Position numbers and translations under genes: made by a program
The notes under the pieces: model-generated
What the model was told of the DNA's origin: nothing
Database searches by the model: none
Seen by the model: the letters and a program-made list of their open reading frames with translations, nothing else
NCBI RefSeq assembly: GCF_056746865.1
Contig: NZ_CM163382.1
Direction: 5' to 3' (one strand)
DNA: 64,000 bases
Part shown: positions 1 through 64,000 of the stretch, piece after piece
How the letters are laid out: every line of letters begins with the position of its first letter
Position numbering within the stretch: the stretch's first letter is position 1

Positions 1-398
1 GATGAATACGCGTTTACACCGTCCTCTTCAACAGTAATAAATTGCGGACGTAAATATCCTTCTTCAAATGCCAGAAAGCGGATCCCTTTAGACTTCGCCC
101 AACGTTTTGCTTCTTTGTGCAATGGACGGCAGTCACCAAAACAGAGAATGGTATCAAAGTCAAATTGCCGGTGGATATCTCGTAACCAACCAGGAAATTC
201 TTTCGGCGTTTGGTAATAAGCCAGATAGTGTCGATGACGGCAGTAAAAACGATCTCCTCCATTGAATACAACATTCACAGCGTTACGACCTAATGACTCT
301 AACCACTCGGCAACATCATTGAAGAAAGGTCCCATCGGTCCCTGCAATAGCAGATATTTTTTACCAGATAATAAAATGCTCAGAGCATTATTTTTCAT
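1..398 (-). CDS. kpsS: KpsS-like capsule polysaccharide export / beta-Kdo transferase, N-terminal ~132 codons only (ORF runs off the window start)
   Basis: Manual minus-strand translation from the ATG at 396-398 gives MKNNALSILLSGKKYLLLQGPMGPFF... and, at the window edge, ...GYLRPQFITVEEDGVNAYS with no stop before position 1. This matches the KpsS N-terminus as I recall it. The 86-aa track ORF at 14..274 is in a different frame. Confidence 0.75.
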   Translation of the reverse strand, partial: MKNNALSILLSGKKYLLLQGPMGPFFNDVAEWLESLGRNAVNVVFNGGDRFYCRHRHYLAYYQTPKEFPGWLRDIHRQFDFDTILCFGDCRPLHKEAKRWAKSKGIRFLAFEEGYLRPQFITVEEDGVNAYS

Positions 399-1560
399 AA
401 TAATCAAGTAATAGTTGACAATAAAATTTATCAGTTCAGTAAAATTATAAGAATATAATTAATTTCCGTTAACAGCGTATAACTCGTTTCTTTTTTCTGA
501 TAAAAAATCGAATTTGATTGATGTTTGAAGTAAATATTTCAAAGATTATCCAACCGCAATAGGCTCCAGCCGTATTGGGAGCATAAAATATTGGATAAGC
601 ACAGATCGCATCTGCGAATCTTAATCTACGCCCGTGACGTGGGGAAAATGGTATACACCAACATTATATCTGTATTAAATTCTAGATTTTCAAGTGTCTG
701 TCATTTCCTTTAAAAAAGAAAGCGTCGCCATAAACACTCTCTAAACAAAAAACCTATAAGAATAGAATTTATTATAGAACCAAGACGGTTTAGAAACACA
801 TCTATTACCAAACACTGAACATAACTCTAAACAACATTGAATAAAAATTAATGACTTTTAATATATTTCATATAGTGTATCCTCTGGAGAGCAATATATT
901 AATCGCTACAGAACGGTTATTAAAAAATATAGAACCAGTGATTGAATCAAAATGACCGATAAACAGTTCAGCAAAGTATAGCAACAGTGACATTTGTTAT
1001 AACAATGATTTTTACTACACGCAAAATATTAACATCACTAAAGTAATGAAAAAACATATTTATCTAAGCACAAAAATACAATATATAGCACATTATAAAA
1101 TAGAATTAAAACAAACCGTAACAACCATGATGCTATATTAATAGTTAAAATATTTTTAGTAAAAGATAAATTACCCCCATTAAAAATTCAAAACTGATGT
1201 TAGTTAACTCATAAGATCCTGCTAATTGATATAACTACGCCCCATGGGATAATGTTTTAATAACAGAACATTATCAGAAAACTGATCCCTCCAAATTTAA
1301 TTATTTTCTTGCTTATTTTATCAATAAAATAGAGTTCTGAAAAGTTATCTTATCTGAAAATATATTAGTGCCATATAGTAACAAAAAATATCAACCTTGC
1401 ATAATGATTTTAACTGTTCAAATAGTGCTCTACCCACATATCACGGGTGACATTTAATATATTTCCTTTGATACTCTACCAATAATAATTTATTGCTGAT
1501 TGTTTAATCACATAATCCCAAACTGCCCTGCAATAATATATTAACTCACAAAAAAAATCA

Positions 1561-3708
1561 TCAGGGTAAAAGTGAACGAAAAAGTCTCAAAGTTTGAGCA
1601 AAAGAAACTAACTTAATTCGCCAACGCTGCCACCACTTAACACCTGCCGTCGTAGCTTTTTTTTGAGTAGATAATAGATGAATTAATTGTTCAGGGCTGC
1701 ACCAAAGCCCTGACTTCCAATCTATATAACGCGGATATTTTACTAATGTAATATATGCTAATGCACTCAACGTTAATGTACGATGGCGTCTTTCTGATGG
1801 ATGCTTATCTTGTGTTAATCCCCAACCACTATAAAACGGCTGTCCCCATGTCGTAACCTTCACTCCTTGAACTAGTGCCTCAAATCCACTAAGCGAAGTC
1901 ATGGTATGTAACTCATTTATGTGTGGATATAGCGATTCCAGTCTAATATCAGATACTTGGCTATCAACACAGTGTGCTAAACAACGCGCCGAAATAGTAC
2001 CTTTTCGATTGCCAGATACCACATCCGGATGAGGTTTGAACAGAATATGTGCATTCGGTTTAGCTTCACGCACAGCCCACAACAACTGTTCATTGCTGCG
2101 GATAATCGGGCTACCACACAAAATGGATGCATCACCATCAACCTGACCAACCACTAGAATCAACTCACGTCCGTCGTTAGGGGGCTCATATTCTTGTGTA
2201 CTCCCCACATTGTATTTACTGACTCGTGATGATTGTAATTGCGCTAATAATGACTCTGCGCGTGCTTCTTCTTTCGCATCTAAAACGTACGTAGTGAGTA
2301 ACTGCTCAAGCTTACTCGGACGGCGGCTATCAAAATAGATTCCAACGGGGTCAATCGAGAGTGATGAAGGTCGACATAAATTAGACCCCAATCCGTTGGA
2401 GCGGATAAAACCATCTTCAATCCGGATCACTGATTGCAGTTCAGGATAACGGTTTCCCCACACCAACACCTGTTCATCATCTTTTAACTGTGAGGGCACA
2501 GTACGAACAAAACAAAGTTCATCTGCCAAATACGCACAAAATGTGCGTATAAAAGCACGCTTCCACAGAGAAAAACCAACGAGATAAAGACGACGCCAAG
2601 GTTTGGGCTCTACCTGCTGCTGAGCCAAAATCGCTACAACATCTTCTACCTCACAACGTTTTCCCAATATAGGATCTAAATAACGCGGATAACGGATCAA
2701 CGCCGCCGCAACTAAGCGGGGCAATGAAATAGATGAAACGCCTTCGGCTGACATTGCTTCTTCACGGCGTATACAACGTTTACTGTCATGCGTTAACCCC
2801 CACCCAGCATAAAATGGCATACCGAAGCAATATACAGGTTTGCCCAACAGCAACGCTTCAAAGCCAACCTGCGATGAAACTGTGTACACCGCATCCACCA
2901 TACGAATTATTCTATGCGGATGGCAAGGTTCACTCACCACCTCAACATCAGCCAGTCGAGGATCACGCCCCACTAAACGTGCTAACACGCCGCTTTTTTT
3001 GCTAAAGCGTGTATCTGGGTGTGTTCGCAACAATAGACGCGCATTAGGGTGATTACGGCGAGCCTCGACCACCATAGAAACAAAATCAGCTTCGCAAGCA
3101 AGAGCCCCAGAAATTGACAAGTCTCCCGCTACTTGATCCACAAGCAAAATACGCGGTCTTGGATCATCCAGTAAACGTGCTAAGTTTGAATGAGCCGTGA
3201 GGGTGAATAACTCAGGTTGTATATGTGTCGGTAAATCTAAAGAAGGCCCGTCAGTAGCACGGACAGAGCCATTAAATGTATGCTCAGTGCTATTGGTATA
3301 GCAGTTATACTTGGTGATTCCTAAACGCAAAATATCAGAGATCAGATGCTCAGCGCGCGCAAGTAAAGCCGTATCAACAGGTTCAATAATAAGCTGTTCT
3401 AATTGACTCGTCTGATGTGCATCATAATATATCCCCAGAGGGTCAGCAATAAGAGAAACCGCCTTTCCTCCTTTTGCTGGGTGCCCGATATAGCCAATAA
3501 AACCATCTTCAAGTTGCCAATAAGATATTCCTAACTCTTGAGCTTTCTGTTTAATCTGCTTAGTATTAGATTTTTTTCCCCAGCCAACTAAAACGTCATT
3601 TTTAGAAAAAGCCTCGTCTCCTTTCATATAAAGCAATGGGTGACCAAGCATAGGCTCAATATTATTTTTTCTGGCAAGAATCCCTTTCGATCCCGTATAT
3701 AAATACAT
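1561..3708 (-). CDS. kpsC: KpsC-like capsule biosynthesis protein (tandem beta-Kdo transferase domains)
   Basis: 715-aa ORF with an internally duplicated module (LEDGFIGYIG...DPLGIYYDAHQTSQLEQLI and IEDGFIRSNGLG...DPVGIYFDSRRPSKLEQLL), typical of KpsC. It lies next to kpsS. The true start codon is uncertain. Confidence 0.8.
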   Translation of the reverse strand: MYLYTGSKGILARKNNIEPMLGHPLLYMKGDEAFSKNDVLVGWGKKSNTKQIKQKAQELGISYWQLEDGFIGYIGHPAKGGKAVSLIADPLGIYYDAHQTSQLEQLIIEPVDTALLARAEHLISDILRLGITKYNCYTNSTEHTFNGSVRATDGPSLDLPTHIQPELFTLTAHSNLARLLDDPRPRILLVDQVAGDLSISGALACEADFVSMVVEARRNHPNARLLLRTHPDTRFSKKSGVLARLVGRDPRLADVEVVSEPCHPHRIIRMVDAVYTVSSQVGFEALLLGKPVYCFGMPFYAGWGLTHDSKRCIRREEAMSAEGVSSISLPRLVAAALIRYPRYLDPILGKRCEVEDVVAILAQQQVEPKPWRRLYLVGFSLWKRAFIRTFCAYLADELCFVRTVPSQLKDDEQVLVWGNRYPELQSVIRIEDGFIRSNGLGSNLCRPSSLSIDPVGIYFDSRRPSKLEQLLTTYVLDAKEEARAESLLAQLQSSRVSKYNVGSTQEYEPPNDGRELILVVGQVDGDASILCGSPIIRSNEQLLWAVREAKPNAHILFKPHPDVVSGNRKGTISARCLAHCVDSQVSDIRLESLYPHINELHTMTSLSGFEALVQGVKVTTWGQPFYSGWGLTQDKHPSERRHRTLTLSALAYITLVKYPRYIDWKSGLWCSPEQLIHLLSTQKKATTAGVKWWQRWRIKLVSFAQTLRLFRSLLP

Positions 3709-3757
3709 GTTGTCTCTGTGAACTGAAGATTCTCTACAATGGTGTATAAAGTGTGAT

Positions 3758-4309
3758 TTAGATGAACAGCTCTGCGCTCTCTAATGACTTTGCAATACTA
3801 TCTTTTGCTGAAGTGAGAATGTCCGCCTTTAACTCGGGCCACCTAATACCAATTGTAGGATCATTCCATGCAATGCCTCTATCACTGGCAGGGGCATAAT
3901 AATTAGTTGTTTTATACAAAAATTCGGCCGATTCAGTCAGTGTTACAAAACCATGGGCAAATCCTTCCGGAATCCATAACTGTCGTTTGTTTTCCCCTGA
4001 AAGATGAACGCCAACCCATTGTCCGAAGCTCGGTGAGCTTTTGCGAATATCTACCGCAACATCAAACACTTCACCGGCTACACAACGCACTAACTTGCCC
4101 TGGGCATGGGGAGGTAACTGATAGTGCAAGCCACGCAGTACCCCTTTAGAAGATTTTGAGTGATTATCCTGCACAAAGGTAACTGGATATCCTACAGCCT
4201 CTTCAAACAACTTGTGATTAAAACTCTCAAAGAAAAAACCACGCTCATCTCCAAATACTTTTGGCTCAAAAATAAGCACACCAGGAATTGCTGTCTTGAT
4301 TACATTCAT
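3758..4309 (-). CDS. rmlC: dTDP-4-dehydrorhamnose 3,5-epimerase
   Basis: 183 aa, N-terminus MNVIKTAIPGVLIFEPKVFGDERGFF is characteristic of RmlC/RfbC. Last gene of an rmlB-D-A-C run. Confidence 0.9.
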   Translation of the reverse strand: MNVIKTAIPGVLIFEPKVFGDERGFFFESFNHKLFEEAVGYPVTFVQDNHSKSSKGVLRGLHYQLPPHAQGKLVRCVAGEVFDVAVDIRKSSPSFGQWVGVHLSGENKRQLWIPEGFAHGFVTLTESAEFLYKTTNYYAPASDRGIAWNDPTIGIRWPELKADILTSAKDSIAKSLESAELFI

Positions 4310-4374
4310 CTATATGCCCACATTTAATTAAATATTTTTAGGGGAAGCATATTCCCTCCCCCTTCTCAATTACA

Positions 4375-5253
4375 TCACGCCTTATCAATCATTTTTAATA
4401 AATATTGCCCATAGGCGTTTTTTGCCAACGGAGCAGCAAGCTCACGAACCTGGTCGGCACTAATAAACTTCTGGCGATAAGCAATCTCTTCCGGACAAGC
4501 CACTTTCAATCCCTGACGCGTCTCGATGGTCTGAATAAAGTTACTCGCTTCAATTAGGCTTTCGTGGGTACCGGTATCAAGCCAGGCATAACCACGCCCC
4601 ATCATTGCCACCGATAGATTGCCTTGCTCCAGGTAAATACGGTTCACATCGGTGATTTCCAACTCACCACGCGGCGATGGCTTGAGACCCTTGGCAACGT
4701 CCACAACGCTGTTGTCGTAGAAATAGAGGCCGGTGACTGCGTAGCTACTCTTAGGCTCCAGTGGTTTTTCTTCCAGTGAAATAGCGGTACCTTGATTATC
4801 AAATTCGACCACTCCATAACGTTCCGGGTCGTGCACATGATAGGCAAATACAGTAGCACCGGTCTCTTTGGCCGCGGCTGCCTCCAACTGTTTCTGTAGG
4901 TCATGACCGTAGAAGATGTTATCCCCCAGCACCAGTGCACACGGGGCTGAACCAATGAATTCTTCACCCAGAATAAAAGCTTGTGCCAACCCGTCTGGGC
5001 TTGGCTGAACCTCATATTGTAAATTCAGTCCCCAGTGGCTGCCATCACCCAGCAATCGCTGAAAGCGAGGAGTATCTTGTGGAGTGCTAATGATCAAAAT
5101 ATCGCGAATTCCAGCCAGCATCAGGGTGCTCAGCGGGTAGTAGATCATCGGCTTGTCATAGATGGGCAACAACTGCTTGCTCACCGCCATAGTAACCGGA
5201 TAGAGACGTGTACCAGATCCACCGGCCAGAATAATACCTTTACGTTTAGTCAT
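4375..5253 (-). CDS. rmlA: glucose-1-phosphate thymidylyltransferase
   Basis: 292 aa, [21 protein letters not shown]...[16 protein letters not shown] nucleotidyltransferase signature. Confidence 0.92.
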
Positions 5254-5333
5254 GATGCTTGTTTCTTATTTTTAAATTACATAAGAATAAAGTGGCTTGA
5301 GCCGCGCCTTTCTGTTTTATCCTCACCTGTGGT

Positions 5334-6221
5334 TTACTTCCCCATGATCTCAGTCAACATCCGCTCAACACCGACTGACCAGTCCGGCAAAACCAGATCA
5401 AATGTACGCTGGAATTTTTTAGTATCAAGTCGGGAATTATGAGGGCGTTTCGCCGGGGTCGGAAAGGCGCCTGTCGGCACTGCATTAAGCTGTGTGACTG
5501 CCAGTTCAACTCCTGCGTCTCTGGCTTTGTCAAACACCAACCGGGCGTAGTCAAACCAAGTGGTAGTACCGGAGGCAGCCAAATGGTACAGCCCGGCAAC
5601 GTCGGGTTTGCTCTGTGCAACTCGGATTGCATGGGCGGTACAATCGGCCAGCAACTCAGCTCCAGTTGGAGCGCCAAACTGATCATTAATGACCGATATC
5701 TCGCGACGCTCTTTGCCAAGACGCAGCATAGTTTTGGCGAAGTTGGCACCGCGCGCAGCATAAACCCAACTGGTACGAAAGATAAGGTGACGTGAGCAGA
5801 GTGCCGCACCGTGTTCCCCTGCCAGCTTGGTTTCGCCATAGACGTTGAGCGGGGAAATCACATCGGTTTCCACCCAAGGACGTTCACCACTTCCATCGAA
5901 AACATAGTCGGTGGAATAATGTACTAGCCACGCACCTAATGCTTCAGCTTCTTTGGCAATAACCGCCACACTAGTTGCATTGAGTAACTCGGCAAATTCC
6001 CGCTCACTCTCCGCTTTGTCGACTGCAGTATGGGCCGCTGCGTTAACAATCACATCCGGCTTGACGAGACGTACCGTTTCAGCCACCCCTGCAGAATTGC
6101 TAAAATCACCGCAATAGTCGGTGGAGTCAAAATCAACGGCAGTGATGTGCCCCAGAGGCGCCAATGCACGCTGCAGCTCCCATCCTACCTGACCATTTTT
6201 GCCAAACAACAGAATATGCAT
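5334..6221 (-). CDS. rmlD: dTDP-4-dehydrorhamnose reductase
   Basis: 295 aa, [24 protein letters not shown] RmlD-type N-terminus. Start overlaps the rmlB stop by 1 nt. Confidence 0.9.
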   Translation of the reverse strand: MHILLFGKNGQVGWELQRALAPLGHITAVDFDSTDYCGDFSNSAGVAETVRLVKPDVIVNAAAHTAVDKAESEREFAELLNATSVAVIAKEAEALGAWLVHYSTDYVFDGSGERPWVETDVISPLNVYGETKLAGEHGAALCSRHLIFRTSWVYAARGANFAKTMLRLGKERREISVINDQFGAPTGAELLADCTAHAIRVAQSKPDVAGLYHLAASGTTTWFDYARLVFDKARDAGVELAVTQLNAVPTGAFPTPAKRPHNSRLDTKKFQRTFDLVLPDWSVGVERMLTEIMGK

Positions 6222-7306
6222 CAGGTACGCTCCCTATAGTTTTGTTCAATCCAGGATTGGTAGGCACCACTCTTGACGTTGTTAATCCATTGTTGATTAT
6301 CCAGATACCACTGCACGGTCTTGCGAATACCAGACTCAAAAGTCTCCTCTGGCTGCCAATCCAACGCAGCGCTCATCTTGCAAGCATCAATCGCATATCG
6401 GCGATCGTGTCCGGGGCGATCCGCCACATAAGTAATTTGATCGCGATAAGAGCCAGCTTTCGGTACCATCTCGTCAAGCAGATCACAAATAGTATGTACT
6501 ACATCCAGGTTCTGCTTCTCGTTGTGACCGCCTATGTTATAAGTCTCCCCGACCAAGCCAGTGGTCACTACCTTGTAGAGTGCTCGTGCATGATCTTCCA
6601 CATACAACCAGTCACGAATTTGGTCACCTTTACCATAAACCGGCAGCGGCTTGCCATCCAGCGCATTGAGGATCACTAGCGGGATCAGCTTCTCGGGAAA
6701 GTGGTAAGGGCCATAGTTGTTGGAGCAGTTAGTGACAATGGTTGGCAGGCCGTACGTACGGTACCAAGCACGCACCAGATGATCGCTGGAAGCCTTGGAG
6801 GCAGAATAGGGACTGCTAGGAGCGTAGGAGGTAGTTTCGGTAAAGAGCGGCAATGCCTCACCGGAGGCTACTTCATCCGGATGGGGCAGATCGCCATATA
6901 CTTCATCGGTAGAAATATGGTGGAAGCGAAAGGCCGCCTTGCTCAACTCGCCCAGACTGCTCCAATAGGCGCGAGCCGCTTCCAGCAATGTATAGGTGCC
7001 TACGATATTGGTTTCGATAAAGTCGGCTGGCCCTGTGATAGAACGATCAACATGGCTTTCAGCAGCCAGATGCATCACGGCATCTGGCTGGTGCAGAGCA
7101 AACACCCGATCCAACTCAGCACGATTACAGATATCAACTTGTTCAAACGAATAACGCTCACTTGACGATACACTGGCCAAAGATTCCAAATTGCCAGCAT
7201 AGGTGAGTTTATCCAGATTGATAACGGAGTCTCCAGTATCACTAATGATATGACGCACCACGGCAGAGCCGATAAAACCAGCACCGCCAGTAACGAGAAT
7301 CTTCAT
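6221..7306 (-). CDS. rmlB: dTDP-glucose 4,6-dehydratase
   Basis: 361 aa, [21 protein letters not shown]ossmann motif plus extended-SDR body. First gene of the rml run. Confidence 0.92.
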
Positions 7307-8030
7307 ATATTTCGCTCTCTTATTTTACAATTAATAGCTATTAAAAATAAACTTGTTGACTCCGATATATTAGAAATATCGGGATACCGAACTAAATATT
7401 TTTATATGCTTTTGCCAAGCAGACTCTATATCCACCCTGTATCACTATGCTTTCTGGCATACAATATCCCATCATTGACACAATGATAAACATATAAATA
7501 AAGAAAATTTTAAATCATATAACCAAATTACTTTCACTTTATTATCAATAAGTATTTTGATAAGAATACCTATACCACAGGGAGCCCCCTGAAACATAAT
7601 ATTAGCGAAGAATGATAACTGATAGTTACCATCTTAGAGATAAAAACTTATTTGTGTGGCGGGCATGACATGCCAGAGAATAAAATAGACTCAAAAAAAA
7701 TCACTAAGGGAGTTATTTGCAGCAAGAGAATTTCTTAGTCACTTGATTCAAAACAATCAAATTAAAAAGCGTTTTGATTATTAGCCTTATTTTATATATT
7801 GTGTCGTTACAGATAAAGTAAAAAACACATAATGGCATTTTCGGTTGACATATGTATTAACATATATTGCTTTATCATATAACCATATTTCAATTCAACT
7901 TACACTCTCAAGTTAATTGAAGCAGGCAATGCCTAATATATTTTTGCATCATAACCTATGATTAATATTAAAACACCAATCAGTTCGATTTTTAAACATT
8001 CAATAGCACCAATTAAATAAAAATATCTTT

Positions 8031-9062
8031 TTACTCGACACCTACAATTTTACAAGCATATTTTTTAGCATTGAACGCCAACTCGCTACGTTTATGATCT
8101 GCACTAACAAGTAATGAAAGAGCTTTTATCCATATATGTGGGTCATTCTCCAGCAAGATTCCATTTACATTTTGTTCAATGAAGTCACTATATGGTACAC
8201 AATTACTATATAAACCTACAGCCCCCATTCTGACAAAATCATAAAATTTTACGGGGCCGCGAGCCGAATTAAAGTCAGAGTCAAGTAATGGTGCTAACCC
8301 GATATCCAGATGATGAGTCTTGGTATACGCAAGATAATTTTGCCAACTCATCGGATGCAGTACTGAAACTCTTGGTAGGTCACGATAATATTTATAAATA
8401 TCATGCTCGCCAAAAATTTCAAAGCTGGCACGGGGACATTCTCCCAATACCCCCTCTACGATTTGTCTCAACCAATATTTTTCTTCCCGATGAGAACTTG
8501 AGCCATGATAAGCGATTTTTACTGATCGATGTGTTTCAATGAGTGCCAGTGACGGTTTAGCAGAAACAATCTCCGGGTTAAGATGTGCATATTTATTAGC
8601 CAAATAGGCAGTTGAAACCCAAATGTTATCACAATATTGCGTAATCCATCGATGCTGAGCCGCCGACCTCCTTATTATCTTGGTACGATACTCTTTTGGT
8701 AACGTAGATAGTGCAGTCGGGTCAAACAGGTCGTCATCCATAAAATAAACAATTCGAGAAAACCTGTCGTTATATCTTTCTATGTGCTGTTGCCATTTTG
8801 GGGAGATGAATCTAATGACGACAAGGGCAGATCCTCTAGGAATAAATATATCAGTGGATGCTAATGTGTCGATAAAATGACATTCTGCATCAGGAAACCG
8901 ACTTATAATAGCCGATTCAAAATAGGCTAATGTAGGTGATTTTCCCTCATGTAATATAAACAATCGTTCAAAGTTAATCTCAGAGCTTTGCTGACTTCTA
9001 TAACTCTGTTTATTTAATTTACGATAAGGCTTAAATAGTTTCCTGCGAATTAATTCATCCAT
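8031..9062 (-). CDS. hypothetical capsule region-2 protein, possible glycosyltransferase
   Basis: 343-aa ORF inside the serotype region, overlapping the upstream gene by 13 nt. No motif I can name with confidence. Confidence 0.4.
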   Translation of the reverse strand: MDELIRRKLFKPYRKLNKQSYRSQQSSEINFERLFILHEGKSPTLAYFESAIISRFPDAECHFIDTLASTDIFIPRGSALVVIRFISPKWQQHIERYNDRFSRIVYFMDDDLFDPTALSTLPKEYRTKIIRRSAAQHRWITQYCDNIWVSTAYLANKYAHLNPEIVSAKPSLALIETHRSVKIAYHGSSSHREEKYWLRQIVEGVLGECPRASFEIFGEHDIYKYYRDLPRVSVLHPMSWQNYLAYTKTHHLDIGLAPLLDSDFNSARGPVKFYDFVRMGAVGLYSNCVPYSDFIEQNVNGILLENDPHIWIKALSLLVSADHKRSELAFNAKKYACKIVGVE

Positions 9063-11071
9063 GGCAATACTATATTAGGAGCTCTACTTAAAGAGAAATC
9101 AGGACGTTCATAACTCAAATTTTGGTTGTAGGCTGGATCGTGTTTAAGTGCACATGCCCATCGTTTTTTCATATAGCGCAACTCAGATTTCGCTCGTATC
9201 TGCTGTTGTTTTGATACATCTTTACCACGGGAAATAGACTCATGATGATACAATTCAGCGAAGGGAGTCCAGATTACTCTCCAGCCAGCATCTCGAACTC
9301 TGAGACAATAATCTACGTCATTAAAAGCTATCGGCAAATTCGTTTCATCAAGTCCTCCGAGCGCCAGATATAACTCTTTATGAGTCAATAAACAAGCTGC
9401 AGTCACAGCTGACAGCTCTTGGGCACTAACAGCCCTACGCTGATATCCAGGATCGTTAGCTGACAAACCATTATGAAAATGATCTGCACAACCGCCAGGG
9501 CCGACAGCATCGCCTGCATGCTGAATCAAGCCATTTCCGTAATACAGCTTTGCTCCTACCACACCCACGCCGGGGCGTAATAAATGAGAAACCATTTCAT
9601 CCAGCCAGTCAATACTGATTACCTGAGTATCATTATTCAGCAAACATATCATATCTCCATGTGCGTTTCTCACTGCCAGATTGTTGATGGCTGAATAGTT
9701 AAACGGTTGATCATAAGAAATCACCCTAACGCCATAAACCTGTTCGATATGAGCAAGATAAGCAAGCGTCTCCTCCTCATCGCTCTGATTATCCATCACT
9801 ATGACTTCCATATTGGCATATTGCGTCTTTTGTATCAGGCTTTCGATACAAGGGCGTAAATGAGCAATACCATTTCTAGTAGGGATAATCACTGAAACCA
9901 ATGGCAATTGCGCTGGCAACGGCCAGCGCCAACGACATACACCATGAGGTGCTGCCTCAATGCTCACTCCTGATGGCAGTAAATCTTCTTTATCTTTCAG
10001 CGACTCAAAATCATCCGAAATCAACGCTCTTGCAGGCAAATGCATCATCAATGATGGAATATGGACTATCTGTTTCGGTTCACACATCTTTGCCAACTGT
10101 AGCCACCACTGATGACATGCCGCCGAATCAAAGGGAACACGGCCAGCACCATGTTCACGCCACAAACCACACCAACTAATATAGTTTTGGCTCTGTAGCA
10201 GCGTTTCATTCCAATCAGGTTTAAAGTTGGGAGAGTGACGTTCGCCTCTCTCGTCAAGCAGATCGTGATCACCGTATATCCATAAACAATCAGGATTCTG
10301 GCGTAACTGGTGGGCAACCCAAAATAAGGCGCCGGGCGAAACCACTGCCCCTACAGGCAACACCCACTGCCATTCGCCGCCTGACTGACTGGAGATTTCT
10401 GGATATGCACTATGCTCCTGCAGACTTATATTGCTTGCCGGATAACAGAGTGCCTGAATACTCTCCAGGGTCTTGTTGCGGCTCTGTTCATCCCCAACGC
10501 CAACAAGATGCAAACAGAAACGTGGTAATGTGCCCCAGCGAGCCAGCTGGCGCTTAATCAGCTTGTATTCGGCGGGTTCAAGGGTGTCGAAGTCTGCTAG
10601 CCACTCATCATAGCTATTGAGTGGCTTATCATCGCGAACTCTGCTGACAAGTTGGTAAGCCTGCTGCAAGTCCGTGAGCCACAAATGCCATGAAAGGCCT
10701 AACCTTTTGCGTCTGGACTTCGTTAAGCGTCGGTAAAAAGGCAAAACCCGGCGCAATCGACGCCAGAGACTCTCGGCGCGTGATACACAACAAAGCTGAG
10801 CAATCTCAACATTACACTCAGCGCCCTTAGTACTTGCCAGCAAAGACAAATGACTAGCTCCCGTGGGTAGATAAACCAGCTCCAGCAACGTGCCTCGACG
10901 AGTGACCGGCAACATCTGTTCATGCCATATTCCTTGTCCGCATTGCCAGCGCAGAAGAGTTTCACCTCGAGTTTGAGTCGTCGACACGCGCCCCCGAATC
11001 AGAAGCCAACCAGCATGAAGAGAAAACGAGTCTGGCAATGTCAGAGGCTGCCAATCGCGATAGCTACACAT
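9050..11071 (-). CDS. two-domain GT2-family glycosyltransferase; N-terminal GT domain looks degenerate
   Basis: 673 aa. C-terminal half has VSVIIPTRNG...VMDNQSDEEE...NYSAINN...LLNNDTQV GT2 motifs. Paralogous along its length to the 805-aa protein at 16457..18874 (for example YGDHDLLDERGERHSPNFKPDWN vs YSDEDKINARGERFDPHFKSDWN). Confidence 0.65.
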   Translation of the reverse strand: MCSYRDWQPLTLPDSFSLHAGWLLIRGRVSTTQTRGETLLRWQCGQGIWHEQMLPVTRRGTLLELVYLPTGASHLSLLASTKGAECNVEIAQLCCVSRAESLWRRLRRVLPFYRRLTKSRRKRLGLSWHLWLTDLQQAYQLVSRVRDDKPLNSYDEWLADFDTLEPAEYKLIKRQLARWGTLPRFCLHLVGVGDEQSRNKTLESIQALCYPASNISLQEHSAYPEISSQSGGEWQWVLPVGAVVSPGALFWVAHQLRQNPDCLWIYGDHDLLDERGERHSPNFKPDWNETLLQSQNYISWCGLWREHGAGRVPFDSAACHQWWLQLAKMCEPKQIVHIPSLMMHLPARALISDDFESLKDKEDLLPSGVSIEAAPHGVCRWRWPLPAQLPLVSVIIPTRNGIAHLRPCIESLIQKTQYANMEVIVMDNQSDEEETLAYLAHIEQVYGVRVISYDQPFNYSAINNLAVRNAHGDMICLLNNDTQVISIDWLDEMVSHLLRPGVGVVGAKLYYGNGLIQHAGDAVGPGGCADHFHNGLSANDPGYQRRAVSAQELSAVTAACLLTHKELYLALGGLDETNLPIAFNDVDYCLRVRDAGWRVIWTPFAELYHHESISRGKDVSKQQQIRAKSELRYMKKRWACALKHDPAYNQNLSYERPDFSLSRAPNIVLPWMN

Positions 11072-11174
11072 AATATAACTTACAGTCCAAAGTAACAGAT
11101 GGGGGATACAGATCCTTATTAGCAGGCCTGTAGATAAGAGCAGAAATAAACACCAAAGCGCTTGCTCAATATAT

Positions 11175-12143
11175 TCAAACCATCCATTTCTTCATTTTTT
11201 TTTTGAACCAAGAACCAGTAGGAATAGGTTCAACTGCTGATAACTCAGTCAACTTCACACTTAATCGTTCCATTTCAGCTTTTACTTGTCCTGAGAATGC
11301 GGCAGCGAGAAGGCACTCTTCATCATTACGATCATGTGCCTTGAAATAATCTTTATGCTTCACTCGATTAGCAGTAGCAGCACTACCACGCAGATGCTTG
11401 CCCAACAAGAATTCCTCAAGTGATTTAACTGCATAGTGATTTACCCTGACACCGCTCCAAATCACTTCAGCACTAACTCCTTTACCATGCCTCGGGTGCA
11501 GAATCAAATCACGACCTAACACATCAATATATCGACCATAACGCAAATCAGCATAATGCGGATTATGAAAGCGGTTAACTCGTTCTGGTTTGACCACACT
11601 TTTGAAGTTATGATGAACGTTAAAGGGTTGCGGGGCACGATAGGTAAAACGTTCAATAACCAACCCCTCTTCAGCAAACAGTTCACCACTAGAACCAAAA
11701 TTTGCCCAATTCAATGCAATAGCGCTGACACTCTCATCCTGAAACTTTTCAGAAAAAAAATCTGACAATTTGGTATCCGATTCAAGTGGCAATAAAAATT
11801 CATCAGCATCTATAAATGCAAGCAGGTCTATGTCTCTGGGACAGCTACGTAAAATATGTTCATATGCAGGTAATTGTGGCTTTTGATTCACCAAAATCGG
11901 TTGATCGAACATCTTCACAATACCTAAGCGAGCGAGGGACAATAGCAACTCTCGACTACCATCACGACTACCATTATCTGCAATAATAAACCCATCAACA
12001 CCTAATACTCGATGGTAAGCAATCCATTCAAGTAAACTTGAATACTCATCCTTGATAATAGCGGCTATATAGAGTTTCAAATTATCATCCAGCAAAAATG
12101 TATCAATGCCGATACTATCGGCATTGATACTCAATTTTATCAT
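11175..12143 (-). CDS. glycosyltransferase (GT2/GT92-like fold)
   Basis: 322 aa with LLEWIAYHRVLGVDGFIIADNGSRDGS. Paralog of the N-terminal domain of the 409-aa protein at 15216..16445. Confidence 0.55.
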   Translation of the reverse strand: MIKLSINADSIGIDTFLLDDNLKLYIAAIIKDEYSSLLEWIAYHRVLGVDGFIIADNGSRDGSRELLLSLARLGIVKMFDQPILVNQKPQLPAYEHILRSCPRDIDLLAFIDADEFLLPLESDTKLSDFFSEKFQDESVSAIALNWANFGSSGELFAEEGLVIERFTYRAPQPFNVHHNFKSVVKPERVNRFHNPHYADLRYGRYIDVLGRDLILHPRHGKGVSAEVIWSGVRVNHYAVKSLEEFLLGKHLRGSAATANRVKHKDYFKAHDRNDEECLLAAAFSGQVKAEMERLSVKLTELSAVEPIPTGSWFKKKMKKWMV

Positions 12144-12586
12144 CAGGCAGGAGAAAAAAATAACCCGTCCAACCAGGTGATCACCCCATCTGATTCCAGC
12201 CCAATAATTATTTTGGTAGAAAATGGAATACTGATATCAAATCCGCACCGAAGTTTTTGATGTTTTTCAGGTGGTTGTTTTAGTATAGCTGAAATAACAT
12301 CAGGCCGCTTTGTATTGAAAGGAAAACTGTATGTCATATGATCAATTTTAACAGCAACATGGGAATCTGCTTCCCCTTCAGCCACTAACCACCCCCGAAG
12401 TACAATCCGGCCATTGACGATCTTTAGTGGTTGTTGTTCTGATGGCGAATCAATATTCCAATATAATTGACCGCCAGACTTGACGAGTGGCGATTTTGTG
12501 AGGGTATAAATAACAGCCATACGATTCCTTCTATTTGAAATATTGCTCAAATAACTCAGACTATCTCCAGATTGCCTTTCAAGCAA
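12143..12586 (-). CDS. hypothetical protein; stand-alone ~90-aa module shared with two neighbouring proteins
   Basis: 147-aa ORF. Shares IVLRGW...RPDV...CGF motifs with the C-terminus of the 409-aa protein and the N-terminus of the 426-aa protein. Confidence 0.4.
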   Translation of the reverse strand: MLERQSGDSLSYLSNISNRRNRMAVIYTLTKSPLVKSGGQLYWNIDSPSEQQPLKIVNGRIVLRGWLVAEGEADSHVAVKIDHMTYSFPFNTKRPDVISAILKQPPEKHQKLRCGFDISIPFSTKIIIGLESDGVITWLDGLFFSPA

Positions 12587-12713
12587 GATAATCCCAAGTT
12601 TTTATGGGATATACATAACTATGGATACAACCAAGAAAAATGATTTTGCCTCAATGGAAGAAATTACGGTAATAGAATTCCATTATCCCATTTACAATCC
12701 ACTGCTACGTTAT

Positions 12714-13880
12714 TTAATCAGCCCCAAAAAGATCTCTGGTATAAACCTTTTCGGCTACATCGACTAATTCAGCAGCCATGCGATTACAGAGAATAACATC
12801 GCTCAGCGCTTTAAACTCAGCCAGTTCCCGAATCACTCGGGAATTGAAGAATGTATCTTCATGAATAGTCGGTTCAAAGACCACTACCTCAATACCCTTG
12901 GCCTTAATACGCTTCATGACTCCCTGTATCGCAGAAGAGCGGAAATTATCTGAGCCAGCCTTCATCACCAAACGATGGATGCCCACCACCTTAGGTTTAC
13001 GACGCAATACGCTATCAGCAATAAAGTCTTTGCGAGTGCAATTAGCATCGACAATGGCGCGGATCAGATTGTTGGGTACCTTGTTGTAGTTGGCCAGCAA
13101 CTGCTTGGTGTCTTTGGGCAGGCAATAGCCACCATAACCAAATGAGGGGTTGTTATAATGGCTACCGATACGCGGATCCAAGCCAACCCCTTCGATAATC
13201 TGACGACTGTCCAAGTCATGCGACTGAGCATAGGTGTCCAACTCATTGAAATAGGCCACCCGCATTGCCAGATACGTATTAGCAAACAACTTGATGGCCT
13301 CCGCCTCGGTGCTGCCCGTTAGCAGTACCGGAATGTTCTGCTTGATCGCCCCTTCTTGCAACAATTCAGCAAATCGTTTGGCCCGCTCACTACGCTCACC
13401 CACCACAATACGGGAAGGGTATAGGTTGTCATACAGCGCCTTGCCCTCACGCAAGAACTCGGGAGAGAAGATCAGATTATCGGTGCCTAACTCACTACGC
13501 AGCCGCTCGGTAAAGCCTACCGGAATGGTAGACTTGATCACCATCACTGCATTAGGGTTGATACTGATCACATCGCGAATCACCCACTCGACTGAGTCGG
13601 TGTTAAAGTAGTTGGTCTCGGGATCATAATCGGTGGGGGTAGCAATAATCACAAATTCGGCCGCCTCATACGCCTCGAATTTATTCAGCGTCGCCTTAAG
13701 GTTCAGATGATTGTTGGCCAGATAGGCCTCCAGCTCTTTATCTGCAATGGGGGATTGACGGCGATTAATCAGTTCGACTTTCTCTGGTAATATATCCAGT
13801 GCAATTACCTGATGATGTTGAGCTAATAGCACTGCAATAGAAAGACCTACATAACCAGTTCCAGCTATAGCTATTTTCAT
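12714..13880 (-). CDS. ugd: UDP-glucose 6-dehydrogenase
   Basis: [24 protein letters not shown]-binding N-terminus and overall UDP-glucose/GDP-mannose dehydrogenase family features. Start placed at the internal Met (ATG at 13878-13880); the track start is at 13910. Confidence 0.85.
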
Positions 13881-13928
13881 GTTATAAAATACCTGCTCAA
13901 TTAAGTTCACATATATTTTTTACAAGTA

Positions 13929-15209
13929 TTATGAGGGTGCAGATTCAGTATTATATAATTTACTCATTTTTTCATGATAAAATAAAAGCGAAGGGCAAGA
14001 ATTATACTCAAAATTATTAATCTTTTTCTTGTATATTTTTCTAACAATTTCAGAAGTAAAACAGAAATTGTTTTTAGGTGGCTTCACAATAAATCTAGAA
14101 GCGACCTGAATAATTATTTTTGATGGCTTTTCATGAGCCACCACATCAAGATCCACACTCGCACCAGAAAATACATGGATTACTCTTTTATATTTATTTA
14201 CAAAATATGGAAGCATATTTATAGAATAAGAATCACCAAAAAAAACCACGACACTATCATCTATTTTGCGATTATTTTCAAATACTCTCACCCATCCTCT
14301 ATTATTAACCCCGTTATCATAAACAATATAATTATCAATACCAGAGAAATCAGCCTTCAATATATCCTGCGAAATCGGAGGGGTTGTCTTAATTCCTAAA
14401 TCGCCATAACTCCTTTTAATGTAAAAAGGGAAAATAGAATTATCGAGGACCGTGTTGTTTTTATTTAAGATATTATCTATATATTTAGCCACCTGCAATG
14501 CAGCAAAATCAGACCAGTGCGTATCAACTTTAGAATATGAGCTATCACCGATATCTCTTAATATATCTAAAGGATAAACTATATCAGTACAAATGGAGAG
14601 TAACTGTTCAACTGGTGTCTCTGGCGATTTTTTAAACGGATAGTATGATGACAATACATTCTCTTTGGCTGGAGCCAAACAAAAAACATATTCAATCCGT
14701 TGATCATTCATATATTTCCGAATAAAATCTAGATAGTTCTTCCAAACAGAAATATCATCATTTGTAATTTTTTTAATTCCAATAAACTGCTCTTTACTCT
14801 GATTGGTATCATGATCCAAGAATAAATACCCATTGTGTCCAAAAAGCACTTTTTGAGGAGGAGTTATATCTACTCTCGCTATTACATAATCAACATTATT
14901 AATAGTTGTTCCAATACTAAACGACTCCAAACTAGTAATAGCATAACTAAAACCACACATAGTATCACTAACATTTCCATTGAAATGTCTTACTACGTCT
15001 AATCTGGGTGTATTATAGTCAAGAATTAATTTCTCTCCATTCTTAACTATATATATATTATTCTGACAACCTTTATAGAGTAGCCATCCCGATAAATGAA
15101 TCGCAGAGCAATTTGACTTAAAATAACTACATGTCCGAGGACTATCAATTGAAAACTTGAGCCCGGTAATATCTGGTCTTATAACAGATAGTTTGATATC
15201 ATATTTCAT
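13929..15209 (-). CDS. putative SGNH/AlgJ-like polysaccharide-modifying acyltransferase with N-terminal shared module
   Basis: 426 aa. N-terminus carries the HLSGW...RLDV...CGF module. The body has DTHW and FFGDSYS motifs reminiscent of SGNH/AlgJ-type O-acyltransferases. Assignment by motif only. Confidence 0.45.
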   Translation of the reverse strand: MKYDIKLSVIRPDITGLKFSIDSPRTCSYFKSNCSAIHLSGWLLYKGCQNNIYIVKNGEKLILDYNTPRLDVVRHFNGNVSDTMCGFSYAITSLESFSIGTTINNVDYVIARVDITPPQKVLFGHNGYLFLDHDTNQSKEQFIGIKKITNDDISVWKNYLDFIRKYMNDQRIEYVFCLAPAKENVLSSYYPFKKSPETPVEQLLSICTDIVYPLDILRDIGDSSYSKVDTHWSDFAALQVAKYIDNILNKNNTVLDNSIFPFYIKRSYGDLGIKTTPPISQDILKADFSGIDNYIVYDNGVNNRGWVRVFENNRKIDDSVVVFFGDSYSINMLPYFVNKYKRVIHVFSGASVDLDVVAHEKPSKIIIQVASRFIVKPPKNNFCFTSEIVRKIYKKKINNFEYNSCPSLLFYHEKMSKLYNTESAPS

Positions 15210-15215
15210 TAAATT

Positions 15216-16445
15216 TTAAACCAATTTTGAAACTAATTCTTCATTGAGTGGAAATTCTAAACTAACTAATCCAGCCTGATTTAAAGTATATATCTGAACG
15301 CTTGAGATAAGTTGTGTAGGAAGCGACAACGAACATATAAACCCGCACCCAATTCCATTACCAATCCCAGCTTTTTCTACATCAGGCCGATCATAAAATG
15401 ATAGTGAGTCTGGGCGTATTAAAAAAGAGTTATTTATAACCATTACAATACTACTACATGGTTTTTTATCATTATCTACTGCCCAACCTTTTAGAACTAT
15501 AGCACGTCCATCTTTTTTAATTGTATCAATAAATCCAACCCCCATACTTTTAGTAGTCTTATAAAGTGGTTCACTTCTGCTTTCTATGAGCGGCTGATAT
15601 CCACAATCAAGCAATTTCTCATTAATGGTTGCGATTTGACATTTTACTTTTCTCAGAAACCATAATGGAATATGTTGCTCAATATTATTCAAATCATGAT
15701 TTTTAAAAAATTGCAGATTTCTACCGAGACTATTTTTTAGTGTTGTAGCTCTACCTCGAGCGACCTTTTTATTCAAGAATTCAGCCTTTGACTTAATTAC
15801 ATAATGATTAAGTCTGATAACTGACCAGTCAATCACCTCACTTATTCCATCATAACTATGATGTTCTTCTCCACTTGGCATAACAAATTTCTTATCTGAA
15901 TTAATAATAAAAGCATGGGGTGTTGGTCCTGCTTTGATAACATCAGAAACACGAACTATTGACTTATAATGCCTATTAACAGGATGCAGATCAGCAGCTC
16001 TCTTAACGAATCGTTCTATAACAAGACCGTCATCAGGTAAAATTGAATGAGATGAGCCATATACAGCCCAGTTGAGTGATATTGCACCAATCGCCTGATC
16101 ATTTAATAGCGGCATCAGTTTGTTTAAACCATCTTCATAGTCATTTGGTGAAATAAATTCATCTGCATCAATAAATGCAACCCATCTATCTTTATCAAGC
16201 ATTGACAATATTTTATTGTACGCCCCCAATTGTGGGGGAATACCATCTTGTGTCGGATAGTCAATCCTTTTGATAATATTCGCTTTATCTAGAAAATATA
16301 AAAGCTCACTACTTCCATCACTACTAATATTGTCGGCAATATATATATCATTAATGCCAAGAGCCATATGGTAAGCAATCCACTCAACAATGAATGGGTA
16401 TTCATTTTTTAAAATTGCACCTATTGAAAGCATCGCTGTTATCAC
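15216..16445 (-). CDS. glycosyltransferase (GT2/GT92-like) fused to C-terminal shared module
   Basis: 409 aa with VEWIAYHMALGINDIYIADNISSDGS at the N-terminus and IVLKGW...RPDV...CGF at the C-terminus. Confidence 0.55.
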   Translation of the reverse strand: MITAMLSIGAILKNEYPFIVEWIAYHMALGINDIYIADNISSDGSSELLYFLDKANIIKRIDYPTQDGIPPQLGAYNKILSMLDKDRWVAFIDADEFISPNDYEDGLNKLMPLLNDQAIGAISLNWAVYGSSHSILPDDGLVIERFVKRAADLHPVNRHYKSIVRVSDVIKAGPTPHAFIINSDKKFVMPSGEEHHSYDGISEVIDWSVIRLNHYVIKSKAEFLNKKVARGRATTLKNSLGRNLQFFKNHDLNNIEQHIPLWFLRKVKCQIATINEKLLDCGYQPLIESRSEPLYKTTKSMGVGFIDTIKKDGRAIVLKGWAVDNDKKPCSSIVMVINNSFLIRPDSLSFYDRPDVEKAGIGNGIGCGFICSLSLPTQLISSVQIYTLNQAGLVSLEFPLNEELVSKLV

Positions 16446-16456
16446 TCTACTTAAAA

Positions 16457-18874
16457 TTAAATGGAGAAGTCTTCTCTATCTTTAGATAGGTTTGGACTGT
16501 AGAAGGGATCGAGTTCGAGATGTTTACCCCATTTGCTTTTCATAAAGTTCACTTCCCTGGCAAATCTGGCTATTTTCTCCGGGGAATCTTCGGCACCTCG
16601 ACTAATTGATTCATAGTGGTAAAGCTCGGCATAAGGCGTCCAGAGATTACGGTACCCCGCTTCGCGTACTTTCAGACAGAAGTCCACATCATTAAAAGCA
16701 ACATGCAAATTCTCTTCATCCAACCCGGCAACTTCCTCATAAATATTTTTGCGAATAAGCAGGCAAGCAGCCGTGACGGCCGAGAGAGTTTGTGTCAACA
16801 ACAAACGGCTGAAATAACCCGGATGATGGCGAGGGTACTGTTTATGAGAGTGTCCCGCTACACCACCAATACCGAGAATAACTCCGCCATGTTGTAAAGT
16901 ATCATTACTGTAATAGAGCTTGGCCCCGACACAACCAATCTCTGGTCGCATGCAGTGACTCACCATCTCGGTCAGCCAATCCGGGTTGATTACCTCGACA
17001 TCATTATTGACCAAGCCGATAATGGCCCCCTTGGCGTGACGAACGCCAAAGTTGTTGATGGCCGAGTAGTTAAAGGGGTGGTCATAGCGCAATACTCTGA
17101 CCCGGCTGTCTTCCTGCTGGATCTGGGCAAAGAAATCGAGAGTCTCCTGCTCCACGCTGCCATTATCGAGAATCAGGATCTCGAAATGGGTATAGGTACT
17201 GCGATCGATGATGCTACGCACCGCAGTTTCGGTTAGAGCACGACGATCCCGAGTAGGAATAAGCAAACTAACCAGTGGGGCTGGTTCTGAAATAGGGTAA
17301 CGTACCCGATAGGTGTTGGGAACCAACCCCGCCTCAACCGTAACCTCAGGTTGCTGCTTAGAAAAATAGTCGCGTAGCGCTTTGATGCCAGCCTCCGTGG
17401 TGTAGCTCTTCTCGCCAGAAGCCAAAGCTGTAGAGCCCTCAATGGTACGCCAGTGGTAAAGCACACGGGGAATGTGAACTATCTGCTCTGCAGCTACATG
17501 AGGCAGACAACGCAGCAGCAGATCCTGATCCTGACTTCCTTCTACTCCCAAACGGAATCCCCCAATCTGTTGCAGCAGAGAGCGACGATAGACCCCGAGA
17601 TGCGAGACATAGTTTTGCGAAAAGAATAAATCTGGATTCCAATCGCTCTTGAAATGAGGATCAAAACGCTCACCGCGGGCATTAATTTTATCTTCGTCAC
17701 TGTAAAGGATCTGGGTATGAGGCTGCTCACAAATAGCCTGAGCCATAAATAGCATAGCATGCTCTGGCAACACATCATCATGATCCAACAGAGCTACGAA
17801 ATCCCCTTTTGCAATTTCGAGAGCACTGTTGGAAGCAGCCGAAATATGACCATTGTGCTTTCGGTAGACAACTTTGATTCGGCTATCCTTGGCCTCGTAT
17901 TCGCGCAGTACGCGTTGCACATGTTCTTTTGGCGAACGATCATCGGCAATACAGAGTTCCCAATGGGGATAGCTTTGAGCCAGGACAGAATCCAGACAGG
18001 CACGCAAGTAGATCTCCGCTGGATTATAAACAGGAATCACAATAGATATAACTGGAGGGTGAGTCATACTGGCAAGCATCAGACTCACCTCTTTGTTGCC
18101 AGGCAACGAAGGTAATTCCACCGTTTCTATCCATTCCTCATAACCGACAGAAAACGGGGTAACGCTGAACGTTTCGTTATAGAATGCCTGCAGGCGCTCT
18201 ATTGACATATCGCCATTGTCCATCAATATGGATTTTTTGATTTTTTCTAGCGGCATGTCACGATAGCTTTGGTGTTCTTTTTGAATGCGAGCCAATAGTG
18301 CAGACTCAACTACTTTCACATCAACAGCTGCTATTTCAAACTGATTAATTGCAAATGTTGCTGCCTGTTCTAATGGATCAAATCGTAATGCAACAAGAGG
18401 CGATTCCAGATAGAACAAACGACTGACGCTGACCGCTCGTTTATATGGCAACGTTACTGTTTCAAACTCATTGAACCCTTTACCTGTATCCAAATATAAC
18501 TTAGCTAATCCTTGCTTTGGTTGGCAATTAATAGAGATATTAAATTGATACCATCCCTTGCTAATATTTGAGAGCTGCTCCAAATCAATAATGAAAAATG
18601 GATCATTTCCCTCTGCAACCCAACTTTGTGAATTATCTATATCTATCGAGAGCTGATTTGTTGCCAGATAGGGCAGCACAACTGTATTTTGCATTTTACT
18701 CACTGCAGGAGAAACGTCCCATGCTTCGCATGGTTTCCTACCGAGTAACATCCCATAACGCTTAAAATGTTCTCTTGCTGACAACCCGGTCTGTTTCACA
18801 TCCAAATAGTTATGCAGATACCAATGTTCATCAAAGTGAGCTAGCAACTCGTCTTGGTGATTTTTAACCATCAC
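16457..18874 (-). CDS. dual-domain GT2 glycosyltransferase, candidate capsule polymerase
   Basis: 805 aa with two GT2 cores (ISIVIPVYNP...LLDHDDVL and VSLLIPTRDR...ILDNGSVEQE...NYSAINN...LVNNDVEV). N-terminal HWYLHNYLDVKQTGLSAREHFKRYG motif. Strong RBS (AGGGAG) before the start. Confidence 0.7.
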   Translation of the reverse strand: MMVKNHQDELLAHFDEHWYLHNYLDVKQTGLSAREHFKRYGMLLGRKPCEAWDVSPAVSKMQNTVVLPYLATNQLSIDIDNSQSWVAEGNDPFFIIDLEQLSNISKGWYQFNISINCQPKQGLAKLYLDTGKGFNEFETVTLPYKRAVSVSRLFYLESPLVALRFDPLEQAATFAINQFEIAAVDVKVVESALLARIQKEHQSYRDMPLEKIKKSILMDNGDMSIERLQAFYNETFSVTPFSVGYEEWIETVELPSLPGNKEVSLMLASMTHPPVISIVIPVYNPAEIYLRACLDSVLAQSYPHWELCIADDRSPKEHVQRVLREYEAKDSRIKVVYRKHNGHISAASNSALEIAKGDFVALLDHDDVLPEHAMLFMAQAICEQPHTQILYSDEDKINARGERFDPHFKSDWNPDLFFSQNYVSHLGVYRRSLLQQIGGFRLGVEGSQDQDLLLRCLPHVAAEQIVHIPRVLYHWRTIEGSTALASGEKSYTTEAGIKALRDYFSKQQPEVTVEAGLVPNTYRVRYPISEPAPLVSLLIPTRDRRALTETAVRSIIDRSTYTHFEILILDNGSVEQETLDFFAQIQQEDSRVRVLRYDHPFNYSAINNFGVRHAKGAIIGLVNNDVEVINPDWLTEMVSHCMRPEIGCVGAKLYYSNDTLQHGGVILGIGGVAGHSHKQYPRHHPGYFSRLLLTQTLSAVTAACLLIRKNIYEEVAGLDEENLHVAFNDVDFCLKVREAGYRNLWTPYAELYHYESISRGAEDSPEKIARFAREVNFMKSKWGKHLELDPFYSPNLSKDREDFSI

Positions 18875-18876
18875 TT

Positions 18877-21606
18877 TTATTCTCCCTTATTGACAGGCAG
18901 GCAACTGCGCTGCTCAAACTTCCCATACATAATGTAATGAAGCAGCGGATTAATGCCTCCTTGGGCCACATCCGGATAGGCTTGCAAATACCAGCGAGTA
19001 TCAAACTGCTCACTAGGGCTATAACCTTTATCCGCCCCCACGCTAATAAAATGCTCAAGAGCTGAGAGCCCAGTGTCTGCAACCTCTGGGTAGCGATGTT
19101 GATACCAGAGTTCATCAAACAATCCTGAAGCGGCAATACGCTCCGCGGCACTCTCTGTAGCTGTTGTTCTGGATGGAGTCTCCTTAAATGTTCTGCCAAG
19201 AGCACGAACTGGGGCTGTAATCTTCCAAGAGACGGTTCTCTTCAAATTCTGAGCGCGTTCTTTTGCTCTATTCAATTGCCGCTCTTTTTGTTTTAACTCA
19301 CAGCTAAGCTGCTCCATATGCCGCGTCATGACTGCCAACTCCTGGAAACGCTCTGCAATATTAGCTTCCAACCTTCCGTTGAGTGTGGTTAGTTCTCTTA
19401 CCTGGTCTTGCAGTACAGACTGCTGGCTCTGCAGCAAGGTTTGTTCCCGGATTAAGGCCTCCTTCTCTTCTTTCCAGGCTTGCTGCTGAGCTCTATATGT
19501 TTCATTGGTCTGTTGTTGTTCACTTGCTGCGCTAAGGAGTGCCTGATCACGTTCTTCCAGCCAACGGGTTAAGGTTGCAATCTCGCTGTACCGCTCATTG
19601 AGCACCGATTCCAACTCATCAAGTTGATGTTGCTTTTCTTTTGCTGCTGAGAGCAATGCAGACTGGGCCTGCTGAAGCGACTCTTGCTCAGCCCTTAACT
19701 GCTGCTCTACGCCAGACAACTTGGTGGTAATCAATTGTTTTTCAATCTCTAGTTCAGTGATAATCTGCTTGTGCTCTTCTAATAGACGTGTTAGAGCTAC
19801 CGTTTCACTAAAACGCTCGGCTAATGCCAAGTCCCGTTCGCTAATCTGTTGCTGATGTGTGGTCTGTTCAACTGCCAGTTGTTGTTGTAATGCTGATAGC
19901 GCCTCTGTGAGTTGCTTATACTCTGCTTGTTGAGCAGCCATTACGTCGCTTTGTGACGCAATATTAGACTCGCGCACTGCTATTAGTTGAGTCAGTTCAT
20001 CACATTGTTTAGAAGCCGCAGCCAAAGCAAGAGTTTGCTCATCTATGCTTTGCTGCAATGTTTGTTGCACAAGTTGCCCTTCTTCCAACTGTTGCTGTAG
20101 ATTTGCACTTACCTTTTTCAGTGCATCATATTCCAAGCCTAACGTATCGTGCTGTGCTTCCAGTAATCCATAAGCATGCTGCAACTGGTTTTTAGTTTGC
20201 TGCTCACCGTCAAGCTGCTGCTGCAATGCATTAGCCTGCTGTTGCAACAAGTTCACCATATTGTCTCGCTCGGCCAGTGTACGAACCTGTGTATCCTGGA
20301 CATGTAGCGCTTGTTCCAACTGAAGCTGTAATTCGGTAATTTGCCGCGAATGTTCGCTCAATGCTCTGTTACTCTTGCTGAGCGCGAGAGTAAGGTGAGA
20401 TGCACGCTGTGTTTCTTCACTCAATTGTAACGTCAGGGTATTGACCTGTTGCTCCAGTTGATGGCGAGCTTGCTCCTGGCTCGTGATGCGACTCTGTTGC
20501 TGCTCTAGTTGATGCAGAGCTGTATGCAACTCATCGTTGGCTTGTATTCGCTCCTGCGACCATACACTCAAGTTTGTTTGGGCCTCATTGAGCTGTTCTT
20601 GCAATAATGCCACCTCAGATGTCAGCGAATTGATATGTTGCTGGGCAAAAGATAGCTCATCAGATTGCACTTGAGCATGTGCAAGCTGCTTTTCCATTTC
20701 TAATATGCTGTTATGTTGTGCAGTAATGCGCTCGGCAAGACGCCCTCTTTCCAATGCCTGCTGTTCTACCAATAGCTGCCGTTCAGCCTGAATGTCATCT
20801 TGTTGTGTAGACAACTGACGTTTTAACAGGGAATTCTCCCAACTCTCGCTACAAGATTTCCCCAAACGACAAAAGATGTCTTGGACTTGTTTGGTTACAC
20901 GAGCATTTTCTGAGATTTTATACAAATTATTAAGTTCTGGAGATTGTTCACACCCCACACCAACTATCCCTAGTCCATGCCCATGAGCGAACTCAAAGTG
21001 TGGATATTGTCGTTTTAATTCATCCAAAAGCTGAAATACGCCAAAACCACGTTCCCTAACATTGGTATCATGCATAATGACCACAGCCCTTTCAGAAAGC
21101 TTTGGCAACCAGCTTTCAAAATCATGGCGTACCGCTTCGAACGTATGCAAACCATCAATATGAAGCAGATCAATGCTACCTTGTGAAAAATGCTCTAACG
21201 CTTGGTCAAATGTACTGCGAATGAGAGTAGAAAAACCTGAATAGTGCTGTTGATTATATTCTGATACTTGCCTGTAAACTTCTTCGCCATACAGCCCCGC
21301 ATGTTCATCTCCCCCCCAGGTATCAACGGCAAAGCAGCATGTTTCTAAATCTAGTTTAGAGACTGCCTGGCAGAATGAGAAATAAGAACTTCCATAATGA
21401 GTTCCCAGCTCAACAATATTTCTTGGCCGCAGTGTGTCAACTAACCAGAAAGCAAAAGGAATATGTTCTAGCCAAGCAGATTGTGCAAGATATGTAGGAC
21501 GCCAAAAAAGAGATGATTTGAAAATGAAATTCAATTCCCCGCCAATATCAGTGATGGGATATAACTCACGATTTTCTACTAACTGACTAATTTTTTGACT
21601 ATCCAT
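18877..21606 (-). CDS. class I SAM-dependent methyltransferase-like domain fused to a ~550-aa coiled coil and C-terminal WY repeats
   Basis: 909 aa. N-terminus has NIVELGTHYGSS...LLHIDGLHTFEAV...VIMHDT (Methyltransf_24-like). Residues ~255-810 are Q/E/L-rich heptad-like sequence with three ER[FY]xE[IL]A..TR..EE repeats. C-terminus has two W-Y-x3-Y-P-[ED]-V-A...G...H[FY] repeats. Confidence 0.65.
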   Translation of the reverse strand: MDSQKISQLVENRELYPITDIGGELNFIFKSSLFWRPTYLAQSAWLEHIPFAFWLVDTLRPRNIVELGTHYGSSYFSFCQAVSKLDLETCCFAVDTWGGDEHAGLYGEEVYRQVSEYNQQHYSGFSTLIRSTFDQALEHFSQGSIDLLHIDGLHTFEAVRHDFESWLPKLSERAVVIMHDTNVRERGFGVFQLLDELKRQYPHFEFAHGHGLGIVGVGCEQSPELNNLYKISENARVTKQVQDIFCRLGKSCSESWENSLLKRQLSTQQDDIQAERQLLVEQQALERGRLAERITAQHNSILEMEKQLAHAQVQSDELSFAQQHINSLTSEVALLQEQLNEAQTNLSVWSQERIQANDELHTALHQLEQQQSRITSQEQARHQLEQQVNTLTLQLSEETQRASHLTLALSKSNRALSEHSRQITELQLQLEQALHVQDTQVRTLAERDNMVNLLQQQANALQQQLDGEQQTKNQLQHAYGLLEAQHDTLGLEYDALKKVSANLQQQLEEGQLVQQTLQQSIDEQTLALAAASKQCDELTQLIAVRESNIASQSDVMAAQQAEYKQLTEALSALQQQLAVEQTTHQQQISERDLALAERFSETVALTRLLEEHKQIITELEIEKQLITTKLSGVEQQLRAEQESLQQAQSALLSAAKEKQHQLDELESVLNERYSEIATLTRWLEERDQALLSAASEQQQTNETYRAQQQAWKEEKEALIREQTLLQSQQSVLQDQVRELTTLNGRLEANIAERFQELAVMTRHMEQLSCELKQKERQLNRAKERAQNLKRTVSWKITAPVRALGRTFKETPSRTTATESAAERIAASGLFDELWYQHRYPEVADTGLSALEHFISVGADKGYSPSEQFDTRWYLQAYPDVAQGGINPLLHYIMYGKFEQRSCLPVNKGE

Positions 21607-21746
21607 TGAGGAAAACTCACATGTATTTATAGAATTAAATCAAGAAACCTGAAAATACCTATAGTGCGGTAACTTATTAACTAACATTAAAATATTAACA
21701 ATACACTTGGAAATATTAGTTAAAAATAAATCATTATGATTTCTCA

Positions 21747-23006
21747 TCAATCCTGGTGCTCACGCAAAGTTGCCAGCCCCATAATAATAAGACCATAGAA
21801 CAAGCAAAGTAATACACCCACAGTCGCAAGATTATAGAATCGCCGTGGATATTCGGCATCTTCCGCTAAAGTTGGTTGGGTAATAACCAATAGGTGCTTA
21901 AGTTTACGATATGCCTCAACCCGCGTCTGCTCTAAGCTGATAAGGCCAGTTTTGTAGAGATCCGCTGCCAAGGTTGCCTGCGTTTGCACATCCATGTAAC
22001 CGGCGGTGATTTCATTCATGGCATCGTTATCTTGACCAGTCAGCTTAGCACGCTCCTGTTCAAGCTGCTTGGTTAGGGCGTCAACTCGGCTCTGTAATGA
22101 GACTACGGCCGGTGCGGTTTCCTTCATATAGCTGCGCAGTTGTTTTAGCTCCGCCTGTTGACGCACCAGCTCTCCTTCAATCTGGCTGACCACTCCTAAG
22201 CGTGCGCTGCTGGTAGATTCAGGGCTGAGAAGTTGGTGGCTATTCTGAAATGCTAATACTTTAGCTTTTTCATCCTGTAAGCGTTGATATGCTCTATTTA
22301 CTTCTTTTTCAACAAAGGCCAATTGTTCGAGCGCAACCTGATGACCTAATTTGTTAATAAAACGCTCCGATTCTTTGAGCATTAACTCAACAACTCGCTG
22401 ACCGTATTGGGGATCAAATGTCTGCAACTCAACGGTAAGTACTCCTGATAATTCATCAAGATGTAACGTCAAATGTTTGCGGTAATAATCAAGAAAATCC
22501 TCCCTACTGACTCCCTTATGCAACCGCGAGAAATAATCTGCACTATCACTCTGGAAATGTGCTTTAAGTGCAAGTTCTTTGTCCAACTTGGCCAGCATAT
22601 CCCATGACTTCATATAATCCTGAACGAGTAATATATCCTGATGATTACTACCACCGATCCCTAACATTGATAACGCATCAGGCAACATTTTAACTTGATC
22701 GGCTTGTTTAATCATTAATTCAGCCCGGCTCACATAACGATCGGAAGCAATGAAGCCAAAATAGAGCACTGCGATAGAAAAGCAGATAACTACCCAAAGA
22801 AAACTGCCTAGCTGTAAACTTTTCTTCCACGAGCGGTGTACAATTTGATATCCTCTCGAATCAATCAAAAATAGTTTTGGATTATTGCTCAGTTTTCTTA
22901 ACTTTCGCGCAAGGCGAGATATTGAGGATGAAGAATTCGGAGATGTCATAATCAGTTGCTGCTCAAAGTGACTGGTAAATTTTGATGGCATCATCAATAT
23001 TATCAA
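21747..23006 (-). CDS. kpsE: KpsE-like capsule export inner-membrane protein (Wzz/PCP-3 type)
   Basis: 419-aa track ORF with one N-terminal transmembrane segment, a long periplasmic coiled region and a C-terminal TM (GVLLCLFYGLIIMGLATL). Track start overlaps kpsT by 44 nt; a start at the internal Met (22949) is more likely. Confidence 0.7.
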   Translation of the reverse strand: MIILMMPSKFTSHFEQQLIMTSPNSSSSISRLARKLRKLSNNPKLFLIDSRGYQIVHRSWKKSLQLGSFLWVVICFSIAVLYFGFIASDRYVSRAELMIKQADQVKMLPDALSMLGIGGSNHQDILLVQDYMKSWDMLAKLDKELALKAHFQSDSADYFSRLHKGVSREDFLDYYRKHLTLHLDELSGVLTVELQTFDPQYGQRVVELMLKESERFINKLGHQVALEQLAFVEKEVNRAYQRLQDEKAKVLAFQNSHQLLSPESTSSARLGVVSQIEGELVRQQAELKQLRSYMKETAPAVVSLQSRVDALTKQLEQERAKLTGQDNDAMNEITAGYMDVQTQATLAADLYKTGLISLEQTRVEAYRKLKHLLVITQPTLAEDAEYPRRFYNLATVGVLLCLFYGLIIMGLATLREHQD

Positions 23007-23613
23007 AAACTTCTAATTTACCATCACGTAACAAGATGCCCATATCGCATTGTTGTCGTAGATTTTTCATATCATGTGAAACCATAATCAAACTAGCTGT
23101 TTCTCGCTTTTTGTTAAATACATCAATACATTTTTGTTTAAAACGTGCATCACCTACTGAGGTAATTTCATCGGTAAGATATATATCAAAATCAAAAGCC
23201 ATACTAACAGCAAAAGAAAATTTTGATTTCATGCCGCTAGAGTATGTTTTAATAGGCAACTCATAATGTTGTCCAATTTCAGAAAACTCTTTAACCCACT
23301 CTTCTACGGTGCTTGTATCGCGTACACCATGAATGCGGCAAACAAATCGCGTGTTTTCACGACCAGTCATACTACCTTGAAATCCCCCACCTAGTGCTAG
23401 AGGCCAAGATACTCGGCAGAGACGAGTTACTTTCCCCCTGTTAGGCGTATCCATCCCTCCTAACAAACGTAACAAAGTAGATTTTCCTGCTCCATTGATA
23501 CCTAGAATACCTATATTACGGTCCCTTGGTAGCTCAATATTTACATTCCTCAGGACATAATTTCGTCCAAATTTAGTCGGATAATATTTTGATACATTAT
23601 CAAGAATAATCAT
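22963..23613 (-). CDS. kpsT: capsule ABC transporter ATP-binding protein
   Basis: 216 aa, Walker A GINGAGKSTLL, ABC signature region. Adjacent to the ABC-2 permease. Confidence 0.85.
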   Translation of the reverse strand: MIILDNVSKYYPTKFGRNYVLRNVNIELPRDRNIGILGINGAGKSTLLRLLGGMDTPNRGKVTRLCRVSWPLALGGGFQGSMTGRENTRFVCRIHGVRDTSTVEEWVKEFSEIGQHYELPIKTYSSGMKSKFSFAVSMAFDFDIYLTDEITSVGDARFKQKCIDVFNKKRETASLIMVSHDMKNLRQQCDMGILLRDGKLEVFDNIDDAIKIYQSL

Positions 23614-23624
23614 TTTTCTTAACG

Positions 23625-24425
23625 CTAACTAGCAATCAATTGGCGATGCCGTAATCGGTAACAACTCATAGCAAAAGTGAGCAATAATAAGGTGACAACC
23701 GACAGATACGCCCAACTTACATCAGGACTACGATAACCAGATATCCATGCCCTTCGGATTAGTTCTACAGCATGCACAAGTGGATTCCATAAAAACCAAT
23801 GCTGATATTGAGGGGGAATAGTAGCAAGAGGAAACATAACACAAGAGATAAACATCAAAGGCATCATTAACAAGCTAAGAAATTTATCTGCCTCTTTCGC
23901 TAAGTTACAAATAACACAAAATACAATACCAAGAGAAAAAGAAAACAGCATCAGAAGAGAATAACCAAGGATCACTTGCAATGGATCCGCAGGTATTGCA
24001 TCAAAGCCAAACCACAATAATCCTAGTACTAGGATGATACCGACAATCATGCCCACCATTGTTTCTAGCATAAAACGTGCTATAAAAGTTGCAAAAGGAG
24101 TCACTTGTCTATAACAAAAAAGTCCCATATTAGCATTGACAGCAGATTTCAACTGAGTCACAACTTTATTGAAAAACATGAAAGGTAAATAACCAGCAGT
24201 AATAAAAACCTGGGCTGGGACACCACCAAAGCCACTTTGGCTTCTCATCCCAAATACTACACTGAACAGGCTAATCATTAATAATGGGTCAAGTAATGCC
24301 CAAGCATAACCTAGTCGGTAATTACCAAATCTTGTTTTTAGCTCACGAATTAATAAGCCAAATACTACATCACGTAATACTTGCAAAGAAGTGCGTGGAG
24401 TTTGACTAATAATGGGTTTGTCCAT
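23625..24425 (-). CDS. kpsM: capsule ABC transporter permease (ABC-2 family)
   Basis: 266 aa, six predicted TM helices, ABC-2 type. Immediately upstream of kpsT. Confidence 0.8.
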   Translation of the reverse strand: MDKPIISQTPRTSLQVLRDVVFGLLIRELKTRFGNYRLGYAWALLDPLLMISLFSVVFGMRSQSGFGGVPAQVFITAGYLPFMFFNKVVTQLKSAVNANMGLFCYRQVTPFATFIARFMLETMVGMIVGIILVLGLLWFGFDAIPADPLQVILGYSLLMLFSFSLGIVFCVICNLAKEADKFLSLLMMPLMFISCVMFPLATIPPQYQHWFLWNPLVHAVELIRRAWISGYRSPDVSWAYLSVVTLLLLTFAMSCYRLRHRQLIAS

Positions 24426-24491
24426 TAATACTTACCCAAATAATCGGCTCATTATAGCAACGAGCCTCCGATTAAAATTTAAAACACTCAA

Positions 24492-26237
24492 TCATTTAAT
24501 AGCAACGTTAGCAGCTACAGCGATTTGATAAATAATTTGTGTGATATCTTTAAATGATTGCATGGTTTTGCTATCAACCTGAGGTAGAACCAATATCTGA
24601 TCCCCCGGTTGTACTTTACCTTGCCCTTTAAATTCTACAAGACCATTTGCATGTACAATAGCAATTCGCTTGTCGTTAGCTCGCTCAGTAAAACCTCCGG
24701 CCCATGCAACATAATCATCCAAATTAGCATCGGCATTATATACTACTGCTTGTGGCATCAACACTTCACCACCCACTTGAATAAGATCAGTCTTATTTGG
24801 AATAACTATTTGATCGCCTTGTTCTAATTGGATATTGGCAATAACACCTTTATCTGCAACTACTACTTTACCAAGCGGTTGAACTTTACGAGCCTTTTCA
24901 ACAAACTGCATCACTAACTCTGCTTCTTTAGCACGTATATTCGCCTCACCATCAGATCGCGCGGGTGTGGTAAATACACTACGTTCCAAGCGGTTTAGAG
25001 ATTCATCCAGCATCTCTTTTTGTCTTGCAGCCACACTCTTTCGTATCAGATAAATTGATTGATAATCCGCAAGCTCTGGGTCAATAGGGATATAGTTCAA
25101 TAAATCATGCAATTTAGTTTGCTTACGAACCGTGAAATATGACGGTCCCATATAACTGCCTGATACTTGTATATCATATACTTGTGCATGCATGTCATCA
25201 TTAAAAAGTACTTTGTCACCGTCTTTAAGTTGAAGACGTGTAAAATCTTTATACGGCAAGTAGACGGAAAACGGGCCGCTTTCCCTGTCGCCAATCACAC
25301 CGACATGACTGACTTTTGCGAGAGGAAGTGCATAATTCACCAATTCAGAGCCTAATGCATTGCGCTGGGTAAGCTCAAATCGGAATGGGTTTCGAACCTT
25401 TCCCGCAACATTGATCATTGGACCTTGTTGCTCAACTAAAATCACATCTTGATCTTTTAATGCCAGCTTCGGGAGTTTCCCATACCGTATGAAATCATAA
25501 AGATCAATTTGCTGTATTACTCTATTTTGTCGTAACACCTTAATTTTTCGATAACTTCCACGGTCAGAATCTATTCCACCGGCACGTTTTAAAAAATACA
25601 ATATACTATCAGAAGATTGTCCTGCATACTGCCCAGGACGAATTACAGGCCCCGTAACGAATACACTTACAGGGGTTGCAGTCAAAAGATTTACGTAAGT
25701 ATTTACATTATTGGTAAATACATCACCGATCTTACTTGCCACCAACTGATTAACTTGGCTTGCAGGAACATTTTTTACATTTATTGGACCTACATCAGGT
25801 ATGAAAATATTTCCTTGATTATCTACCGTAACCACATTAGAGAAATTGACCGCTCCCCAAATCCAGATATTTAACTTATCCCCAGGAGCAATCAAATAAT
25901 TATCGCTTAAGCCGTCACTCCTTTCTGTTTCATAGCCTCCGGCAAATAAATTAGCACCATACGGAGGAGGTAAGCCTGCTTCAGATTGCGGCAGTAATTT
26001 TCGTACATCTGACTCTCCTGGAAGCAACATCCCATTACGATTCTGTTGTGTGAAGCTTCCTGTTGTGGAGGTTGTATTAGGCTGTCCAGTGATGTCTGCT
26101 AGCATTTTCCGAGACTCTCCTGTCGAGGCAGCAAGATCATAATCTAAATGTGAACCATTAGATTGATTTTGCTCTATTGCGGCGAATGCTGATGCAGAAA
26201 TAAGAAAGAGAAGAGTGCTAAGTTGCGAAATTTTCAT
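24492..26237 (-). CDS. kpsD: KpsD-like periplasmic/outer-membrane capsule export protein
   Basis: 581 aa with signal peptide (MKISQLSTLLFLISASAFA). Central region resembles KpsD (GDKLNIWIWGA...GNIFIPDVGPINV...VFVTGPVIRPGQY...RGSY). Confidence 0.75.
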   Translation of the reverse strand: MKISQLSTLLFLISASAFAAIEQNQSNGSHLDYDLAASTGESRKMLADITGQPNTTSTTGSFTQQNRNGMLLPGESDVRKLLPQSEAGLPPPYGANLFAGGYETERSDGLSDNYLIAPGDKLNIWIWGAVNFSNVVTVDNQGNIFIPDVGPINVKNVPASQVNQLVASKIGDVFTNNVNTYVNLLTATPVSVFVTGPVIRPGQYAGQSSDSILYFLKRAGGIDSDRGSYRKIKVLRQNRVIQQIDLYDFIRYGKLPKLALKDQDVILVEQQGPMINVAGKVRNPFRFELTQRNALGSELVNYALPLAKVSHVGVIGDRESGPFSVYLPYKDFTRLQLKDGDKVLFNDDMHAQVYDIQVSGSYMGPSYFTVRKQTKLHDLLNYIPIDPELADYQSIYLIRKSVAARQKEMLDESLNRLERSVFTTPARSDGEANIRAKEAELVMQFVEKARKVQPLGKVVVADKGVIANIQLEQGDQIVIPNKTDLIQVGGEVLMPQAVVYNADANLDDYVAWAGGFTERANDKRIAIVHANGLVEFKGQGKVQPGDQILVLPQVDSKTMQSFKDITQIIYQIAVAANVAIK

Positions 26238-26263
26238 TATTTTCTAACCGTCTACCTTCAACT

Positions 26264-26635
26264 TTATTCTTCAATAAGCAAAGTGCTAACTGATGTTTGT
26301 TCCAACTGAGGTACTTGATACCACTTGTTATTCTCTTTACATACAACACTTCGCTTTGAATAATTTTTATTCATCGCATAACTTAACTTTATGCATTGAG
26401 AACCTAAAGCCGATATATACCTTTCCTCAATAGTATAAATTACGCCATTTTTGTTGAATGTCGTGCCTTGATCTTGGTTATTTAATGGTGCCTGCAAATC
26501 TTCAGGAATAAGAGAATAAGAAGAATTAATCGCTGTTACCAATGGACGAGAGGCTTCAACTTGTTTTGGATCATGTGCGCAGGCCGTTATAAAAAAGATT
26601 AGTGAAAATAATAAAATACGATGTGCAAGGTGCAT
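26264..26635 (-). CDS. putative small lipoprotein
   Basis: 123 aa, signal peptide plus lipobox (FFITAC). Sits between the JUMPstart element and kpsD. No assignable family. Confidence 0.4.
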   Translation of the reverse strand: MHLAHRILLFSLIFFITACAHDPKQVEASRPLVTAINSSYSLIPEDLQAPLNNQDQGTTFNKNGVIYTIEERYISALGSQCIKLSYAMNKNYSKRSVVCKENNKWYQVPQLEQTSVSTLLIEE

Positions 26636-27564
26636 TTTAAAACGTTATCCAAAAGTTGATAGTATGTAAAACAATTACCTTCTATTATTGATACTCTGAC
26701 AGATATCAATAATAGCCCATAAATATAAGATATTTAAAATTATAACCACACAAATTAATCATAGATGTTGCTAGTATAAGATTGACTTTAGTCAACTGGT
26801 GTTTACATCATCTGTTTATAACTAATTACGAATATATCCTTTATCTTTTGGATATGTACTACATATGCAACACACATCCCTAAAAATATTATTTTTATGG
26901 CCCCGTATATTGCTATCTTTTTTTTATAAAATTTAATAATAACAACCATATGGAAGAGAAAATCCCTCTTATACATAAAGAGGGATCAATTAAATAAATT
27001 TGTTTTGTAATGACTCAGTAAGGCATAGACGTTTTCATAAATTCTTAAATTACTATCCCCAAAAATCTAAGTCCTGAAAAACTTTAACACTCTAATATTT
27101 TCATGAGCCGTTCAGCACACCCTCAACTTCGATAAAAAATGCTAACTAGTAAATAATTGTCGCAATAATAATAGTCGTACTTTATCAATAACAGATAAAC
27201 AAAAATAATAAAAAAGAGGGGAGATACACTTGCGATAGAATGGCGGCTTCTTGCCCCCCTTTGCCCGGTCCTGACTAGCATGGCTGGAGTCAGTGTCAGG
27301 CCACGACCATGCTCATCATGGAAGCAGCTTTTGTAGTACACTTCGCAGCTTATTTTCCTGGAACGAAATGTCTGGCATCGTGGTGCATAACATAACCCCC
27401 AATGCCCAGCAGATGCACAGAAGGTTCTAGAATCGCCCACTGATATCCCATACAAAATTTACCAAAACGTGTTCGTATTTCTCGTATAAATAATGTCTCT
27501 ATGGTGACGTTCTAGACTTCAAACCCACTTTTTGAATTTGATGATGTGCTCCTAATCTCTTCAG

Positions 27565-27604
27565 GAATGCTACCGCCCCTGGCTTTACAGCTACCAATAC
27601 ACTG
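27565..27604 (-). promoter_or_regulatory. JUMPstart element containing an ops (GGCGGTAG) site, RfaH-dependent antitermination signal for the kps transcript
   Basis: Minus-strand sequence cagtgtattggtagctgtaaagccaggggcggtagcattc closely matches the 39-bp JUMPstart consensus (CAGTG..TGGTAGCTGT.AAGCCAGGGGCGGTAGC). Correct orientation, ~1.3 kb upstream of kpsD. Confidence 0.75.
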
Positions 27605-28062
27605 GAGGTATACTTATCTGCAACTGGATGAACTAGATATACTTGAGCAAACATTTCATAAGCTCGACGAACAGTTTTCGTAGAAATTATTTTCCTTATT
27701 TAAAATTCACTTATTGATTATCTCTAGGAATTTTACTAATTTCCAAGTCACATAAAATACAGATCACACAAGAATTATCCTATATGCTTTAACCTATCAA
27801 TTATTACTCAATGATTCATTACAACTATTAATAATCATAATGCGTCAAAACACTTAAGCAACTTTACAGTCTGAGAAAGGTGTCGATTCACAAGGACTGC
27901 ATAGTGAAAAACGAATTCCTACAGTATTATCGAACATTCCGTGGTGGTCTGGAGGGAGATAACCCTTGCTACATCGGAACTCAGCCCGGTGAGCGGGTTT
28001 GACAGTTCCGCACTCACCTTTGGGCTAAGGTTATCAGGTGGGGTTTAAGGGGATGGCAATAC

Positions 28063-28599
28063 TTACCCCCGTCCAAACTCCAGCCGCTGCACGTTCACCA
28101 TTCCAGCCTTTTCATCTGCACTGACATCAATTTGTGTCACCCGCAGCGCATACTTTTCATCCAGCGCGTTTAACCAGTTCAGCAGATCATTAAATACCAC
28201 AGGATCTATCCAGACCTGGATATTCTCCCCGCGCTCGGCTATCCGCTTAATGACCACTGAATGCGCCGAAGCACTGTCACTGATGACCCGCGATACCTGC
28301 GCAGGCGTTGTTGTGGCAGATTTTCGCGCTGCAATAATATCCGGCGCGGCGTTCTTCAGTCGGGTGTTCATCGCCACCAGCTGCTGCAATATTGTCTCCT
28401 GTTGCTCAATCCGTTCGCTCAACGGCTGCCAGATGAGGACGTAATATCCGACGCTAAACAGGAACACCACCGCTGCCAGTAACATGCCCTTTTCACGCGG
28501 AGAACGCCCCGCCAGGTGTTGTGCCAGCCAGTGTTCGCCACGGCTTAACTGGCGTTCACGCCATTGCTGAAAATAGTGAATAAATTTATCGCGTAACAT
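28063..28599 (-). CDS. gspM: type II secretion system protein M
   Basis: 178 aa, single N-terminal TM. Last gene of a colinear gspC-M run. Confidence 0.8.
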   Translation of the reverse strand: MLRDKFIHYFQQWRERQLSRGEHWLAQHLAGRSPREKGMLLAAVVFLFSVGYYVLIWQPLSERIEQQETILQQLVAMNTRLKNAAPDIIAARKSATTTPAQVSRVISDSASAHSVVIKRIAERGENIQVWIDPVVFNDLLNWLNALDEKYALRVTQIDVSADEKAGMVNVQRLEFGRG

Positions 28600-28600
28600 G

Positions 28601-29779
28601 TTATTTCCTCCGCAACGTTACGCCGCCGGAAACCGCATCACCCTCTTTCTGTAACGCGTCCTGTTGCACAACATAATCTGCCGCCAGTGCGCTACGCAGT
28701 TTGTCGAAGCTGGCAAAGTTCGCAGCCCGTAGCTGAAGGTGAAGCGTCTGGCGTTTTTGATCAAAGTTGAAACCACGCATTTCGATGTCGGAAAGTGACG
28801 CTGATTTCAGGGCACTGGCGATCGCTGACAATTCTGCGAGCAGCCGGGTATCGTCGGCCTGTGGGCGATATTTTTTCAGCGCCATCGTCACCTGAGAGCG
28901 TAAATTCACAATCCGCTTCTGCTCCGGGAATAGCGTTAAGAACTGTTTCTCCGCCTGGGTGCGGCTTTGCGCCACCTGTTCGCTGACGCTCCATAACGTC
29001 ACGCCCCGTTCCACTACCAGCGCAACCAGAATCAGCAATACCGGCAGAATCATCACCCGCCAGCGCGCCCACTGTTTTCGGTAGCTGACACGAGGCTGCC
29101 ACGGCCCTGTTAGCAGGTTCCCTTTCGGTTCGCCATAAGTGGTAATGGCGGGCAGAGCCGTAACGGTCAGGCGTTCGGCGTCCGCACCAGCCCATGCAGA
29201 CAGTTCTTCCGGTGCAATGCCGACCACAGTTAGTGAAATCGGTAAATCCTGCTCATTGAGCTGTGCGCGGAACATGGCCGGAGCCAGCGCCCGCCCGGCG
29301 CTCCATCCCCGGCATTCATCGATGCGGCAGATAACCCGTTGCGCATCGCCAGCCATAAACCCACAAGGAATAGACATCCAGTCCGGCGCGACGGTAGCGC
29401 GGGTGATGCCGTTTGCCTGCAACCATTGCGCAATGTTGCGCATATGCTGCTGGTGAATCACAGCTACGGTTGCCAGTTGCTGGTCGATTTTCAACGGGGC
29501 GAAATGCAGTTCATCGATATCCTGGTTCAGCTCTTCTTCCAGCAAGGCGGGCAGAATCGTCGGTATCTGCTTGCGGGGCACATCAGGCAGTTCAACCTGC
29601 CAGACGCTGATCCATTCGCCGGGAATGTAGAGTCGAATCGCATCAGTTTGCAGCCATTGCTGGAGACGTTCGTCAGCAACGTCAGGCCAGATACCGTGCT
29701 CCACGTCGGGTGTATGGCGCTGCCAACGGATGGGATCAGCGGCGCAAAGCGGGAAAAAAATCTCAAGCATGGAACTCAC
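28601..29779 (-). CDS. gspL: type II secretion system protein L
   Basis: 392 aa, cytoplasmic domain plus one TM (VMILPVLLILVALVV). Position between gspK and gspM. Confidence 0.78.
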   Translation of the reverse strand: MSSMLEIFFPLCAADPIRWQRHTPDVEHGIWPDVADERLQQWLQTDAIRLYIPGEWISVWQVELPDVPRKQIPTILPALLEEELNQDIDELHFAPLKIDQQLATVAVIHQQHMRNIAQWLQANGITRATVAPDWMSIPCGFMAGDAQRVICRIDECRGWSAGRALAPAMFRAQLNEQDLPISLTVVGIAPEELSAWAGADAERLTVTALPAITTYGEPKGNLLTGPWQPRVSYRKQWARWRVMILPVLLILVALVVERGVTLWSVSEQVAQSRTQAEKQFLTLFPEQKRIVNLRSQVTMALKKYRPQADDTRLLAELSAIASALKSASLSDIEMRGFNFDQKRQTLHLQLRAANFASFDKLRSALAADYVVQQDALQKEGDAVSGGVTLRRK

Positions 29780-29784
29780 TCACT

Positions 29785-30753
29785 TTATCCTGTCTGATGC
29801 CAGAGAACAGAAAAGTGTTGTGGGCCCATGCGGACAATTAACGAATTCATCGTCAGTTCAATCTCATTCACGGTGATATCTGAACGCAGCCAGAAGTAAT
29901 TGCTGTCCACGCTCAGGACGGTTTTTAGCTGTTTTTTAGTACGCTCATCGACGTCTGCAAGTAGCGGCTGAGCAAGAAATTGATCGACATCTTCCCAGCC
30001 CTTCGCCGGACGTTGTTGTAATAACGCCCGCGCCTGAACAGGGCTTAACCACGGGTCAAACAGCGCCTCAAGAATCACACTTTGCGTGACATCTAATGTA
30101 TTGATGTTGATTTGCTGGCGGGCCATCGGCAGCGCACAGACCAACGGTTTCAGTTTTTGATAAAGCCCGGCGTCCATTCCCTGTACCACGCGCATTTCGC
30201 TGATATCCGCCAGCGGTTGATTAGTGGCGTAGAACGGCACCGAGCGGGCGAGATACTCGCTGTCTTCACGACCCAGTCGCGTCTGCACGCTGCGGTCTTC
30301 GTCAATAAACTCCCACAGGCTTTCGGCTATCAGTTCGGCCCGATAAGCAGGCACATCAAGGCGCGAGATCAGGGCAATCAGTTGTTGTACCGCGAGCGGA
30401 CGCGACGCCGTCGTCGGCTGAGCGAGGGCATTCAGGTTAAAGCAGGCCTGTGCGTCACGCAGAGTGACGGCAATTTGCCCCTGCGGCAGTGGGAAAAAAC
30501 GCGGGCCAGAAGCCCACGGTTGTGCCAGATGCACACGCTTTTCATTTTTCAGGCTCAGACTGAGCGCGCTCAGCGCCAGGCTTTCTGCACTGGCGCTGTA
30601 CCACAGCGCCTGCTGGTACTCCTGCTGGCTGCGCGTTCGCCCAAGTTGCTGCTGCATCCGACTGGAAAGCGTGATGGTCACCAGCATCATAACCGCCAGC
30701 AATACCAGCACCACGACCAGTGCCATTCCGCGTTTTGGTGGTGAGGTGATCAT
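29785..30753 (-). CDS. gspK: type II secretion minor pseudopilin K
   Basis: 322 aa, N-terminal GMALVVVLVLLAVMML hydrophobic segment. Synteny. Confidence 0.82.
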   Translation of the reverse strand: MITSPPKRGMALVVVLVLLAVMMLVTITLSSRMQQQLGRTRSQQEYQQALWYSASAESLALSALSLSLKNEKRVHLAQPWASGPRFFPLPQGQIAVTLRDAQACFNLNALAQPTTASRPLAVQQLIALISRLDVPAYRAELIAESLWEFIDEDRSVQTRLGREDSEYLARSVPFYATNQPLADISEMRVVQGMDAGLYQKLKPLVCALPMARQQININTLDVTQSVILEALFDPWLSPVQARALLQQRPAKGWEDVDQFLAQPLLADVDERTKKQLKTVLSVDSNYFWLRSDITVNEIELTMNSLIVRMGPQHFSVLWHQTG

Positions 30754-31355
30754 GATAATTGCGGCCCACGTAACAACCAGATGCGTTCAATCTCGCCCCA
30801 TTGCGGCGAATGCAGAGTCATGCGCACCGCCACAGGGATCGCCTGCCCTGACGACCAACTCGCCTGCCAGCGCGTGCCGTCGTAGAACTGCAAACGGAGC
30901 GAATCCGCCGGAATTAATTTTTGCGTTGTTGGCTTCACGCTGCCCGCTGCATCGGTCAGCGGCCAGGCTAACCGTTCAAGGTAACCGTCATGAATGCGGT
31001 AACCGACAGTGAGCAGATTACTGCGCGGCAGGCGCATCAACGGATTAACCACGCCGCCACGCACAAAGCGCATCCCTTCACTCTCAGACGCCAGCACGCC
31101 AGCGCCCGCCAGTAACGCTGGTTCACGCTGGCCCTGATCGCCTCTTACCGGACGCGGCATCATTTGTGTCAGATCGTGGTTCAAAAAACTCATCGTTTGC
31201 TGCATGAGGTTTAGTTTTTGATCGTGTCCGGCGACGGCGCTATTCACGCGTGTAACGCCGTTTGTCACCTGCTGCGCCATCAGTGCCAGTGAGGCAAAAA
31301 TGGCTATCGCCACCAGCATTTCCAGTAACGTGAAACCAGTGCGAGCCCTTCTCAC
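30750..31355 (-). CDS. gspJ: type II secretion minor pseudopilin J
   Basis: 201 aa, prepilin-type N-terminus GFTLLEMLVAIAIF. Confidence 0.85.
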   Translation of the reverse strand: MRRARTGFTLLEMLVAIAIFASLALMAQQVTNGVTRVNSAVAGHDQKLNLMQQTMSFLNHDLTQMMPRPVRGDQGQREPALLAGAGVLASESEGMRFVRGGVVNPLMRLPRSNLLTVGYRIHDGYLERLAWPLTDAAGSVKPTTQKLIPADSLRLQFYDGTRWQASWSSGQAIPVAVRMTLHSPQWGEIERIWLLRGPQLS

Positions 31356-31723
31356 TGTTGGCCTCCCACGGCGCTAAACCAGGCGCGTCGTGACTGAATC
31401 ACTGGCGAAAAGTCGTCATGAAGACTGACTTCAATATCCACCGCCTGGAGCAGCACGTTACCGGTATTCAGAGGGATCGTTCGCCAGTACCAGCGGCTTC
31501 CTGCCATATCACTCTCGCCCTGGTGCCTGACCGCTCGTTGTTCACGGGTCATCAGGTAAAGCAGCGCAGTCTGGTTTTCAGCTACCCAGCCCGCTACCGT
31601 TTTCTCCTCAAGAACCTGCTGATTGTTTAGCGCGCCGCTGGCGATCTGTAATACCGCCGTGGCAGCCAGCGCAAAAATCGCCAGTGCGATCATCACTTCC
31701 AGCAAGGTAAATCCGCGCTTCAT
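31352..31723 (-). CDS. gspI: type II secretion minor pseudopilin I
   Basis: 123 aa, MKRGFTLLEVMIALAIF prepilin leader. Confidence 0.85.
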   Translation of the reverse strand: MKRGFTLLEVMIALAIFALAATAVLQIASGALNNQQVLEEKTVAGWVAENQTALLYLMTREQRAVRHQGESDMAGSRWYWRTIPLNTGNVLLQAVDIEVSLHDDFSPVIQSRRAWFSAVGGQQ

Positions 31724-32283
31724 GGCACCCTCTCATCACATTGATTGAGGGATAACGCGCCATCGTGCGCCAGTTTTACCGCCCAACATGCGTTTTGCGC
31801 CGCCGAATAAAATCGCAGCGTAAACGGCGTGGCGGGTTCAAAAGGCGAAAAACGGATCTGCGGTGTCTTCTTTTTCGCCTCTTTTTGCAGCTCCAGTTCA
31901 ATATCATGCAGCGTCAGGCGACGACGTTGCATCTCCAGCGCATACTCCTTCTGCCAGATATCACTGCCGGGTTGTAACAGCATCTGCACCTGTTTCGGCA
32001 CCGTAACCTGTGCCGATAACCGGGTCGCAGAAACGGGCAACCATTGCCCGTGACGACGCTGCATAAACTGGTAACCTGGCGGGTCGATTAGCACACCGAG
32101 TGTTTGCCCTTCGATCACTGCCCTGTCCTTAAACTGCGCAAAGCGAGTCAGAAAATCCTGCGCCGCTTTTTTCGCAGGCGGCTCTGAAGCGGTCGCAAAC
32201 GTCTGTACCACGCCCGCACTGGCAAGGCCGATAAGGAAAATCACCAGCATGATTTCCAGAAGTGTGAATCCGCGTTCAGGCAC
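31720..32283 (-). CDS. gspH: type II secretion minor pseudopilin H
   Basis: 187 aa, RGFTLLEIMLVIFLIG prepilin leader. Confidence 0.85.
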   Translation of the reverse strand: MPERGFTLLEIMLVIFLIGLASAGVVQTFATASEPPAKKAAQDFLTRFAQFKDRAVIEGQTLGVLIDPPGYQFMQRRHGQWLPVSATRLSAQVTVPKQVQMLLQPGSDIWQKEYALEMQRRRLTLHDIELELQKEAKKKTPQIRFSPFEPATPFTLRFYSAAQNACWAVKLAHDGALSLNQCDERVP

Positions 32284-32286
32284 TGA

Positions 32287-32742
32287 TTACTGAAACTCCT
32301 GCAAATTCCAGTTACCGATATCTGCGCCAGCGCCCTCCCCGTTTTCCTGACCATCTGCTCCCAGGGTATAAACATCAAACAGCCCTTTTTCACCTGGGCT
32401 GAGATACTGATAATCATTGCCCCACGGATCCTTTGGCAGTCGTTTGATGTATCCACCGGTACGGTAGTTGCGGGCGTCCGCCATATTGGCTGGCTGCTGG
32501 ATCAGCGCCTCCAGTCCCTGTTCGGTGGTCGGATAACGCCCGTTATCCAGTCGGTACATATCCAGCGCATTCTCCAGCGCCACGATATCGCTGATGGCTT
32601 TTTGCCGATCGGCTTTCTCTTTGTTGCCCAGCAGGTTAGGCACCACCAGACTTGCCAGGACGCCAAGAATAACAATCACCACCATCACTTCCAGCAGGGT
32701 AAAACCTGCCCGTGGTTTTTGTGTGCGGGATAACGAATTCAT
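32287..32742 (-). CDS. gspG: type II secretion major pseudopilin G
   Basis: AGFTLLEVMVVIVILGVLASLVVPN prepilin N-terminus. Start set at the internal ATG (32740-32742), which has a GGAG RBS and avoids overlap with gspF. Confidence 0.85.
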   Translation of the reverse strand: MNSLSRTQKPRAGFTLLEVMVVIVILGVLASLVVPNLLGNKEKADRQKAISDIVALENALDMYRLDNGRYPTTEQGLEALIQQPANMADARNYRTGGYIKRLPKDPWGNDYQYLSPGEKGLFDVYTLGADGQENGEGAGADIGNWNLQEFQ

Positions 32743-32758
32743 GTGATAACTCCGTAAA

Positions 32759-33982
32759 TTACATTCCAACCATATTGTTCAGTTGCAGCATCGGTTCGAG
32801 GATGGCGATGACGATAAACAGCACCACACCCGCCATCATCACCACCAGCGCCGGCTCAAACAGCCCTAACGCCAGCCCCACCTGGGTATCAAATTCCCGT
32901 TCCTGGTTGACCGCGGCCTGTTCAAGCATGGTTTCCAGCTCGCCGCTCTGTTCGCCGGAGGCGATCATGTACAGCATCATCGGTGGAAACAGGTGCAACT
33001 CCGCCAGCGCGGCGCGCAGGCTGCTTCCTTCGCGGACGCGATCTGCCGCCAGCAGCAGTTGTTGTTCGACATAGCGATTTGCCGACACGGCGGCGGCGGT
33101 CTGAATGCCTTCCAGCAGCGGAACACTGCTGGCGGTGAGGATGCTTAATGTGCGGGAAAAACGCGCCGTATTCAGTCCGCGCGCAACACGCCCCGTCACG
33201 GGCAGGCGCAGCAAGGTTTTATCCCAGCGCAGGCGCATCGCAGGATTTTTGAGTAGCCGTTGCCCCAGCACCAGAAGCCCCAGCAAACCCGCCAGCCAGT
33301 ACACGCCGCTGGCCTGTAACGCGTCGCTCATAGCGATGAGCATTCGGGTGGAGGCGGGTAGCGCGTGTCCGAGATGATCAAACTGTTCGATAATTTTCGG
33401 CACCACTGCCGTCAGCAAAATAGTGACTACGCCCGTTGCCACCACCAGCAGAACCAGCGGATAGAGCATGGCCTGCAGCAGGCGTGATTTCAGACGCTGC
33501 CGCTGTTCGGTGTAATCCGCCAGGCGATTGAGCACCACGTCGAGATGTCCGGATTTTTCTCCGGCAGCGACCATCGAACAAAACAGGGAGTCAAAGACGC
33601 GGGGATGTTCGCGCAGGCTGTCCGACAGGGTATAACCTTCCTGAATCCGGCTGCGCAGCGCCATTCCGAGGCTTTTTACATGCAGTTTTTCGCTTTGCTC
33701 ACTGACCGCCTGTAAGCAGGTTTCCAGCGGCATTGCTGCCTGCACCAGCGTTGCCAGTTGACGAGTGAACAGCGCCAGATCTGCTGCCGCCACGCGACGA
33801 TGTGCGTGCCGCCGACGCTGCAACATTCCCCCTGCCGATGCATTCATCCGGGCTTCAATGTGCACGGGAATGAGGTCTTTACCGCGCAACAATTGACGGG
33901 CATGACGCGCGGAATCCGCCTCAATCATGCCTTTGGTTTTGCGACCATTACGCTCCAGCGCCTGATAGTAAAACAGTGCCAT
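32759..33982 (-). CDS. gspF: type II secretion inner-membrane platform protein F
   Basis: 407 aa, GspF/PilC-type polytopic protein. Synteny. Confidence 0.88.
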   Translation of the reverse strand: MALFYYQALERNGRKTKGMIEADSARHARQLLRGKDLIPVHIEARMNASAGGMLQRRRHAHRRVAAADLALFTRQLATLVQAAMPLETCLQAVSEQSEKLHVKSLGMALRSRIQEGYTLSDSLREHPRVFDSLFCSMVAAGEKSGHLDVVLNRLADYTEQRQRLKSRLLQAMLYPLVLLVVATGVVTILLTAVVPKIIEQFDHLGHALPASTRMLIAMSDALQASGVYWLAGLLGLLVLGQRLLKNPAMRLRWDKTLLRLPVTGRVARGLNTARFSRTLSILTASSVPLLEGIQTAAAVSANRYVEQQLLLAADRVREGSSLRAALAELHLFPPMMLYMIASGEQSGELETMLEQAAVNQEREFDTQVGLALGLFEPALVVMMAGVVLFIVIAILEPMLQLNNMVGM

Positions 33983-35475
33983 TACGCCTCCATGGTTACC
34001 CGCAGAACTTCATCGAGAGAGGTTTCTCCGGCGAGCACTTTCTCAATGCCGTTACTGCGGATACCCGCAGAGTGTTGCCGGACATAACGTTCCAGCTCCA
34101 GTTCCCCGGCCTGACGGTGGATCAAATCACGCAATGTGGCGTCTACCACGATCAGCTCATGGATGGCAGTACGTCCGCGAAAACCTTTGTGATTACAGGC
34201 GGGGCAGCCCTGCGGATGGTACAGCGTGACGGTTCGCGCATCGGTAATTCCCAGCAGGCGTTTTTCTTCGTCGGTGGCAGGCGCGGACTGGCGGCAATCG
34301 GGACACAGCGTGCGAACCAGTCGCTGCGCCATCACGCCCGTCAGACTGGAAGAGAGCAGGAAAGGCTCCACGCCCATATCCTGCAAACGCGTGATCGCCC
34401 CCACCGCTGTGTTGGTATGCAGCGTGGAAAGTACCAGGTGTCCGGTCAGTGAAGCCTGAACAGCGATTTCTGCGGTTTCGGTATCGCGGATTTCACCGAC
34501 CATCACCACATCCGGGTCCTGACGCAAAATTGCGCGCAGGCCACGGGCGAATGTCATGCCGACGCGGGTGTTAACCTGCGTCTGACCGATCCCGTCAATC
34601 ATGTATTCGATAGGGTCTTCAACCGTGAGAATGTTACGCGAGTGGTTGTTCAGCTCCTGCAATCCAGCGTACAGCGTGGTGCTTTTGCCGGAACCGGTCG
34701 GCCCCGTCACCAGAAAAATGCCGTGCGGTTTGTGTAACAGCTGGCGCAACTGCGCAGTCAGTTCGTGACTCAAACCAAGACGCTCCAGCGTCAGGCGAGC
34801 CTGGTTTTTGTCCAGCAGTCGCAGCACCACGCGTTCCCCCCAGGCAGAAGGCATGGTAGATACACGGACGTCAATCGCCCGACCGCCCAGCAGCAGCGCA
34901 ATACGGCCATCCTGCGGTACGCGCTTTTCGGCGATATCCAGTCGCGCCATCACCTTGATACGCGAGACCAGCAGCGAGGCCAGTTTACGACCGGGGCGCA
35001 ACATTTCATGTAATGTGCCGTCAACACGAAAACGGATCACCAGACTCTTTTCAAACGTCTCAATGTGGATATCCGAAGCGCCTTCTTTGATTGCCTCTGC
35101 CAGCATGGCGTTGATCAGTTTGATGATCGGCGCATCGTCGTCACTTTCCAGCAGATCTTCCGTTTCCGGCAGTTCTTCAGCGAGGGTAAAAAAGTCCTCG
35201 GCGGAACCGAGATCTTCCATCAGCTGGCGAGCTTCGGAAGAGTCCCGCTGCCAGACCGCATTCAGCCGCTGTTCAAATTCAGCCTCGTCGATTTGCCGCA
35301 GTGTAAAGGGCGCATTCAGCCCCCGCTGTAGCTCCTGTAAAACAGAGAGCGACAACGGATGAACATGGAGGATCTCCAGCGACGCTTCGCACCATGCCAC
35401 CAGGCTAAACCGACGGCTGAAACTGTAGGGCAGACGCACGGTGTTAGCGGTGGTTTCCTGTGCTACAGGCACCAT
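33982..35475 (-). CDS. gspE: type II secretion ATPase E
   Basis: 497 aa, Walker [11 protein letters not shown]-terminal CxxC...CxxC zinc motif (CPDC...CPAC). Confidence 0.92.
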
Positions 35476-37535
35476 TAACGCGTTCTCCCGGCATTAAGAA
35501 ACGCACGAACTTCCGGCGGTAAGGCCTGATTTTGCGCTGGCAATATCGGCTGCGCGGTGTGCGGCATCAGGCTTAAGCCTTGCTCATCGCGGTAGATTTG
35601 CTCGGCGCGCATGTAGTTATATTTGCGCTGCGACACGCCGTCTGCCGCCATACCGTCACGCAGAATGGTCGGACGGATAAACACCATCAGGTTACGTTTT
35701 TCTTTTTTATCCGCCGTCGATTTAAACAGGTTACCAATCAATGGGATATCGCCCAGCAGCGGCACTTTCGCCACGCTTTCTCCCGCCTGGTCGTCCATCA
35801 GACCGCCAAGCACGATCAGCTCACCATCGTTAGCCAGCACGGTGGTTTTCAGTTTGCGCTCGCCAAACACGACATCGAGACTGGTCTGCCCTTCCACTTT
35901 CGAGACTTCCTGCTCAATCACCATCTGTACCGCGTTACCTTCGTTAATCTGCGGCGTGACTTTCAGCATGATGCCGACTTTTTTCCTCTCTACCGTATTG
36001 AAAGGATTGCTGTTATTGGAACCAACGGTAGAGCCGGTTAATACCGGAACGTCCTGGCCCACCATGAAGAAGGCTTCCTGGTTGTCCAGCGTGGTGATAC
36101 TCGGCGTGGAGAGCACGTTCGAGCTGGAGTCGTTTTTGACCGCCTGTACCAGCGCCATCCAGTCGCCTTTCACCACGCCAACCGCCGTACCGCTAAAGCC
36201 AGAAAGAAGCTGAGCGAGCGTGGAGAGATCGCCGTTAGTATCCGGATTTATGGTGGTAGCACCGTTTTCGCTGATCACCGTGGAACCTTTCTGCGGCTTG
36301 GCTGCAGAAATTGCTGCCCCCAGCGTACCAATAGGGATTTGCGTACCGTTGGCAAACTGCATTAATCCGGCATCTTTTGACCCCCACTGCACGCCGAAGT
36401 TGATATTGCTGCCTTCGGCAACTTCCACGATTAACGCCTCGACATGCACCTGAGCACGGCGAATATCCAGTTGTTCAATCACGCTTTGCAGCGACTGCAT
36501 GATGTCCTGCGGCGCGGTAACAATCAGGGCATTACTGTGTTTGCTGGCGGCGATGGAGACAACCTCACGCCCGCTACCAACCGTGCCTTCCGCCTCTTCT
36601 TTAGCCGCCGTGAGCGTACCGCTGACCTGCTTCAGCACATCGACCAGATCTTCGGCTTTGCTGTATTTGAGATAGAACACCTGGCTGTTGCCGCTGCGCT
36701 CCATTTCTGAATCCAGCCGACGGATCAGACGGCGCATTTTGTCTCGCGTGGCGGGGTCACCACTGACAATCACGCTGTTGGTGCGTTCATCGGCGACAAT
36801 TTGAGATTTCAGCGTTGCTGGCTGGTTCTCGCCGCTGTTTTTGGTCAGGCTTTCCAGCACGCGGGCAATTTCCGAGGCTGAGGCGTTATCCAGCGGGATC
36901 ACCTCTTCGGTGCGATTACCCGCGTGATCCACGCGCTGGATCACTTCCGTCAGGCGCTCCACAACTGAGGCGCGTCCGGTAAGCATAATCACGTTGGAGG
37001 GATCGTAATTAACAACGTTGCCTGAGCCTGCGCTGTCAATCATCTGGCGCAGAATCGGTGCCAGCTCGCGTACTGACACATTACGTACCGGCACTACTTT
37101 GGTGACCATTTCATCGCCCGCGTAGTTGTCGCTGCCTTCACCGACCAGCGGCAGCGGCTCGACTTTCGCAGCGCTGGATTTCACCACCTTCAGCACGTCG
37201 TTTTCCATCGGTACGACGGCATACCCCTGTGCTTCCAGCAGGTTAAGGAATAGCTGGTAATACTGGCGTTCATTGAGCGGGGTCATGGTGCGAATACTCA
37301 CTTTCCCCTGTACGCCCGGCCCCATAATGATGGTTTTATTAAGGTTAGCGCCGACGGTTTCGATGAACGATTTCAGGTCGGTATCTTTAAAATTAGCGGT
37401 GAAAGTGGCTTCTTCCGCCCAGACCGGTGAACTGCATAATGCCGCTGCCAGCACCAGCGGCAGTAAACGCTTTTTTGTTTTGAGGCCAGTTGTCTTCTTA
37501 CGCCAGACCGACAACGTAATATCACGCCAAAACAC
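35475..37535 (-). CDS. gspD: type II secretion secretin D
   Basis: 686 aa, signal peptide, secretin-family C-terminal domain ([15 protein letters not shown]). Confidence 0.9.
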
Positions 37536-37564
37536 GATGAATGATTCTCCTGGATTAAATGCGG

Positions 37565-38524
37565 TTAGCGCAGCGCGATGGAAATGTCGTGGCGCGCACC
37601 CTTGCGTAAAACCGTAAGTTGAATGGAATCCATTGAAGGTAACTGCCGCATCAGAGCAATCATTGCTCGTGGATCAGTGAAATCCTGCTGATTTAGCGCA
37701 ATGGCGATATCGCCTTCCTTGAAACCGCTGGCATCGAACAGAGAACGATCTGCCCCCGGCTTCACTGCATAACCGACAATCCCCTCCTTACGCACAGGCG
37801 TAAGCTGGATATAGTTAAAAATTTTCTGCGGATCTTTCGTCAGTGCCTGACGCACGGCAGTCGGGATCTCAACTGGCGCACTGGCAGCAGGCTCAGCAAC
37901 AGCTTGCTTTGCTTCGTCACTGACGGCTTTTTTGTTGGTCACGGCTACGGTGGAATGCCCCTCTTCTGCCAGGCTCAGGCGCTCTATTTTTCCCTGATAG
38001 CGCAGCATCACATGGTCGCGGTTGATTTCCTCAATCACCGCGTTGTGAGAACCAAGCCGTTCCCCCTGCAAATAGACCTGCTGTTTGCCACCTTCTTCAA
38101 TAACCGCGCCGGGTCTGGCACCAAAGGCGATCCCACGCAACACCACATTAAGACGCGTTTCTGCCACAGGCACAGGTTCGGGTTGTTTTACCGGCGTGGC
38201 GACGGGCTGATATTTGCCAAACCAGTTTTGCTGGCTGATTAATTGCACGTCATTTTTATCGAACGTTTTTGCATCCGCACGGGGCGGTTTATTCGCCGAT
38301 GGGGAAACAGCCGTATATTCCGCAGAAAAGGAGAAATAGCGCCAGAGTGAATACGCCATTTTTGCAGAAATAATAAGCAGCATCAGCCAGAACATCCCGC
38401 GTGCAATTTTGCGCAGATGCTCTTTGTCTGTATTAAGAGATTGTCTCTGGTTAAGAGTGTGACGAATTTTTGTCAGCCATTGAATGAGATAAATTCGTGC
38501 GTCACGAAAAACAACCCGCGCCAA
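37565..38524 (-). CDS. gspC: type II secretion protein C
   Basis: 319 aa, one TM (FWLMLLIISAKMAY) and a PDZ-like C-terminus. Synteny upstream of gspD. Confidence 0.72.
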   Translation of the reverse strand: MARVVFRDARIYLIQWLTKIRHTLNQRQSLNTDKEHLRKIARGMFWLMLLIISAKMAYSLWRYFSFSAEYTAVSPSANKPPRADAKTFDKNDVQLISQQNWFGKYQPVATPVKQPEPVPVAETRLNVVLRGIAFGARPGAVIEEGGKQQVYLQGERLGSHNAVIEEINRDHVMLRYQGKIERLSLAEEGHSTVAVTNKKAVSDEAKQAVAEPAASAPVEIPTAVRQALTKDPQKIFNYIQLTPVRKEGIVGYAVKPGADRSLFDASGFKEGDIAIALNQQDFTDPRAMIALMRQLPSMDSIQLTVLRKGARHDISIALR

Positions 38525-38541
38525 TTTATATCTACCCGACG

Positions 38542-38952
38542 TTATGCTTTGACTATTCCACAGGTGGTACGATCCAGTTTCCGCTGATACTGGTTACCTG
38601 TACGTGTATCATTAATCGTTATGCTGTAATTAATTCCCTCAGTGAGCATTAATTTCACCGTTGGGTCATTGCACATTTGTCGTTGATAGCTGGTTAAAAA
38701 GGCGTCAGGCGTCTGCGTGGTCTGAGTCCCCGCTTCGCTGATAATGGTCATTTTTACCGTCGTGCCGCTACTTTGTGCCAGCACTAAGGTATATCCCGCA
38801 GATTTAATCGGCAGGTTTTGGCTGATATTTTGCGCCTGTTTTTTCGCCAGTAAACTGGCATTTTCATTATGGCTGGCACAGCCACTTAATAATCCTGTAA
38901 CGCTCAACAATAGCGATATTAATACCCTCCCTGGCATTTGTTTTATCGACAT
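38542..38952 (-). CDS. yghG: YghG-type small lipoprotein (putative T2SS pilotin)
   Basis: 136 aa, lipobox LLSGC. Conserved position between pppA and gspC. Confidence 0.7.
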   Translation of the reverse strand: MSIKQMPGRVLISLLLSVTGLLSGCASHNENASLLAKKQAQNISQNLPIKSAGYTLVLAQSSGTTVKMTIISEAGTQTTQTPDAFLTSYQRQMCNDPTVKLMLTEGINYSITINDTRTGNQYQRKLDRTTCGIVKA

Positions 38953-39017
38953 GGTAAATAATCTCTAAGGTTATTAATAAGAGTTAAAATGTCACTTTGA
39001 TAATGACGTTGTTATCA

Positions 39018-39827
39018 TTAAAACAATGCCTGTAGATAAATTGTTGCTATACCGCCCAGACTTAAACACGGTCCAAAAGGCAGTGTGGTTGATCCTCTTT
39101 TTGTAATAACGGCATATATCAGGCCGCAGCATGATGCGATTAAAGCAACATTGGGTAGCGACAACGGCCCCACCCAACTACCTAACGCAGCGAACAATAA
39201 TACATCGCCCATGCCTAATGCTTCTTTACGCAGAACTATTCCGGCTATCCAGCGCAGGGAGTAAAAAGCGATAAACCCCACCAGGACGCCGGTAACTGCA
39301 TCTTGTAGCGTGAGCGGGCTCTGCTGCGCCCATGCCGCACTCAGTCCCGTCCACAATACGCCCTGAGTAAAAACATCGGGCAGCCATTGGTGATCGAGGT
39401 CAATGACGCTCGCGGCAATCAGCCAGGCGGATAATATCATCACCGCCAGCGCCCATCCACTTTCCGGCCAGACCAGACTCGCCAGCAAAAAAGCGAGTGC
39501 CGTCAATAACTCCACCAGCGGATAACGCTTGCTGATTTTCGCCTGACAGTCGCGGCAGCGCCCTTTGAGCATCAGCCAGGAGAACAGCGGAATATTGTCA
39601 CGAACGCGGATGGTCTGCTGACAATGTGGACAGTGCGAACGTGGCAGCGCCAGGCTTATTTTTGACTGCGCACTCGGCATTTCACCGTGAAACTCCGCCA
39701 TTTGTTGGCGCAGCATGATGGGGTAACGCCAAATCACCACATTCAAAAAACTACCTATAATCAATCCTCCGACGGTTGCCAGGACGGGCATCGCCGCAGG
39801 GTATTGCTGAAAAACATCAAAAAGCAT
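39018..39827 (-). CDS. pppA: prepilin peptidase (type 4 prepilin-like leader peptidase/N-methyltransferase)
   Basis: 269 aa, polytopic, paired-Cys zinc motif (CPHC...CRDC) typical of PulO/PilD-type peptidases. Confidence 0.85.
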
Positions 39828-39853
39828 GGCTAAAGGTTATTTGTTGTAACTTG

Positions 39854-40022
39854 CTGGATGCGGCGTAAAACGCCTTATCCGTCCTACGGGTGTCTGCCAG
39901 CGCAAATAATCGCGGCTTTCCCCGTCTGTAGGCCCGATAAGCAGGCGCATCGGGCAAATGTGTTAACCCGGTGCGCCTTATTTCATGCCGGATGCGGCGC
40001 GAGCGCCTTATCCGGCCTACGG
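39854..40022. repeat. BIME: three REP (repetitive extragenic palindrome) units
   Basis: ctggatgcggcgtaaaacgccttatccgtcctac (39854-39887), an inverted copy gtaggcccgataagcaggcgcatcgggca (39928-39956) and tgccggatgcggcgcgagcgccttatccggcctac (39986-40020) match the E. coli REP consensus. Confidence 0.75.
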
Positions 40023-40024
40023 GC

Positions 40025-50950: not shown

Positions 50951-52003
50951 TCAAAGTTCCGCGTACATGCGACCGGGGTTAAACACGCCGCAAGGGTCGA
51001 GCTGCTGTTTAAGCTGCTGGTGATAGCGGAATAAAGGAGCCGATAGCGGGGCAAAGCCACCATCTCCGGCACTAAAGCGGGTCGCATGACCGCCAGCGTT
51101 GCGGGCGATGCGATGGATTTGATTGTCCTCGGCTGTCGATTTCAGCCAGCGTAACGCACCGCCCCAGTCGATCAGTTGCTCGCCGGGTAAATCCATCATC
51201 GGCGCATCGCTGGGTAATGAAATGCGCCATAAGGTACCTGGTAACGAGAAGAACGGCAGTTGTTGTTCACGCAATTGCTGCCAGAACTGACCCGCAACCT
51301 CTTCGCCCCCCAGCAGTTCACGCGCCGCTTTTACCGATCCTTCGCCGCCCTCAAGGCGGATCCACAACGCATTGTCGAAGTAACATAAGCCACTAATGGG
51401 TAGCGGCTGGAGTTGCCACTGGGCGATTTCGTTCATGGCTTCTTGCAGGCTGATTTCCCGACGCAGGCTCAGGGAGGCGCGCGGTCGCGGTAACACTTTC
51501 ATCGAGATTTCAGTGAGCACGCCAAGACAACCGTAGCTTCCGGCCATTAACCGTGAGAGATCGTATCCGGCAACGTTTTTCATCACTTCACCACCAAAAC
51601 GCAGATGTTTTCCAGCGCCGGTAATGATGCGCGTGCCGAGGACAAAATCGCGGACCGAACCGCTCCACGGGCGACGCGGCCCCGCCAGCCCGCAGGCGAC
51701 CATCCCGCCCCAGGTGGCTTCTTCACCATAATGCGGCGGCTCACAGGGGAGCATTTGCCCGGCGCTCTCCAGCGCCGCTTCAATCGCCACCAGCGGCGTT
51801 CCGGCACGCGCGGTTATCACCAGCTCGGTCGGGTCGTAATTAACAATGCCGCGATGACAACGCACATCCAGCGTTTGCCCGGTGACAGGGCGACCTAAAA
51901 AGGCTTTGCTATTGCTGCCCTGAATCACCAGCGGCGTTTTATCGCTAATTGCCTGATTCACCTGCTCCAGCAGCGCCTGGCTGTAATCACACTCGCGTAG
52001 CAT
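50951..52003 (-). CDS. glcE: glycolate oxidase FAD-binding subunit
   Basis: 350 aa, FAD-binding PCMH-type domain. Confidence 0.9.
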   Translation of the reverse strand: MLRECDYSQALLEQVNQAISDKTPLVIQGSNSKAFLGRPVTGQTLDVRCHRGIVNYDPTELVITARAGTPLVAIEAALESAGQMLPCEPPHYGEEATWGGMVACGLAGPRRPWSGSVRDFVLGTRIITGAGKHLRFGGEVMKNVAGYDLSRLMAGSYGCLGVLTEISMKVLPRPRASLSLRREISLQEAMNEIAQWQLQPLPISGLCYFDNALWIRLEGGEGSVKAARELLGGEEVAGQFWQQLREQQLPFFSLPGTLWRISLPSDAPMMDLPGEQLIDWGGALRWLKSTAEDNQIHRIARNAGGHATRFSAGDGGFAPLSAPLFRYHQQLKQQLDPCGVFNPGRMYAEL

Positions 52004-53502
52004 CAGAAACGCTCCAGTTCAGGGAAAGGTAAATGACCGTGATGCACATGCATGGCACCAAATTCAGCACAGCGGTGTAGCGTGGGAATGTTTTTCCCAG
52101 GGTTCAGCAAACCATCGGGGTCAAACGCCGCCTTGACCGCATGGAAGGTCGTGATTTCATCGCTGTTGAACTGGGCGCACATTTGATTGATTTTTTCTCG
52201 CCCGATGCCATGTTCCCCACTGATGCTGCCGCCAACTTCAACGCAGAGTTCGAGGATCTTCCCACCCAGCTCTTCCGCGCGGGCAAATTCACCGGGTTCG
52301 TTGGCATCGAAAAGGATTAACGGGTGCATGTTGCCATCTCCGGCATGAAAGACGTTGGCAACGCGTAAATCATATTGCTGCGATAAACGGGCAATGCCTT
52401 CCAGTACGCCAGGCAGTGCGCGACGCGGGATGGTGCCATCCATGCAGTAGTAATCCGGGGAGATACGTCCTACCGCCGGGAACGCATTTTTGCGACCGGC
52501 CCAGAAACGTACGCGCTCTGCTTCGTCCTGTGCCAGACGGACGTCAGTCGCACCCGCTTTCAACAAGATGTCGTTAACCCGCTCGCAGTCTTCCTGTACG
52601 TCAGACTCCACGCCGTCCAGTTCGCATAACAAAATCGCTTCGGCGTCGACGGGATAACCGGCATGAATAAAATCTTCCGCCGCGCGGATCGACAGGTTAT
52701 CCATCATCTCCAGCCCGCCGGGGATAATGCCATTAGCGATGATGTCACCAACCGCAAGTCCGGCTTTTTCTACCGAGTCAAAGCTTGCTAACAGAACCCG
52801 CGCCACGGGCGGCTTCGGCAACAGCTTCACCGTCACTTCGGTGGTCACGCCGAGCATACCTTCCGATCCGGTGAACAACGCCAGCAGGTCAAAACCAGGC
52901 GAATCCAGCGCATCCGATCCTAGCGTCAGCGCCTCGCCATCCAGCGTTTGCACTTCAATTTTCAGCAGGTTATGTACGGTCAGACCATATTTCAGGCAGT
53001 GGACGCCGCCGGCATTTTCCGCCACATTGCCGCCAATCGAGCAGGCGATTTGTGAGGAAGGATCCGGCGCGTAATAGAGATTATGCGGCGCAACGGCCTG
53101 GGAGATCGCCAGGTTACGCACGCCCGGCTGCACGCGCGCGCGGCGACCAACGGGGTTAATGTCGAGGATCTCTTTAAAGCGCGCCATCACCAACAACACA
53201 CCTTTTTCCAGCGGCAGCGCGCCACCAGAAAGCCCGGTGCCTGCACCACGGGTCACCACCGGCACACGCAGGCGGTGGCAGACAGCCAGAATCGCCGTCA
53301 CCTGTTCCATCTGCTTAGGCAGAACAACCAGTAATGGACGCGTGCGATACGCGCTCAACCCGTCACACTCGTAAGGAATGATCTCCTCATCGGTATGCAG
53401 GATCTCAAGTCCAGGGACATGCTCACGCAGTGCCATCAGTACCGATGTGCGGTCGACATCGGGTAAAGCGCCATCAAGACGCTCTTCGTACAAGATGCTC
53501 AT
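52003..53502 (-). CDS. glcD: glycolate oxidase subunit GlcD (FAD-linked oxidase)
   Basis: 499 aa. MSILYEERLDGALPDVDRTSVLMALREHVPGLEILHTDEEIIPYECDG matches E. coli GlcD. Confidence 0.93.
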   Translation of the reverse strand: MSILYEERLDGALPDVDRTSVLMALREHVPGLEILHTDEEIIPYECDGLSAYRTRPLLVVLPKQMEQVTAILAVCHRLRVPVVTRGAGTGLSGGALPLEKGVLLVMARFKEILDINPVGRRARVQPGVRNLAISQAVAPHNLYYAPDPSSQIACSIGGNVAENAGGVHCLKYGLTVHNLLKIEVQTLDGEALTLGSDALDSPGFDLLALFTGSEGMLGVTTEVTVKLLPKPPVARVLLASFDSVEKAGLAVGDIIANGIIPGGLEMMDNLSIRAAEDFIHAGYPVDAEAILLCELDGVESDVQEDCERVNDILLKAGATDVRLAQDEAERVRFWAGRKNAFPAVGRISPDYYCMDGTIPRRALPGVLEGIARLSQQYDLRVANVFHAGDGNMHPLILFDANEPGEFARAEELGGKILELCVEVGGSISGEHGIGREKINQMCAQFNSDEITTFHAVKAAFDPDGLLNPGKNIPTLHRCAEFGAMHVHHGHLPFPELERF

Positions 53503-53752
53503 GAGTAGGCTTCGCTTTGTTGTGTTGTGTGGCAGCTGATTTTTGCGCGCTGCTTCTGTGAACAGTTATTAAGCGGGCTTTTCGTTTTCGTCTATCTCTT
53601 TAGCTACCGGTCAGACCATTTTTTTTCCAGCTCTGTGACCTTGTCTTGGTTAACTCAATGTTAAATTGATGTAACATAATCACTTACGTGATGTGCGTGT
53701 TTTGCGAGTTAAGAACAGAAAAATTGGTCCTACCTGTGCACGAGGTCCGGGA
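53503..53752. promoter_or_regulatory. divergent glcC / glcD promoter-operator region
   Basis: 250-bp intergenic region between divergent glcD (minus) and glcC (plus). Position only; no individual sites mapped. Confidence 0.5.
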
Positions 53753-54517
53753 ATGAAAGATGAACGTCGCCCTATTTGCGAAGTGGTTGCAGAGAGTATC
53801 GAACGGTTAATTATCGACGGCGTACTGAAGGTCGGTCAGCCGCTTCCCTCGGAACGTCGACTGTGTGAAAAGCTCGGCTTCTCACGCTCCGCACTGCGTG
53901 AAGGGCTGACCGTGCTGCGCGGGCGCGGGATTATTGAAACGGCGCAGGGTCGCGATTCTCGTGTCGCACGGCTTAATCGGGTGCAGGACACCAGCCCGCT
54001 AATTCATCTGTTCAGCACGCAGCCGCGAACGCTGTACGATCTGCTCGACGTTCGCGCATTACTGGAGGGCGAATCGGCAAGGCTGGCGGCAACGCTGGGA
54101 ACGCAGGCTGATTTTGTTGTGATAACTCGCTGTTATGAAAAAATGCTCGCCGCCAGTGAGAATAACAAAGAGATTTCGCTGATCGAACATGCGCAGTTGG
54201 ATCACGCTTTCCATCTCGCCATTTGTCAGGCTTCTCACAATCAGGTGCTGGTGTTTACGCTGCAATCATTGACCGATCTGATGTTTAATTCAGTGTTTGC
54301 CAGCGTAAATAATCTCTACCATCGACCACAGCAAAAAAAGCAGATCGATCGCCAGCATGCGCGGATCTACAACGCGGTGTTGCAGCGGCTGCCGCACGTC
54401 GCCCAGCGCGCAGCACGCGATCATGTGCGGACCGTGAAAAAGAATCTCCACGATATCGAGCTGGAAGGCCACCATTTGATTCGCTCGGCGGTGCCGCTGG
54501 AGATGAACCTGAGTTAG
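53753..54517 (+). CDS. glcC: GntR/FadR-family transcriptional activator of the glc operon
   Basis: 254 aa from the internal Met (MKDERRPICEVVAESIERLIIDG...), HTH GntR N-terminus and FCD domain. Divergent from glcD. Confidence 0.9.
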   Translation: MKDERRPICEVVAESIERLIIDGVLKVGQPLPSERRLCEKLGFSRSALREGLTVLRGRGIIETAQGRDSRVARLNRVQDTSPLIHLFSTQPRTLYDLLDVRALLEGESARLAATLGTQADFVVITRCYEKMLAASENNKEISLIEHAQLDHAFHLAICQASHNQVLVFTLQSLTDLMFNSVFASVNNLYHRPQQKKQIDRQHARIYNAVLQRLPHVAQRAARDHVRTVKKNLHDIELEGHHLIRSAVPLEMNLS

Positions 54518-54523
54518 CTGGTA

Positions 54524-55744
54524 TTAAATTTGCTTTTCATACAATCGGTAACGCTTGTACGGCTCCGCCCCAATGCGTTCCAGCATGTTATTCATGCCTG
54601 TATTGGTTTCGAGGATCCATGACATCTCCAGCGCATCGATCTTCCGGCGGGCAAACGGATCGCGTAAGGCTTCAATCAATAACAGCGCAATCACCGGGCC
54701 GATGCGGCTGAACTGATACTCGTCGCGCACGCCCATCAGCGGTACTCGCGCAGTTCGCACACCGCTGACTTTCAAACGCCACAGCAATTTTGCCCAGCCG
54801 AAGGGAAAGAGCGATCCGTTCAGATCGGCAATCGCCTCGTTGATGTTCGGCAAGCCGACAATAAACGCGCAGGGTGCAGAATCAATCTCAGCGATATAGA
54901 TCATATCGTCCGGCACCAGATATTTAAGTTGATCGCCCATGGTCGCGAATTCATGTTCGGTAAACGGCACAAATCCCCAGTTGTGCTGCCAGCCAGAGTT
55001 GAAAATCTCACGCAGGATCTGCATCTCTTCGGCAAACCGCTGACGATTGATGCAGCGAATGGTCACCTTTTTGCGCACCTGATCCATCAGTTTTTTTAGC
55101 GCCGGAGAGAAAGTGAGATCGGTTCGCTGCATCCACCACGCCAGTAAATCAATGCCTTTGTGATAACCCAGTTGTTCAATATGCGCGGCATACCACGGTT
55201 TGCCGTGTGGCATCATCGCACAGGGTGGTGTGTCAAAACCTTCAATCAGTAATCCGCTTTCCTGATTGATATTCAGGCTGAAAGGACCGCTGATCTTACT
55301 TGCACCTTGTGACTTCAACCACGCTTCCGCTGCGCCAAACAACGCGGCAAAAACCTGCGGATCATCAATGGCGTCAATCATGCCGAAATGACCGGTATCT
55401 TTGCCGTAACGCTCGCGGTGCAAGGTATCTATTTGCGCGGTAATACGCCCAACTATCTGCCCCGCTTTTTTTGCCACCCACGCCTGCCAGATGATATGGT
55501 CCGTCCCCGGATTTTTCGCAGACAAATGCTCGTTGCGTTCAATGAATAAAGGGGGTATCCAGTTTGGATCGTCGGGATAAAGTGATGACGGAAAAGCGAT
55601 AAATGCCTTAAGGTCATTTTTATTAATTACTTTTTCAATTTTAATCATCAGCAGATCGCATTCCATAGTTCTGTTCTGTGGGTAACAAATAATTAACGGT
55701 GACAAACAGGTTGCAACAGCAACGAACGGCACCTTAATAATCAA
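54524..55744 (-). CDS. yghO: YghO-like protein, possible acyl-CoA N-acyltransferase fold (uncertain)
   Basis: 406-aa track ORF; the true start is probably an internal Met (MECDLL... or MIKIEKV...). Position next to glcC matches E. coli yghO. The fold assignment is an inference. Confidence 0.5.
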   Translation of the reverse strand: MIIKVPFVAVATCLSPLIICYPQNRTMECDLLMIKIEKVINKNDLKAFIAFPSSLYPDDPNWIPPLFIERNEHLSAKNPGTDHIIWQAWVAKKAGQIVGRITAQIDTLHRERYGKDTGHFGMIDAIDDPQVFAALFGAAEAWLKSQGASKISGPFSLNINQESGLLIEGFDTPPCAMMPHGKPWYAAHIEQLGYHKGIDLLAWWMQRTDLTFSPALKKLMDQVRKKVTIRCINRQRFAEEMQILREIFNSGWQHNWGFVPFTEHEFATMGDQLKYLVPDDMIYIAEIDSAPCAFIVGLPNINEAIADLNGSLFPFGWAKLLWRLKVSGVRTARVPLMGVRDEYQFSRIGPVIALLLIEALRDPFARRKIDALEMSWILETNTGMNNMLERIGAEPYKRYRLYEKQI

Positions 55745-56033
55745 CCCAATGAATACAAACGACGAATAAATAGTATTTATTAATGATTACGATAAGGTCA
55801 GAGACTACACAGAAGCGCCACAATGCCTTTTGTCGATTTAAGGCGACCGGACAAGGCTTCTTCTTAATATATTCATAAATTAAATATCATTCACAATAAA
55901 AACAAAAAAACTCAAACTCATTATTTAAATCAATGTTCATTTTCACACTGATGAAAATACTATCTCATTTATCTTTTATGCCTATATAATCCACCGCATT
56001 ATTGTCATTTTATTTTGGATATCCAATTTTTTC
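55745..56033. promoter_or_regulatory. AT-rich divergent promoter region between yghO-like gene and the lipid operon
   Basis: 289-bp AT-rich intergenic region between divergently oriented genes. No individual promoter elements mapped. Confidence 0.3.
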
Positions 56034-57764
56034 GTGGTGTATATGTCTAATAAAATCTTTACGCATTCCCTACCTATGCGCTATGCCGATTTTCCAACGC
56101 TTGTTGATGCTTTGGACTACGCCGCTCTGAGTAGCGCCGGAATGAATTTTTATGACAGACGTTGCCAACTTGAAGATCAACTGGAATATCAGACGTTAAA
56201 AGCACGTGCCGAAGCTGGTGCGAAGCGGTTGTTATCGCTGAACCTGAAAAAAGGCGATCGCGTGGCACTGATTGCCGAAACAAGTAGCGAGTTCGTAGAG
56301 GCTTTTTTTGCCTGCCAGTATGCCGGCTTAGTCGCCGTCCCGTTGGCGATTCCAATGGGCGTTGGTCAGCGGGATTCCTGGAGCGCCAAATTGCAGGGTT
56401 TACTGGCAAGTTGCCAGCCCGCAGCCATTATCACTGGTGATGAGTGGTTGCCACTGGTCAATGCCGCGACGCATGACAACCCCGAATTACATGTTTTAAG
56501 CCACGCCTGGTTTAAGGCATTACCGGAAGCCGATGTTGCGCTCCAGCGTCCAGTTCCGAACGATATCGCCTACCTCCAGTACACCTCCGGCAGCACCCGT
56601 TTTCCCCGTGGCGTCATTATCACCCATCGCGAAGTGATGGCTAATCTACGTGCTATAAGCCACGACGGCATTAAATTACGCCCTGGCGACCGCTGCGTCT
56701 CCTGGCTGCCTTTCTACCATGATATGGGACTGGTCGGCTTTCTCCTGACCCCCGTCGCCACGCAGCTTTCAGTAGATTATTTGCGCACTCAGGATTTTGC
56801 CATGCGTCCTCTGCAATGGCTTAAATTGATCAGTAAAAATCGCGGCACCGTTTCCGTTGCGCCGCCGTTTGGCTATGAATTGTGCCAGCGCCGCGTGAAT
56901 GAAAAAGATCTCGCTGAACTGGATCTTTCCTGCTGGCGCGTCGCTGGTATTGGTGCAGAACCCATCTCCGCAGAACAACTCCATCAATTCGCTGAATGTT
57001 TCCGTCAGGTTAACTTTGACAATAAAACTTTCATGCCGTGCTACGGACTGGCAGAAAATGCGCTGGCTGTCAGCTTCTCTGATGAAGCCTCCGGGGTTGT
57101 GGTTAACGAAGTGGATCGCGACATCCTCGAATATCAGGGTAAAGCCGTCGCGCCGGGTGCAGAGACACGCGCCGTATCGACTTTCGTCAACTGCGGCAAA
57201 GCGTTGCCGGAACATGGTATTGAAATCCGCAATGAAGCAGGTATGCCGGTCGCGGAACGTGTGGTAGGCCATATTTGCATCTCCGGTCCCAGTCTGATGA
57301 GCGGTTACTTTGGCGACCAGGTTTCGCAAGACGAGATTGCCGCGACGGGCTGGTTAGACACCGGCGACCTCGGTTATCTGCTGGACGGTTATCTGTATGT
57401 CACCGGACGCATTAAAGATCTGATTATTATTCGTGGCCGTAATATCTGGCCGCAGGATATTGAATATATAGCGGAACAGGAACCGGAAATTCATTCTGGC
57501 GATGCGATTGCTTTTGTTACCGCCCAGGAAAAAATCATTTTGCAGATCCAGTGTCGGATCAGCGACGAAGAACGTCGCGGGCAGCTTATCCACGCGCTGG
57601 CGGCACGGATCCAAAGCGAATTTGGCGTGACCGCGGCTATCGATCTGTTGCCGCCCCACAGTATTCCCCGAACGTCCTCCGGCAAGCCTGCCCGTGCGGA
57701 AGCGAAAAAACGTTATCAGAAGGCTTATGCTGCCAGTCTTAATGTGCAGGAATCCCTGGCATGA
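56034..57764 (+). CDS. fatty acyl-AMP ligase / acyl-ACP synthetase (ANL superfamily)
   Basis: 576 aa, AMP-binding motif YLQYTSGSTRFPRGV, then YGLAEN and C-terminal GRIKDLIIIRGRNIWPQDIE typical of FAAL-type adenylating enzymes. Confidence 0.8.
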   Translation: MVYMSNKIFTHSLPMRYADFPTLVDALDYAALSSAGMNFYDRRCQLEDQLEYQTLKARAEAGAKRLLSLNLKKGDRVALIAETSSEFVEAFFACQYAGLVAVPLAIPMGVGQRDSWSAKLQGLLASCQPAAIITGDEWLPLVNAATHDNPELHVLSHAWFKALPEADVALQRPVPNDIAYLQYTSGSTRFPRGVIITHREVMANLRAISHDGIKLRPGDRCVSWLPFYHDMGLVGFLLTPVATQLSVDYLRTQDFAMRPLQWLKLISKNRGTVSVAPPFGYELCQRRVNEKDLAELDLSCWRVAGIGAEPISAEQLHQFAECFRQVNFDNKTFMPCYGLAENALAVSFSDEASGVVVNEVDRDILEYQGKAVAPGAETRAVSTFVNCGKALPEHGIEIRNEAGMPVAERVVGHICISGPSLMSGYFGDQVSQDEIAATGWLDTGDLGYLLDGYLYVTGRIKDLIIIRGRNIWPQDIEYIAEQEPEIHSGDAIAFVTAQEKIILQIQCRISDEERRGQLIHALAARIQSEFGVTAAIDLLPPHSIPRTSSGKPARAEAKKRYQKAYAASLNVQESLA

Positions 57765-58675
57765 ATCAAACTGTCGCGGTGACGGGCGCTACCGGGTTTA
57801 TCGGTAAATATATTATCGATAACCTGCTCGCCCGCGGCTTTCACGTTCGCGCATTGACGCGTACTGCCCGCGCTCACGTCAATGATAATCTCACCTGGGT
57901 GCGCGGTTCGCTGGAAGATACTCATTCACTTAGCGAGCTGGTTGCCGGAGCCAGCGTAGTGGTCCATTGCGCCGGGCAAGTGCGCGGGCACAAAGAAGAG
58001 ATTTTCACCCGCTGTAACGTTGACGGCAGCCTGCGCCTGATGCAAGCAGCAAAAGAGAGCGGCTTTTGCCAACGTTTTCTGTTTATCTCTTCGCTGGCGG
58101 CGCGCCATCCCGAGCTCTCCTGGTATGCAAAATCCAAATACGTCGCCGAGCAACGACTGGCAGCAATGGCGGACGAAATTACGCTGGGCGTTTTTCGCCC
58201 GACAGCCGTGTATGGTCCCGGCGATAAAGAGTTAAAACCGCTGTTTGACTGGATGCTGCGCGGCCTGCTGCCACGACTTGGTGCGCCAGATACACAGCTC
58301 TCTTTTCTGCACGTCACCGATTTCGCGCAAGCAGTGGGTCAGTGGTTAAGCGCCGAAACTATACAGACGCAAACCTATGAATTATGCGATGGCGTCGTCG
58401 GCGGCTATGACTGGCAACGCGTACAGCAACTTGCCGCCGACGCCCGTTGCGGTTCCGTGCGAATGGTTGGCATTCCTCTGCCGGTACTCACCGGCCTTGC
58501 GGATATCAGTACCGCGTTGAGTCGCCTGGCAGGTAAAGAACCTATGCTGACCCGCTCGAAAATTCGTGAATTAACCCACGCCGACTGGTCGGCAAGTAAT
58601 AACCGTATTTCTGAAGATATTAATTGGTTTCCCGGGATTAGCCTGGAACACGCATTACGCAACGGGCTATTTTGA
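57761..58675 (+). CDS. NAD(P)-dependent epimerase/dehydratase-family (extended SDR) reductase
   Basis: 304 aa, VAVTGATGFIGKYI Rossmann motif and YAKSK catalytic YxxxK. Start overlaps the upstream stop (ATGA). Confidence 0.75.
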   Translation: MNQTVAVTGATGFIGKYIIDNLLARGFHVRALTRTARAHVNDNLTWVRGSLEDTHSLSELVAGASVVVHCAGQVRGHKEEIFTRCNVDGSLRLMQAAKESGFCQRFLFISSLAARHPELSWYAKSKYVAEQRLAAMADEITLGVFRPTAVYGPGDKELKPLFDWMLRGLLPRLGAPDTQLSFLHVTDFAQAVGQWLSAETIQTQTYELCDGVVGGYDWQRVQQLAADARCGSVRMVGIPLPVLTGLADISTALSRLAGKEPMLTRSKIRELTHADWSASNNRISEDINWFPGISLEHALRNGLF

Positions 58676-58706
58676 TTGTCTTGTTTAAAGGTGTGTTAAC
58701 GTTTCT

Positions 58707-58955
58707 ATGGTAAATCGTGAAATAGTAATGGATTACATCCTTTCCTGTTTACAGGATTTGGTCGAAAACGGTGTGGAAATTAAGCCCGACAGCGATCTCG
58801 TCAACGATCTTGGCCTGGAGTCGATCAAAGTGATGGATCTCTTAATGATGCTGGAAGACAGATTCGATATTTCCATTCCTATTAATATTCTGCTGGATGT
58901 CAAAACCCCTGCGCAATTAATGGAAACTCTACTTCCATGGCTGGAGAATAAATAA
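58707..58955 (+). CDS. acyl carrier protein
   Basis: 82 aa (true start perhaps an internal Met), DLGLESIKVMDL helix-II motif with a candidate phosphopantetheine serine. Confidence 0.65.
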   Translation: MVNREIVMDYILSCLQDLVENGVEIKPDSDLVNDLGLESIKVMDLLMMLEDRFDISIPINILLDVKTPAQLMETLLPWLENK

Positions 58956-60127
58956 TGGGGCTATACGATAAATATGCGCGCCTTGCTGGCGAGCGACTGC
59001 AATTTAGTGACAACGGGTTAACACCGTTTGGCACCTGTATTGATGAAGTGTATTCCGCCACCGAAGGCCGGATCGGCAATAAAAAAGTGATTCTGGCCGG
59101 GACCAATAATTATCTCGGTTTAACCTTTAATCATGATGCCATCAGCGAAGGTCAGGCCGCGTTAGCGGCCCAAGGTACCGGCACCACCGGTTCTCGTATG
59201 GCAAACGGCAGTTATGCGCCGCACCTGGCGTTAGAGAAAGAGATTGCCGAGTTTTTCAATCGCCCTACCGCTATCGTTTTTTCAACCGGTTATACCGCTA
59301 ATTTAGGCGTCATCAGCGCACTTGCCGACCATAACGCCGTGGTGTTACTGGATGCCGACAGCCACGCCAGTATTTATGACGCCTGTTCTCTCGGTGGCGC
59401 GGAAATTATTCGTTTCCGCCATAACGATGCTAAAGATCTGGAACGGCGCATGGTTCGCCTCGGTGAACGGGCGAAAGAGGCGATTATCATCGTTGAGGGT
59501 ATCTACAGCATGCTCGGTGACGTTGCGCCGTTAGCGGAAATTGTTGATATCAAACGTCGTCTCGGTGGTTATTTGATTGTCGATGAAGCGCATTCGTTTG
59601 GCGTGTTAGGCGCAACGGGGCGCGGACTGGCTGAAGCTGTCGGCGTTGAAGATGATGTGGATATTATCGTTGGCACCTTCAGTAAAAGTCTGGCCTCGAT
59701 TGGCGGTTTTGCTGTCGGTTCGGAAGCGATGGAAGTGCTGCGCTACGGCAGCCGCCCGTATATTTTTACCGCCTCTCCTTCTCCGTCCTGCATTGCGACC
59801 GTGCGCTCGTCGTTAAGAACTATTGCCACACAACCAGAGCTGCGGCAAAAGCTGATGGATAATGCCAACCATCTGTATGACGGTCTGCAAAAACTGGGTT
59901 ATGAGTTAAGTTCACATATTAGCCCGGTAGTGCCGGTAATAATCGGTTCGAAAGAGGACGGTTTACGCATCTGGCGCGAGCTTATTTCGCTGGGCGTTTA
60001 TGTGAATCTTATCCTGCCACCTGCCGCGCCTGCAGGCATCACGCTGCTGCGCTGTAGCGTAAACGCTGCTCACAGTCGTGAGCAAATCGATGCCATCATT
60101 CAGGCATTTGCTACTCTGAAGCAGTAA
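58955..60127 (+). CDS. alpha-oxoamine synthase family PLP enzyme (BioF/Kbl/serine palmitoyltransferase-like)
   Basis: 390 aa, GTTGSRMANG, DEAHSFG and the PLP-lysine motif GTFSKSL. Start overlaps the ACP stop (TAATG). Confidence 0.85.
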   Translation: MGLYDKYARLAGERLQFSDNGLTPFGTCIDEVYSATEGRIGNKKVILAGTNNYLGLTFNHDAISEGQAALAAQGTGTTGSRMANGSYAPHLALEKEIAEFFNRPTAIVFSTGYTANLGVISALADHNAVVLLDADSHASIYDACSLGGAEIIRFRHNDAKDLERRMVRLGERAKEAIIIVEGIYSMLGDVAPLAEIVDIKRRLGGYLIVDEAHSFGVLGATGRGLAEAVGVEDDVDIIVGTFSKSLASIGGFAVGSEAMEVLRYGSRPYIFTASPSPSCIATVRSSLRTIATQPELRQKLMDNANHLYDGLQKLGYELSSHISPVVPVIIGSKEDGLRIWRELISLGVYVNLILPPAAPAGITLLRCSVNAAHSREQIDAIIQAFATLKQ

Positions 60128-60133
60128 TGTGAG

Positions 60134-60163
60134 CCCGCCGTGGTGTTGCGCCACGGCGGGTTT
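60134..60163. terminator. hairpin terminator between convergent operons
   Basis: Perfect inverted repeat cccgccgtgg / ccacggcggg with a 7-nt loop, 6 nt after the AOS stop and abutting the stop of the convergent permease gene, followed by TTT. Confidence 0.55.

Positions 60164-64000: not shown

What the first reader, a model, noticed from the sequence alone, without database searches (positions are those of the whole stretch)
1..28060. Capsule island with group-3-like kps organisation inserted beside the T2SS
The transport genes are arranged kpsD-kpsM-kpsT-kpsE, then a ~14-kb low-GC serotype region, then kpsC-kpsS, all on one strand. There is no kpsF or kpsU, and a JUMPstart lies upstream of kpsD. 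This differs from the group 2 layout (kpsFEDUCS / region 2 / kpsMT) and matches what is described for group 3 capsule clusters. The island directly abuts gspM, the usual pheV-proximal capsule position in E. coli.
Basis: partly seen in the sequence, partly recalled or inferred. Interest (0 to 1): 0.5.

Follow-up and report, generated by a model that had tools for sequence, protein, structure and literature searches.

The report
Known group 3A capsule gene cluster

Summary
On the minus strand, after gspM/yghD, the window carries a JUMPstart, then kpsD-kpsM-kpsT-kpsE, an 18-kb serotype region, kpsC, and the first 132 codons of kpsS. The JUMPstart scores 54 bits in Rfam. There is no kpsF or kpsU in the window, or as far as pheV in a 99.7%-identical genome.

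KpsD, M, T and C are 100% identical, and KpsE 99%, to a K96 (K54-type) group 3A reference. They are 68-90% identical to plasmid-type 3B and 34-46% to groups 2A and 2B. KpsS is 93% identical to group 2A, a hybrid feature of 3A already published.

The same locus occurs at 99.7% identity and full coverage in five complete genomes. One of them, CP038791, was typed TBA_6 by Hong et al. 2023. Region 1 is at least 99% identical in 100 of 5426 complete E. coli genomes.

Corrections:
- The serotype region is 18 kb: 14.4 kb plus rmlBDAC.
- kpsS is cut by the window edge and lies 1.16 kb beyond kpsC.
- The JUMPstart belongs to a leftover group-2-type kpsM promoter with a kpsM pseudogene.
- pheV is about 55 kb away in that relative.

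Verdict: already known, low interest. One untested side lead is a methyltransferase with a long coiled coil that could cap chains and set chain length.

The parts
1..398 (-). kpsS, first 132 codons. The gene continues beyond the window start; it is 406 aa in relatives.
   Evidence: Pfam Capsule_synth, E 9e-16. 100% identical to the KpsS N-terminus of strain A_5 and K96, and 94% to group 2A KpsS.
399..642 (-). Degenerate remnant of the 3' end of a group-2A-type kpsC, directly upstream of kpsS.
   Evidence: Window 1-601 aligns to the K24 kpsS start plus kpsC end at 81.6% nucleotide identity. tblastn of G2A KpsC aa 601-669 gives 35% identity, E 3.5e-4.
643..1560 (.). AT-rich non-coding spacer between kpsC and kpsS. 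The whole 399-1560 gap has 28% G+C.
   Evidence: No ORF of 60 aa or more. The sequence occurs only in the 101 genomes that carry a 3A locus, at 95-100% identity. No remnant of a group-3-type kpsS was detected.
1561..3708 (-). kpsC (715 aa), the dual beta-Kdo transferase that builds the poly-Kdo linker.
   Evidence: Pfam Capsule_synth in two stretches, E 4e-75. 100% identical to K96 KpsC, 68% to 3B, 37% to 2A. The A7, A7 and A8 tracts are in frame.
3758..7306 (-). rmlB-rmlD-rmlA-rmlC (rfbBDAC) for dTDP-L-rhamnose synthesis. Transcription order is 7306 to 3758.
   Evidence: RefSeq annotation of the 99.7%-identical locus. Part of the 1-11072 block that is 99.6% identical to K96.
8031..12143 (-). 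Conserved three-glycosyltransferase block: a 322-aa GT2/GT92 (11175-12143), a 673-aa GT2 'wsaE' (9050-11071) and a 343-aa protein 'wckE' (8031-9062).
   Evidence: Pfam GT2 families. The wsaE and wckE parts (to 11072) are 99.6% identical to K96. The block is described by Hong et al. 2023.
12143..12586 (-). Small hypothetical protein (147-aa ORF; 125 aa as annotated in relatives).
   Evidence: No Pfam or NCBIfam match. 27% identical over 95 aa to the N-terminus of the 426-aa AlgX-like protein.
12714..13910 (-). ugd (UDP-glucose 6-dehydrogenase), implying a glucuronic-acid-containing polymer.
   Evidence: Pfam UDPG_MGDP_dh N-terminal, central and C-terminal domains.
13929..16445 (-). Type-specific pair of genes: an AlgX-like SGNH protein (426 aa, 13929-15209; putative O-acetyltransferase) and a GT2/GT92 glycosyltransferase (409 aa, 15216-16445).
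   Evidence: Window 13889-16457 has no counterpart in the K96, TBA_5 or TBA_2 loci. G+C is 0.325. Pfam matches; the AlgX match is weak. 27% identical to the K96 AlgX-related protein.
16457..18874 (-). Dual-module GT2 glycosyltransferase (805 aa; 'wckN'), the likely polymerase.
   Evidence: Two Glycos_transf_2 stretches, E 4e-48. 99.5% nucleotide identity to TBA_5. Carries the N-terminal FDxxWY motif.
18877..21606 (-). Class I SAM-dependent O-methyltransferase domain, about 540 aa of coiled coil, and a C-terminal double FDxxWY motif (909 aa; 'wckM').
   Evidence: Methyltransf_24, E 5e-25. AlphaFold model of aa 1-265 with pLDDT 89.9; best PDB match is MeT1, 6g80. Residues 224-798 contain no proline. 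Heptad signal is 0.425 against 0.276 +/- 0.021 in shuffles.
21747..22949 (-). kpsE (400 aa from the annotated start; the ORF extends to 23006), the inner-membrane/periplasmic adaptor.
   Evidence: TIGR01010 BexC/CtrB/KpsE, 497 bits against a cutoff of 437.5. 99.25% identical to K96 and 34% to 2A.
22963..23613 (-). kpsT (216 aa), the ABC transporter ATPase. It has no extra carbohydrate-binding domain.
   Evidence: Pfam ABC_tran at aa 21-152. 100% identical to K96 and 45% to 2A.
23625..24425 (-). kpsM (266 aa), the ABC-2 permease.
   Evidence: Pfam ABC2_membrane. NCBIfam KpsM model E 1e-46, 159.6 bits, below its 300-bit cutoff. 100% identical to K96 and 40% to 2A.
24492..26237 (-). kpsD (581 aa), the outer-membrane/periplasmic export protein.
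   Evidence: Pfam Poly_export and two SLBB domains. 100% identical to K96, 85% to 3B, 36% to 2A.
26264..26635 (-). Small lipoprotein-like ORF (123 aa) just upstream of kpsD.
   Evidence: The lipobox ...FITAC is visible in the sequence. 47% identical to the ORF at the same position in a 3B plasmid locus. The K96 study deleted this region and capsule was still made (PMC13410964).
27357..27540 (-). kpsM pseudogene: the 5' fragment of a group-2-type kpsM.
   Evidence: Window 27357-27632 is 83.4% identical to the K24 kpsM 5' end plus 96 nt upstream. An in-frame stop and a frameshift are visible in the sequence. Annotated as a frameshifted, incomplete ABC permease in relatives.
27566..27604 (-). JUMPstart element containing ops (GGCGGTAG at 27570-27577), the RfaH loading site.
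   Evidence: Rfam RF01707, 54.4 bits, E 5e-10. The exact ops core was found.
27717..27746 (-). Promoter-like site, TTGGAA-18-GATAAT.
   Evidence: Consensus scan; the number of sites in the region is not above chance. The offsets from ops are 169 and 145 nt. The experimentally supported K96 promoter lies at 168 and 144 nt from ops (PMC13410964).
28063..28599 (-). gspM/yghD, the last gene of the type II secretion operon and the chromosomal flank of the locus.
   Evidence: Pfam T2SSM, E 6e-46. The 467 nt from inside the 3' end of gspM (38 nt) through the downstream flank (window 27634-28100) are 88.9% identical to the same flank in a group 2A genome.

Best explanation
Window 1-28062 is a complete-looking chromosomal group 3, subgroup 3A, kps capsule locus of E. 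coli. It is of the type Hong et al. (2023) provisionally called TBA_6.

How it most likely works:
- Transcription starts at a promoter directly downstream of gspM, about 1.6 kb upstream of kpsD.
- It passes the JUMPstart/ops site, where RfaH loads.
- It then reads through one long minus-strand operon.
- KpsS and KpsC build a poly-Kdo linker on lyso-phosphatidylglycerol.
- The region-2 enzymes extend a polymer containing rhamnose and glucuronic acid, probably O-acetylated and O-methylated. These enzymes are RmlBDAC, Ugd, five to six glycosyltransferases, an AlgX-like protein and a methyltransferase.
- KpsMT (ABC transporter), KpsE and KpsD export the polymer.

Basis of each step:
- Shown here: gene content, order, identity to typed references, the JUMPstart, and the absence of kpsF/kpsU.
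- Taken from experiments on the near-identical K96 backbone (PMC13410964): the promoter, and the dependence on RfaH and OxyR.
- Established knowledge of Kps systems: the biochemical roles of the Kps proteins.
- Inferred: the sugar composition of this particular polymer.

The locus also carries scars of descent from a group-2-type site. These are a kpsM pseudogene with its promoter and JUMPstart at one end, and a group-2A-type kpsS with a kpsC remnant at the other.
For: - Gene order and domains.
- JUMPstart: Rfam, 54.4 bits.
- KpsD/M/T/C are 100% and KpsE 99.25% identical to the K96 locus of NZ_CP029747. They are 68-90% identical to 3B and 34-46% to 2A and 2B.
- Region 1 DNA is at least 99% identical in 100 of 5426 complete genomes, all chromosomal. 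These include genomes typed K10, K96, TBA_1, TBA_2, TBA_4 and TBA_5.
- Window 7000-28100, from the end of rmlB to gspM, is 99.7% identical at 100% coverage in five genomes, including NZ_CP038791, typed TBA_6. In strain A_5 the match holds across window 1-27278, kpsS and kpsC included.
- No KpsF or KpsU.
- G+C is 41.4%, within the 40-43% reported for 3A.
- The same flank (yghD, kpsM pseudogene, small ORF, kpsD) and the same 1.16-kb kpsC-kpsS gap are present in the K96, TBA_5 and TBA_2 loci.
- The promoter-like site sits at the same offset from ops as the tested K96 promoter.
- All ORFs are full length relative to annotated relatives, and no IS element lies in the locus.
Against: Nothing contradicts the assignment. 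Limits:
- kpsS is only one-third inside the window, so its integrity in this genome is unseen.
- Expression and polymer structure are not testable from sequence.
- The prototype TBA_6 record (LR134240) was not in the searchable collection, so the match to TBA_6 rests on the second genome that Hong et al. typed as TBA_6.
- I could not map the locus to a kTYPr K number.
Confidence: 0.96

Rival explanations
1. It is a group 2 (2A or 2B) capsule locus whose kpsF and kpsU lie just outside the window.
For: KpsS is 93% identical to group 2A KpsS. A group-2-type kpsM 5' fragment, its promoter region and JUMPstart sit next to gspM, exactly where group 2 loci start.
Against: - KpsD/M/T/E/C are only 34-46% identical to 2A and 2B.
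- The gene order is kpsDMTE ... kpsCS on one strand. Group 2 has kpsMT and kpsFEDUCS on opposite strands.
- No KpsF or KpsU was found in the window or in 140 kb of a near-identical genome.
- The kpsM next to gspM is a pseudogene.
Confidence: 0.01
2. It is a plasmid-type subgroup 3B locus captured into the chromosome, as described for TBA_3.
For: It has the same overall gene order as 3B, including the small ORF upstream of kpsD, the three-glycosyltransferase block and rmlBDAC.
Against: - The Kps proteins are 58-90% identical to the 3B reference but 99-100% identical to 3A.
- G+C is 41.4%, typical of 3A; 3B loci have 44-52%.
- kpsS is of 2A type and lies behind a 1.16-kb gap, as in 3A. In the 3B locus examined, kpsC and kpsS are 88 nt apart.
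Confidence: 0.01
3. The locus is present but silent or defective in this strain, so no capsule is made.
For: - Group 3A loci are often inactivated by IS elements and by slippage in an A7 tract of kpsC (PMC13410964).
- kpsC here has A7, A7 and A8 tracts.
- Most of kpsS is outside the window.
- The prototype TBA_6 record is reported to have wsaE disrupted by an IS element.
Against: - Every gene in the window is full length and in frame relative to annotated relatives.
- KpsC is 100% identical to that of a K96-typed genome carrying the same KpsC protein (WP_000281770.1).
- wsaE is intact at 673 aa.
- The IS5 copy present in the 5' leader of several relatives is absent here.
Confidence: 0.12
4. 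The region-2 genes make an O-antigen-like, length-controlled glycan, because they include a methyltransferase with a coiled coil of the kind seen in ABC-transporter O-antigen pathways.
For: A methyltransferase with a long coiled coil, followed by a dual GT2 and rml genes, resembles the Klebsiella O7 and E. coli O9 assembly systems.
Against: - The genes are embedded between kpsDMTE and kpsCS, which define lipid-linked poly-Kdo capsules.
- There is no wzm/wzt pair and no carbohydrate-binding module on KpsT, which is 216 aa.
- The same backbone makes the K96 and K10 capsules.
Confidence: 0.03

Closest known systems
E. coli group 3A K96/K54 kps locus (e.g. NZ_CP029747; strain M12 studied in PMC13410964)
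   Same: - Same flank: yghD, kpsM pseudogene, JUMPstart.
- Same small ORF upstream of kpsD.
- KpsD/M/T/C/S are 100% and KpsE 99.25% identical.
- Same wsaE-wckE, rmlBDAC, kpsC, 1.16-kb gap and kpsS. Window 1-11072 is 99.6% identical and 21746-28600 is 98.8% identical.
   Different: The central part of region 2 (about 11.1-21.7 kb) differs. K96 has a 337-aa coiled-coil protein, a 737-aa GT2, a 294-aa AlgX-related protein, ugd and a 300-aa GT2. The window has a 909-aa methyltransferase with coiled coil, an 805-aa dual GT2, a 409-aa glycosyltransferase, a 426-aa AlgX-like protein, ugd, a 147-aa ORF and a 322-aa glycosyltransferase.
Group 3A type 'TBA_6' of Hong et al. 2023 (PMC10433991), as in CP038791.1
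   Same: Window 7000-28100 matches NZ_CP038791.1 over 100% of its length at 99.7% identity. That genome is listed as TBA_6.
   Different: The paper describes the prototype record (LR134240.1) as having the 3' end of wsaE displaced by an IS element and lacking the three-glycosyltransferase block. Here the block is intact. The prototype could not be fetched.
Group 3A types TBA_5 (= kTYPr K149 reference region, NZ_AP027506) and TBA_2
   Same: The regions from the MTase gene to kpsD, and from ugd to kpsS, are shared at 95-99.5% identity. The methyltransferase is the same protein accession as in TBA_5.
   Different: The window's 13889-16457 segment (AlgX-like protein plus 409-aa glycosyltransferase) is replaced in those types. 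TBA_5 has a different GT2. TBA_2 has a GT2 plus an epimerase.
Group 2A kps loci (K1, K5, K24 and others)
   Same: - Same chromosomal site next to yghD, within the pheV island.
- Same kind of machinery: KpsMTED export, KpsCS linker synthesis, JUMPstart/RfaH control.
- KpsS is 93% identical.
   Different: - Group 2A has two convergent transcription units, kpsFEDUCS and kpsMT.
- kpsF and kpsU are present in group 2A.
- KpsD/M/T/E/C are only 34-46% identical.
- Group 2A is far commoner: 1709 against 102 of 5426 genomes.
WbdD (E. coli O9a/O8) and Klebsiella O7 ORF6 chain terminators with coiled-coil rulers. Comparison for the 909-aa protein only.
   Same: An N-terminal methyltransferase domain followed by a long coiled coil, encoded next to a multi-module GT2 polymerase in an ABC-transporter-dependent pathway that uses dTDP-rhamnose.
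   Different: - No kinase domain is recognisable.
- The methyltransferase is of the Methyltransf_24, cation-dependent O-MTase type. Its closest solved structure is MeT1. WbdD is not among the 50 best matches listed, and CgnL, the closest structural match reported for the O7 ORF6 domain, is not among them either.
- The transporter ATPase has no carbohydrate-binding module.
- No biochemical data exist.

Membership tests
E. coli group 3 capsule locus (subgroup 3A) | Region 1 = kpsD-kpsM-kpsT-kpsE and region 3 = kpsC-kpsS, flanking a serotype region, all transcribed in one direction | tested here: met
   ORF order and domains on the minus strand. The definition is given in PMC10433991.
E. coli group 3 capsule locus (subgroup 3A) | Absence of kpsF and kpsU | tested here: met
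   tblastn with G2A KpsF and KpsU gave no hit at E <= 1e-3 in the window, or in the A_5 genome from sslE to beyond pheV. The positive control worked.
E. coli group 3 capsule locus (subgroup 3A) | KpsD and KpsE fall in the 3A clade (kTYPr assigns groups by KpsDE phylogeny) | tested here: met
   100% and 99.25% identity to the K96 3A locus; 85% and 76% to 3B; 36% and 34% to 2A; 36% and 35% to 2B. No tree was built, but the identity values leave no ambiguity.
E. coli group 3 capsule locus (subgroup 3A) | Chromosomal location near serA, in the pheV-yghD interval | tested here: met
   gspM/yghD abuts the locus in the window. All 103 matches of region 1 are chromosomal. tRNA-Phe and an integrase lie about 55 kb beyond kpsS in strain A_5. 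pheV itself is outside the window.
E. coli group 3 capsule locus (subgroup 3A) | kpsS of group-2A descent (a published peculiarity of 3A) | tested here: met
   KpsS is 93% identical to 2A, 77% to 2B and 58% to 3B. PMC13171606 section 8 states the same.
E. coli group 3 capsule locus (subgroup 3A) | G+C of 40-43%; rmlBDAC preceded by a conserved three-glycosyltransferase block | tested here: met
   G+C is 41.4%. The block and the rml genes are 99.6% identical to K96. The criteria come from PMC10433991.
E. coli group 3 capsule locus (subgroup 3A) | JUMPstart/ops upstream of region 1, with RfaH-dependent expression from a distant promoter | tested here: met
   The sequence element is present (Rfam 54.4 bits), as is a promoter-like site at the same offset as in K96. 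Dependence on RfaH and OxyR in this strain is not testable with these tools.
E. coli group 3 capsule locus (subgroup 3A) | Capsule expressed at all growth temperatures; polymer linked through poly-Kdo to lyso-phosphatidylglycerol | not testable with these tools
   This is a phenotypic and chemical property. It needs the strain.
Group 3A type TBA_6 (Hong et al. 2023) | Region 2 gene content as in the genomes typed TBA_6 | tested here: met
   100% coverage at 99.7% identity to NZ_CP038791.1, which is listed as TBA_6. The prototype LR134240.1 was not available.
E. coli group 2 capsule locus | kpsFEDUCS and kpsMT as convergent units, with Kps proteins of the group 2 clades | tested here: not met
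   Different order and strand arrangement. No kpsF or kpsU. 34-46% identity for KpsD/M/T/E/C.
Coiled-coil chain terminator / molecular ruler (WbdD type). Applies to the 909-aa protein only. | A terminating catalytic domain at the end of the protein distal from the polymerase-recruiting region | tested here: inconclusive
   An O-methyltransferase fold is present at the N-terminus. Whether it modifies the chain terminus is unknown.
Coiled-coil chain terminator / molecular ruler (WbdD type). Applies to the 909-aa protein only. | An extended coiled coil between the catalytic domain and the C-terminal region | tested here: met
   575 residues without proline. Heptad a/d hydrophobic excess is 0.425 against 0.276 +/- 0.021 in 200 shuffles. 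No dedicated coiled-coil predictor or oligomer model was run.
Coiled-coil chain terminator / molecular ruler (WbdD type). Applies to the 909-aa protein only. | A C-terminal region that recruits the polymerase | tested here: inconclusive
   A double FDxxWY motif at the C-terminus matches the N-terminus of the adjacent dual GT2 (53% over 40 aa, E 1e-11). The same pairing is seen in the K96 and 3B loci. No interaction was tested.
Coiled-coil chain terminator / molecular ruler (WbdD type). Applies to the 909-aa protein only. | A transporter ATPase with a carbohydrate-binding module that recognises the terminal cap | tested here: not met
   KpsT is 216 aa and consists of the ABC domain only.

The most novel reading that the evidence does not exclude
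The first two serotype genes may form a chain-terminating, length-setting machine inside a Kps-type capsule pathway. The first is a 909-aa O-methyltransferase with about 540 residues of coiled coil and a C-terminal double FDxxWY motif. The second is an 805-aa dual GT2 carrying the same motif at its N-terminus.

Under this reading, the methyltransferase caps the growing rhamnose-containing chain, and the coiled coil acts as a ruler, as WbdD does for the O9a O-antigen. Export would proceed without the cap-recognising transporter module used in O-antigen systems.

The published notes on these genes call one of them a glycosyltransferase (Hong et al. 2023). They treat variation in coiled-coil length as unimportant for K antigen production (kTYPr methods). 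The papers I read do not discuss the ruler idea for group 3 capsules.
Probability: 0.3. Interest if true: 0.45.

Novelty: already known. Interest (0 to 1): 0.1.

Why it matters
It matters little beyond correct annotation. The window can be labelled as a group 3A capsule locus of the TBA_6 type, intact as far as the window shows.

This is useful for in-silico K typing, for predicting serum resistance and phage or depolymerase susceptibility, and for epidemiology. Group 3A is found in about 2% of complete E. coli genomes, and this type in 5 of 5426, mostly from ruminants.

The layout, the absence of kpsF/kpsU, the JUMPstart with its kpsM pseudogene, the group-2-like kpsS and the position next to the type II secretion genes are all described in the literature. 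Only the possible chain-length function of the coiled-coil methyltransferase would add something, and it needs experiments.

Tried and rejected
- Clarke et al. 1999, the original K10 group III paper, is not held in the library. Statements about it are therefore not used as evidence.
- The prototype TBA_6 record NZ_LR134240.1 is not in the E. coli collection.
- I searched the kTYPr supplements for the accession numbers of the matching genomes and found nothing. The table of reference loci lists 3A types K145 and K158 only as draft contigs that I could not fetch. I therefore could not give the locus a kTYPr K number. K149's reference is the TBA_5-like genome NZ_AP027506.
- I looked for a remnant of an ancestral group-3-type kpsS in the kpsC-kpsS gap by tblastn and found none. 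Only a group-2A kpsC 3' remnant is there.
- A sequence search of the 909-aa protein against PDB gave no hit. A profile search gave only MeT1 at E 0.0035.
- Consensus promoter and terminator scans of the leader and of the gap gave counts no higher than shuffled sequence. Only the site that coincides with the published K96 promoter is reported.
- Group 2, 3B and O-antigen readings were considered and rejected on identity values and gene content.

Full report
**What is in the sequence**

All genes of interest lie on the minus strand. Reading in the direction of transcription from gspM/yghD (28063-28599; Pfam T2SSM), the window holds the following.

1. An 1825-nt leader (26238-28062).
2. kpsD (24492-26237), kpsM (23625-24425), kpsT (22963-23613) and kpsE (21747-22949).
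3. Nine serotype genes (8031-21606).
4. rmlB-rmlD-rmlA-rmlC (7306-3758).
5. kpsC (1561-3708).
6. A 1162-nt non-coding gap.
7. The first 132 codons of kpsS (398-1), which then runs off the window.

Domain assignments support each name:
- KpsD has Poly_export and SLBB domains.
- KpsM has ABC2_membrane and matches the NCBIfam KpsM model below its cutoff.
- KpsT has ABC_tran.
- KpsE matches TIGR01010 (BexC/CtrB/KpsE) at 497 bits, above its cutoff.
- KpsC has two Capsule_synth stretches, and the KpsS fragment has one.

The locus has 41.4% G+C against 52.7% for the rest of the window. Rfam finds a JUMPstart at 27566-27604 (54.4 bits, gathering score 35, E 5e-10). Its ops core starts 1340 nt upstream of the kpsD start codon.

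**Is it group 3?**

I compared the Kps proteins with one locus from each of the four lineages defined in the kTYPr paper (PMC13171606). The 3A locus is a genome typed K96 by Hong et al.; the other three are kTYPr reference loci.

| Protein | 3A (K96, NZ_CP029747) | 3B (K160 plasmid) | 2A (K24) | 2B (K141) |
|---|---|---|---|---|
| KpsD | 100% | 85% | 36% | 36% |
| KpsM | 100% | 82% | 40% | 39% |
| KpsT | 100% | 90% | 45% | 46% |
| KpsE | 99.25% | 76% | 34% | 35% |
| KpsC | 100% | 68% | 37% | 38% |

- The kpsDMTE DNA is at least 99% identical in 100 of 5426 complete E. coli genomes, always on the chromosome. These include genomes that Hong et al. 2023 typed as K10 (99.1%), K96 (99.6%), TBA_1, TBA_2, TBA_4 and TBA_5.
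- The K24 reference is representative of group 2A. Its kpsFEDUC region is at least 95% identical in all but 8 of the 1709 genomes that match it, including PMV-1 and EC958.
- tblastn with KpsF and KpsU finds nothing in the 64-kb window. It also finds nothing in 140 kb of strain A_5, which is 99.7% identical to the window over 1-27278, while the control works.

The published definition of group 3 is therefore met: kpsDMTE in region 1, kpsCS in region 3, and no kpsF/kpsU.

**Which type?**

- Window 7000-28100 matches five complete genomes at 99.7% identity over its whole length.
- One of the five, NZ_CP038791, is listed as TBA_6 by Hong et al..
- Region 2 is a mosaic.
  - 1-11072 is 99.6% identical to K96.
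  - 16458-27278 is 99.5% identical to TBA_5.
  - 13889-16457 has no counterpart in K96, TBA_5 or TBA_2. It encodes an AlgX-like protein and a 409-aa glycosyltransferase and has 32.5% G+C.
- The paper describes the TBA_6 prototype as having wsaE broken by an IS element. Here wsaE (673 aa) and the rest of the three-glycosyltransferase block are intact.
- Gene content (rmlBDAC, ugd, five to six glycosyltransferases, an AlgX-like protein, a methyltransferase) implies an acidic, rhamnose-containing polymer that is probably O-acetylated and O-methylated. This is inference; no structure is known.

1. *The JUMPstart is inherited from a group-2-type site.*
   - Window 27357-27632 is 83% identical to the 5' end of K24 kpsM plus its upstream 96 nt.
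   - Window 27634-28100 is 89% identical to the yghD-proximal flank of that group 2A genome.
   - The kpsM fragment carries a stop and a frameshift. Relatives annotate it as a pseudogene.
   - The K96 study (PMC13410964) describes the same kpsM' fragment. It shows that transcription starts about 1.6 kb upstream of kpsD and needs RfaH and OxyR. It also shows that the fragment and the small ORF upstream of kpsD are dispensable.
   - The window has a promoter-like site (TTGGAA-18-GATAAT, 27746-27717) at 169 and 145 nt from ops. The K96 promoter lies at 168 and 144 nt.
2. *KpsS is of group 2A type.*
   - It is 93% identical to 2A, 77% to 2B and 58% to 3B, as already published.
   - Directly upstream of it (about 399-642) is a decayed 3' end of a group-2A kpsC.
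   - Compared with a group 2A locus, this kpsS segment is inverted relative to the kpsM fragment.
   - The remaining 918 nt of the gap occur only in the 101 genomes that carry a 3A locus. They have no recognisable origin.
   - In the 3B locus examined, kpsC and kpsS are only 88 nt apart.
3. *pheV is not close.* In strain A_5, tRNA-Phe and its integrase lie about 55 kb beyond kpsS. Toxin-antitoxin, Ag43, sugar-utilisation and Afa-type adhesin genes lie between. The kps locus is at the yghD end of the island.

**How it most likely works**

- A single long operon is read from the promoter next to gspM, with RfaH recruited at ops to suppress termination. This includes read-through of the AT-rich leader and of the kpsC-kpsS gap.
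- KpsS and KpsC make the poly-Kdo linker on lyso-phosphatidylglycerol.
- The region-2 enzymes build the polymer.
- KpsMT, KpsE and KpsD export it.

The gene set and control elements are shown here. The promoter and regulator dependence are taken from experiments on the near-identical K96 backbone. The enzymology is established knowledge for Kps systems.

The locus looks functional:
- Every ORF is full length.
- The A7/A8 tracts of kpsC are in frame. One A7 tract phase-varies in K96.
- The IS5 copy that interrupts the leader at 27275-27278 in A_5, TBA_5 and TBA_2 genomes is absent.

**Side lead**

The first serotype gene (18877-21606) encodes a 909-aa protein with three parts.
- An N-terminal Methyltransf_24 domain. 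An AlphaFold model of residues 1-265 has pLDDT 89.9. Its best solved match is MeT1 of Mycobacterium hassiacum, with other cation-dependent O-methyltransferases following (E 2e-10, TM 0.52-0.63). From my own knowledge, MeT1 is a polysaccharide sugar O-methyltransferase.
- A proline-free stretch at residues 224-798. It has a strong heptad signal: 0.425 against 0.276 +/- 0.021 in shuffles.
- Two copies of an FDxxWY...HY motif at the C-terminus.

The next gene, a dual GT2 of 805 aa, begins with the same motif (E 1e-11). The same pairing occurs in the K96 and 3B loci but not in the 2A or 2B loci examined.

This is the architecture of coiled-coil chain terminators and rulers such as WbdD and Klebsiella O7 ORF6 (PMC11231755). 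However, there is no kinase domain, and KpsT has no carbohydrate-binding module. The kTYPr paper mentions these 'putative methyltransferase genes' and their variable coiled-coil length only in passing. Hong et al. list the gene among glycosyltransferases. The idea is plausible and untested.

**Verdict**

The finding is real and correctly interpreted, and it is already known. It is a subgroup 3A kps locus of a catalogued type, at the standard site, with published regulatory and hybrid features. Interest is low.

Noticed in passing
window 18877-21606 (-) and 16457-18874 (-): The first serotype gene encodes an O-methyltransferase domain, about 540 residues of coiled coil and a C-terminal double FDxxWY motif. 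The adjacent dual GT2 starts with the same motif. This resembles WbdD-type chain terminators and rulers of O-antigen pathways, here inside a Kps capsule locus whose KpsT lacks a carbohydrate-binding module.
   Followed up: partly
window 18835, 19005, 19119 (-); L005 18683, 18930; L008 8351, 10275: A motif of about 34 aa (FDxxWYxxxYxDV...HY..G) recurs at the C-terminus of the first region-2 protein and at a terminus of the following glycosyltransferase. This holds in the 3A (TBA_6, TBA_5, TBA_2, K96) and 3B (K160) loci. It was not found in the 2A or 2B loci examined. No Pfam family matched it.
   Followed up: partly
window 399-1560: The 1162-nt gap between kpsC and kpsS has 28% G+C. Its kpsS-proximal 240 nt or so are a decayed group-2A kpsC 3' end. 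The remaining 918 nt occur only in the 101 genomes with a 3A locus, have no ORF and no detectable origin. The 2A-type kpsS is inverted relative to the kpsM pseudogene when compared with a group 2A locus.
   Followed up: partly
window 27275-27278; L001 33848-34828, L006 29195-30175, L007 28205-29185: Several relatives (A_5, the TBA_5 reference and the TBA_2 reference) carry an IS5 copy in the long 5' leader, between ops and kpsD, at one and the same site and in both orientations. The window is uninterrupted. Such insertions could uncouple the distant promoter from the operon.
   Followed up: no
window 12143-12586, 13929-15209, 15216-16445 (-): The 147-aa hypothetical protein is 27% identical over 95 aa (E 3e-4) to the N-terminal part of the 426-aa AlgX-like protein. 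By eye, a similar stretch appears at the C-terminus of the 409-aa glycosyltransferase. This may be a shared small domain of unknown function.
   Followed up: partly
window 26264-26635 (-): A 123-aa lipoprotein-like ORF (lipobox FITAC) sits just upstream of kpsD. It is conserved at 47% identity at the same position in a plasmid 3B locus, although the K96 study found the region dispensable for capsule production.
   Followed up: partly
window 1561-3708 (-): kpsC contains A7, A7 and A8 tracts, at coding-strand nucleotides 132, 709 and 2045, all in frame. An A7 tract of the identical K96 kpsC undergoes reversible 7A-to-6A phase variation.
   Followed up: partly
window 26961-26987 (-) and 717-742 (-): There is a terminator-like hairpin followed by a T-run in the 5' leader and another in the kpsC-kpsS gap. 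Both lie on the transcribed strand, where RfaH-dependent read-through would be needed. Their number is no higher than in shuffled sequence.
   Followed up: no
window 28600-64000: Judged from the annotation of strain A_5, the rest of the window is ordinary. It holds the gspC-M type II secretion operon with pppA and gspS2, then sslE, glcABGFEDC and yghO. It also holds a cluster with serine palmitoyltransferase, an acyl carrier protein, a fatty acyl-AMP ligase and extra lptF/lptG copies. Window 27275-30000 is only 97.25% identical to A_5, while 1-27278 is 99.7% identical. This suggests the capsule locus moved between backgrounds.
   Followed up: no

Follow-up and report, generated by a model that had tools for sequence, protein, structure and literature searches.

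Capsule loci of groups 2 and 3 and the locus analysed

The enzyme KpsS commits phosphatidylglycerol to capsule assembly. The PR1 and PR3 regions of group-2 capsule clusters are thermoregulated by H-NS and SlyA and carry mapped promoters and mapped H-NS sites upstream of the operons. In group 2, a 1.3-kb kpsS RNA arises by processing of the region 1 transcript (PMC8960920). Regulation of group 3 capsules has been called poorly understood in published work, and these capsules "are not temperature-dependent" (PMC13410964). The K96 capsule genes were described as an apparent single operon, and the capsule requires RfaH, OxyR and a promoter approximately 1.6 kb upstream of kpsD; an ops element was also found (PMC13410964). 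In the same study, kpsS was needed for the K96 capsule, with insertions abolishing it in strain M12, which has the same 1162-bp gap between kpsC and kpsS as reported here, at M12 coordinates 1169485-1170646; the TnSeq supplement of that study gives gene-level data. A kpsM' pseudogene was also reported for K96 together with the ops element, and deletion of kpsM' in strain M12 left the capsule intact (PMC13410964). The kpsS of subgroup 3A has been described as derived from the 2A lineage (Hong, Cunneen and Reeves 2019, as cited in PMC13171606).

The window analysed here, i.e. the whole stretch of 64,000 nucleotides, carries, on the minus strand, a group 3 capsule locus of E. coli belonging to subgroup 3A. 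Its main features were as follows:

1-398, minus strand: 5' part of kpsS, group-2 type (93% protein identity), the functional copy, extending beyond the window
399-1560: spacer between kpsC and kpsS, 1162 bp, 28.1% GC, both flanking genes on the minus strand
1561-3708, minus strand: kpsC, subgroup 3A type, intact open reading frame of 715 aa
7306-3758, minus strand: rmlBDAC, between the serotype-specific genes and kpsC
26237-21747, minus strand: kpsD, kpsM, kpsT and kpsE in the order transcribed, followed by the serotype-specific genes
27570-27577, minus strand: ops element GGCGGTAG, found by sequence match upstream of kpsD

The 3A KpsC showed 66-67% identity to KpsC of subgroup 3B (Citrobacter plasmid) and of Aeromonas, and 36.6% identity to that of group 2. 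The portion of KpsS within the window (132 aa) was 93% identical to group-2 KpsS, while the full protein, taken from an identical locus, showed 92.8%, 58.9% and 38.5% identity to group 2, 3B and Aeromonas, respectively. With 92.8% identity to group 2 for KpsS and 36.6% for KpsC, the two proteins disagree on ancestry. The same incongruence is known from the mosaic 3A loci (Hong 2019, as cited in PMC13171606), and in the present locus the group-2 homology extends upstream of kpsS as well.

At the other end of the locus, the region 27357-28062 on the minus strand was approximately 86% identical to group-2 DNA upstream of and into kpsM; group-2 genomes were among the approximately 2000 matching in this comparison, in which kpsM was annotated as an ABC transporter permease. 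This piece agrees with the kpsM' pseudogene reported for K96 (PMC13410964). Since group-2 pieces lie at both ends, the locus can be described as a group 3 core with group-2 ends.

The gap between kpsC and kpsS and its contents

The spacer is bounded by the kpsC stop codon (TGA, 1563-1561) and the kpsS start codon (ATG, 398-396), both on the minus strand. Its GC content was 28.1%, that of kpsC 43.9% and that of the part of kpsS in the window 42.0%, and values of 25-31% persisted along more than 1 kb of the spacer. The longest open reading frame in any frame was 41 aa, with 19 to 35 stop codons per frame, so the tract is indeed the very AT-rich spacer of about 1.2 kb, free of reading frames of at least 60 aa, that the preliminary description had reported. 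Its poverty in reading frames follows from the composition, because DNA as AT-rich as this yields few of them by chance. The gap itself is not a product of chance. A survey of 5426 complete E. coli genomes found 101 with a 3A-type kpsC, and the spacer was present in all 101, unannotated in every one, as a single chromosomal copy per genome. The distance from kpsC to kpsS was 34 nt in group-2 loci, and the kpsC stop lay 7 to 90 nt from the kpsS start in 3B-like, Aeromonas, Leclercia and Pluralibacter loci. The preliminary description had held that the two genes are normally adjacent and had proposed comparing other group 3 loci at this junction; the comparison agrees with it, with the gap in 101/101 3A loci and adjacent genes in the 3B-like plasmid loci.

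Four divergent 3A haplotypes were compared with the reference copy (five haplotypes in all). The spacer differed by 0.4-2.8% substitutions and several indels, while kpsC and kpsS differed by 0.05-0.4% substitutions and had no indels. Similarly, at least 99% identity to the window was retained by kpsC in 100 of the 101 genomes and by the spacer in 65. The spacer thus evolves several-fold faster than its flanking genes, which is the pattern of unconstrained DNA.

The spacer consisted of the following segments:

399-430, minus strand: leader of kpsS, of group-2 type, which aligns with the 34 nt between kpsC and kpsS in group 2
431-640, minus strand: remains of a group-2 kpsC 3' end (last approximately 70 codons), frame broken by seven indels, found by DNA alignment
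641-1095, no strand assigned: approximately 455 bp of AT-rich DNA with no match in the searches
1096-1278, minus strand: central piece of a kpsS relic, SDNVLLLKHYPMGRSYIN*QDLMS*LTSVLNF...VVTVCFNSIL, with in-frame stops, found with the KpsS HMM
1299-1472, minus strand: possible additional piece of the kpsS relic, lying in a different frame, LIFFVTIWH*YIFR*DNFSEL, KpsS profile positions 188-245, -1.5 bits
1483-1545, minus strand: N-terminal piece of the kpsS relic, VNILLQGSLGLCD*TISNKL against MNILLLQGPLGPFF in the relatives, KpsS profile positions 4-22, weak when taken alone
1546-1560, minus strand: junction from the kpsC stop to the first codon of the relic, TGA TTT TTT TTG TGA, read from the sequence

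The kpsC relic was found next to kpsS by several DNA comparisons. A sensitive search with the spacer alone matched 450-601 to the 3' end of group-2 kpsC in 89 genomes (70.7% identity over 152 nt, E 1e-6), and the matched kpsC lies immediately 5' of kpsS; the same search also returned the 101 full-length copies of the spacer. When positions 1-1000 were used as the blastn query, 1752 genomes matched, and the alignment ran unbroken from kpsS to 601 at approximately 81% identity in all 36 of the group-2 matches listed. Global alignment with a group-2 locus revealed homology from approximately -240 to approximately +1150 relative to the kpsS ATG and none outside these limits, and the upstream limit corresponds to about 638 in the window. 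The relic showed 66.9% identity to group 2 over 239 aligned nucleotides, and kpsS showed 88.5% nucleotide identity and 72.8% at third codon positions; the relic has therefore diverged at least as far as the third codon positions of kpsS. Among the differences, 43 were GC in group 2 and AT in 3A, and 21 were the reverse. The seven indels included a 12-nt deletion, several were not multiples of three, and stop codons were present in the aligned frame. A tblastn search with residues 579-669 of group-2 KpsC gave E 7e-4 for the relic, and the KpsC HMM gave no signal over the whole spacer. The relic is detectable by DNA, and against group 2 only, because the C-terminal tail of KpsC is lineage-specific. 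The continuous homology, together with the discordant ancestry of the flanking proteins, indicates that 431-640 is a decayed piece of group-2 kpsC that came with the present kpsS.

As a separate observation on the downstream side, the group-2 homology of the 3A kpsS ended at approximately nucleotide 1150 of the gene, and the last 20 or so residues of the proteins were unrelated (L001, 18780-18850). The end of homology near this nucleotide places the right-hand junction of the imported segment inside kpsS.

The AT-rich core was compared with a profile of KpsS built from 14 proteins encoded beside kpsC in the fetched loci, which was run against the six-frame translation of 646-1563 with all filters off. 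The profile scored 14.8 bits (E 3.5e-6 over six frames), and the only frame to score was the one on the sense strand that follows on from the kpsC stop. The best of 2000 dinucleotide-preserving shuffles reached 6.9 bits (mean -1.2). Profile positions 4-22 aligned to 1539-1483 of the window (ILLQGSLGLCD) and positions 255-294 to 1278-1159 (SDNVLLLKHYPMGRSYIN*QDLMS*L). A profile of the Aeromonas/Pluralibacter type of KpsS scored 18.1 bits (E 3e-7, positions 254-314, window 1278-1096), and one of the group-2/3B type scored 1.4 bits; this difference indicates that the relic is not a copy of the present kpsS but belongs to the type that partners the relatives of the 3A kpsC. When the central fragment was searched with all 18,950 NCBIfam models, the single match was the KpsS equivalog NF050054 (E 0.027).

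The arrangement of the relic pointed to the same type. It starts with VNILLQG 15 nt past the kpsC stop, at the very place where the relatives start kpsS, and the arrangement is that of MNILLLQGPLGPFF in Aeromonas and Pluralibacter. Its N-terminus is short, with a stop codon directly upstream and no space for the 15-residue extension of group-2/3B KpsS. The frame contained 32 stop codons, some of them within the matched block, and profile positions 23-187 were missing or compressed to approximately 10 nt. Coverage is partial, with positions 4-22 and 254-314 supported and 188-245 doubtful, and the signal rests mainly on one block of approximately 60 codons, the N-terminal and frame-shifted pieces being individually insignificant. 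The frame-shifted piece is collinear and suggests that approximately 165 codons (about 0.5 kb, positions 23-187) were deleted after the N-terminus. Profile searches of the spacer gave no detectable trace of the C-terminal third of kpsS. With the kpsS of 3B and Aeromonas as queries, tblastn and blastn returned short KpsS motifs only, and nucleotide comparison with the spacer returned nothing. A scan of one genome per KpsC-bearing species found no intact ancestral 3A-like locus, the best relative of KpsC being 68% identical.

The middle stretch (641-1095) had no match to the KpsS and KpsC HMMs, NCBIfam, Pfam, Rfam, plasmids or other E. coli DNA. NCBIfam searches with nine fragments spanning 631-1170 gave nothing credible, and Pfam yielded no relevant family for any of the three sense frames or for shorter pieces; one match to a DUF (E 0.11) was a chance hit. 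Probably, this stretch holds what is left of the 3' part of the kpsS relic after complete decay, filler DNA from the recombination junction, or both.

Origin of the gap and alternative readings

The favoured reading of the spacer is a scar of recombination that consists of two pseudogene relics, not a purpose-built element, and a probability of roughly 0.8 was assigned to it. The two homologies with their places and sense orientation, the disrupted frames, the fast evolution of the spacer and its occurrence beside every 3A kpsC are observed, and the order of events at the kpsC-kpsS junction was inferred from them. In the ancestral 3A locus, kpsC would have stood immediately before a kpsS of its own, of the type with a short N-terminus as in Aeromonas and Pluralibacter. 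A group-2 segment of approximately 1.4 kb, made up of the last 240 bp or so of kpsC and of kpsS to approximately nucleotide 1150, would then have been joined downstream, and the imported kpsS would have taken over the function of KpsS. The old kpsS would have lost approximately 0.5 kb internally and then decayed by AT-biased substitution, stop codons and frameshifts. The imported kpsC fragment would have decayed too, and 1162 bp of untranslated DNA with 28% GC would have been inherited by every 3A locus.

The low GC content is at least partly the result of AT-biased decay. However, a gene of approximately 45-55% GC would not readily reach 27% GC by simple decay, so the ancestral gene was already AT-rich or other forces acted. 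Also counting against the reading as a scar are the concentration of the KpsS signal in mainly one block, the failure to find an intact ancestral version in the genomes searched, and the approximately 455 bp at 641-1095 with no detectable homology, which leave room for a different origin of part of the tract. The left recombination junction is placed at approximately 640. On this reading, the assembly of the locus is evidenced physically, an Aeromonas-like kpsC-kpsS pair having later been patched with a group-2 kpsS, and the relics account for the annotation blank that is constant in subgroup 3A loci, whose carriers include emerging ExPEC lineages.

Other explanations for parts of the tract were weighed against the relics. 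That the core (641-1545) is foreign filler, such as degraded insertion-sequence or other mobile DNA, with KpsS-like matches by chance, would fit the stretch with no homology and a composition sharply unlike that of the flanking genes. It is nonetheless very improbable: the spacer showed no terminal inverted repeats, direct-repeat flanks, target duplication or transposase remnant and no meaningful direct, inverted or tandem repeats. No similarity was found in E. coli genomes beyond the kps locus, and the matches in a plasmid collection were limited to a single group-2 kpsC and a chromosome misfiled there. The KpsS signal, moreover, was far above the shuffles, lay on the right strand and in the right place, and was the sole family found among the NCBIfam models. 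The preliminary description had offered a small RNA or an eroded gene as what the tract might hide; the eroded gene was borne out, as two relics, and the small RNA was not. A small regulatory or other structured RNA could be argued from the length of the non-coding tract and its retention in all 3A loci, with some stretches of 80-150 nt invariant among the five haplotypes, but it was considered highly improbable, given that an Rfam scan of 1-4000 at E<=1 returned no match, the folds tested in the spacer were not more stable than shuffles (z from 0 to -1.9), the only pairs of promoter-like and terminator-like sites were at chance level, and the spacer carries indels and evolves faster than its neighbours. 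Least credible of all was one or more small proteins encoded in the gap. Eight open reading frames of 30-41 aa overlap it and five lie entirely within it, but such frames are expected by chance, matched no family in Pfam or NCBIfam, had substitutions and indels scattered through them, and were annotated in none of the 101 genomes.

It was also asked of the evidence whether the spacer now acts as a regulatory module, coated by H-NS, in which Rho or a hairpin stops the operon transcript and kpsS is transcribed from a promoter of its own. Two sites on the minus strand bear on this:

472-444, minus strand: promoter-like site within the kpsC relic, -35 TTAACG (472-467), 17-nt spacing, -10 TATAAT (449-444)
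717-742, minus strand: weak hairpin resembling a terminator, with U6 after it on the sense strand, found by consensus scan

The candidate promoter lies 46 nt 5' of the kpsS ATG with 10 of 12 consensus matches and a perfect -10 hexamer, at the position of which the group-2 homologue has GCAAGGT; both hexamers were invariant in the five haplotypes, and the hairpin lies upstream of it. Conservation against group 2 was also slightly higher in the block 449-505 than elsewhere in the kpsC relic, and low GC persists over more than 1 kb. A module of this kind would separate the expression of KpsS, which is the Kdo transferase of the initiation step, from that of the other operon genes. Against these points stand the controls, and the module was judged unlikely. 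Promoter-like sites were fewer in the spacer than expected from shuffles (7 against 10.6), and a site as good as the candidate occurred anywhere on the strand in 56% of shuffles and at 20-120 nt from the ATG in 7%. The hairpin (742-717, -13.2 kcal/mol, z -1.9) was matched in stability by 9 of 200 shuffles, and such sites were within the shuffle expectation. The conservation of the block had a permutation p of 0.05-0.12, and variants within 3A and a 3-nt deletion fall inside it. The high-affinity H-NS motif TCGATAAATT was absent from the spacer within one mismatch, although absence of the motif is not decisive for H-NS occupancy. Group 3 capsules, finally, are described as not temperature-dependent and the genes as an apparent single operon (PMC13410964). 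The same report conflicts with the earlier suggestion of a temperature-regulated tract, for which low GC was the sole basis. Low GC is not necessarily a regulatory signal, since decay can produce it.

An antisense promoter-like site was also noted at 1226-1253 (plus strand), with 10 of 12 matches and an extended -10 TG, pointing at kpsC. Spurious promoters of this kind are typical of AT-rich DNA.

Compared with the described systems, the reading of the spacer as a scar goes beyond the mosaic proposal for 3A loci (Hong 2019, as cited in PMC13171606) by adding a physical trace in the gap, namely the remains of a group-2 kpsC 3' end and of a displaced kpsS like that of Aeromonas. The kpsM' fragment upstream of kpsD (PMC13410964) is likewise group-2-derived and non-functional, at the opposite end of the locus, but it lies in a 5' untranslated leader beside the promoter and ops element, whereas the spacer relics are intra-operonic, between two essential genes. 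The spacer resembles PR1 and PR3 in being AT-rich DNA within a horizontally acquired capsule locus; unlike them, it is intra-operonic pseudogene DNA, in a capsule group that is not temperature-dependent (PMC13410964). The literature searched, which comprised work other than Clarke 1999 and Hong 2019, yielded no mention of the kpsC-kpsS gap or of either relic. Both the derivation of the 3A kpsS from group 2 and the kpsM' fragment at the far end of the locus have already been published, and pseudogene relics at recombination junctions are well known; the relics in the spacer are a new, or at least unannotated, instance.

Expression of kpsS and further observations

As the essential gene at the end of the operon, kpsS lies behind 1.16 kb of untranslated sequence. 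The reports of a single operon and of RfaH with the ops element make RfaH-assisted read-through the most likely route, and on balance kpsS is probably expressed from the single kps operon transcript. RfaH loaded at the ops element 26 kb upstream could carry RNA polymerase across the untranslated spacer, and no further ops element was found inside the spacer. The sense RNA of the spacer contained 11.8% C, 16.4% G and 40.6% U. By the rules for rut sites, RNA that is C-poor and U-rich is a poor substrate for Rho loading, and the spacer RNA would be such a substrate.

Expression from the local promoter at 472-444 is a possible alternative to read-through, suggested by the match to the consensus. 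With RfaH available, kpsS may not need the promoter of its own that the preliminary description called for, and consensus matches as good as this one are common in DNA of such composition. A further proposal, rather doubtful, is that the relic tract, untranslated, AT-rich and H-NS-prone, was co-opted as an intra-operonic checkpoint, which would make kpsS strictly dependent on RfaH anti-termination or on the new promoter in the kpsC relic; in that case the start of capsule synthesis would be adjusted independently of export and polymerisation.

Under read-through, the 5' end of the kpsS message might be formed in the group-2-derived leader by processing as in group 2. The 240 bp 5' of kpsS in the window are homologous to the kpsC-kpsS junction of group-2 region 1 (PMC8960920) but are 67% identical and no longer coding, and transcript processing is known for group 2. 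By analogy, the element that forms the group-2 kpsS message may have been imported with the junction.

Further observations were made on kpsS and on the 3A loci. KpsS fell into two deep types that do not track KpsC (L004, 8094-9338, and L011, 6090-7334, against L005-L017). KpsS of 3B (Citrobacter and Leclercia) was approximately 59% identical to group-2 KpsS and approximately 38% to that of Aeromonas, while KpsC of 3B and of Aeromonas were both approximately 66% identical to the 3A protein. From these sequences, kpsS may have been exchanged more than once.

The 3A strain NZ_CP043295.1 had an IS5 inserted in kpsC, a natural capsule-inactivating event. The record NZ_CP141089.1, a 4.9-Mb E. coli sequence filed as a plasmid, is evidently a chromosome and showed the same order of kpsC, spacer and kpsS. 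A second gap was seen at 7307-8030, where 724 bp of non-coding DNA with approximately 29-30% GC separate rmlB (start at 7306) from a region-2 gene (8031-9062). This gap may be another recombination junction or a decayed gene, and a second 3A strain, whose region 2 differs, has a gap of the same size (L001, 26909-27632).

Follow-up and report, generated by a model that had tools for sequence, protein, structure and literature searches.

The sequence analysed here is a window of 64,000 nt from NZ_CM163382.1 (assembly GCF_056746865.1), in which the original prediction concerned positions 3758–13880. In the chromosome, glc, sslE, gsp and yghD are followed by kps genes, at the serA-linked site that adjoins the gsp/yghD type II secretion genes. 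The annotated order, all on one strand, is kpsDMTE, region 2 and kpsCS (Table 1), and the annotations of PF9285, M12 and LR-27 give the same kps order. This is the layout of group 3A loci, in which a central serotype region is preceded by kpsD-kpsM-kpsT-kpsE and followed by kpsC-kpsS. No ORF corresponding to kpsF or kpsU is present between positions 1 and 27600; the group 3 reference strains of the kTYPr catalogue are described as lacking kpsF (Miravet-Verde et al., 2026; PMC13171606). Region 2 extends from 3758 to 21606. The interval of the original prediction covers only a part of it, ending at ugd, and leaves outside the four upstream region 2 genes that are most distinctive for the locus. 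Scanning of every region 2 protein revealed no hydrophobic or transmembrane segments, as expected for cytoplasmic assembly.

Table 1. Features of the kps locus and its flanks in the 64,000-nt window.
Feature	Position	Strand	Match or remark
kpsS, first 132 codons	1..398	-	cut by left end of window; 132/132 codons identical to PF9285 KpsS N-terminus
kpsC, beta-Kdo linker transferase, 715 aa	1561..3708	-	PF05159 Capsule_synth, E 3.7e-75
rmlB-rmlD-rmlA-rmlC (rfbBDAC), dTDP-L-rhamnose pathway	3758..7306	-	intact
rmlC	3758..4309	-	TIGR01221, 276 bits (cut-off 156)
rmlA	4375..5253	-	PRK15480, 598 bits (cut-off 588)
rmlD	5334..6221	-	PRK09987, 576 bits (cut-off 308)
rmlB	6221..7306	-	PRK10084, 757 bits (cut-off 649)
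AT-rich spacer, 724 bp	7307..8030		GC ~0.33; between three-transferase block and rmlB
343-aa GT-B-like protein (wckE-type)	8031..9062	-	third gene of conserved three-transferase block
wsaE, 673 aa, two GT-A modules	9050..11071	-	conserved block; single Pfam GT2 match (PF00535/PF13641) at aa 392–611
322-aa GT-A protein (wckC/wckI-type)	11175..12143	-	first gene of conserved block; PF13704 (GT92)/PF01697
125-aa ORF	12143..12520	-	corresponds to K98_11
ugd, UDP-glucose 6-dehydrogenase (UDP-GlcA), 388 aa from ATG	12714..13880	-	intact
426-aa AlgX/SGNH-like protein, putative O-acetyltransferase	13929..15209	-	K98-specific cassette
405-aa GT-A transferase	15216..16433	-	K98-specific; PF13704/PF01697
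804-aa protein, two GT2 modules	16457..18871	-	two PF00535/PF13641 stretches
909-aa class I methyltransferase, long coiled coil, C-terminal domain	18877..21606	-	PF13578 at aa 65–181
kpsD-kpsM-kpsT-kpsE, export genes (region 1)	21747..26237	-	Poly_export/SLBB, ABC2_membrane, ABC_tran; BexC/CtrB/KpsE TIGR01010
123-aa lipoprotein-like ORF	26264..26635	-	immediately upstream of kpsD; signal peptide, lipobox ITAC
ops/JUMPStart-like GGCGGTAGCAT, then kpsM-like pseudogene remnant	27360..27590	-	

The four region 1 proteins are 99–100% identical to those of the K96 strain M12, and the 123-aa ORF is annotated as hypothetical in all relatives. Farther upstream, an exact GGCGGTAG is found at 27570–27577, a match that taken alone is no commoner than chance. 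At the place matching the kpsM remnant, relatives carry the annotation ‘ABC transporter permease, frameshifted, partial’.

The original prediction of a complete rmlBDAC set and of a ugd gene embedded in the serotype region is borne out by our analysis. The four Rml proteins are full length, score above the curated NCBIfam equivalog or subfamily cut-offs and show 100% identity to their M12 counterparts. The ugd reading frame, which extends to 13910 if a GTG start is used, aligns with PRK15057 along its full length (E 2.7e-212) with 704.9 bits, narrowly below the equivalog cut-off of 757, and passes the subfamily model TIGR03026 (330.6 against 189.8); its product is 86% identical to the K96 Ugd. 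These genes might instead serve the O-antigen or another part of the LPS, since E. coli O-antigen loci often hold rml genes and the chromosome has a separate ugd. Matches at 72–74% nucleotide identity indeed occur elsewhere in other genomes, and the rml genes of O-antigen loci are borrowed by K12 capsules (PMC13171606), so that sugar supply does cross from one pathway to the other. We nevertheless regard an LPS role in place of the capsular one as very improbable: rml and ugd lie within the kps locus, between kpsE and kpsC and on the same strand, the 64,000-nt window contains no O-antigen locus, and transposon data for M12 show the capsule to depend on the kps-embedded rmlD, rmlA, rmlC and ugd, insertions in which give unencapsulated cells. 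Mutants of K96 in wsaE are likewise unencapsulated.

Between rmlB and ugd lie the 724-bp spacer, 100% identical to that of M12 and without trace of the alpha/beta-hydrolase gene located there in K149/TBA_5, the block of three transferase genes and the 125-aa ORF. The 343-aa protein, which is 100% identical to K96_11, gave no match in the Pfam search and a weak match to TuaH; the GT-B superfamily Gene3D 3.40.50.2000 is assigned to its orthologue K10_13. We consider WsaE to contain two GT-A modules because its residues 17–661 align with the 804-aa dual GT2 protein (34% identity) and because the kTYPr InterPro rows list two modules in its orthologue. The 322-aa transferase is 68% identical to K96_9 and 92–96% identical to its TBA_2 and TBA_5 orthologues. 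The 125-aa ORF gave no match in family searches; it is 88.8% identical to K149_9, the value published for the pair K149_9–K98_11. The interval from 3758 to 13880 thus holds four glycosyltransferase modules, one in the 322-aa protein, two in WsaE and one in the 343-aa protein, and the expected ‘at least five’ are reached only over the whole of region 2 (about seven), with the 405-aa transferase and the two GT2 modules of the 804-aa protein.

Upstream of ugd, the 426-aa protein has a sub-threshold match to PF16822 ALGX (16.1 bits, cut-off 26.5) and is 27% identical (E 8e-31) to K96_7, which passes this model. The PGAP name of the identical protein of PF9285 also supports the AlgX/SGNH-like assignment. 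The 426-aa protein also displays the motifs DTHW at residue 229 and GDS at residue 325; motifs of this type (Asp-x-His ... Ser) presumably form the catalytic triad of AlgX. The 405-aa transferase is only 29–39% identical to any transferase of K96, TBA_2 or TBA_5. For the 804-aa protein, the best solved relative is a bifunctional chondroitin synthase; its orthologues, found in K3, K145, K158, K149 and K98 at 92% identity or more, carry CDD and PANTHER labels of rhamnosyltransferase type. The 909-aa protein combines the methyltransferase domain with SMC-like coiled-coil matches at residues 272–793 and a C-terminal part (residues 715–901) that is 38% identical to the 337-aa K96_5.

The original prediction guessed at a K54-type capsule, that is, the K54/K96 type with its linear GlcA-Rha disaccharide repeat. 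Both loci have the group 3A frame, rml, ugd and an AlgX-like gene, both polymers would contain rhamnose and glucuronic acid, and positions 1–11072 (kpsS to wsaE) and 21746–28100 (kpsE to upstream) are more than 99% identical to M12, a K96/K54 strain. These are, however, the only shared stretches, and the central 10.7 kb differ. The set K96_5 to K96_11 (337-aa coiled-coil protein, WcaA of 737 aa, 294-aa AlgX-like protein, Ugd, 300-aa transferase, WsaE and 343-aa protein) is not the one encoded in the window: for three of the seven, the window offers only partial matches at 23–38% identity and no orthologue. Identity is only 23% between the polymerase-like WcaA and the 804-aa protein and 27% between the AlgX-like proteins, and the K96 Ugd and 300-aa transferase are 86% and 68% identical to their counterparts (388 and 322 aa). 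Moreover, the K96 coiled-coil protein lacks the methyltransferase domain, and K96 has neither the 405-aa transferase nor the 125-aa ORF. The comparison with M12 refutes K54/K96 identity at the level of gene content, leaving this assignment scarcely tenable.

The locus matches that of E. coli PF9285 (CP038791.1) with 99.7% nucleotide identity over 27.3 kb. The locus of this strain was typed ‘TBA_6’ (Hong et al., 2023; PMC10433991), and the kTYPr catalogue has an entry for K98 (Miravet-Verde et al., 2026; PMC13171606). The gene set and order are those of K98/TBA_6: the ten K-specific ORFs of the K98 numbering fit our gene calls of 909, 804, 405, 426, 388, 48, 125, 322, 673 and 343 aa, plus rfbBDAC, and the diagnostic lengths agree (405 aa for K98_7, 322 aa for K98_12). 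By coordinate arithmetic, the locus measures 26,929–26,930 bp in the window and PF9285, within 1–2 bp of the 26,931 bp catalogued for K98. The K98 references are NZ_QYZN01000023.1 (34187–61117) and the assembly of reference strain SSI 85381, and the match at the protein level was judged through a fingerprint taken from a published table, not by direct alignment. When aligned with the K149 reference sequence, the window proteins reproduce the published K149-versus-K98 identities. Mismatch counts are equal for Ugd, the 125-aa ORF, the 322-aa transferase, RfbB and two paralogue pairs, and differ elsewhere by 1–4 residues, which indirectly suggests a few residue differences from the K98 representative in the methyltransferase, the dual GT2 protein, WsaE, the 343-aa protein and RmlD, RmlA and RmlC. 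From these sequence comparisons, the minus strand of positions 1–26237 very probably carries an E. coli capsule locus of group 3A, intact and dependent on an ABC transporter, whose genotype is K98 (‘K98’ in kTYPr; ‘TBA_6’). Such a locus is ordinary and already known, having been catalogued twice, as TBA_6 in 2023 and as K98 in 2026.

Relatives of this locus have often been inactivated, by insertion sequences in the methyltransferase gene (strain 98232, L007), next to wsaE (L010) or within wsaE in the TBA_6 prototype LR134240.1, and among the examined K96 isolates at least 12% have kps mutations that are likely to be inactivating. A silent or defective locus that makes no capsule is nonetheless improbable here. 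The 17 genes that lie wholly within the window all have their full length (kpsS runs off its end) and the three-gene block is intact. The KpsC protein is 100% identical to that of wild-type M12, so that the 7A tract of kpsC is not frameshifted, and the window does not contain the IS5 that precedes kpsD in PF9285 and A_5.

The intact K98-type locus is closely related to K149 (TBA_5-like) and K145 (TBA_2), with 95–99.5% nucleotide identity over the whole locus except for one cassette. The methyltransferase, dual GT2, ugd, three-gene block and rml genes are common to the three, and the 125-aa ORF is shared with K149 only. Only positions 13881–16456, which hold the 405-aa transferase and the 426-aa AlgX-like protein, are unique to the window in these comparisons. 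The equivalent place is occupied in K149/TBA_5 by one transferase of 400 aa and in K145 by a transferase of 387 aa together with an epimerase of 326 aa; a further addition in K149/TBA_5 is the alpha/beta-hydrolase gene that lies between rmlB and the gene for the 343-aa protein. The unique segment lies just beyond the interval 3758–13880. Genes 5 and 6 are common to K3, K145, K158, K149 and K98 at 88–99.8%. Like the window, K3 is of group 3A and has a methyltransferase-coiled-coil gene, a dual-GT2 gene, the three-gene block and rfbBDAC, but its polymer has a hexulosonic acid side branch and its other central genes (K3_7 to K3_12) stand in place of ugd, the 405-aa transferase and the 426-aa protein. 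These gene contents suggest a family of rhamnan-backbone capsules (K3, K98, K145, K149 and K158) that would differ by one swapped side-chain cassette, a model that could be useful in picking phage, vaccine or antibody targets. The comparisons with K145 and K149 narrow the K98-defining DNA to the 2.6-kb two-gene cassette at 13881–16456, and the strain can be assigned a K-type.

The structure of the K98 polymer was solved in 1991; according to a preprint sentence that cites Hahne et al. (1991), side branches of glucuronic acid are attached to a backbone of poly-rhamnose, and the K3 backbone is reported to be identical to that of K98. As far as this brief description goes, it agrees with the predicted polymer of rhamnose and glucuronic acid. 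The repeat is also branched, unlike the linear one of K54/K96, as had been anticipated from the extra transferases; the reasoning from transferase number does not hold, since K96 has six predicted glycosyltransferases and yet a simple GlcA-Rha disaccharide repeat, and since rmlBDAC and the three-transferase block are conserved in nearly all group 3 clusters irrespective of the repeat unit. The rml genes and the extra transferases are therefore a conserved group 3 feature and no sign of a particular serotype or of repeat complexity. Following the proposal of Hong et al. (PMC10433991), the kps rml genes could even serve mainly a rhamnose-containing linker or adaptor made by the three-gene block, in which case they would be uninformative on the repeat unit. 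Both rml and the block are indeed found at 92–100% protein identity in K10, K96, K3, K98, K114, K145 and K149, whatever the repeat. However, rhamnose is present in the repeat unit of every structurally known group 3A polymer (K3, K10, K54/K96 and K98), so that the repeat unit alone explains the conservation of rml, and the K98 backbone itself is, in the above description, a rhamnan. A mainly linker-directed supply thus appears a respectable possibility, albeit the less probable one; the two roles are compatible and not exclusive.

The following assembly can be proposed. RmlBDAC would provide dTDP-L-rhamnose and Ugd UDP-GlcA, their identities coming from curated models and their need for the capsule from the genetics of the identical (Rml) and 86% identical (Ugd) K96 orthologues. 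KpsS and KpsC would build the beta-Kdo linker on the lipid carrier, as established for this class, and the three-gene block (322 aa, WsaE and 343 aa) would add a conserved, probably rhamnose-containing adaptor, as hypothesized by Hong et al. (PMC10433991). We infer the donor specificities of the transferases by elimination only. The 804-aa dual-GT2 protein is on this basis the candidate polymerase of the poly-rhamnose backbone, because K3 and K98 share both backbone and gene and because K10 and K96 have the three-gene block without the 804-aa gene and without a rhamnan backbone. The 405-aa transferase, being the sole transferase unique to the K98 type, is a candidate for the addition of the GlcA side branch, and the AlgX-like protein would modify the polymer, probably by O-acetylation. 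The 909-aa protein may, more speculatively, cap the chains and set their length, before KpsMT, KpsE and KpsD export the completed polymer.

This role of the 909-aa protein, as a WbdD-like terminator and ruler which, with the adjacent two-module rhamnosyltransferase, would determine how long the chains of a Kdo-lipid-anchored capsule become, is put forward tentatively and is rather unlikely on present evidence. As in the window, a methyltransferase-coiled-coil stands next to a two-module polymerase of dTDP-Rha type in E. coli O9a WbdD and in ORF6 of Klebsiella pneumoniae O7 (PMC11231755), and assembly is cytoplasmic and precedes ABC export. The likeness is one of described features, and there are differences: the window encodes methyltransferase and polymerase as two distinct proteins, domain searches detected no kinase domain in the 909-aa protein, the product is a Kdo-lipid-anchored capsule instead of an undecaprenol-linked O antigen, and K98 is not known to bear a terminal methyl group. 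The K96 counterpart consists of the coiled coil and the C-terminal domain only. If the ruler reading is true, variation in coiled-coil length among group 3 clusters would tune capsule chain length instead of being neutral.

The window carries an E. coli group 3A capsule locus that is real, intact, ordinary and already catalogued. Every large ORF of positions 1-26237 lies on the minus strand (ORF survey), with the gene order kpsDMTE, region 2, kpsCS; kpsF and kpsU are absent, and the locus adjoins yghD/gsp, sslE and the glc operon. The assignment to group 3A follows from this gene order, the lack of kpsF and kpsU and the yghD/gsp neighbourhood. The rmlBDAC and ugd genes on which the original prediction was built are real and full length by NCBIfam models (see table). 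The interval that it covered (3758-13880) takes in no more than the promoter-distal portion of region 2, whose far end lies at 21606. This interval contains four transferase modules rather than the at least five glycosyltransferase domains announced, a count that does hold over region 2 as a whole (about seven).

Genes of the capsule locus and their positions in the window
Feature	Position	Strand	Remarks
kpsC and start of kpsS	one flank of region 2	-	
RmlC	3758-4309	-	full length, above NCBIfam cut-off
RmlA	4375-5253	-	full length, above NCBIfam cut-off
RmlD	5334-6221	-	full length, above NCBIfam cut-off
RmlB	6221-7306	-	full length, above NCBIfam cut-off
343-aa GT-B-like protein	between rmlB and ugd	-	
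WsaE-type protein, 673 aa	between rmlB and ugd	-	
322-aa GT-A protein	between rmlB and ugd	-	
125-aa ORF	12143-12520	-	no family match (NCBIfam null)
ugd	12714-13880	-	full-length PRK15057 match, E 2.7e-212, 704.9 bits (cut-off 757); subfamily model passed
426-aa protein	13929-15209	-	upstream of ugd, outside 3758-13880
405-aa GT-A protein	upstream of ugd, outside 3758-13880	-	
804-aa protein, two GT2 modules	16457-18871	-	upstream of ugd, outside 3758-13880
909-aa methyltransferase	18877-21606	-	upstream of ugd, outside 3758-13880
kpsE, kpsT, kpsM, kpsD	other flank of region 2	-	

The suggestion that this is a K54-type locus was ruled out by comparison with the K96/K54-type strain M12, which is 99.3-99.6% identical to window positions 1-11072 and 21746-28100 but differs in the central 10.7 kb. 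There, K96 encodes a 337-aa coiled-coil protein, a 737-aa WcaA and a 294-aa AlgX-like protein, whereas the window encodes proteins of 909, 804, 405 and 426 aa; the central proteins of the two loci show partial matches at 23-38% identity. Identity is higher for ugd (86%) and for the 322-aa transferase (68%). The 125-aa ORF, which shares 1 base with the start codon of the 322-aa transferase gene, is absent from K96 and is matched at 60-98% among clusters with the methyltransferase and dual-GT2 genes, both chromosomal and plasmid-borne (kTYPr identity tables).

A megablast search of 5,426 complete E. coli genomes, with region 2 as query, retrieved five with 100% coverage and 99.7-99.8% identity, originating from cattle, sheep and one human. 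Over 27.3 kb, one of them, PF9285 (CP038791.1), agrees with the window at 99.71% identity, the main difference being an IS5 upstream of kpsD; it was entered as 'TBA_6' by Hong et al. (2023; PMC10433991). In the TBA_6 prototype, LR134240.1, wsaE is disrupted by an IS, and TBA_6 was therefore described in that study as devoid of the three-gene transferase block (322-aa GT-A protein, WsaE and 343-aa GT-B-like protein); unlike in the prototype, this block is intact in the window and in PF9285. The kTYPr study, in which the WHO K reference strains were sequenced, catalogued 85 transporter-dependent K-types (PMC13171606). Since the accession numbers of Hong et al. have no match in the kTYPr supplements, we mapped TBA_6 onto this catalogue via ORF lengths and identity tables. 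K98_7 (a 405-aa PF13704 protein) and K98_12 (the 322-aa GT-A protein) match the window exactly in length; orthologues of the latter have 300-306 aa in K96, K145, K149 and K114. The K98-specific ORFs 5 to 14 fit the calls on exact-match contigs (909, 804, 405, 426, 388, 48, 125, 322, 673 and 343 aa). With the bounds used in the catalogue (kpsD counted from its shorter start, 537 aa, and kpsS in full), the K98 locus measures 26,931 bp, against 26,929-26,930 bp computed from coordinates for the window and PF9285. We also re-measured the published K149-versus-K98 protein identities, using the window proteins and the K149 reference NZ_AP027506.1. Mismatch counts reproduced the published ones for ugd (17), the 125-aa ORF (14), the 322-aa transferase (14) and RfbB (2), the values for paralogue pairs were identical (31.818 and 36.655), and the remaining proteins were 1-4 residues off the published K98 values. 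Since ORF lengths, ORF numbering, locus length and the K149 identity fingerprint agree, we conclude that the window carries the K98 genotype, all four counts coming from the kTYPr tables rather than from alignment with a K98 reference contig.

K145/TBA_2 and K149/TBA_5 are 95-99.5% identical to the window everywhere except in 13881-16456, which holds the 426-aa and 405-aa genes. In their place, K149/TBA_5 has one 400-aa transferase and K145 a 387-aa transferase and an epimerase. Because this segment alone differs, the K98-defining cassette is placed as beginning one base past the upper end of the interval originally considered, which thus missed the type-specific genes. No trace of the K149 hydrolase gene is present in the 724-bp spacer before rmlB.

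According to a preprint from the kTYPr laboratory (citing Hahne et al. 1991, PMID 1813107), the K98 polymer, which bears glucuronic acid side branches, is built on the same neutral poly-rhamnose backbone as K3. Both the rhamnose and glucuronic acid composition and the branched repeat that had been predicted agree with the K98 structure reported in this preprint; K98 is not mentioned in the text of the EK3D paper or of the 2023 surface-polysaccharide survey. The argument from extra transferases to a complex repeat fails, since K96 has a disaccharide repeat despite six predicted transferases, and since rmlBDAC and the three-gene block are a conserved part of group 3 clusters irrespective of their repeat unit. 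The rml genes may also serve a conserved linker, as hypothesized by Hong et al. (PMC10433991); such a role leaves the composition unchanged, since rhamnose is part of the repeat in all group 3A polymers of known structure. A role of the rml and ugd genes in O-antigen synthesis is unlikely in view of their position within the kps locus and of the genetics of the sister K96 locus, in which rmlD, rmlA, rmlC, ugd and wsaE are required for capsule. The Rml proteins of the K96 strain M12 are 100% identical to those of the window.

The supply of nucleotide sugars by RmlBDAC and Ugd is well supported by their enzyme families. None of the region 2 proteins contains a transmembrane segment, which fits a polymer that would be assembled in the cytoplasm and then exported by KpsMT/E/D. 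Genes 5 and 6 (encoding the 909-aa and 804-aa proteins) are common to K3, K145, K158, K149 and K98 at 88-99.8%, whereas in K10 and K96 the three-gene block occurs without this pair and without a rhamnan backbone. By elimination, the 804-aa dual-GT2 protein is thus likely the rhamnan polymerase, since K3 and K98 share both backbone and gene pair. CDD and PANTHER label its orthologues as rhamnosyltransferase-type; among solved structures, its best relative is the bifunctional chondroitin synthase, a likeness that concerns the two-module polymerase architecture and is silent on donor specificity. The 405-aa protein, as the only transferase unique to K98, is by the same reasoning the likely transferase adding the glucuronic acid branch.

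In the 909-aa protein, a methyltransferase domain is joined to a coiled coil of about 500 residues and to a C-terminal domain that is also present in K96_5; the latter (337 aa) corresponds to the last two parts without the methyltransferase. It resembles coiled-coil terminators of ABC-transporter-dependent O-antigen systems, and a terminator-like function may be proposed, speculatively, by analogy. Its C-terminus (aa 830-870) shares a 41-residue motif (51% identity) with the N-terminus (aa 13-53) of the 804-aa protein encoded by the adjacent gene, a motif also carried by the N-terminus of K96 WcaA (the K96 counterparts of the two proteins span 15238-18481 of the K96 comparison locus). The 426-aa protein is predicted to be a distant AlgX-type protein: its ALGX match is sub-threshold, with clear homology to K96_7 (14287-15171 of the same locus), which passes the ALGX model. 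Both AlgX-like proteins contain DTHW followed about 96 residues later by a Ser motif (GDS in the 426-aa protein), and neither has a signal peptide or transmembrane segment. The obvious guess is that the 426-aa protein would O-acetylate the polymer. Transposon sequencing placed the K96 homologue among the genes needed for capsule, although the texts consulted mention no O-acetyl group for K96. Sequence searches against solved structures gave nothing above chance level for the 909-, 426- and 405-aa proteins, the latter two being also NCBIfam null.

A silent capsule locus is made less likely by the integrity of all complete genes (17/17), by a wild-type kpsC and by the absence from the window of the 1.2-kb IS5 present in the close relatives PF9285 and A_5 at about window position 27275. 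About 1.1-1.3 kb upstream of kpsD (27360-27590, minus strand), an ops/JUMPStart-like sequence, GGGGCGGTAGCAT, precedes the remnant of a kpsM-like pseudogene; together they resemble what is left of a group 2-type region 3 leader. The exact ops motif occurs at two sites in 64 kb, not above chance (31/100 shuffles), and the site at 27570 is meaningful only because of its position and the kpsM remnant after it. Directly upstream of kpsD, a 123-aa ORF (26264-26635, minus strand) encodes a signal peptide and lipobox (…FFITAC). It matches no family (NCBIfam null), is kept in K96, K145 and K149 strains and may represent an unrecognised group 3 capsule lipoprotein. At the other end of the locus, kpsC and kpsS are separated by a 1.16-kb AT-rich non-coding gap (398-1561, GC about 0.29-0.35), 100% identical to that of the K96 strain M12 and 99% to that of K149. 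Finally, a small cluster unrelated to the capsule locus lies beside yghO at about 57000-61300, as located by collinearity with A_5, in which it is annotated as serine palmitoyltransferase (spt), acyl carrier protein, NAD-dependent epimerase/dehydratase and fatty acyl-AMP ligase.

What the first reader, a model, noticed from the sequence alone, without database searches (positions are those of the whole stretch)
7307..8030. 724-bp AT-rich gap separating the rml module from the glycosyltransferase module
The rmlBDAC block has noticeably higher GC than the neighbouring GT genes and is set off by a long AT-rich non-coding tract. This suggests a mosaic origin (an rml cassette recombined into the capsule locus) and an internal promoter for rml.
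Basis: seen in the sequence. Interest (0 to 1): 0.3.

Follow-up and report, generated by a model that had tools for sequence, protein, structure and literature searches.

The report
Decayed gene remnant upstream of rmlB
The 724-bp AT-rich gap in this E. coli group 3 capsule locus is most likely the gene-less, decayed leftover of an accessory esterase-like gene cassette that still sits at this spot in related loci, so it is an ordinary evolutionary scar and not the edge of an imported rhamnose cassette.

Summary
The gap is real and exact. rmlB starts at 7306 and the 343-aa gene ends at 8031, both on the minus strand. The 724 bp between them are 28.5% GC and hold no credible ORF, Rfam match, ops site or terminator.

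The window carries an E. coli subgroup 3A kps capsule locus. The gap does not separate independently moving modules. A block of about 13 kb (three glycosyltransferase genes, the gap, rmlBDAC, kpsC and kpsS) is 98-99.6% identical across at least six capsule types. The same gene order occurs in subgroup 3B plasmids, with only 66-145 bp at this site. It also occurs in Aeromonas media, which has two intact genes there: a 33% GC alpha/beta-hydrolase (abh) and a methyltransferase.

Seventeen E. coli genomes carry abh at this site. Some of them also have IS5 and nested deletions running toward rmlB.

Window 7621-7770 is a degraded abh fragment (0 of 2000 shuffles reach its score). Window 7307-7613 is an rmlB leader shared with the abh-bearing allele.

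No promoter-like site scores above composition-matched shuffles. Published work on strain M12, whose gap has the same length, shows that capsule production needs a distant RfaH-dependent promoter.

The finding is ordinary and of low interest.

The parts
8031..9062 (-). Upstream flanking gene, 343 aa. It is the third gene of the conserved 3-GT block; I equate it with wckE of Hong et al. and it is listed as k96-11 in the strain M12 tables. It is intact.
   Evidence: ORF. Homologues are 341-343 aa in 3B plasmids and A. media, at 70-74% aa identity. Transposon insertions are strongly enriched in the capsule-negative pool in M12.
8001..8030 (-). About 30 bp immediately downstream of the 343-aa gene's stop codon. 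The sequence is still alignable with Aeromonas media.
   Evidence: The blastn alignment of window 8130-8001 to A. media 6783-6914 (70% identity) runs 32 bp past the stop codon.
7771..8000 (.). Orphan AT-rich segment with no detectable relative. It is specific to the gene-less allele.
   Evidence: Outside the 3A locus there is no match in E. coli genomes, plasmids or phages. There is no significant similarity to the abh allele or to abh homologues. tblastx and Pfam found no signal.
7621..7770 (-). Degraded fragment of an alpha/beta-hydrolase (abh) gene. It corresponds to codons of about 256-308 of the intact 398-aa gene found at this site in 17 other E. coli genomes.
   Evidence: The segment is 63% identical over 162 alignment columns to abh nt 765-925. 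It lies on the same strand and in collinear order. The local score is 24, against 12.4 +/- 1.6 (maximum 21) in dinucleotide shuffles, so 0 of 2000 reach it; the reverse-complement control scores 12. My reading of the alignment shows a TAC to TAA in-frame stop and several frame shifts. The best alignment to an 83% aa homologue falls at the same codons but is weak (26 of 300 shuffles). tblastn does not detect the fragment.
7693..7700 (.). Homopolymer, A8 on the + strand and T8 on the coding strand. Its length varies between strains.
   Evidence: The tract is A8 in the window, A9 in L002, L005 and L006, and A25 in L007.
7372..7613 (-). rmlB-proximal leader. It is shared only with the abh-bearing E. 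coli allele, where it forms the abh-rfbB spacer. Identity falls with distance from rmlB.
   Evidence: Identity per 100-bp window is 91% (7300-7399), 83% (7400-7499) and about 51% (7500-7599), against 98-100% inside rmlB. The local alignment extends to about 7613. Every IS5-associated deletion leaves at least 242 bp upstream of rmlB.
7307..7371 (-). 65 bp immediately upstream of the rmlB ATG. It includes an apparent Shine-Dalgarno sequence (AAGAGAG, my reading). It is alignable with the sequence upstream of rmlB in Aeromonas media.
   Evidence: blastn aligns window 7371-7209 to A. media 9099-9264 at 70% identity. The sequence is shown.
6221..7306 (-). rmlB (dTDP-glucose 4,6-dehydratase), the first gene of rmlBDAC.
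   Evidence: ORF, annotation. It is 90-91% aa identical to RmlB of 3B loci and A. media, and 82% to E. coli O-antigen RfbB.

Best explanation
The gap is a non-coding scar left by the decay of an AT-rich accessory cassette that occupies the site between the last glycosyltransferase gene and rmlB in related group 3-type capsule loci. In coding (minus-strand) order it contains five parts. First come about 30 bp of 3' flank of the 343-aa gene. Next is about 230 bp of orphan AT-rich DNA. Then follows a 150-bp fragment of an alpha/beta-hydrolase gene that carries a stop codon and frame shifts. After that is an rmlB leader of about 300 bp, shared with the allele that still carries the intact hydrolase gene. 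The last 65 bp of that leader include the ribosome-binding site and are conserved as far as Aeromonas. The AT-richness is inherited from the cassette, since intact abh is 33% GC. By inference, not demonstration, the gap has no function of its own. It would be transcribed as an untranslated spacer of the single long kps operon, which starts at the promoter and JUMPstart/ops element upstream of kpsD. RfaH-modified RNA polymerase would carry transcription across it into rmlBDAC-kpsCS.
For: Site occupancy forms a series. 3B plasmids have 66-145 bp and no gene. Aeromonas media has intact abh (399 aa, 33% GC) plus a 260-aa methyltransferase in 2284 bp. E. coli allele B has abh only in 1829 bp. Allele B variants carry IS5 fixed at one junction with five nested deletion endpoints that leave 1756 to 242 bp upstream of rmlB. 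Allele A, the window, has 724 bp and no gene. The abh fragment at 7621-7770 is statistically supported (0 of 2000 shuffles) and lies 7 bp from the shared leader, in the correct order and on the correct strand. Identity between the two alleles falls toward the gap from both sides: 99% to 91% to 83% to none from rmlB, and 98% to 87% from the 343-aa gene. Among allele A copies the gap has more variable alignment columns (5.9%) than rmlB (1.5%) or the 343-aa gene (0.9%), and it carries a length-variable homopolymer. There is no ORF over 41 aa inside, no Pfam hit, no Rfam hit, no ops site and no terminator-like site. Promoter-like sites do not exceed shuffles. A JUMPstart/ops element lies at about 27566-27604 (-), upstream of kpsD. 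In M12, whose gap is also 724 bp, capsule production needs that distal promoter, RfaH and OxyR.
Against: The abh remnant is detectable only with permissive nucleotide scoring. With +2/-3 scoring, 36 of 500 shuffles reach the score. tblastn finds nothing, and the A. media abh gene gives no signal. About 230 bp (7771-8000) remain unexplained. The direction of change, loss versus gain, is inferred for allele A from this one remnant. Nothing here shows that the gap is transcribed through or that it lacks a promoter. The retention of at least 242 bp upstream of rmlB in all deletion variants, and the 86% conservation of the first 196 bp between alleles, could instead reflect a functional leader or promoter.
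Confidence: 0.65

Rival explanations
1. The gap, specifically the rmlB-proximal leader of about 240-300 bp, carries an internal promoter or regulatory region. This would drive or tune rmlBDAC-kpsCS independently of the distal kpsD promoter. It is compatible with the scar origin.
For: The leader is the only part of the gap shared by both alleles (86% identity over 196 bp). All five IS5-associated deletions stop at least 242 bp before rmlB. IS5-bearing loci persist in several isolates from different countries. AT-rich DNA readily yields sigma-70 sites. From my own recollection, not checked here, internal promoters were reported in region 2 of the K5 group 2 cluster.
Against: No promoter-like site on the coding strand exceeds composition-matched shuffles. 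The best scores 11.5 bits against a shuffle maximum of 12.3 +/- 1.4, and 27 sites reach 6 bits against 32 +/- 6 in shuffles. The consensus scan finds 8 sites against 6.8 +/- 2.7 expected. The candidate hexamers in the leader are weak and only partly conserved in allele B (my reading). 3B loci manage with 66-145 bp at this site. In M12 a delta-rfaH mutant and reporter constructs lacking the distal promoter lose capsule or reporter activity respectively. Any internal promoter is therefore not sufficient. Five deletion endpoints are too few to show selection.
Confidence: 0.2
2. The gap marks the junction where a higher-GC rmlBDAC cassette was recombined into the capsule locus, for example from an O-antigen cluster.
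For: GC3 steps from 0.31 in the 343-aa gene to 0.52 in rmlB, and from 0.51 in rmlA to 0.36 in rmlC. The rml set differs from E. coli's own O-antigen rml. rml genes are known recombination substrates (PMC10433991).
Against: GT-rml adjacency and order are conserved in 3B plasmids and A. media. RmlB of 3A groups with RmlB from those same loci. There is no homology to the galF-rfbB region or to O-antigen rml beyond 72-75% in coding sequence. The same GC pattern is present in A. media. In E. coli the gap lies inside a block that is 98-99.6% identical across capsule types; the variable/conserved boundary lies further upstream, between roughly 11 and 13 kb depending on the locus.
Confidence: 0.08
3. 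The AT-rich tract is kept as an H-NS binding or nucleation site that silences or conditions expression of the downstream half of the locus.
For: The tract is 28.5% GC over 724 bp. AT-rich, horizontally acquired DNA is the established H-NS target, and PMC10433991 invokes H-NS for low-GC capsule loci. A second tract of 28% GC lies between kpsC and kpsS.
Against: Only one weak match to the high-affinity H-NS motif falls in the gap, and there is no enrichment there. The gap has more variable sites than its flanks. 3B loci lack it. Binding, if it occurs, would be a by-product of composition and would not explain why the sequence exists.
Confidence: 0.12
4. The gap encodes an unannotated small protein or a structured small RNA.
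For: Two 41-aa ATG ORFs lie on the coding strand, at 7472-7597 and 7713-7838. The RNA-sense fold has z = -2.4, from only 20 shuffles. Two small GC-rich hairpins lie at 7578-7591 and 7662-7674 (my reading).
Against: There is no Rfam match at E <= 1 and no Pfam match for any stop-free segment. By position, the 1-bp insertion in L006 falls inside the 7472-7597 ORF, and allele B has a 1-nt deletion in the overlapping region. There are no homologues outside these loci.
Confidence: 0.03

Closest known systems
Conserved '3-GT block + rmlBDAC' of E. coli group 3 (subgroup 3A) kps loci (Hong, Cunneen & Reeves 2019; Hong et al. 2023, PMC10433991)
   Same: The window has the same gene order and near-identical sequence. 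The block is shared by K96/K54-type and several unnamed 3A loci, including CP023142 (TBA_2). The paper already notes 'additional differences ... just before the rml genes' that are possibly transposase-related.
   Different: The paper's text as searched has no occurrence of 'intergenic'. The spacer itself, the abh-bearing versus gene-less dimorphism, the abh remnant and the Aeromonas media counterpart were not found in the papers I read.
Gene-decay remnants and recombination scars in polysaccharide loci, for example the group 2-type kpsC fragment next to kpsS in this same locus (window about 399-601)
   Same: Both are long AT-rich non-coding tracts between co-oriented genes. Both contain a recognisable fragment of a gene that is intact elsewhere (for kpsC; for abh).
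   Different: The kpsC fragment is about 81% identical to its source and easy to see. The abh fragment is only 63% identical and needs permissive alignment.
IS5-adjacent nested deletions
   Same: In allele B one IS5 end is fixed, and deletions of different lengths extend from the other end into abh.
   Different: The window's allele has no IS. Its deletions are older and their mechanism is unknown.
RfaH/ops-dependent long polysaccharide operons: group 2 kps region 3 to region 2 read-through, and the K96 group 3 locus of strain M12 (PMC13410964)
   Same: A JUMPstart/ops element lies upstream of kpsD in the window. All genes are co-oriented. M12 has a 724-bp gap and requires RfaH.
   Different: Read-through across this particular gap has not been measured. 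There is no ops site inside the gap.

Membership tests
E. coli subgroup 3A kps capsule locus (context of the gap) | Order kpsD-M-T-E / region 2 / kpsC-kpsS on one strand, with rmlBDAC directly before kpsC and three glycosyltransferase genes before rml | tested here: met
   ORFs and annotation. Pfam finds GT2/GT92 domains in two of the three genes. The order matches the description in PMC10433991.
E. coli subgroup 3A kps capsule locus (context of the gap) | JUMPstart/ops element upstream of kpsD | tested here: met
   GGCGGTAGCATT lies at 27566-27577 (-), inside a JUMPstart-like sequence about 1.33 kb upstream of kpsD.
Pseudogene remnant of the abh (alpha/beta-hydrolase) accessory gene | Nucleotide similarity to an intact homologue above composition-matched chance | tested here: met
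   The score is 24 against shuffles of 12.4 +/- 1.6 (maximum 21), so 0 of 2000 reach it; the reverse-complement control scores 12.
Pseudogene remnant of the abh (alpha/beta-hydrolase) accessory gene | Same strand, same site and collinear order with the flanking homologous sequence | tested here: met
   The remnant (abh nt 765-925) ends 7 bp before the leader that follows abh in allele B. Both are on the coding strand.
Pseudogene remnant of the abh (alpha/beta-hydrolase) accessory gene | Disabling lesions (stops, frame shifts) | tested here: met
   My reading of the alignment shows TAC to TAA and several indels that are not multiples of three.
Pseudogene remnant of the abh (alpha/beta-hydrolase) accessory gene | Protein-level similarity, and similarity to more distant family members | tested here: inconclusive
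   tblastn with 25 family members gives no hit better than E = 0.03, and none at the expected place. The 83% homologue aligns at the same codons, but 26 of 300 shuffles reach that score. A. media abh gives no signal. The scoring is also sensitive: 36 of 500 shuffles reach the score with +2/-3.
Sigma-70 internal promoter | -35/-10 match stronger or more frequent than composition-matched sequence | tested here: not met
   
Sigma-70 internal promoter | Mapped transcription start or reporter activity | not testable with these tools
   The M12 TnSeq tables, as held and searched, gave per-gene (CDS) rows and no occurrence of 'intergenic'.
RfaH ops / JUMPstart element inside the gap | GGCGGTAGnnTG with at most 1 mismatch | tested here: not met
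   None lies in 7307-8030.
Known RNA family (riboswitch, leader, sRNA) | Rfam covariance-model match | tested here: not met
   There were 0 matches at E <= 1 in 7000-8300 on both strands.
IS / MITE remnant | Multiple copies in genomes, terminal inverted repeats, similarity to known elements | tested here: not met
   There is one place per genome, always at this locus. There are no plasmid or phage hits. The repeats found are short and not above chance.
O-antigen-derived rml cassette junction | Close identity to E. coli O-antigen rml, and homology to the galF-rfbB upstream region | tested here: not met
   Identity is 72-75% and ends at the start codon. In the RmlB tree the O-antigen RfbB sequences fall in a separate clade.

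The most novel reading that the evidence does not exclude
The rmlB-proximal leader of about 240-300 bp (7307-7613) might be a functional internal promoter or regulatory leader. It survives in both alleles and in every IS5 deletion variant. It would let dTDP-rhamnose synthesis and the KpsC/KpsS initiation enzymes be expressed separately from the distal OxyR/RfaH-controlled promoter, giving the group 3A locus a second control point.
Probability: 0.2. Interest if true: 0.35.

Novelty: new member of a known kind. Interest (0 to 1): 0.18.

Why it matters
The result has practical value for locus typing. Capsule-locus typing tools and annotators can treat the site between the third glycosyltransferase gene and rmlB as a polymorphic accessory-gene site with several states: empty, abh, abh plus methyltransferase, IS5-disrupted, or a decayed remnant. 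It should not be treated as a module boundary.

The result also links the conserved E. coli 3A block to a collinear chromosomal locus in Aeromonas media. It flags abh, an esterase-like protein with a relative next to phage tail genes, as a candidate capsule-modifying enzyme that most 3A loci have lost.

It does not change the current picture of how group 3 capsules are made or regulated.

Tried and rejected
- **Rfam scan of 7000-8300:** no match.
- **ops/JUMPstart in the gap:** none found.
- **Terminator scan:** no terminator-like site.
- **Promoter scans, consensus and PWM:** neither exceeds shuffles.
- **H-NS motif scan:** uninformative.
- **Six-frame segments against Pfam:** no hit.
- **tblastx of the gap against all fetched loci:** only the already known DNA homology.
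- **tblastn of abh and its 24 homologues against the gap:** nothing convincing.
- **Searches of plasmid and phage collections with the gap:** nothing apart from one chromosome filed among the plasmids.
- **Methyltransferase remnant:** I looked for a fragment of the A. media methyltransferase in the leader and in the allele B spacer. Neither is significant.
- **Internal direct repeat (7490-7541 versus 7848-7902):** it looked suggestive, but 165 of 1000 shuffles reach its score, so I rejected it.
- **Similarity between the two AT-rich gaps of the locus:** none.
- **K5 region 2 promoters:** a literature search for these as a precedent found only a review with no relevant detail.
- **RNA fold z-score:** -2.4 from 20 shuffles, which I judged too weak to pursue.

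Full report
**Observation**

The window's first 27.6 kb or so carry a capsule locus on the minus strand.
- Reading in the direction of transcription, a JUMPstart/ops element lies at about 27566-27604, with GGCGGTAGCATT as the ops match.
- It is followed by kpsD (24492-26237), kpsM, kpsT, kpsE and a serotype-specific region.
- Next come three glycosyltransferase-type genes: 11175-12143, 9050-11071 and 8031-9062.
- Then comes the gap at 7307-8030, followed by rmlB (6221-7306), rmlD, rmlA, rmlC and kpsC (1561-3708).
- A second long gap lies at 399-1560, before kpsS, which is cut by the window start.

The finding's coordinates are exactly the intergenic interval. It is 724 bp long and 28.5% GC. 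Every other spacer in the locus runs from -44 to +140 bp, apart from the 1163-bp kpsC-kpsS gap. The gap is therefore a real outlier.

The composition claim is only partly right. rmlB, rmlD and rmlA are 50-53% GC, against 38-40% for two of the glycosyltransferase genes. But rmlC is 43%, kpsC is 44% and the 673-aa glycosyltransferase gene is 47%.

**Context and what is already known**

The gap occurs in 101 of 5426 complete E. coli genomes, once each and always at this locus. The locus is the subgroup 3A kps cluster.

Hong et al. (PMC10433991) describe a 'strikingly conserved' rmlBDAC block preceded by a conserved 3-GT block in group 3 clusters. They also mention unexplained differences 'just before the rml genes'.

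I confirmed that window 1 to about 13000 is 98-99.6% identical in at least six loci whose upstream halves of region 2 differ. The gap therefore lies inside a block that travels as a unit. It is not at the boundary between variable and conserved DNA.

**Is rml a separately imported cassette?**

- Against E. coli's own O-antigen rfbB the capsule rmlB is only 72-75% identical, and 69-70% against rffG. Those alignments stop at the start codon.
- In protein identity the four Rml proteins are closest to those of subgroup 3B plasmid loci (90/88/92/83.5%). Next come Aeromonas caviae (88/91/92/78%) and Aeromonas media (91/89/91/85%). E. coli O-antigen sets are more distant, at 82/74-75/86/65-76%. An NJ tree groups 3A, 3B and A. 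caviae apart from the O-antigen clade.
- The whole arrangement GT-GT-GT-rmlBDAC-kpsC-kpsS is collinear in Enterobacter, Leclercia and E. coli 3B plasmids and in the A. media chromosome.
- The relative GC pattern is the same in A. media: a low-GC 343-aa gene, high-GC rmlB and rmlD, and low-GC rmlC.

The rml set is thus a distinct lineage that has long been part of this type of locus. The gap is not its insertion junction.

**What occupies the site in relatives**

- 3B loci have only 66-145 bp between the third GT gene and rfbB.
- A. media has two intact genes there: a 399-aa alpha/beta-hydrolase-fold protein (abh, 33% GC in a locus of about 46-61% GC) and a 260-aa methyltransferase. By my arithmetic on the coordinates, the interval is 2284 bp.
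- Seventeen E. coli genomes (allele B) share only the 196 bp next to rmlB with the window, at 86% identity. They carry a 398-aa abh gene in an interval of 1829 bp, as in strain LR-27. Pfam matches to abh are weak and fall in esterase/hydrolase families.
- Within allele B, IS5 sits at a fixed junction near the 343-aa gene. Deletions of five different lengths run from it toward rmlB. They leave 1756, 1504, 1085, 489 or 242 bp upstream of rmlB.

The site is therefore a polymorphic accessory-gene site in active decay.

**Anatomy of the window's gap**

Between the two E. coli alleles, identity is 98-100% throughout rmlB. It then falls to 91%, 83% and background within 300 bp of the start codon. On the other side it falls from about 98% to 87% toward the end of the 343-aa gene. 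This is the pattern expected around an old non-homologous insert whose flanks are being homogenised by recombination.

A permissive local alignment shows the shared leader extending to about 7613. Only 7 bp further on, window 7770-7621 aligns to abh nt 765-925 (codons of about 256-308). The alignment is on the same strand, at 63% identity over 162 columns.

This score of 24 was never reached in 2000 dinucleotide-preserving shuffles, which gave 12.4 +/- 1.6 with a maximum of 21. The reverse-complement control scored 12.

My reading of the alignment shows a TAC to TAA stop and several frame-breaking indels. Runs of residual codon matches remain (AF-FD..SS, NN.L..F, NK..FLS.R).

There are caveats.
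- With stricter scoring only the first 25 nt align, and 36 of 500 shuffles reach that score.
- tblastn sees nothing.
- An 83% homologue aligns best at the same codons but weakly, with 26 of 300 shuffles reaching the score. The A. media gene gives no signal.

I rate the remnant as probable (about 75%), not certain.

The last 65 bp before rmlB and the first 30 bp or so after the 343-aa gene are still alignable with A. media. The remaining 230 bp or so (7771-8000) match nothing. No methyltransferase remnant was detectable.

**Tests for function**

- Inside the gap there is no ORF longer than 41 aa, and no stop-free segment matches Pfam.
- There is no Rfam match, no ops element and no terminator-like site.
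- Promoter-like sites are no more frequent or stronger than in shuffles. The consensus scan finds 8 against 6.8 +/- 2.7. The best coding-strand PWM site scores 11.5 bits, against a shuffle maximum of 12.3 +/- 1.4.
- Among allele A copies, 5.9% of gap alignment columns vary, against 1.5% for rmlB and 0.9% for the 343-aa gene. An A8 tract at 7693-7700 varies between A8, A9 and A25. This fits weak or no constraint.
- In RNA sense the gap is G-rich relative to C, with a C/G ratio of 0.72. I take this to mean it is not an obvious Rho-loading region.

**Published experiments on strain M12**

M12 has a gap of the same length, 724 bp between the gene coordinates in its TnSeq table. The laboratory 'capsule spontaneous mutant' genomes, which I take to be M12 derivatives, match the window's gap at 100%.

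In M12, capsule production requires RfaH and OxyR. Reporter activity requires a promoter about 1.6 kb upstream of kpsD, which is followed by an ops element (PMC13410964).

In the TnSeq table, insertions in the 343-aa gene, rmlD, rmlC, kpsC and kpsS are strongly enriched in the capsule-negative pool. Insertions in rmlB are depleted from it, with RPKM falling from 289 and 364 to 0.7 and 32. My inference is that insertions just downstream of the gap are not polar. This dataset therefore cannot tell whether a promoter in the gap contributes. The table rows I retrieved are per gene (CDS) rather than per intergenic region.

**Conclusion**

The best-supported reading is that the gap is a gene-less, decayed remnant of an AT-rich accessory cassette (abh, with or without a methyltransferase) at an old insertion site. 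It would be retained as an untranslated spacer of the RfaH-dependent kps operon.

The origin is shown by comparison. The lack of function and the read-through are inferred.

The main rival, which is compatible with this origin, is that the conserved leader of 240-300 bp holds an internal promoter. Nothing here supports it beyond its conservation and its survival in five deletion variants.

The finding is ordinary. It refines a known locus and does not reveal a new mechanism.

Noticed in passing
window 399-1560: A second long AT-rich gap (1163 bp, 28% GC) lies between kpsC and kpsS. Window 1-601 matches group 2 kps loci such as UTI89 at about 80-82% identity, and both kpsS and kpsC are annotated under the match. 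About 399-601 therefore looks like a fragment of a group 2-type kpsC, left when a group 2A-type kpsS entered the 3A locus. [quoted passage not shown] 3B loci have only about 88 bp here. The remaining 960 bp or so are unexplained.
   Followed up: partly
window 27566-27604 (-): A JUMPstart-like sequence with an ops match (GGCGGTAGCATT) lies about 1.33 kb upstream of kpsD. It fits the distal promoter and ops arrangement reported for strain M12. The paper gives 1,473 bp, so the exact distance differs.
   Followed up: partly
L098 (Aeromonas media OU015320.1, 2226344-2241543): The A. media chromosome carries a collinear group 3-type block: ugd, a small ORF, GT92, GT2, a 343-aa gene, abh, a methyltransferase, rmlBDAC, kpsC and kpsS. 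It is 67-91% aa identical to the E. coli 3A proteins. For the first and third GT genes it is closer to 3A than the 3B plasmids are. A search of the Hong et al. 2023 paper found no mention of Aeromonas.
   Followed up: partly
L003, L009, L095, L096, L097 versus L008 (allele B of the same site): IS5 is inserted at one fixed junction next to the 343-aa gene. Five different deletion endpoints eat into abh toward rmlB in isolates from several countries.
   Followed up: yes
L103 (Logan SRR24234331 contig), gene 1074-2249: A 49%-identical member of the small abh family (25 proteins found) sits close to phage tail genes (FNIII-A_GpJ and Phage-tail_3 Pfam hits). This hints that the family acts on surface polysaccharide.
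   Followed up: no
window 7693-7700: The homopolymer length differs between strains: A8, A9 and A25 in FDAARGOS_1291. I saw no convincing promoter hexamers flanking it.
   Followed up: partly
window 7578-7591 and 7662-7674: Two short GC-rich inverted repeats (CAGGG-AGCC-CCCTG and GGCATG-A-CATGCC) stand out in the AT-rich tract. By my position count, both natural variants seen at the first one fall in its loop. They are not followed by a T-run, and their significance is unknown.
   Followed up: no
window 3758-7306; M12 TnSeq table: In strain M12, transposon insertions in rmlB are depleted from the capsule-negative pool, and rmlA insertions are only weakly enriched. rmlD and rmlC insertions are strongly enriched. 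The authors attribute rmlB dispensability to the wec-locus copy of the same enzyme. This also implies that insertions in rmlB are not polar on rmlD-kpsS.
   Followed up: partly

Follow-up and report, generated by a model that had tools for sequence, protein, structure and literature searches.

An AlgX/PatB1-type protein of a group 3 capsule locus as a candidate cytoplasmic O-acyltransferase

Described polysaccharide O-acetyltransferases and the gene in the window

[quoted passage not shown] PatB1 of Bacillus cereus, a DHHW protein (PF14286) that O-acetylates the secondary cell wall polysaccharide, is extracytoplasmic and paired with the MBOAT protein PatA1. All characterised members of the AlgX/DHHW branch are extracytoplasmic and MBOAT-fed (PMC9487903, PMC4148444), and studies of the AlgX/PatB1 fold have so far been confined to its role at the periplasmic end of an MBOAT relay.

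Capsule O-acetyltransferases that act in the cytoplasm are already known, and these have other folds. CsaC and OatC (CssE) of Neisseria meningitidis serogroups A and C are cytoplasmic enzymes of ABC-dependent systems with Ser-His-Asp triads. They use acetyl-CoA via a covalent acetyl-enzyme and have the classical alpha/beta hydrolase fold. Both have been filed under the SGNH family (PMC8760489). TviD of the Salmonella Typhi Vi system is the functional analogue: a cytoplasmic O-acetyltransferase of the SGNH superfamily, working in an ABC-dependent capsule system, whose gene lies beside that of the polymerising glycosyltransferase (GT) to which it binds (PMC8760489). No cytoplasmic enzyme of the AlgX/AlgJ type was found described in the literature searched.

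The stretch analysed here, referred to as the window, comprises 64,000 nt of contig NZ_CM163382.1 (assembly GCF_056746865.1). It contains an intact minus-strand ORF of 426 aa, running from ATG to TAA:

13929-15209, minus strand: AlgX/AlgJ/PatB1-type SGNH-like protein, candidate cytoplasmic capsule O-acyltransferase (RefSeq WP_001556231.1)

The family label already exists in RefSeq, where naming varies from genome to genome between 'alginate O-acetyltransferase AlgX-related protein' and 'hypothetical protein'. Unlike AlgJ, AlgX and WssI, the window protein lacks both an export signal and an MBOAT partner, and its gene belongs to a locus for an ABC-transporter capsule; the beta-sandwich domain of the protein stands at the N-terminus and shows no sequence relationship to the carbohydrate-binding module (CBM) of AlgX. 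It differs from PatB1 in having DTHW and GDS in place of DHHW and KDS, and in its cap and extension elements. TviD has the canonical, unpermuted block order with an N-terminal Block I (Gly-Ser-Cys), a C-terminal DxxH near residue 250 and a Cys-His nucleophile pair (PMC8760489), whereas the window protein is permuted and has a predicted Ser nucleophile. No sequence relationship between TviD and the window protein was detected, and CsaC and OatC are absent from the sequence and fold search results for it. What appears to be new, as far as we found, is an AlgX/PatB1-fold enzyme that would act in the cytoplasm without an MBOAT protein and would belong to a large clade whose members are often fused to GTs. 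The surprise is moderate, given the well-known enzymes of other folds that O-acetylate capsules in the cytoplasm.

Fold, catalytic residues and family membership

The sequence-only reading had placed this 426-aa protein among SGNH-type hydrolases and acyltransferases from its DTHW and GDSY motifs. Translation recovers both motifs, and the placement is now supported by the family profile, the conserved catalytic columns and the fold matches of an AlphaFold2 model. The features of the protein are as follows:

14862-15209, minus strand: N-terminal beta-sandwich domain, aa 1-116, with conserved GW, RxDV and CGF motifs
14010-14858, minus strand: circularly permuted SGNH-like catalytic domain, aa ~118-400
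14661-14672, minus strand: PAKE motif with K182 and E183; K182 aligns with the AlgJ signature lysine (K134 in PpAlgJ, K137 in PaAlgJ)
14514-14525, minus strand: DTHW motif (Block V), aa 229-232, with predicted catalytic Asp229 and His231; aligns with TDTHW of AlgJ and TDHHW of PatB1
14226-14237, minus strand: GDSY motif (Block I), aa 325-328, with Ser327 as predicted nucleophile; aligns with the KDS motif of PatB1

Two four-residue motifs alone would be weak evidence, and the weight comes from columns conserved across 146 divergent homologs. These are 21-41% identical to the query, save five close relatives at 55-79%. Their alignment shows K182, E183 and H231 without exception, and at least 90% conservation at D229, T230, W232, G325, S327 and R372. 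By contrast, D326 of 'GDS' is variable across the family, the consensus at this place being FGxSSS. Window-protein residues K182, D229, H231 and S327 correspond to K134, D190, H192 and S288 of AlgJ, so that by alignment to AlgJ and PatB1 the Ser-His-Asp triad and the signature lysine are retained. Mutation of this lysine in AlgJ abolishes acetylation (PMC4148444), and the KDS motif of PatB1 carries the nucleophile (PMC9487903). Block V (DxH) lies N-terminal to the Block I serine, which belongs to GDS at aa 325-327, with HSAG-like and TNxRF-like conserved blocks after GDS in the family consensus; this is the circularly permuted H-S-G-N order by which the family is defined (PMC9487903).

Profile searches place the protein at a distance from the curated families. 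The Pfam ALGX model (PF16822) gives 16.1 bits (E=0.009) against a gathering cutoff of 26.5 and covers aa 121-251 only; the window protein alone reaches the curated threshold of neither PF16822 nor PF14286, and an NCBIfam scan of it alone returned no match. Its homologs score higher: 79 of 96 full-length ones individually match PF16822 at E<=1e-3, and some exceed the cutoff, for example that of locus L009 at 61 bits. The family profile finds AlgJ (4o8v, E=2.8e-8) and B. cereus PatB1 (5v8e, E=8.9e-8) in the PDB, a significance reached only with the 146-sequence profile, as one built from 9 sequences gave AlgJ at only E=0.039. An exhaustive profile search yielded 6,819 representatives at 50% identity with E<=1e-3, the weaker of which include canonical MBOAT-paired relatives, and 344 with E<=1e-30; seeding a homolog search with the family alignment added nothing new.

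AlphaFold2 run on the deep alignment gave a confident model (pLDDT 94.6, pTM 0.86); a model from a shallow alignment (pLDDT 69) was set aside. The chain begins with the beta-sandwich, whose first strand starts at residue 2, and continues into an SGNH-like alpha/beta/alpha domain common to the window protein, AlgJ, AlgX and PatB1. The model has four significant fold matches in the PDB, given here with their two search values:

PatB1: 20.0; 3e-10
DHHW protein 4nzk: 19.3; 3e-9
AlgJ: 18.2; 3e-9
AlgX: 13.8; 2e-6

Identity to the characterised relatives is about 12-16% in the structural alignments, and about 12-15% for AlgJ, AlgX and WssI. The protein is a genuine though divergent relative of AlgX, AlgJ and PatB1.

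Capsule locus, cellular location and natural variants

The capsule context that had been proposed for the gene holds, as it lies between kpsD-M-T-E and kpsC of an E. coli group 3 kps locus with the following main features:

1561-3708, minus strand: kpsC (Capsule_synth), region 3 (Pfam PF05159, 254 bits)
12714-13910, minus strand: UDP-glucose 6-dehydrogenase gene ugd (NCBIfam PRK15057, 705 bits)
15216-16445, minus strand: upstream glycosyltransferase of 409 aa, Glyco_tranf_2_4/GT92-like (Pfam)
16457-18874, minus strand: dual-GT2 glycosyltransferase of 805 aa, with two GT2 domains
21747-26237, minus strand: group 3 region 1 export genes kpsD/M/T/E (Pfam; RefSeq annotation of the identical locus)
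21747 to about 22949, minus strand: kpsE
22963-23613, minus strand: kpsT
23625-24425, minus strand: kpsM
24492-26237, minus strand: kpsD

Along the minus strand the order is kpsD, kpsM, kpsT, kpsE, a 909-aa methyltransferase-containing protein, the 805-aa dual-GT2 protein, the 409-aa GT and the AlgX-like gene, followed by ugd, a 125-aa ORF, a GT92-like GT, a 673-aa GT2, a 343-aa protein, rmlBDAC and kpsC; the locus adjoins gspM/L. It has the make-up of group 3A, with kpsD-M-T-E, region 2 and kpsC(-S), no kpsF/U, a chromosomal position near gsp and rmlBDAC in region 2. The identical locus of CP038791.1 was listed by Hong et al. 2023 as 'TBA_6', subgroup 3A, with an uncharacterised polysaccharide structure (PMC10433991). 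An identity with K54/K96 (Rha and GlcA with a Thr/Ser amide) was considered and rejected, the locus being TBA_6 and not K96, and the threonine genes of K54 being thought to lie outside kps (PMC13171606).

Synthesis of the capsule polymer takes place in the cytoplasm, and its export depends on an ABC transporter. The backbone polymerase of the capsule is likely the 805-aa dual-GT2 protein, homologs of which are encoded next to AlgX-like genes in loci L003, L006, L007 and many others. Glucuronic acid is predicted in the polymer because of ugd, a gene that adjoins the AlgX-like gene in Aeromonas and P. viridiflava loci too. The stop codon of the 409-aa GT gene lies 6 nt before the ATG of the AlgX-like gene and ugd starts 18 nt past its stop, and with such gaps the three genes are tightly packed in one operon. 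The 409-aa GT is a probable functional partner of the AlgX-like protein. Like tviD, the gene stands beside that of a capsule GT in a locus for ABC-dependent export, here with kpsMTED, and GT fusions are found in equivalent loci.

The AlgX-like gene is poor in G+C (31%, GC3 25%) and is part of a low-GC block, the rest of the window having about 52% G+C. Compared with its 78% identical ortholog in Aeromonas caviae it shows a dN/dS of 0.19, which indicates that it is functional and under purifying selection. Seven of 5426 complete E. coli genomes carry it: six have a near-identical gene (99.9%) and the seventh has a 3.8-kb segment that is 99.1% identical.

The earlier reading had left the site of action as periplasm or cytoplasm; this alternative appears to resolve to the cytoplasm, on the missing export signal and on fusions to cytoplasmic enzymes. 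The protein has no signal peptide or TM segment, the maximum Kyte-Doolittle hydropathy, KD(15), of its first 70 aa being 0.79, and a hydrophobic N-terminus (reaching 1.8) occurs in only one of the 146 clade members. Three homologs (P0087, P0130 and P0148) carry a fused N-terminal Glyco_tranf_2_4/GT92 glycosyltransferase, P0116 is fused to a GT2 and P0133 to a C-terminal Stf0 sulfotransferase. These GT and sulfotransferase partners are cytoplasmic enzymes dependent on nucleotide sugars or PAPS. GT2s and rmlA/C accompany the P0087 fusion itself in a locus of the kpsD-M-T-E type, and the GT of this fusion is of the same type as the 409-aa GT of the window, the closest window GT by similarity being GT322 (42% identity). 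A C-terminal TPR region, a feature of TviD, is seen in some homologs, such as that of Phyllobacterium.

Pfam scans of the kps-locus ORFs with a length of 150 aa or more found no MBOAT, AT3 or LbH acyltransferase. To extend this beyond the window, 29 loci were examined by ORF calling, BLAST against the window proteins and TM counting. Nineteen belong to the query clade and had their AlgX-like gene recovered at E<=1e-20 (L002-L025 less L021 and L023); in none of the 19 does a polytopic membrane gene lie beside it, and none of the 19 AlgX-like proteins has a TM segment. The neighbours are ugd, rml genes, GT805-like GTs and KpsM/T/E/D-like export genes. In contrast, the four most distant matches (L027-L030) each have a TM anchor and, directly upstream, a polytopic gene of 465-521 aa, which is an MBOAT gene in all four (Pfam, E 1e-27 to 1e-36). 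They serve as an internal positive control: the method finds the canonical pairing where it is present, and so the query clade is without it. Judged from these sequence comparisons, the AlgX-like protein appears to work in the cytoplasm without an MBOAT partner.

Two related loci show how the gene varies. The TBA_2 locus (CP023142.1) is collinear with that of the window, but its slot between the 805-aa GT gene and ugd holds a GT2 and an NAD-dependent epimerase instead of the 409-aa GT and the AlgX-like protein. As the latter pair is swapped as a unit, it forms a cassette that sets the serotypes apart. Region 2 of plasmid pEC81-2 (TBA_7) shows 99.1% identity. In its AlgX-like gene the 28 bp of nt 598-625 are duplicated exactly and in tandem, which shifts the frame and ends translation near residue 200, before DTHW. 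The gene has one further substitution only, and the neighbouring CDSs are annotated as full-length. K2a and K2ab are told apart by a similar frameshift in an acetyltransferase gene (PMC13171606), and the pEC81-2 allele provides a natural null for comparison.

Proposed activity and alternative explanations

We propose, with a probability of about 0.6, that the protein is a soluble, MBOAT-independent cytoplasmic enzyme that would O-acylate, most probably O-acetylate, the nascent TBA_6 capsule before export, together with the adjacent GT. In a ping-pong reaction, Ser327, activated by His231 and Asp229, would accept the acyl group of a cytosolic thioester, in the simplest case acetyl-CoA, and the resulting acyl-enzyme would hand this group on to a hydroxyl on a sugar of the polymer as it grows; K182, D229, H231 and S327 would make up a Lys-Asp-His-Ser network. 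The reaction is expected on the cytoplasmic face, ahead of export by KpsMT/KpsED, and would need no MBOAT shuttle because donor, enzyme and acceptor would all be cytoplasmic. We infer the acetyl group, acetyl-CoA as its donor, the acceptor residue and the interaction with the GT. WssI of the AlgX family uses acetyl-CoA directly in vitro (PMC10302187), and this precedent together with that of TviD makes a cytoplasmic acetyl-CoA mechanism plausible. Tight gene packing and the Rosetta-stone fusions suggest a complex with a GT2_4/GT92-type GT, with which the enzyme would act and with which it forms one polypeptide in some bacteria. A role in decoration is suggested by the swap of the cassette, by the pEC81-2 knock-out with its intact neighbours and by the lack of any other acyltransferase among the scanned ORFs. 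An acyl substituent on the polymer is the resulting prediction.

It should be noted that the subthreshold ALGX score and the empty NCBIfam scan count against O-acetylation in the cytoplasm, as does the fact that the characterised members are extracytoplasmic, MBOAT-fed and esterase-active in vitro. The last point bears on whether the protein could be a hydrolase, an esterase or deacylase that trims or edits acyl groups or cleaves an ester-linked assembly intermediate. Each of AlgJ, AlgX, WssI and PatB1 acts as an esterase in vitro (PMC9487903, PMC10302187, PMC4148444), most SGNH enzymes are hydrolases, and a 31% identical homolog in Rhizobium adjoins phage-tail/GTA-like genes, a setting where polysaccharide esterases are common and which also speaks against the favoured O-acylation. 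We nevertheless regard a hydrolase as distinctly unlikely, because an acyltransferase that would create its substrate is absent from the scanned locus ORFs and because the nearest structural relatives are transferases rather than SGNH esterases; the GT and sulfotransferase fusions, too, fit a modifying role during synthesis. The same mechanism with a group other than acetyl (propionyl, succinyl, malonyl or another CoA-derived acyl, or an aminoacyl group) is unlikely, if not to the same degree. Sequence does not specify the acyl group, the clade has diverged from the acetyl-specific enzymes to 12-16% identity and DltD, which also belongs to the SGNH superfamily, transfers D-alanine (PMC9487903), but acetyl is the group transferred by all AlgX/DHHW enzymes characterised so far (PMC9487903), and no carrier protein, ligase or CoA-transferase for an unusual donor was found among the scanned locus ORFs.

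Two further explanations concern where the protein acts and whether it is an enzyme at all. Acylation might be confined to a unique site, either the proposed rhamnose-containing group 3 linker or the non-reducing terminus, where it could control chain length together with the 909-aa coiled-coil methyltransferase. A complex linker has been proposed for group 3 loci (PMC10433991), group 3 clusters share a large methyltransferase whose coiled coil varies (PMC13171606), and the similarity of the P0087 GT to GT322 would fit as well. The AlgX-like gene, however, lies outside the conserved group 3 core, is dispensable on pEC81-2 and is missing from TBA_2 and most group 3 loci; this last absence in particular disfavours a linker or terminus role, which we consider very unlikely. 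That the protein is a non-catalytic scaffold, or its gene in decay, could be argued from the Pfam score, from its rarity in E. coli and from the frameshift in one carrier. With the catalytic K, D, H and S conserved, selection as strong as the dN/dS indicates and a compact, confident model, this is highly improbable.

A broader proposal, to which we give slightly less than even odds, is that the window protein represents a large clade, uncharacterised as far as we found, of cytoplasmic AlgX/PatB1-fold enzymes that would have lost the MBOAT relay, would use acetyl-CoA directly, would be coupled or fused to GT2_4/GT92 enzymes and would have a beta-sandwich domain of their own. If true, this would be a general and overlooked route of acylation for capsules and O-antigens exported by ABC transporters. 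The pairing of MBOAT and SGNH proteins would then be non-obligatory for the AlgX/PatB1 branch, and hundreds of 'hypothetical' capsule and O-antigen genes would gain a handle for annotation. O-acetylation alters capsule antigenicity and recognition by phages and antibodies, and has relevance for vaccines. Several E. coli K serotypes differ solely by such modifications, whose genes are often unidentified (PMC13171606), and the AlgX-like gene is a candidate for decorating TBA_6/TBA_7, a group 3 K-type without a characterised structure.

The beta-sandwich domain matched no Pfam family and no PDB sequence family. It may bind the glycan or serve to dock the enzyme within the assembly complex. A second copy of the domain stands alone in the same locus:

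12143-12520, minus strand: standalone protein of 125 aa, beta-sandwich domain alone (N-domain HMM, E=6.7e-30)

Its similarity to the N-terminus of the AlgX-like protein is seen in BLASTP as well (E=2e-4). A beta-sandwich at the C-terminus of the adjacent 409-aa GT was also considered and rejected, as BLASTP gave E=0.096 and the N-domain HMM no match. Aeromonas has a second AlgX-like paralog, and a tblastn match at 12173-12529 was considered as a possible remnant of it; this was rejected, since the match is the conserved standalone N-domain gene, whose product has a 59% identical ortholog in Aeromonas.

The variable slot of region 2

The AlgX-like gene of the TBA_6 capsule locus seems to mark a point of exchange between capsule types. 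TBA_6 is collinear with TBA_2 (L031, E. coli CP023142.1) and several of the encoded proteins are identical; the two differ in a two-gene slot, which spans 10226-12537 in L031 and 13929-16445 in the window. TBA_2 carries there a GT2 glycosyltransferase and an NAD-dependent epimerase, whereas TBA_6 has GT409, a 409-aa GT92-like glycosyltransferase, together with the AlgX-like protein. This is a swap of cassettes, and it probably accounts for the serotype difference between the two types.

Our comparison conflicts in one respect with the published description, in which TBA_6 is missing the conserved three-glycosyltransferase block upstream of rml (Hong et al. 2023, PMC10433991). Both the window (8031-12143, minus strand) and CP038791.1, which is listed as TBA_6, encode a GT92-like glycosyltransferase, a 673-aa GT2 protein and a 343-aa protein at the place of this block, and the 343-aa protein (WP_021526990.1) is identical in TBA_2. 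Either these genes are not wckC/I-wsaE-wckE or the assignment of accessions to types is inconsistent.

A TBA_7 plasmid carries a disrupted copy of the AlgX-like gene:

13230-14538 of L032 (E. coli plasmid pEC81-2, CP088132.1): AlgX-like gene with a 28-bp duplication

The duplication is an exact tandem one, equivalent to nt 598-625 of the window gene. It shifts the reading frame, so that translation ends at around residue 200, before the catalytic motifs. This copy is a natural null allele, and the region-2 genes on either side of it are still annotated as full length.

Distribution and domain architecture of the AlgX-like module

Region 2 of Aeromonas caviae (L003, JBKARL010000053.1) is syntenic with the window, with protein identities of 74% for GT805 (the dual-GT2 protein), 83% for GT409, 78% for the AlgX-like protein and 88% for Ugd. 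The G+C content of the AlgX-like gene is ∼31% in A. caviae and E. coli alike, an indication that a low-GC module has been spread by horizontal transfer. A. caviae also encodes a second AlgX-like paralog (L003, 12495-13904; 469 aa, 38% identity to the window protein) that is absent from E. coli.

AlgX-domain proteins occur in other E. coli group 3B K-types as well (kTYPr catalogue, supplementary table 3; PMC13171606). In K129_7 a 435-aa protein adjoins an 806-aa dual GT2, and in K152_5 a 160-aa fragment adjoins a TPR protein (PMC13171606), so the module is recurrent among group 3 capsule types.

Alphaproteobacterial loci from Phyllobacterium, Microvirga and Rhizobiales (L009-L012, L014, L015, L019, L020 and L022) show a different architecture:

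About 9930-11770 in each locus: gene for an AlgX-like domain with a TPR region

These proteins, of about 595 aa in total and scoring 61 bits with ALGX (above the cutoff), have a C-terminal TPR region instead of the N-terminal beta-sandwich, and so share the domain logic of TviD (SGNH plus TPR). Upstream of the gene lies a GT805-like protein of ∼950 aa. In Rhizobium sp. RAS22 (L002, 1-11260), the gene for a two-domain homolog (31% identity) immediately follows a KpsM-like permease gene and phage-tail/GTA-like genes (tape measure, NlpC/P60, GpJ-like), a setting in which the protein could equally well be a polysaccharide esterase.

Further elements of the capsule locus

Three other features of the window deserve mention:

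12143-12520, minus strand: 125-aa ORF, RefSeq 'hypothetical protein', matched by the N-domain HMM
27570-27577, minus strand: ops-like GGCGGTAG, upstream of kpsD and on its strand
18877-21606, minus strand: 909-aa protein with a Methyltransf_24 domain

The 125-aa ORF consists of nothing but a beta-sandwich of the type found at the N-terminus of the AlgX-like protein. Comparisons with Pfam and PDB sequences gave no match for it, and the HMM built on that N-terminal domain scores it (E = 6.7e–30) above the AlgX-like protein itself. Its counterpart at the corresponding site in A. caviae is an ORF of 126 aa with 59% identity. One may speculate that this protein is an adaptor of an acylation or assembly complex.

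The ops-like octamer occurs twice in the window, versus 1.1 occurrences expected by chance. Its position before kpsD fits RfaH-dependent transcription of the whole operon, though given this chance expectation the octamer is, taken by itself, a weak indication.

In the 909-aa protein, Methyltransf_24 is confined to residues 65-181, and the ∼730 other residues are without an assigned domain. Group 3 methyltransferases have been described with coiled coils of variable length (PMC13171606). The protein recalls WbdD-type chain-length terminators, an analogy hinting that group 3 capsules may be terminally capped.

Follow-up and report, generated by a model that had tools for sequence, protein, structure and literature searches.

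A repeat module of 38 to 40 aa is shared by two adjacent gene products of an Escherichia coli capsule locus. It occurs twice at the C-terminus of a 909-aa methyltransferase (MT)–coiled-coil protein and once at the N-terminus of the next product, an 805-aa glycosyltransferase (GT) and putative polymerase. Docking of the polymerase to a putative chain terminator is the best reading of this arrangement and draws on comparative evidence. That the module joins the polymerising GT to the coiled-coil methyltransferase's C-terminus in a polymerase–ruler–terminator machine is a proposition which we consider evenly balanced. The features of the gene pair, numbered along the window (the whole stretch of DNA analysed, 64,000 nt), are:

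16457–18874, minus strand: 805-aa putative polymerase, GTG start (the RefSeq start is the ATG at 18871)
16733–17269, minus strand: GT2b, residues 536–714 of the 805-aa protein, Glycos_transf_2
17564–18046, minus strand: GT2a, residues 277–437 of the 805-aa protein, Glycos_transf_2
18080–18712, minus strand: unannotated domain, residues 55–265 of the 805-aa protein, between module and GT2a
18728–18847, minus strand: N-terminal GT module, residues 10–49 of the 805-aa protein, LLAHFDEHWYLHNYLDVKQTGLSAREHFKRYGMLLGRKPC
18869–18888, minus strand: gene junction, with RBS-like AAGGGAG at 18882–18888 within the last codons of the 909-aa ORF
18877–18879, minus strand: stop codon TAA at the junction, followed in the sequence by a 2-nt spacer and the GT gene start (GTG 18874 or ATG 18871)
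18877–21606, minus strand: 909-aa protein with N-terminal class I SAM methyltransferase, long coiled coil and two-module C-terminal tail
18895–19014, minus strand: tail module R2, residues 865–904 of the 909-aa protein, SEQFDTRWYLQAYPDVAQGGINPLLHYIMYGKFEQRSCLP
19015–19128, minus strand: tail module R1, residues 827–864 of the 909-aa protein, SGLFDELWYQHRYPEVADTGLSALEHFISVGADKGYSP
19204–19230, minus strand: SWKITAPVR motif (S-W-[KR]-x-T-x-P-[LV]-R), between coiled coil and modules
19222–20799, minus strand: coiled-coil region, about residues 270–795 (~530 aa), from a composition heuristic and weak profile matches
20812–21606, minus strand: methyltransferase region, residues 1–265, from Pfam and the N-termini of relatives

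The motif had been reported in a preliminary description as lying twice on the C-terminus of the one protein and once on the N-terminus of the other, which both BLASTP and HMM searches confirmed. Its length was then given as about 30 aa; the module is real and measures 38–40 aa. The span assigned to it, 18725–19104, takes in all three modules but misses the first eight residues of R1. R1 and R2 stand in tandem, the module follows the pattern F-D-x2-W-Y-x3-Y-x-[DE]-V-x3-G-x5-H-[FY]-x3-G-x(6-7)-P, and the three window copies agree in nine columns.

In BLASTP, the GT N-terminus matched the 909-aa protein with 53% identity over 40 aa at R1 (E = 2e-10) and matched R2 with E = 2e-6. An independent HMM, built solely from unrelated proteins outside the family of the window proteins (129 two-module segments), was run over every six-frame piece of the window and recovered the 909-aa tail (E = 2.4e-29) and the GT N-terminus (E = 1.9e-8), the next-best piece having E = 0.09. 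No fourth copy was found in the 64 kb by regex and HMM scans of all six frames. The net charges of the modules are -4 (R1), -1 (R2) and +2 (GT module). The complementary charges of tail and GT module in the window do not recur in pairs of the WbsX/RgpF type by hand count, and the idea was dropped.

The capsule locus and the 909-aa protein

The window represents a kpsDMTE capsule locus of E. coli. The kpsD-M-T-E block (21747–26237, minus strand) lies directly upstream of the 909-aa ORF, with the serotype-specific genes after it, and consists of:

21747–23006, minus strand: kpsE, NCBIfam BexC/CtrB/KpsE (TIGR01010), 497 bits, above cutoff
22963–23613, minus strand: kpsT, ABC ATPase, 216 aa
23625–24425, minus strand: kpsM, KpsM-like permease (RefSeq annotation)
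24492–26237, minus strand: kpsD, KpsD-like export protein (NCBIfam polysaccharide export matches and RefSeq annotation)

These neighbours set an ABC-transporter capsule context. As in E. coli group 3 (kps) capsule loci, the kpsD-M-T-E block is conserved and the site is beside the gsp type II secretion operon; gspM–gspG adjoin a 99.8% identical locus in strain PF9285 according to its RefSeq annotation. No NCBIfam match to kpsC or kpsS was found among the ORFs scanned, a 715-aa ORF included. KpsT has no extra domain, since it is only 216 aa long and nucleotide-binding-domain models align to it end to end. The 2-nt stop-to-start spacing at the MT/GT junction recurs in three related loci (L002, L004 and L007).

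The labels “coiled coil” and “dual GT2” given earlier to the two proteins hold, through weak coiled-coil-type matches and two Glycos_transf_2 domains, respectively. The 909-aa protein is 99% identical to an E. coli “class I SAM-dependent methyltransferase”. Pfam Methyltransf_24 covers its residues 65–181 (E = 5e-25), and the methyltransferase region matches the N-termini of fused and split relatives with E values from 1e-33 to 8e-88. The composition heuristic places coiled coil at residues 252–479 and 481–798, a region with weak Fez1/ATG16 (Pfam) and SMC-type (NCBIfam) matches.

Homologues of the protein span 745–1197 aa at 41–99% identity. The SWKITAPVR-type motif was present in 120/120 family members, constantly 108–119 aa from the C-terminus, and was also found 32–50 aa ahead of the first module in nine unrelated array proteins. 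From its architecture, the 909-aa protein would be a chain terminator mounted on a ruler, and the ABC-transporter context of the locus is consistent with this reading.

The repeat family and its predicted fold

The repeat has the family consensus PLFDxxWYLxxNPDVAxxGxNPLxHYLxxGxxEGRxP. About 29,824 clusters matched the module in a representative search of a 1.84-billion-protein library. The repeat is spread over many phyla, in arrays of up to 24 modules, and nearly always adjoins glycan-assembly domains; its partners are GT2, GT1/GT4, WsaF, RgpF, WbsX, methyltransferases, pyruvyl transferase and sulfotransferase (in part from alignment and Pfam scan of the 66 proteins of ≤1200 aa out of the best 150 matches). 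Against the earlier concern that the motif might be a low-information repeat with no enrichment in glycan-assembly proteins, it is common (~30,000 clusters) but strongly conserved and by no means low in information.

The repeat has no entry or match in Pfam-A, NCBIfam or the PDB. Sequence searches of the PDB with module profiles gave chance CD1 matches (E > 0.3) or nothing, and neither a family profile nor a fold match linked the repeat to TPR, Sel1, HEAT or dockerin. A full-text literature search for repeat sequence strings returned no relevant paper, and the cluster members of 10 array proteins bear “hypothetical protein” names only.

AlphaFold2 modelled the tail with pLDDT 93.8 and pTM 0.84, giving three short helices per module with pLDDT above 90. 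Neighbouring modules are therefore predicted to be held in a fixed mutual geometry, and the module is predicted to be a rigid three-helix unit. Its conserved aromatics are F, W, Y, Y, H and Y, most of which probably form the core of the 38-aa unit. A Foldseek search of AFDB50 with the tail model returned at least 1725 models at E ≤ 0.001, and the best 50 of these had TM 0.81–0.98. The matches include GT2, GT1, sulfotransferase and methyltransferase proteins, and coiled-coil proteins annotated “Smc” or “SbcC” very often end in a C-terminal di-module.

TPR, Sel1 and HEAT repeats are likewise short helical units in tandem, and the 38-aa repeat is predicted to pack rigidly. Dockerin–cohesin pairs and the docking domains of PKS/NRPS systems are likewise small modules on the facing termini of consecutive assembly-line enzymes.

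Related loci, covariation and fused relatives

A six-frame HMM scan of 11 distinct related loci (the window with the near-identical L001, the near-identical pair L002/L003, L004–L010 and L012) found modules only at the C-terminus of the MT–coiled-coil protein and at the N-terminus of the next product, and none on the other GTs of these loci. The module-bearing neighbour is of three types, namely dual GT2 (one module), WbsX/RgpF type (two) and a 1204-aa multi-GT (three). The L012 contig ends 195 aa into the neighbour, with its two N-terminal modules visible and its scaffold type not.

Across 10 loci, tail identity correlated with the identity of the first GT module (Pearson 0.85) and not with that of the methyltransferase domain (Pearson 0.04). 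Near-identical methyltransferase domains are thus joined to different tails, each matching a different polymerase: identities of MT, tail and GT module are 97%, 56% and 31% between the window and L006, 95%, 60% and 33% between L004 and L005, and 100%, 54% and 48% between L009 and L012. Even in L010, whose GT is the unrelated 1204-aa protein, the tail of window type goes with an “...EHFKRYGxLLGRKPC” module. Independently, for the methyltransferase gene that two group 3 clusters share, substitutions are described as concentrating in the final 263 bp (PMC10433991). A tail matched to the polymerase would explain why recombination junctions lie within the 3′ end of the methyltransferase gene. Physical linkage might account for some of the co-inheritance of tail and GT, crossovers being restricted to the conserved 5′ portion of the gene. 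The same co-inherited block also holds the SWKITAPVR segment, which could be the recruiting element and would in that case speak against docking via the modules.

Exactly two C-terminal modules were found in 120/120 homologues of the 909-aa protein. Since this count and the key residues are kept in all of them, down to 41% identity, selection appears to act on the tail itself.

Some relatives are single polypeptides in the order methyltransferase, coiled coil, 3–15 modules, dual GT2. P0242, P0200 and an ORF of Azospirillum brasilense (L034) each match the window MT domain (E about 1e-68 to 1e-81) as well as the window GT2 domains (E down to 3e-68), with a short coiled coil and the modules in between. 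The A. brasilense fusion has exactly three modules, with an SWRxTA motif ahead of them. P0178 matches the MT domain with E = 3e-82 and has 14 modules and a weaker GT2 match, while Salinicola halophilus (L098) has the split arrangement of the window (MT E = 1e-33). The long arrays of the MT-matching fusions comprise 8–15 modules and fill about 300–570 aa between MT and GT, the coiled coil being short.

Docking, its alternatives and known systems

Docking of the polymerase to the methyltransferase protein would proceed by packing of the polymerase N-terminal module in trans on the tail di-module, so that a short array is re-formed; this is modelled on the predicted packing of neighbouring modules in cis. 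The connector would then sit at the C-terminal end of the methyltransferase protein, far from the N-terminal catalytic domain. Assembly would be favoured by the adjacency and probable translational coupling of the genes, because the last end of the methyltransferase protein to be made and the first end of the polymerase to be made emerge from the same mRNA. By analogy with WbdD–WbdA, the methyltransferase would cap chains once they span the coiled coil. In that system, WbdD brings in the polymerase, WbdA, through its C-terminal region (PMC3482155, PMC11231755).

The docking element proposed in the preliminary description is favoured by the facing termini, the covariation and the fusions, and stays putative at the level of physical binding. 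A single-chain co-fold of the tail, a 30-aa GS linker and the GT N-terminus gave pTM 0.53 in a single run, where by our own estimate about 0.46 would be expected undocked and about 0.63 docked. The GT module had pLDDT 93–96 in this fusion model. It is unlike a simple continuation of R2, as it has its own N-terminal capping helix and is of the “first-module” sequence type.

In a sample from other bacteria, 120 loci were listed via a back-translated DNA pattern that favours near-consensus modules, which biases the taxonomic mix. A single module-bearing ORF was found in 99/120 of these, many of which are incomplete loci. It follows that the module also has a role where no partner bears one, and its general role is not confined to pairing two module-bearing proteins. 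A C-terminal array followed by a gene that starts with modules was rejected as a general rule, since only about 9/120 listed loci fit it. P0186 has 11 C-terminal modules, yet the GT downstream of it has none. Two of the roughly nine loci of the facing type (L014 and L119) have both ORFs in one frame across a single stop codon and may be interrupted fusions.

The partner-independent function required by the solitary ORFs would be accounted for if the modules did not bind one another but each bound one common third component, which would bring both proteins to one site. This component could be the glycan, nascent or lipid-linked, the export complex of KpsMT/KpsE or some other scaffold. Arrays of 7–24 modules inside single enzymes agree with such a common target, as does the co-fold, which is not clearly docked. 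The modules are also rich in conserved aromatics, as sugar-binding surfaces often are, a link that would be weakened if, as the AlphaFold2 tail model suggests, most of these probably lie in the module core. A common target does not explain why modules occur on the terminator-like protein and the first GT only and not on the other GTs of the loci, nor does it predict a joint switch of tail and GT-module subtype while export genes and MT domain stay near-identical. Binding to an anionic membrane is further argued against by the net acidic or neutral modules (-4, -1, +2). We give this alternative a minor but real chance.

The fused relatives, with their short coiled coil and long array, and the predicted rigidity of the di-module would also suit rigid linker units that serve as spacers in fused enzymes, perhaps within the ruler, and were left flanking an ancestral gene split in this locus. 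Any association of the two proteins would in that case use other surfaces such as the SWKITAPVR segment, whose position is invariant across the family, or the GT body; WbdA attaches to WbdD though the two have no repeat in common (PMC11231755). One split, however, cannot place modules on three unrelated GT scaffolds, for which repeated recruitment (to polymerase N-termini) is needed, and a free terminus with one to three modules has nothing to hold apart. The retention of both tail modules and their key residues throughout the homologues is likewise unexpected of a scar, and we judge this explanation unlikely.

The frequent di-modules at the C-termini of “Smc”/“SbcC”-annotated proteins could instead point to homo-oligomerisation of each protein separately, with modules capping or stabilising the coiled-coil bundle in the one and dimerising the GT in the other, so that both would use a generic oligomerisation unit in parallel. 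Module-bearing proteins do mostly occur alone, and C-terminal helices of WbdD drive trimer formation (PMC3482155). Self-association gives no reason, however, for the covariation of tail and GT module or for the position of the array exactly between both halves of the fused proteins, and long tandem arrays are ill-suited to a simple oligomerisation tag, which makes it very unlikely. Chance or low-complexity resemblance is ruled out for practical purposes by BLASTP, the independent HMM, the ~29,824 clusters and the confident fold prediction.

Docking of polymerase to terminator may be one case of a broader scheme, in which the module is a general connector and spacer of bacterial polysaccharide assembly, tandem arrays act as rigid rods between terminating and polymerising domains, as a ruler in addition to the coiled coil or in its place, and short arrays on separate proteins dock in trans by a subtype code. 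We put this forward tentatively and think it more probably wrong than right. If such a docking code is true, polymerases should be swappable between loci along with the matching tail. If the connector and ruler reading is true, many ABC-transporter capsules, including those of E. coli group 3, would be controlled by ruler and terminator. This would contradict the current view, as the kps-type capsule pathway is said to have no terminating residue (PMC11231755).

The molecular-ruler model of glycan chain length turns on how a polymerase is kept at a fixed distance from its terminator, and the surface that recruits the polymerase has been characterised for only a few O-antigen systems. The module is a small, sequence-defined candidate for such an element, with natural subtype variants that suit swap experiments. 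Chain-length control in E. coli group 3 capsule loci is not understood, and the module flags a WbdD-like architecture in them. A matched tail and polymerase would have implications for the origin of new K types and for the engineering of polysaccharides of defined length.

Like the window locus, WbdD–WbdA (O-antigens of E. coli O8/O9a and Klebsiella O3/O5) is ABC-transporter dependent, and the two have in common the order of an N-terminal methyltransferase-type domain and an extended coiled coil, with a separate multi-GT polymerase nearby. The 909-aa protein matched no PDB chain, and so not WbdD, at E ≤ 0.01 in a phmmer search of all chains, a set which should contain the solved WbdD fragments (PMC3482155). 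Unlike the window pair, WbdD has no reported repeat in common with WbdA, and the coiled coil of the 909-aa protein (about 530 aa) is much longer than that of WbdD. O-antigen transporter ATPases read the terminal cap with a carbohydrate-binding module, whereas the window KpsT has none. WbbB of Klebsiella O12 and ORF6 of Klebsiella O7, compared here by description, have the order terminator, coiled coil, GT modules, as in P0242, P0200 and L034. The published descriptions consulted mention no 38-aa repeat array between coiled coil and GTs, while in the fused relatives described here most of the spacer consists of the array and only a lesser part is coiled coil.

The “putative methyltransferase with coiled-coil region” of E. 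coli group 3 kps loci is the same gene as the 909-aa ORF. The passages on this gene in PMC13171606 and PMC10433991 make no mention of C-terminal modules, a matching GT module or the function of the protein. A SAM-dependent methyltransferase is described there as the first region-2 gene of a group 3 cluster (PMC10433991), and across many group 3 clusters the putative methyltransferase genes differ in coiled-coil length (PMC13171606).

Module copies at the gene junction

The modules, predicted helical units of 38 aa, lie on facing ends of a methyltransferase (MT)–coiled-coil protein of 909 aa and a putative polymerase of 805 aa with two GT2 domains (GT2a and GT2b).

Features of the two genes
18877-21606, minus: 909-aa ORF (Methyltransf_24 at residues 65-181, Pfam E=5e-25)
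19204-19230, minus: SWKITAPVR, pattern S-W-[KR]-x-T-x-P-[LV]-R, residues 793-801, between coiled coil and modules
19015-19128, minus: module R1, residues 827-864
18895-19014, minus: module R2, residues 865-904, in tandem with R1 at the C-terminal end
18869-18888, minus: gene junction, with a Shine-Dalgarno-like AAGGGAG within the last codons of the 909-aa ORF
16457-18874, minus: 805-aa ORF, next after the 909-aa ORF
18728-18847, minus: GT module, single copy, residues 10-49 of the 805-aa protein
18080-18712, minus: region of ~210 aa between the GT module and the first GT2, residues 55-265

Past Methyltransf_24, the 909-aa protein gave only weak coiled-coil-type matches in Pfam and SMC-type matches in NCBIfam. 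The preliminary description had placed a motif of ~30 aa twice on its C-terminus and once on the N-terminus of the next gene product. This arrangement was confirmed by BLASTP and HMM searches and the repeat unit itself stands, but it is longer, at ~38-40 aa, with the pattern F-D-x2-W-Y-x3-Y-x-[DE]-V-x3-G-x5-H-[FY]-x3-G-x6-7-P and nine columns invariant across R1, R2, and the GT module. In BLASTP against the 909-aa protein, the GT N-terminus matched R1 (E=2e-10, 53% identity over 40 aa) and R2 (E=2e-6). When six-frame pieces of the window were scored with an HMM made from unrelated proteins only, two stood out, the tail with E=2.4e-29 and, with E=1.9e-8, the GT N-terminus; the runner-up scored E=0.09, and no fourth copy was found elsewhere in the 64 kb. 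These values exclude a chance resemblance.

The two ORFs are 2 nt apart, a gap repeated in three related loci (L002, L004, and L007); it is 32-38 nt in loci with a WbsX/RgpF-type neighbour. Start candidates for the 805-aa ORF are GTG (18874) and ATG (18871), of which RefSeq takes ATG. The 2-nt gap and the AAGGGAG inside the upstream ORF suggest that the genes are translationally coupled.

AlphaFold2 modelled the 93-aa tail from an alignment of 150 rows. The model (mean pLDDT 93.8, pTM 0.84) has three short helices per module and an extra helix ahead of R1, and R1 and R2 are predicted to hold a fixed mutual arrangement because the pTM is high. In a docking fold, GT residues 1-58 were joined behind the tail by a 30-aa GS linker to give a single chain, aligned with nine true pairs plus unpaired block rows. 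The GT module folded at pLDDT 93-96 and the linker came out disordered; overall pTM in this single run was 0.53, a value between our own estimates of ~0.46 undocked and ~0.63 docked.

Placement, covariation, and fused relatives

All 120 listed homologues of the 909-aa protein (P0002-P0121; 41-99% identity, 745-1197 aa; hosts including E. coli, Aeromonas, Enterobacter, Leclercia, Citrobacter, and Buttiauxella) carry exactly two modules at the C-terminal end. Six frames were scanned in each of 11 distinct loci including the window (L001 is nearly identical to the window, L002 to L003), and modules turned up in just two places: where the methyltransferase-coiled-coil protein ends and where the product of the gene directly after it begins. 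The other GTs had none.

Neighbouring enzymes and their modules
Window/L001, L002/L003, L004, L007: dual-GT2, one module
L005, L006, L008, L009: WbsX/RgpF-type GT of ~722 aa, two modules
L010: multi-GT of 1204 aa, three modules
L012: two modules at the start; the contig stops 195 aa into the neighbour, so only its N-terminus is visible

As the type of neighbouring enzyme differs among loci, the module must have been added to polymerase N-termini repeatedly. Coiled-coil length differs widely between otherwise close homologues, Aeromonas proteins reaching 1096 and 1197 aa versus 816-aa E. coli proteins on >150 contigs, as would follow if each strain's chain length were set by the coiled coil. 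The S-W-[KR]-x-T-x-P-[LV]-R motif is present in 120 of 120 family members, at a distance of 108-119 aa from the C-terminus in each, and 32-50 aa before the first module in nine unrelated array proteins, and it recurs in the Azospirillum fusion described below; it could be the actual membrane-association or recruitment element.

The homologue P0006, whose neighbour is of the WbsX/RgpF type, shares 90-100% identity with the window protein from residue 1 to 750 but only ~50% over the last 150 residues.

Identity between paired loci (MT domain, tail, GT first module)
Window vs L006: 97%, 56%, 31%
L004 vs L005: 95%, 60%, 33%
L009 vs L012: 100%, 54%, 48%

Across 10 loci, tail identity correlated with GT first-module identity (Pearson 0.85) and MT-domain identity with neither (0.04 and -0.04, respectively). 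Even where the GT is unrelated, in L010, a window-type tail is paired with a "...EHFKRYGxLLGRKPC" module. By sequence identity, the tail goes with the downstream GT, not with the remainder of its own protein. Linkage, if crossovers fell only in the conserved 5' portion of the gene, would likewise cause tail and GT to be inherited together, but it leaves tail variability unexplained if the tail were indifferent to the GT.

Fourteen proteins among the top repeat-profile hits match the window's methyltransferase domain (E 1e-47 to 5e-85), most of them continuing with a short coiled coil and 8-15 modules. In P0242 (2035 aa) and P0200 (1827 aa), two GT2 domains follow immediately after the array and match GT2a and GT2b (E 1e-31 to 3e-76). 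Azospirillum brasilense BR 11650 encodes one 1610-aa polypeptide (L034, ORF 10171-5342, minus), which runs from a methyltransferase (E=1e-69) through a short coiled coil, the SSSWRLTAGLRW motif, exactly three contiguous modules, GT2a (E=3e-68), and GT2b to a GT4-like domain. Found in a cultured organism, this naturally fused form of the window's two proteins is useful for experiments. Its modules run almost directly into GT2a, and it is missing the region corresponding to residues 55-265 of the 805-aa protein, which is conserved in the dual-GT2 neighbours of L002, L004, and L007, had no match in Pfam or NCBIfam, and precedes the two Glycos_transf_2 domains (Pfam). Salinicola halophilus has the split form, with a methyltransferase (E=1e-33), long coiled coil, and two modules in the upstream ORF and one module followed by GT2 in the next. 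Since fused relatives carry the array between the halves, the window's proteins correspond to two halves of single enzymes, with the modules exactly at the junction.

The best-supported interpretation is that the modules are a junction element between a terminator-on-a-ruler and its polymerase. The junction would be covalent in the fused enzymes and in the window most likely non-covalent, via module-module packing. The preliminary description had suggested a docking or oligomerisation element that tethers the polymerase to the putative ruler/terminator; facing placement, covariation, and fused relatives make functional coupling of the two proteins well supported, but modules are not confined to such pairing, as 99 of 120 loci listed have one module-bearing ORF. 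The modules could possibly bind a common third target or ligand instead; a passive spacer within the fused enzymes, or a remnant of fission, is possible as well, as is separate self-association of each protein through its modules.

The repeat family at large

Among 1.84 billion representative proteins, 29,824 clusters matched an 18-module profile with E<=1e-3; 18,988 of them reached E<=1e-10, and the best 150 hits had 7-24 matched stretches apiece. The repeat has a period of 38 aa and the consensus PLFDxxWYLxxNPDVAxxGxNPLxHYLxxGxxEGRxP. No Pfam-A family covered it in 66 array proteins and NCBIfam has no model for it; the family is new to Pfam-A, NCBIfam, and PDB. The link to glycan assembly drawn from the window held beyond it, all Pfam partner domains in the 66 array proteins being glycan-related: GT2 in 19, Glyco_trans_1_4 in 19, Glycos_transf_1 in 8, and further WsaF, RgpF, WbsX, Methyltransf_24, GT61, and pyruvyl transferase.

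At least 120 loci in species-representative genomes match a DNA pattern that favours near-consensus modules, the loci listed being a biased sample. Their hosts include Alpha-, Beta-, and Gammaproteobacteria, Myxococcota, Desulfobacterota, and Campylobacterales, as well as Acidobacteria, Planctomycetota, Verrucomicrobia, Actinobacteria, Cyanobacteria, and Chlorobi. Within the stretch examined, two module-bearing ORFs occur in 18 of these 120 and three in 3; in ~9, an ORF with C-terminal modules is followed by one with N-terminal modules. By frame arithmetic, the ORF pairs of L014 (2715-9620, plus) and L119 (5648-7663, plus) are in frame with each other, with one stop codon between them in or beside the module array. 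These may be fusions that have been interrupted, true splits, or the product of sequencing errors. In P0186, 11 modules lie at the C-terminus, and the neighbouring GT has none. Because of this neighbour and the predominance of loci with one module-bearing ORF among those listed, the module must also have a function that requires no module-bearing partner.

The capsule locus and the WbdD/WbdA comparison

E. coli chromosomes, for example that of strain PF9285, match the window region at 99.8% identity. The RefSeq gene order there (gsp type II secretion genes, polysaccharide export protein, ABC permease, ABC ATPase, "sugar transporter", methyltransferase, dual-GT2 protein, further GTs, AlgX-related acetyltransferase, UDP-glucose dehydrogenase, and rfbBDA) is that of a group 3 kps capsule locus; the "sugar transporter" is of the KpsE family (TIGR01010, 497 bits, NCBIfam). 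The serotype-specific genes of this kpsDMTE capsule locus begin with the 909-aa gene, whose product has an N-terminal methyltransferase and ~530 aa of coiled coil, and the region with WbdD-like architecture plus kpsDMTE spans 18877-26237 (minus). In the passages searched, published capsule surveys give the methyltransferase gene passing mention only, and one has substitutions between two clusters concentrated in its last 263 bp (PMC10433991).

In the O-antigen pair WbdD/WbdA, WbdD uses its C-terminal region to recruit WbdA (PMC3482155, PMC11231755). The proposed polymerase-recruiting site in the window is likewise the C-terminal end of the coiled-coil protein, whereas the proposed element is a different one, for which a literature search found no published description. 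The 909-aa system should not be classed as a WbdD homologue, because it has no detectable sequence similarity to WbdD and, unlike in O-antigen systems, the transporter ATPase (KpsT, only 216 aa) lacks a cap-reading carbohydrate-binding module. In our view, the window's pair is a variant of the terminator-polymerase ruler system that uses a repeat family of very wide distribution. As the capsule pathway is described as having no chain-terminating residue (PMC11231755), either the window's capsule is capped or the 909-aa protein has another role.

In E. coli L002/L003 (the L003 record is 80.5 kb), an 816-aa homologue lies within a compact kpsDMTE cluster that also contains methyltransferase-coiled-coil, dual-GT2, NeuB, CTP-transferase, and inositol-phosphatase-like genes and has transposases, with IS66 and IS1 elements, on its flanks. 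Such a setting agrees with the group 3 clusters on plasmids that PMC10433991 describes. Beyond the capsule locus, the window holds a 1528-aa ORF (40025-44611, minus) and a run of ORFs matching a gsp type II secretion operon (28063-38524, minus), with the gsp annotation taken from L001.
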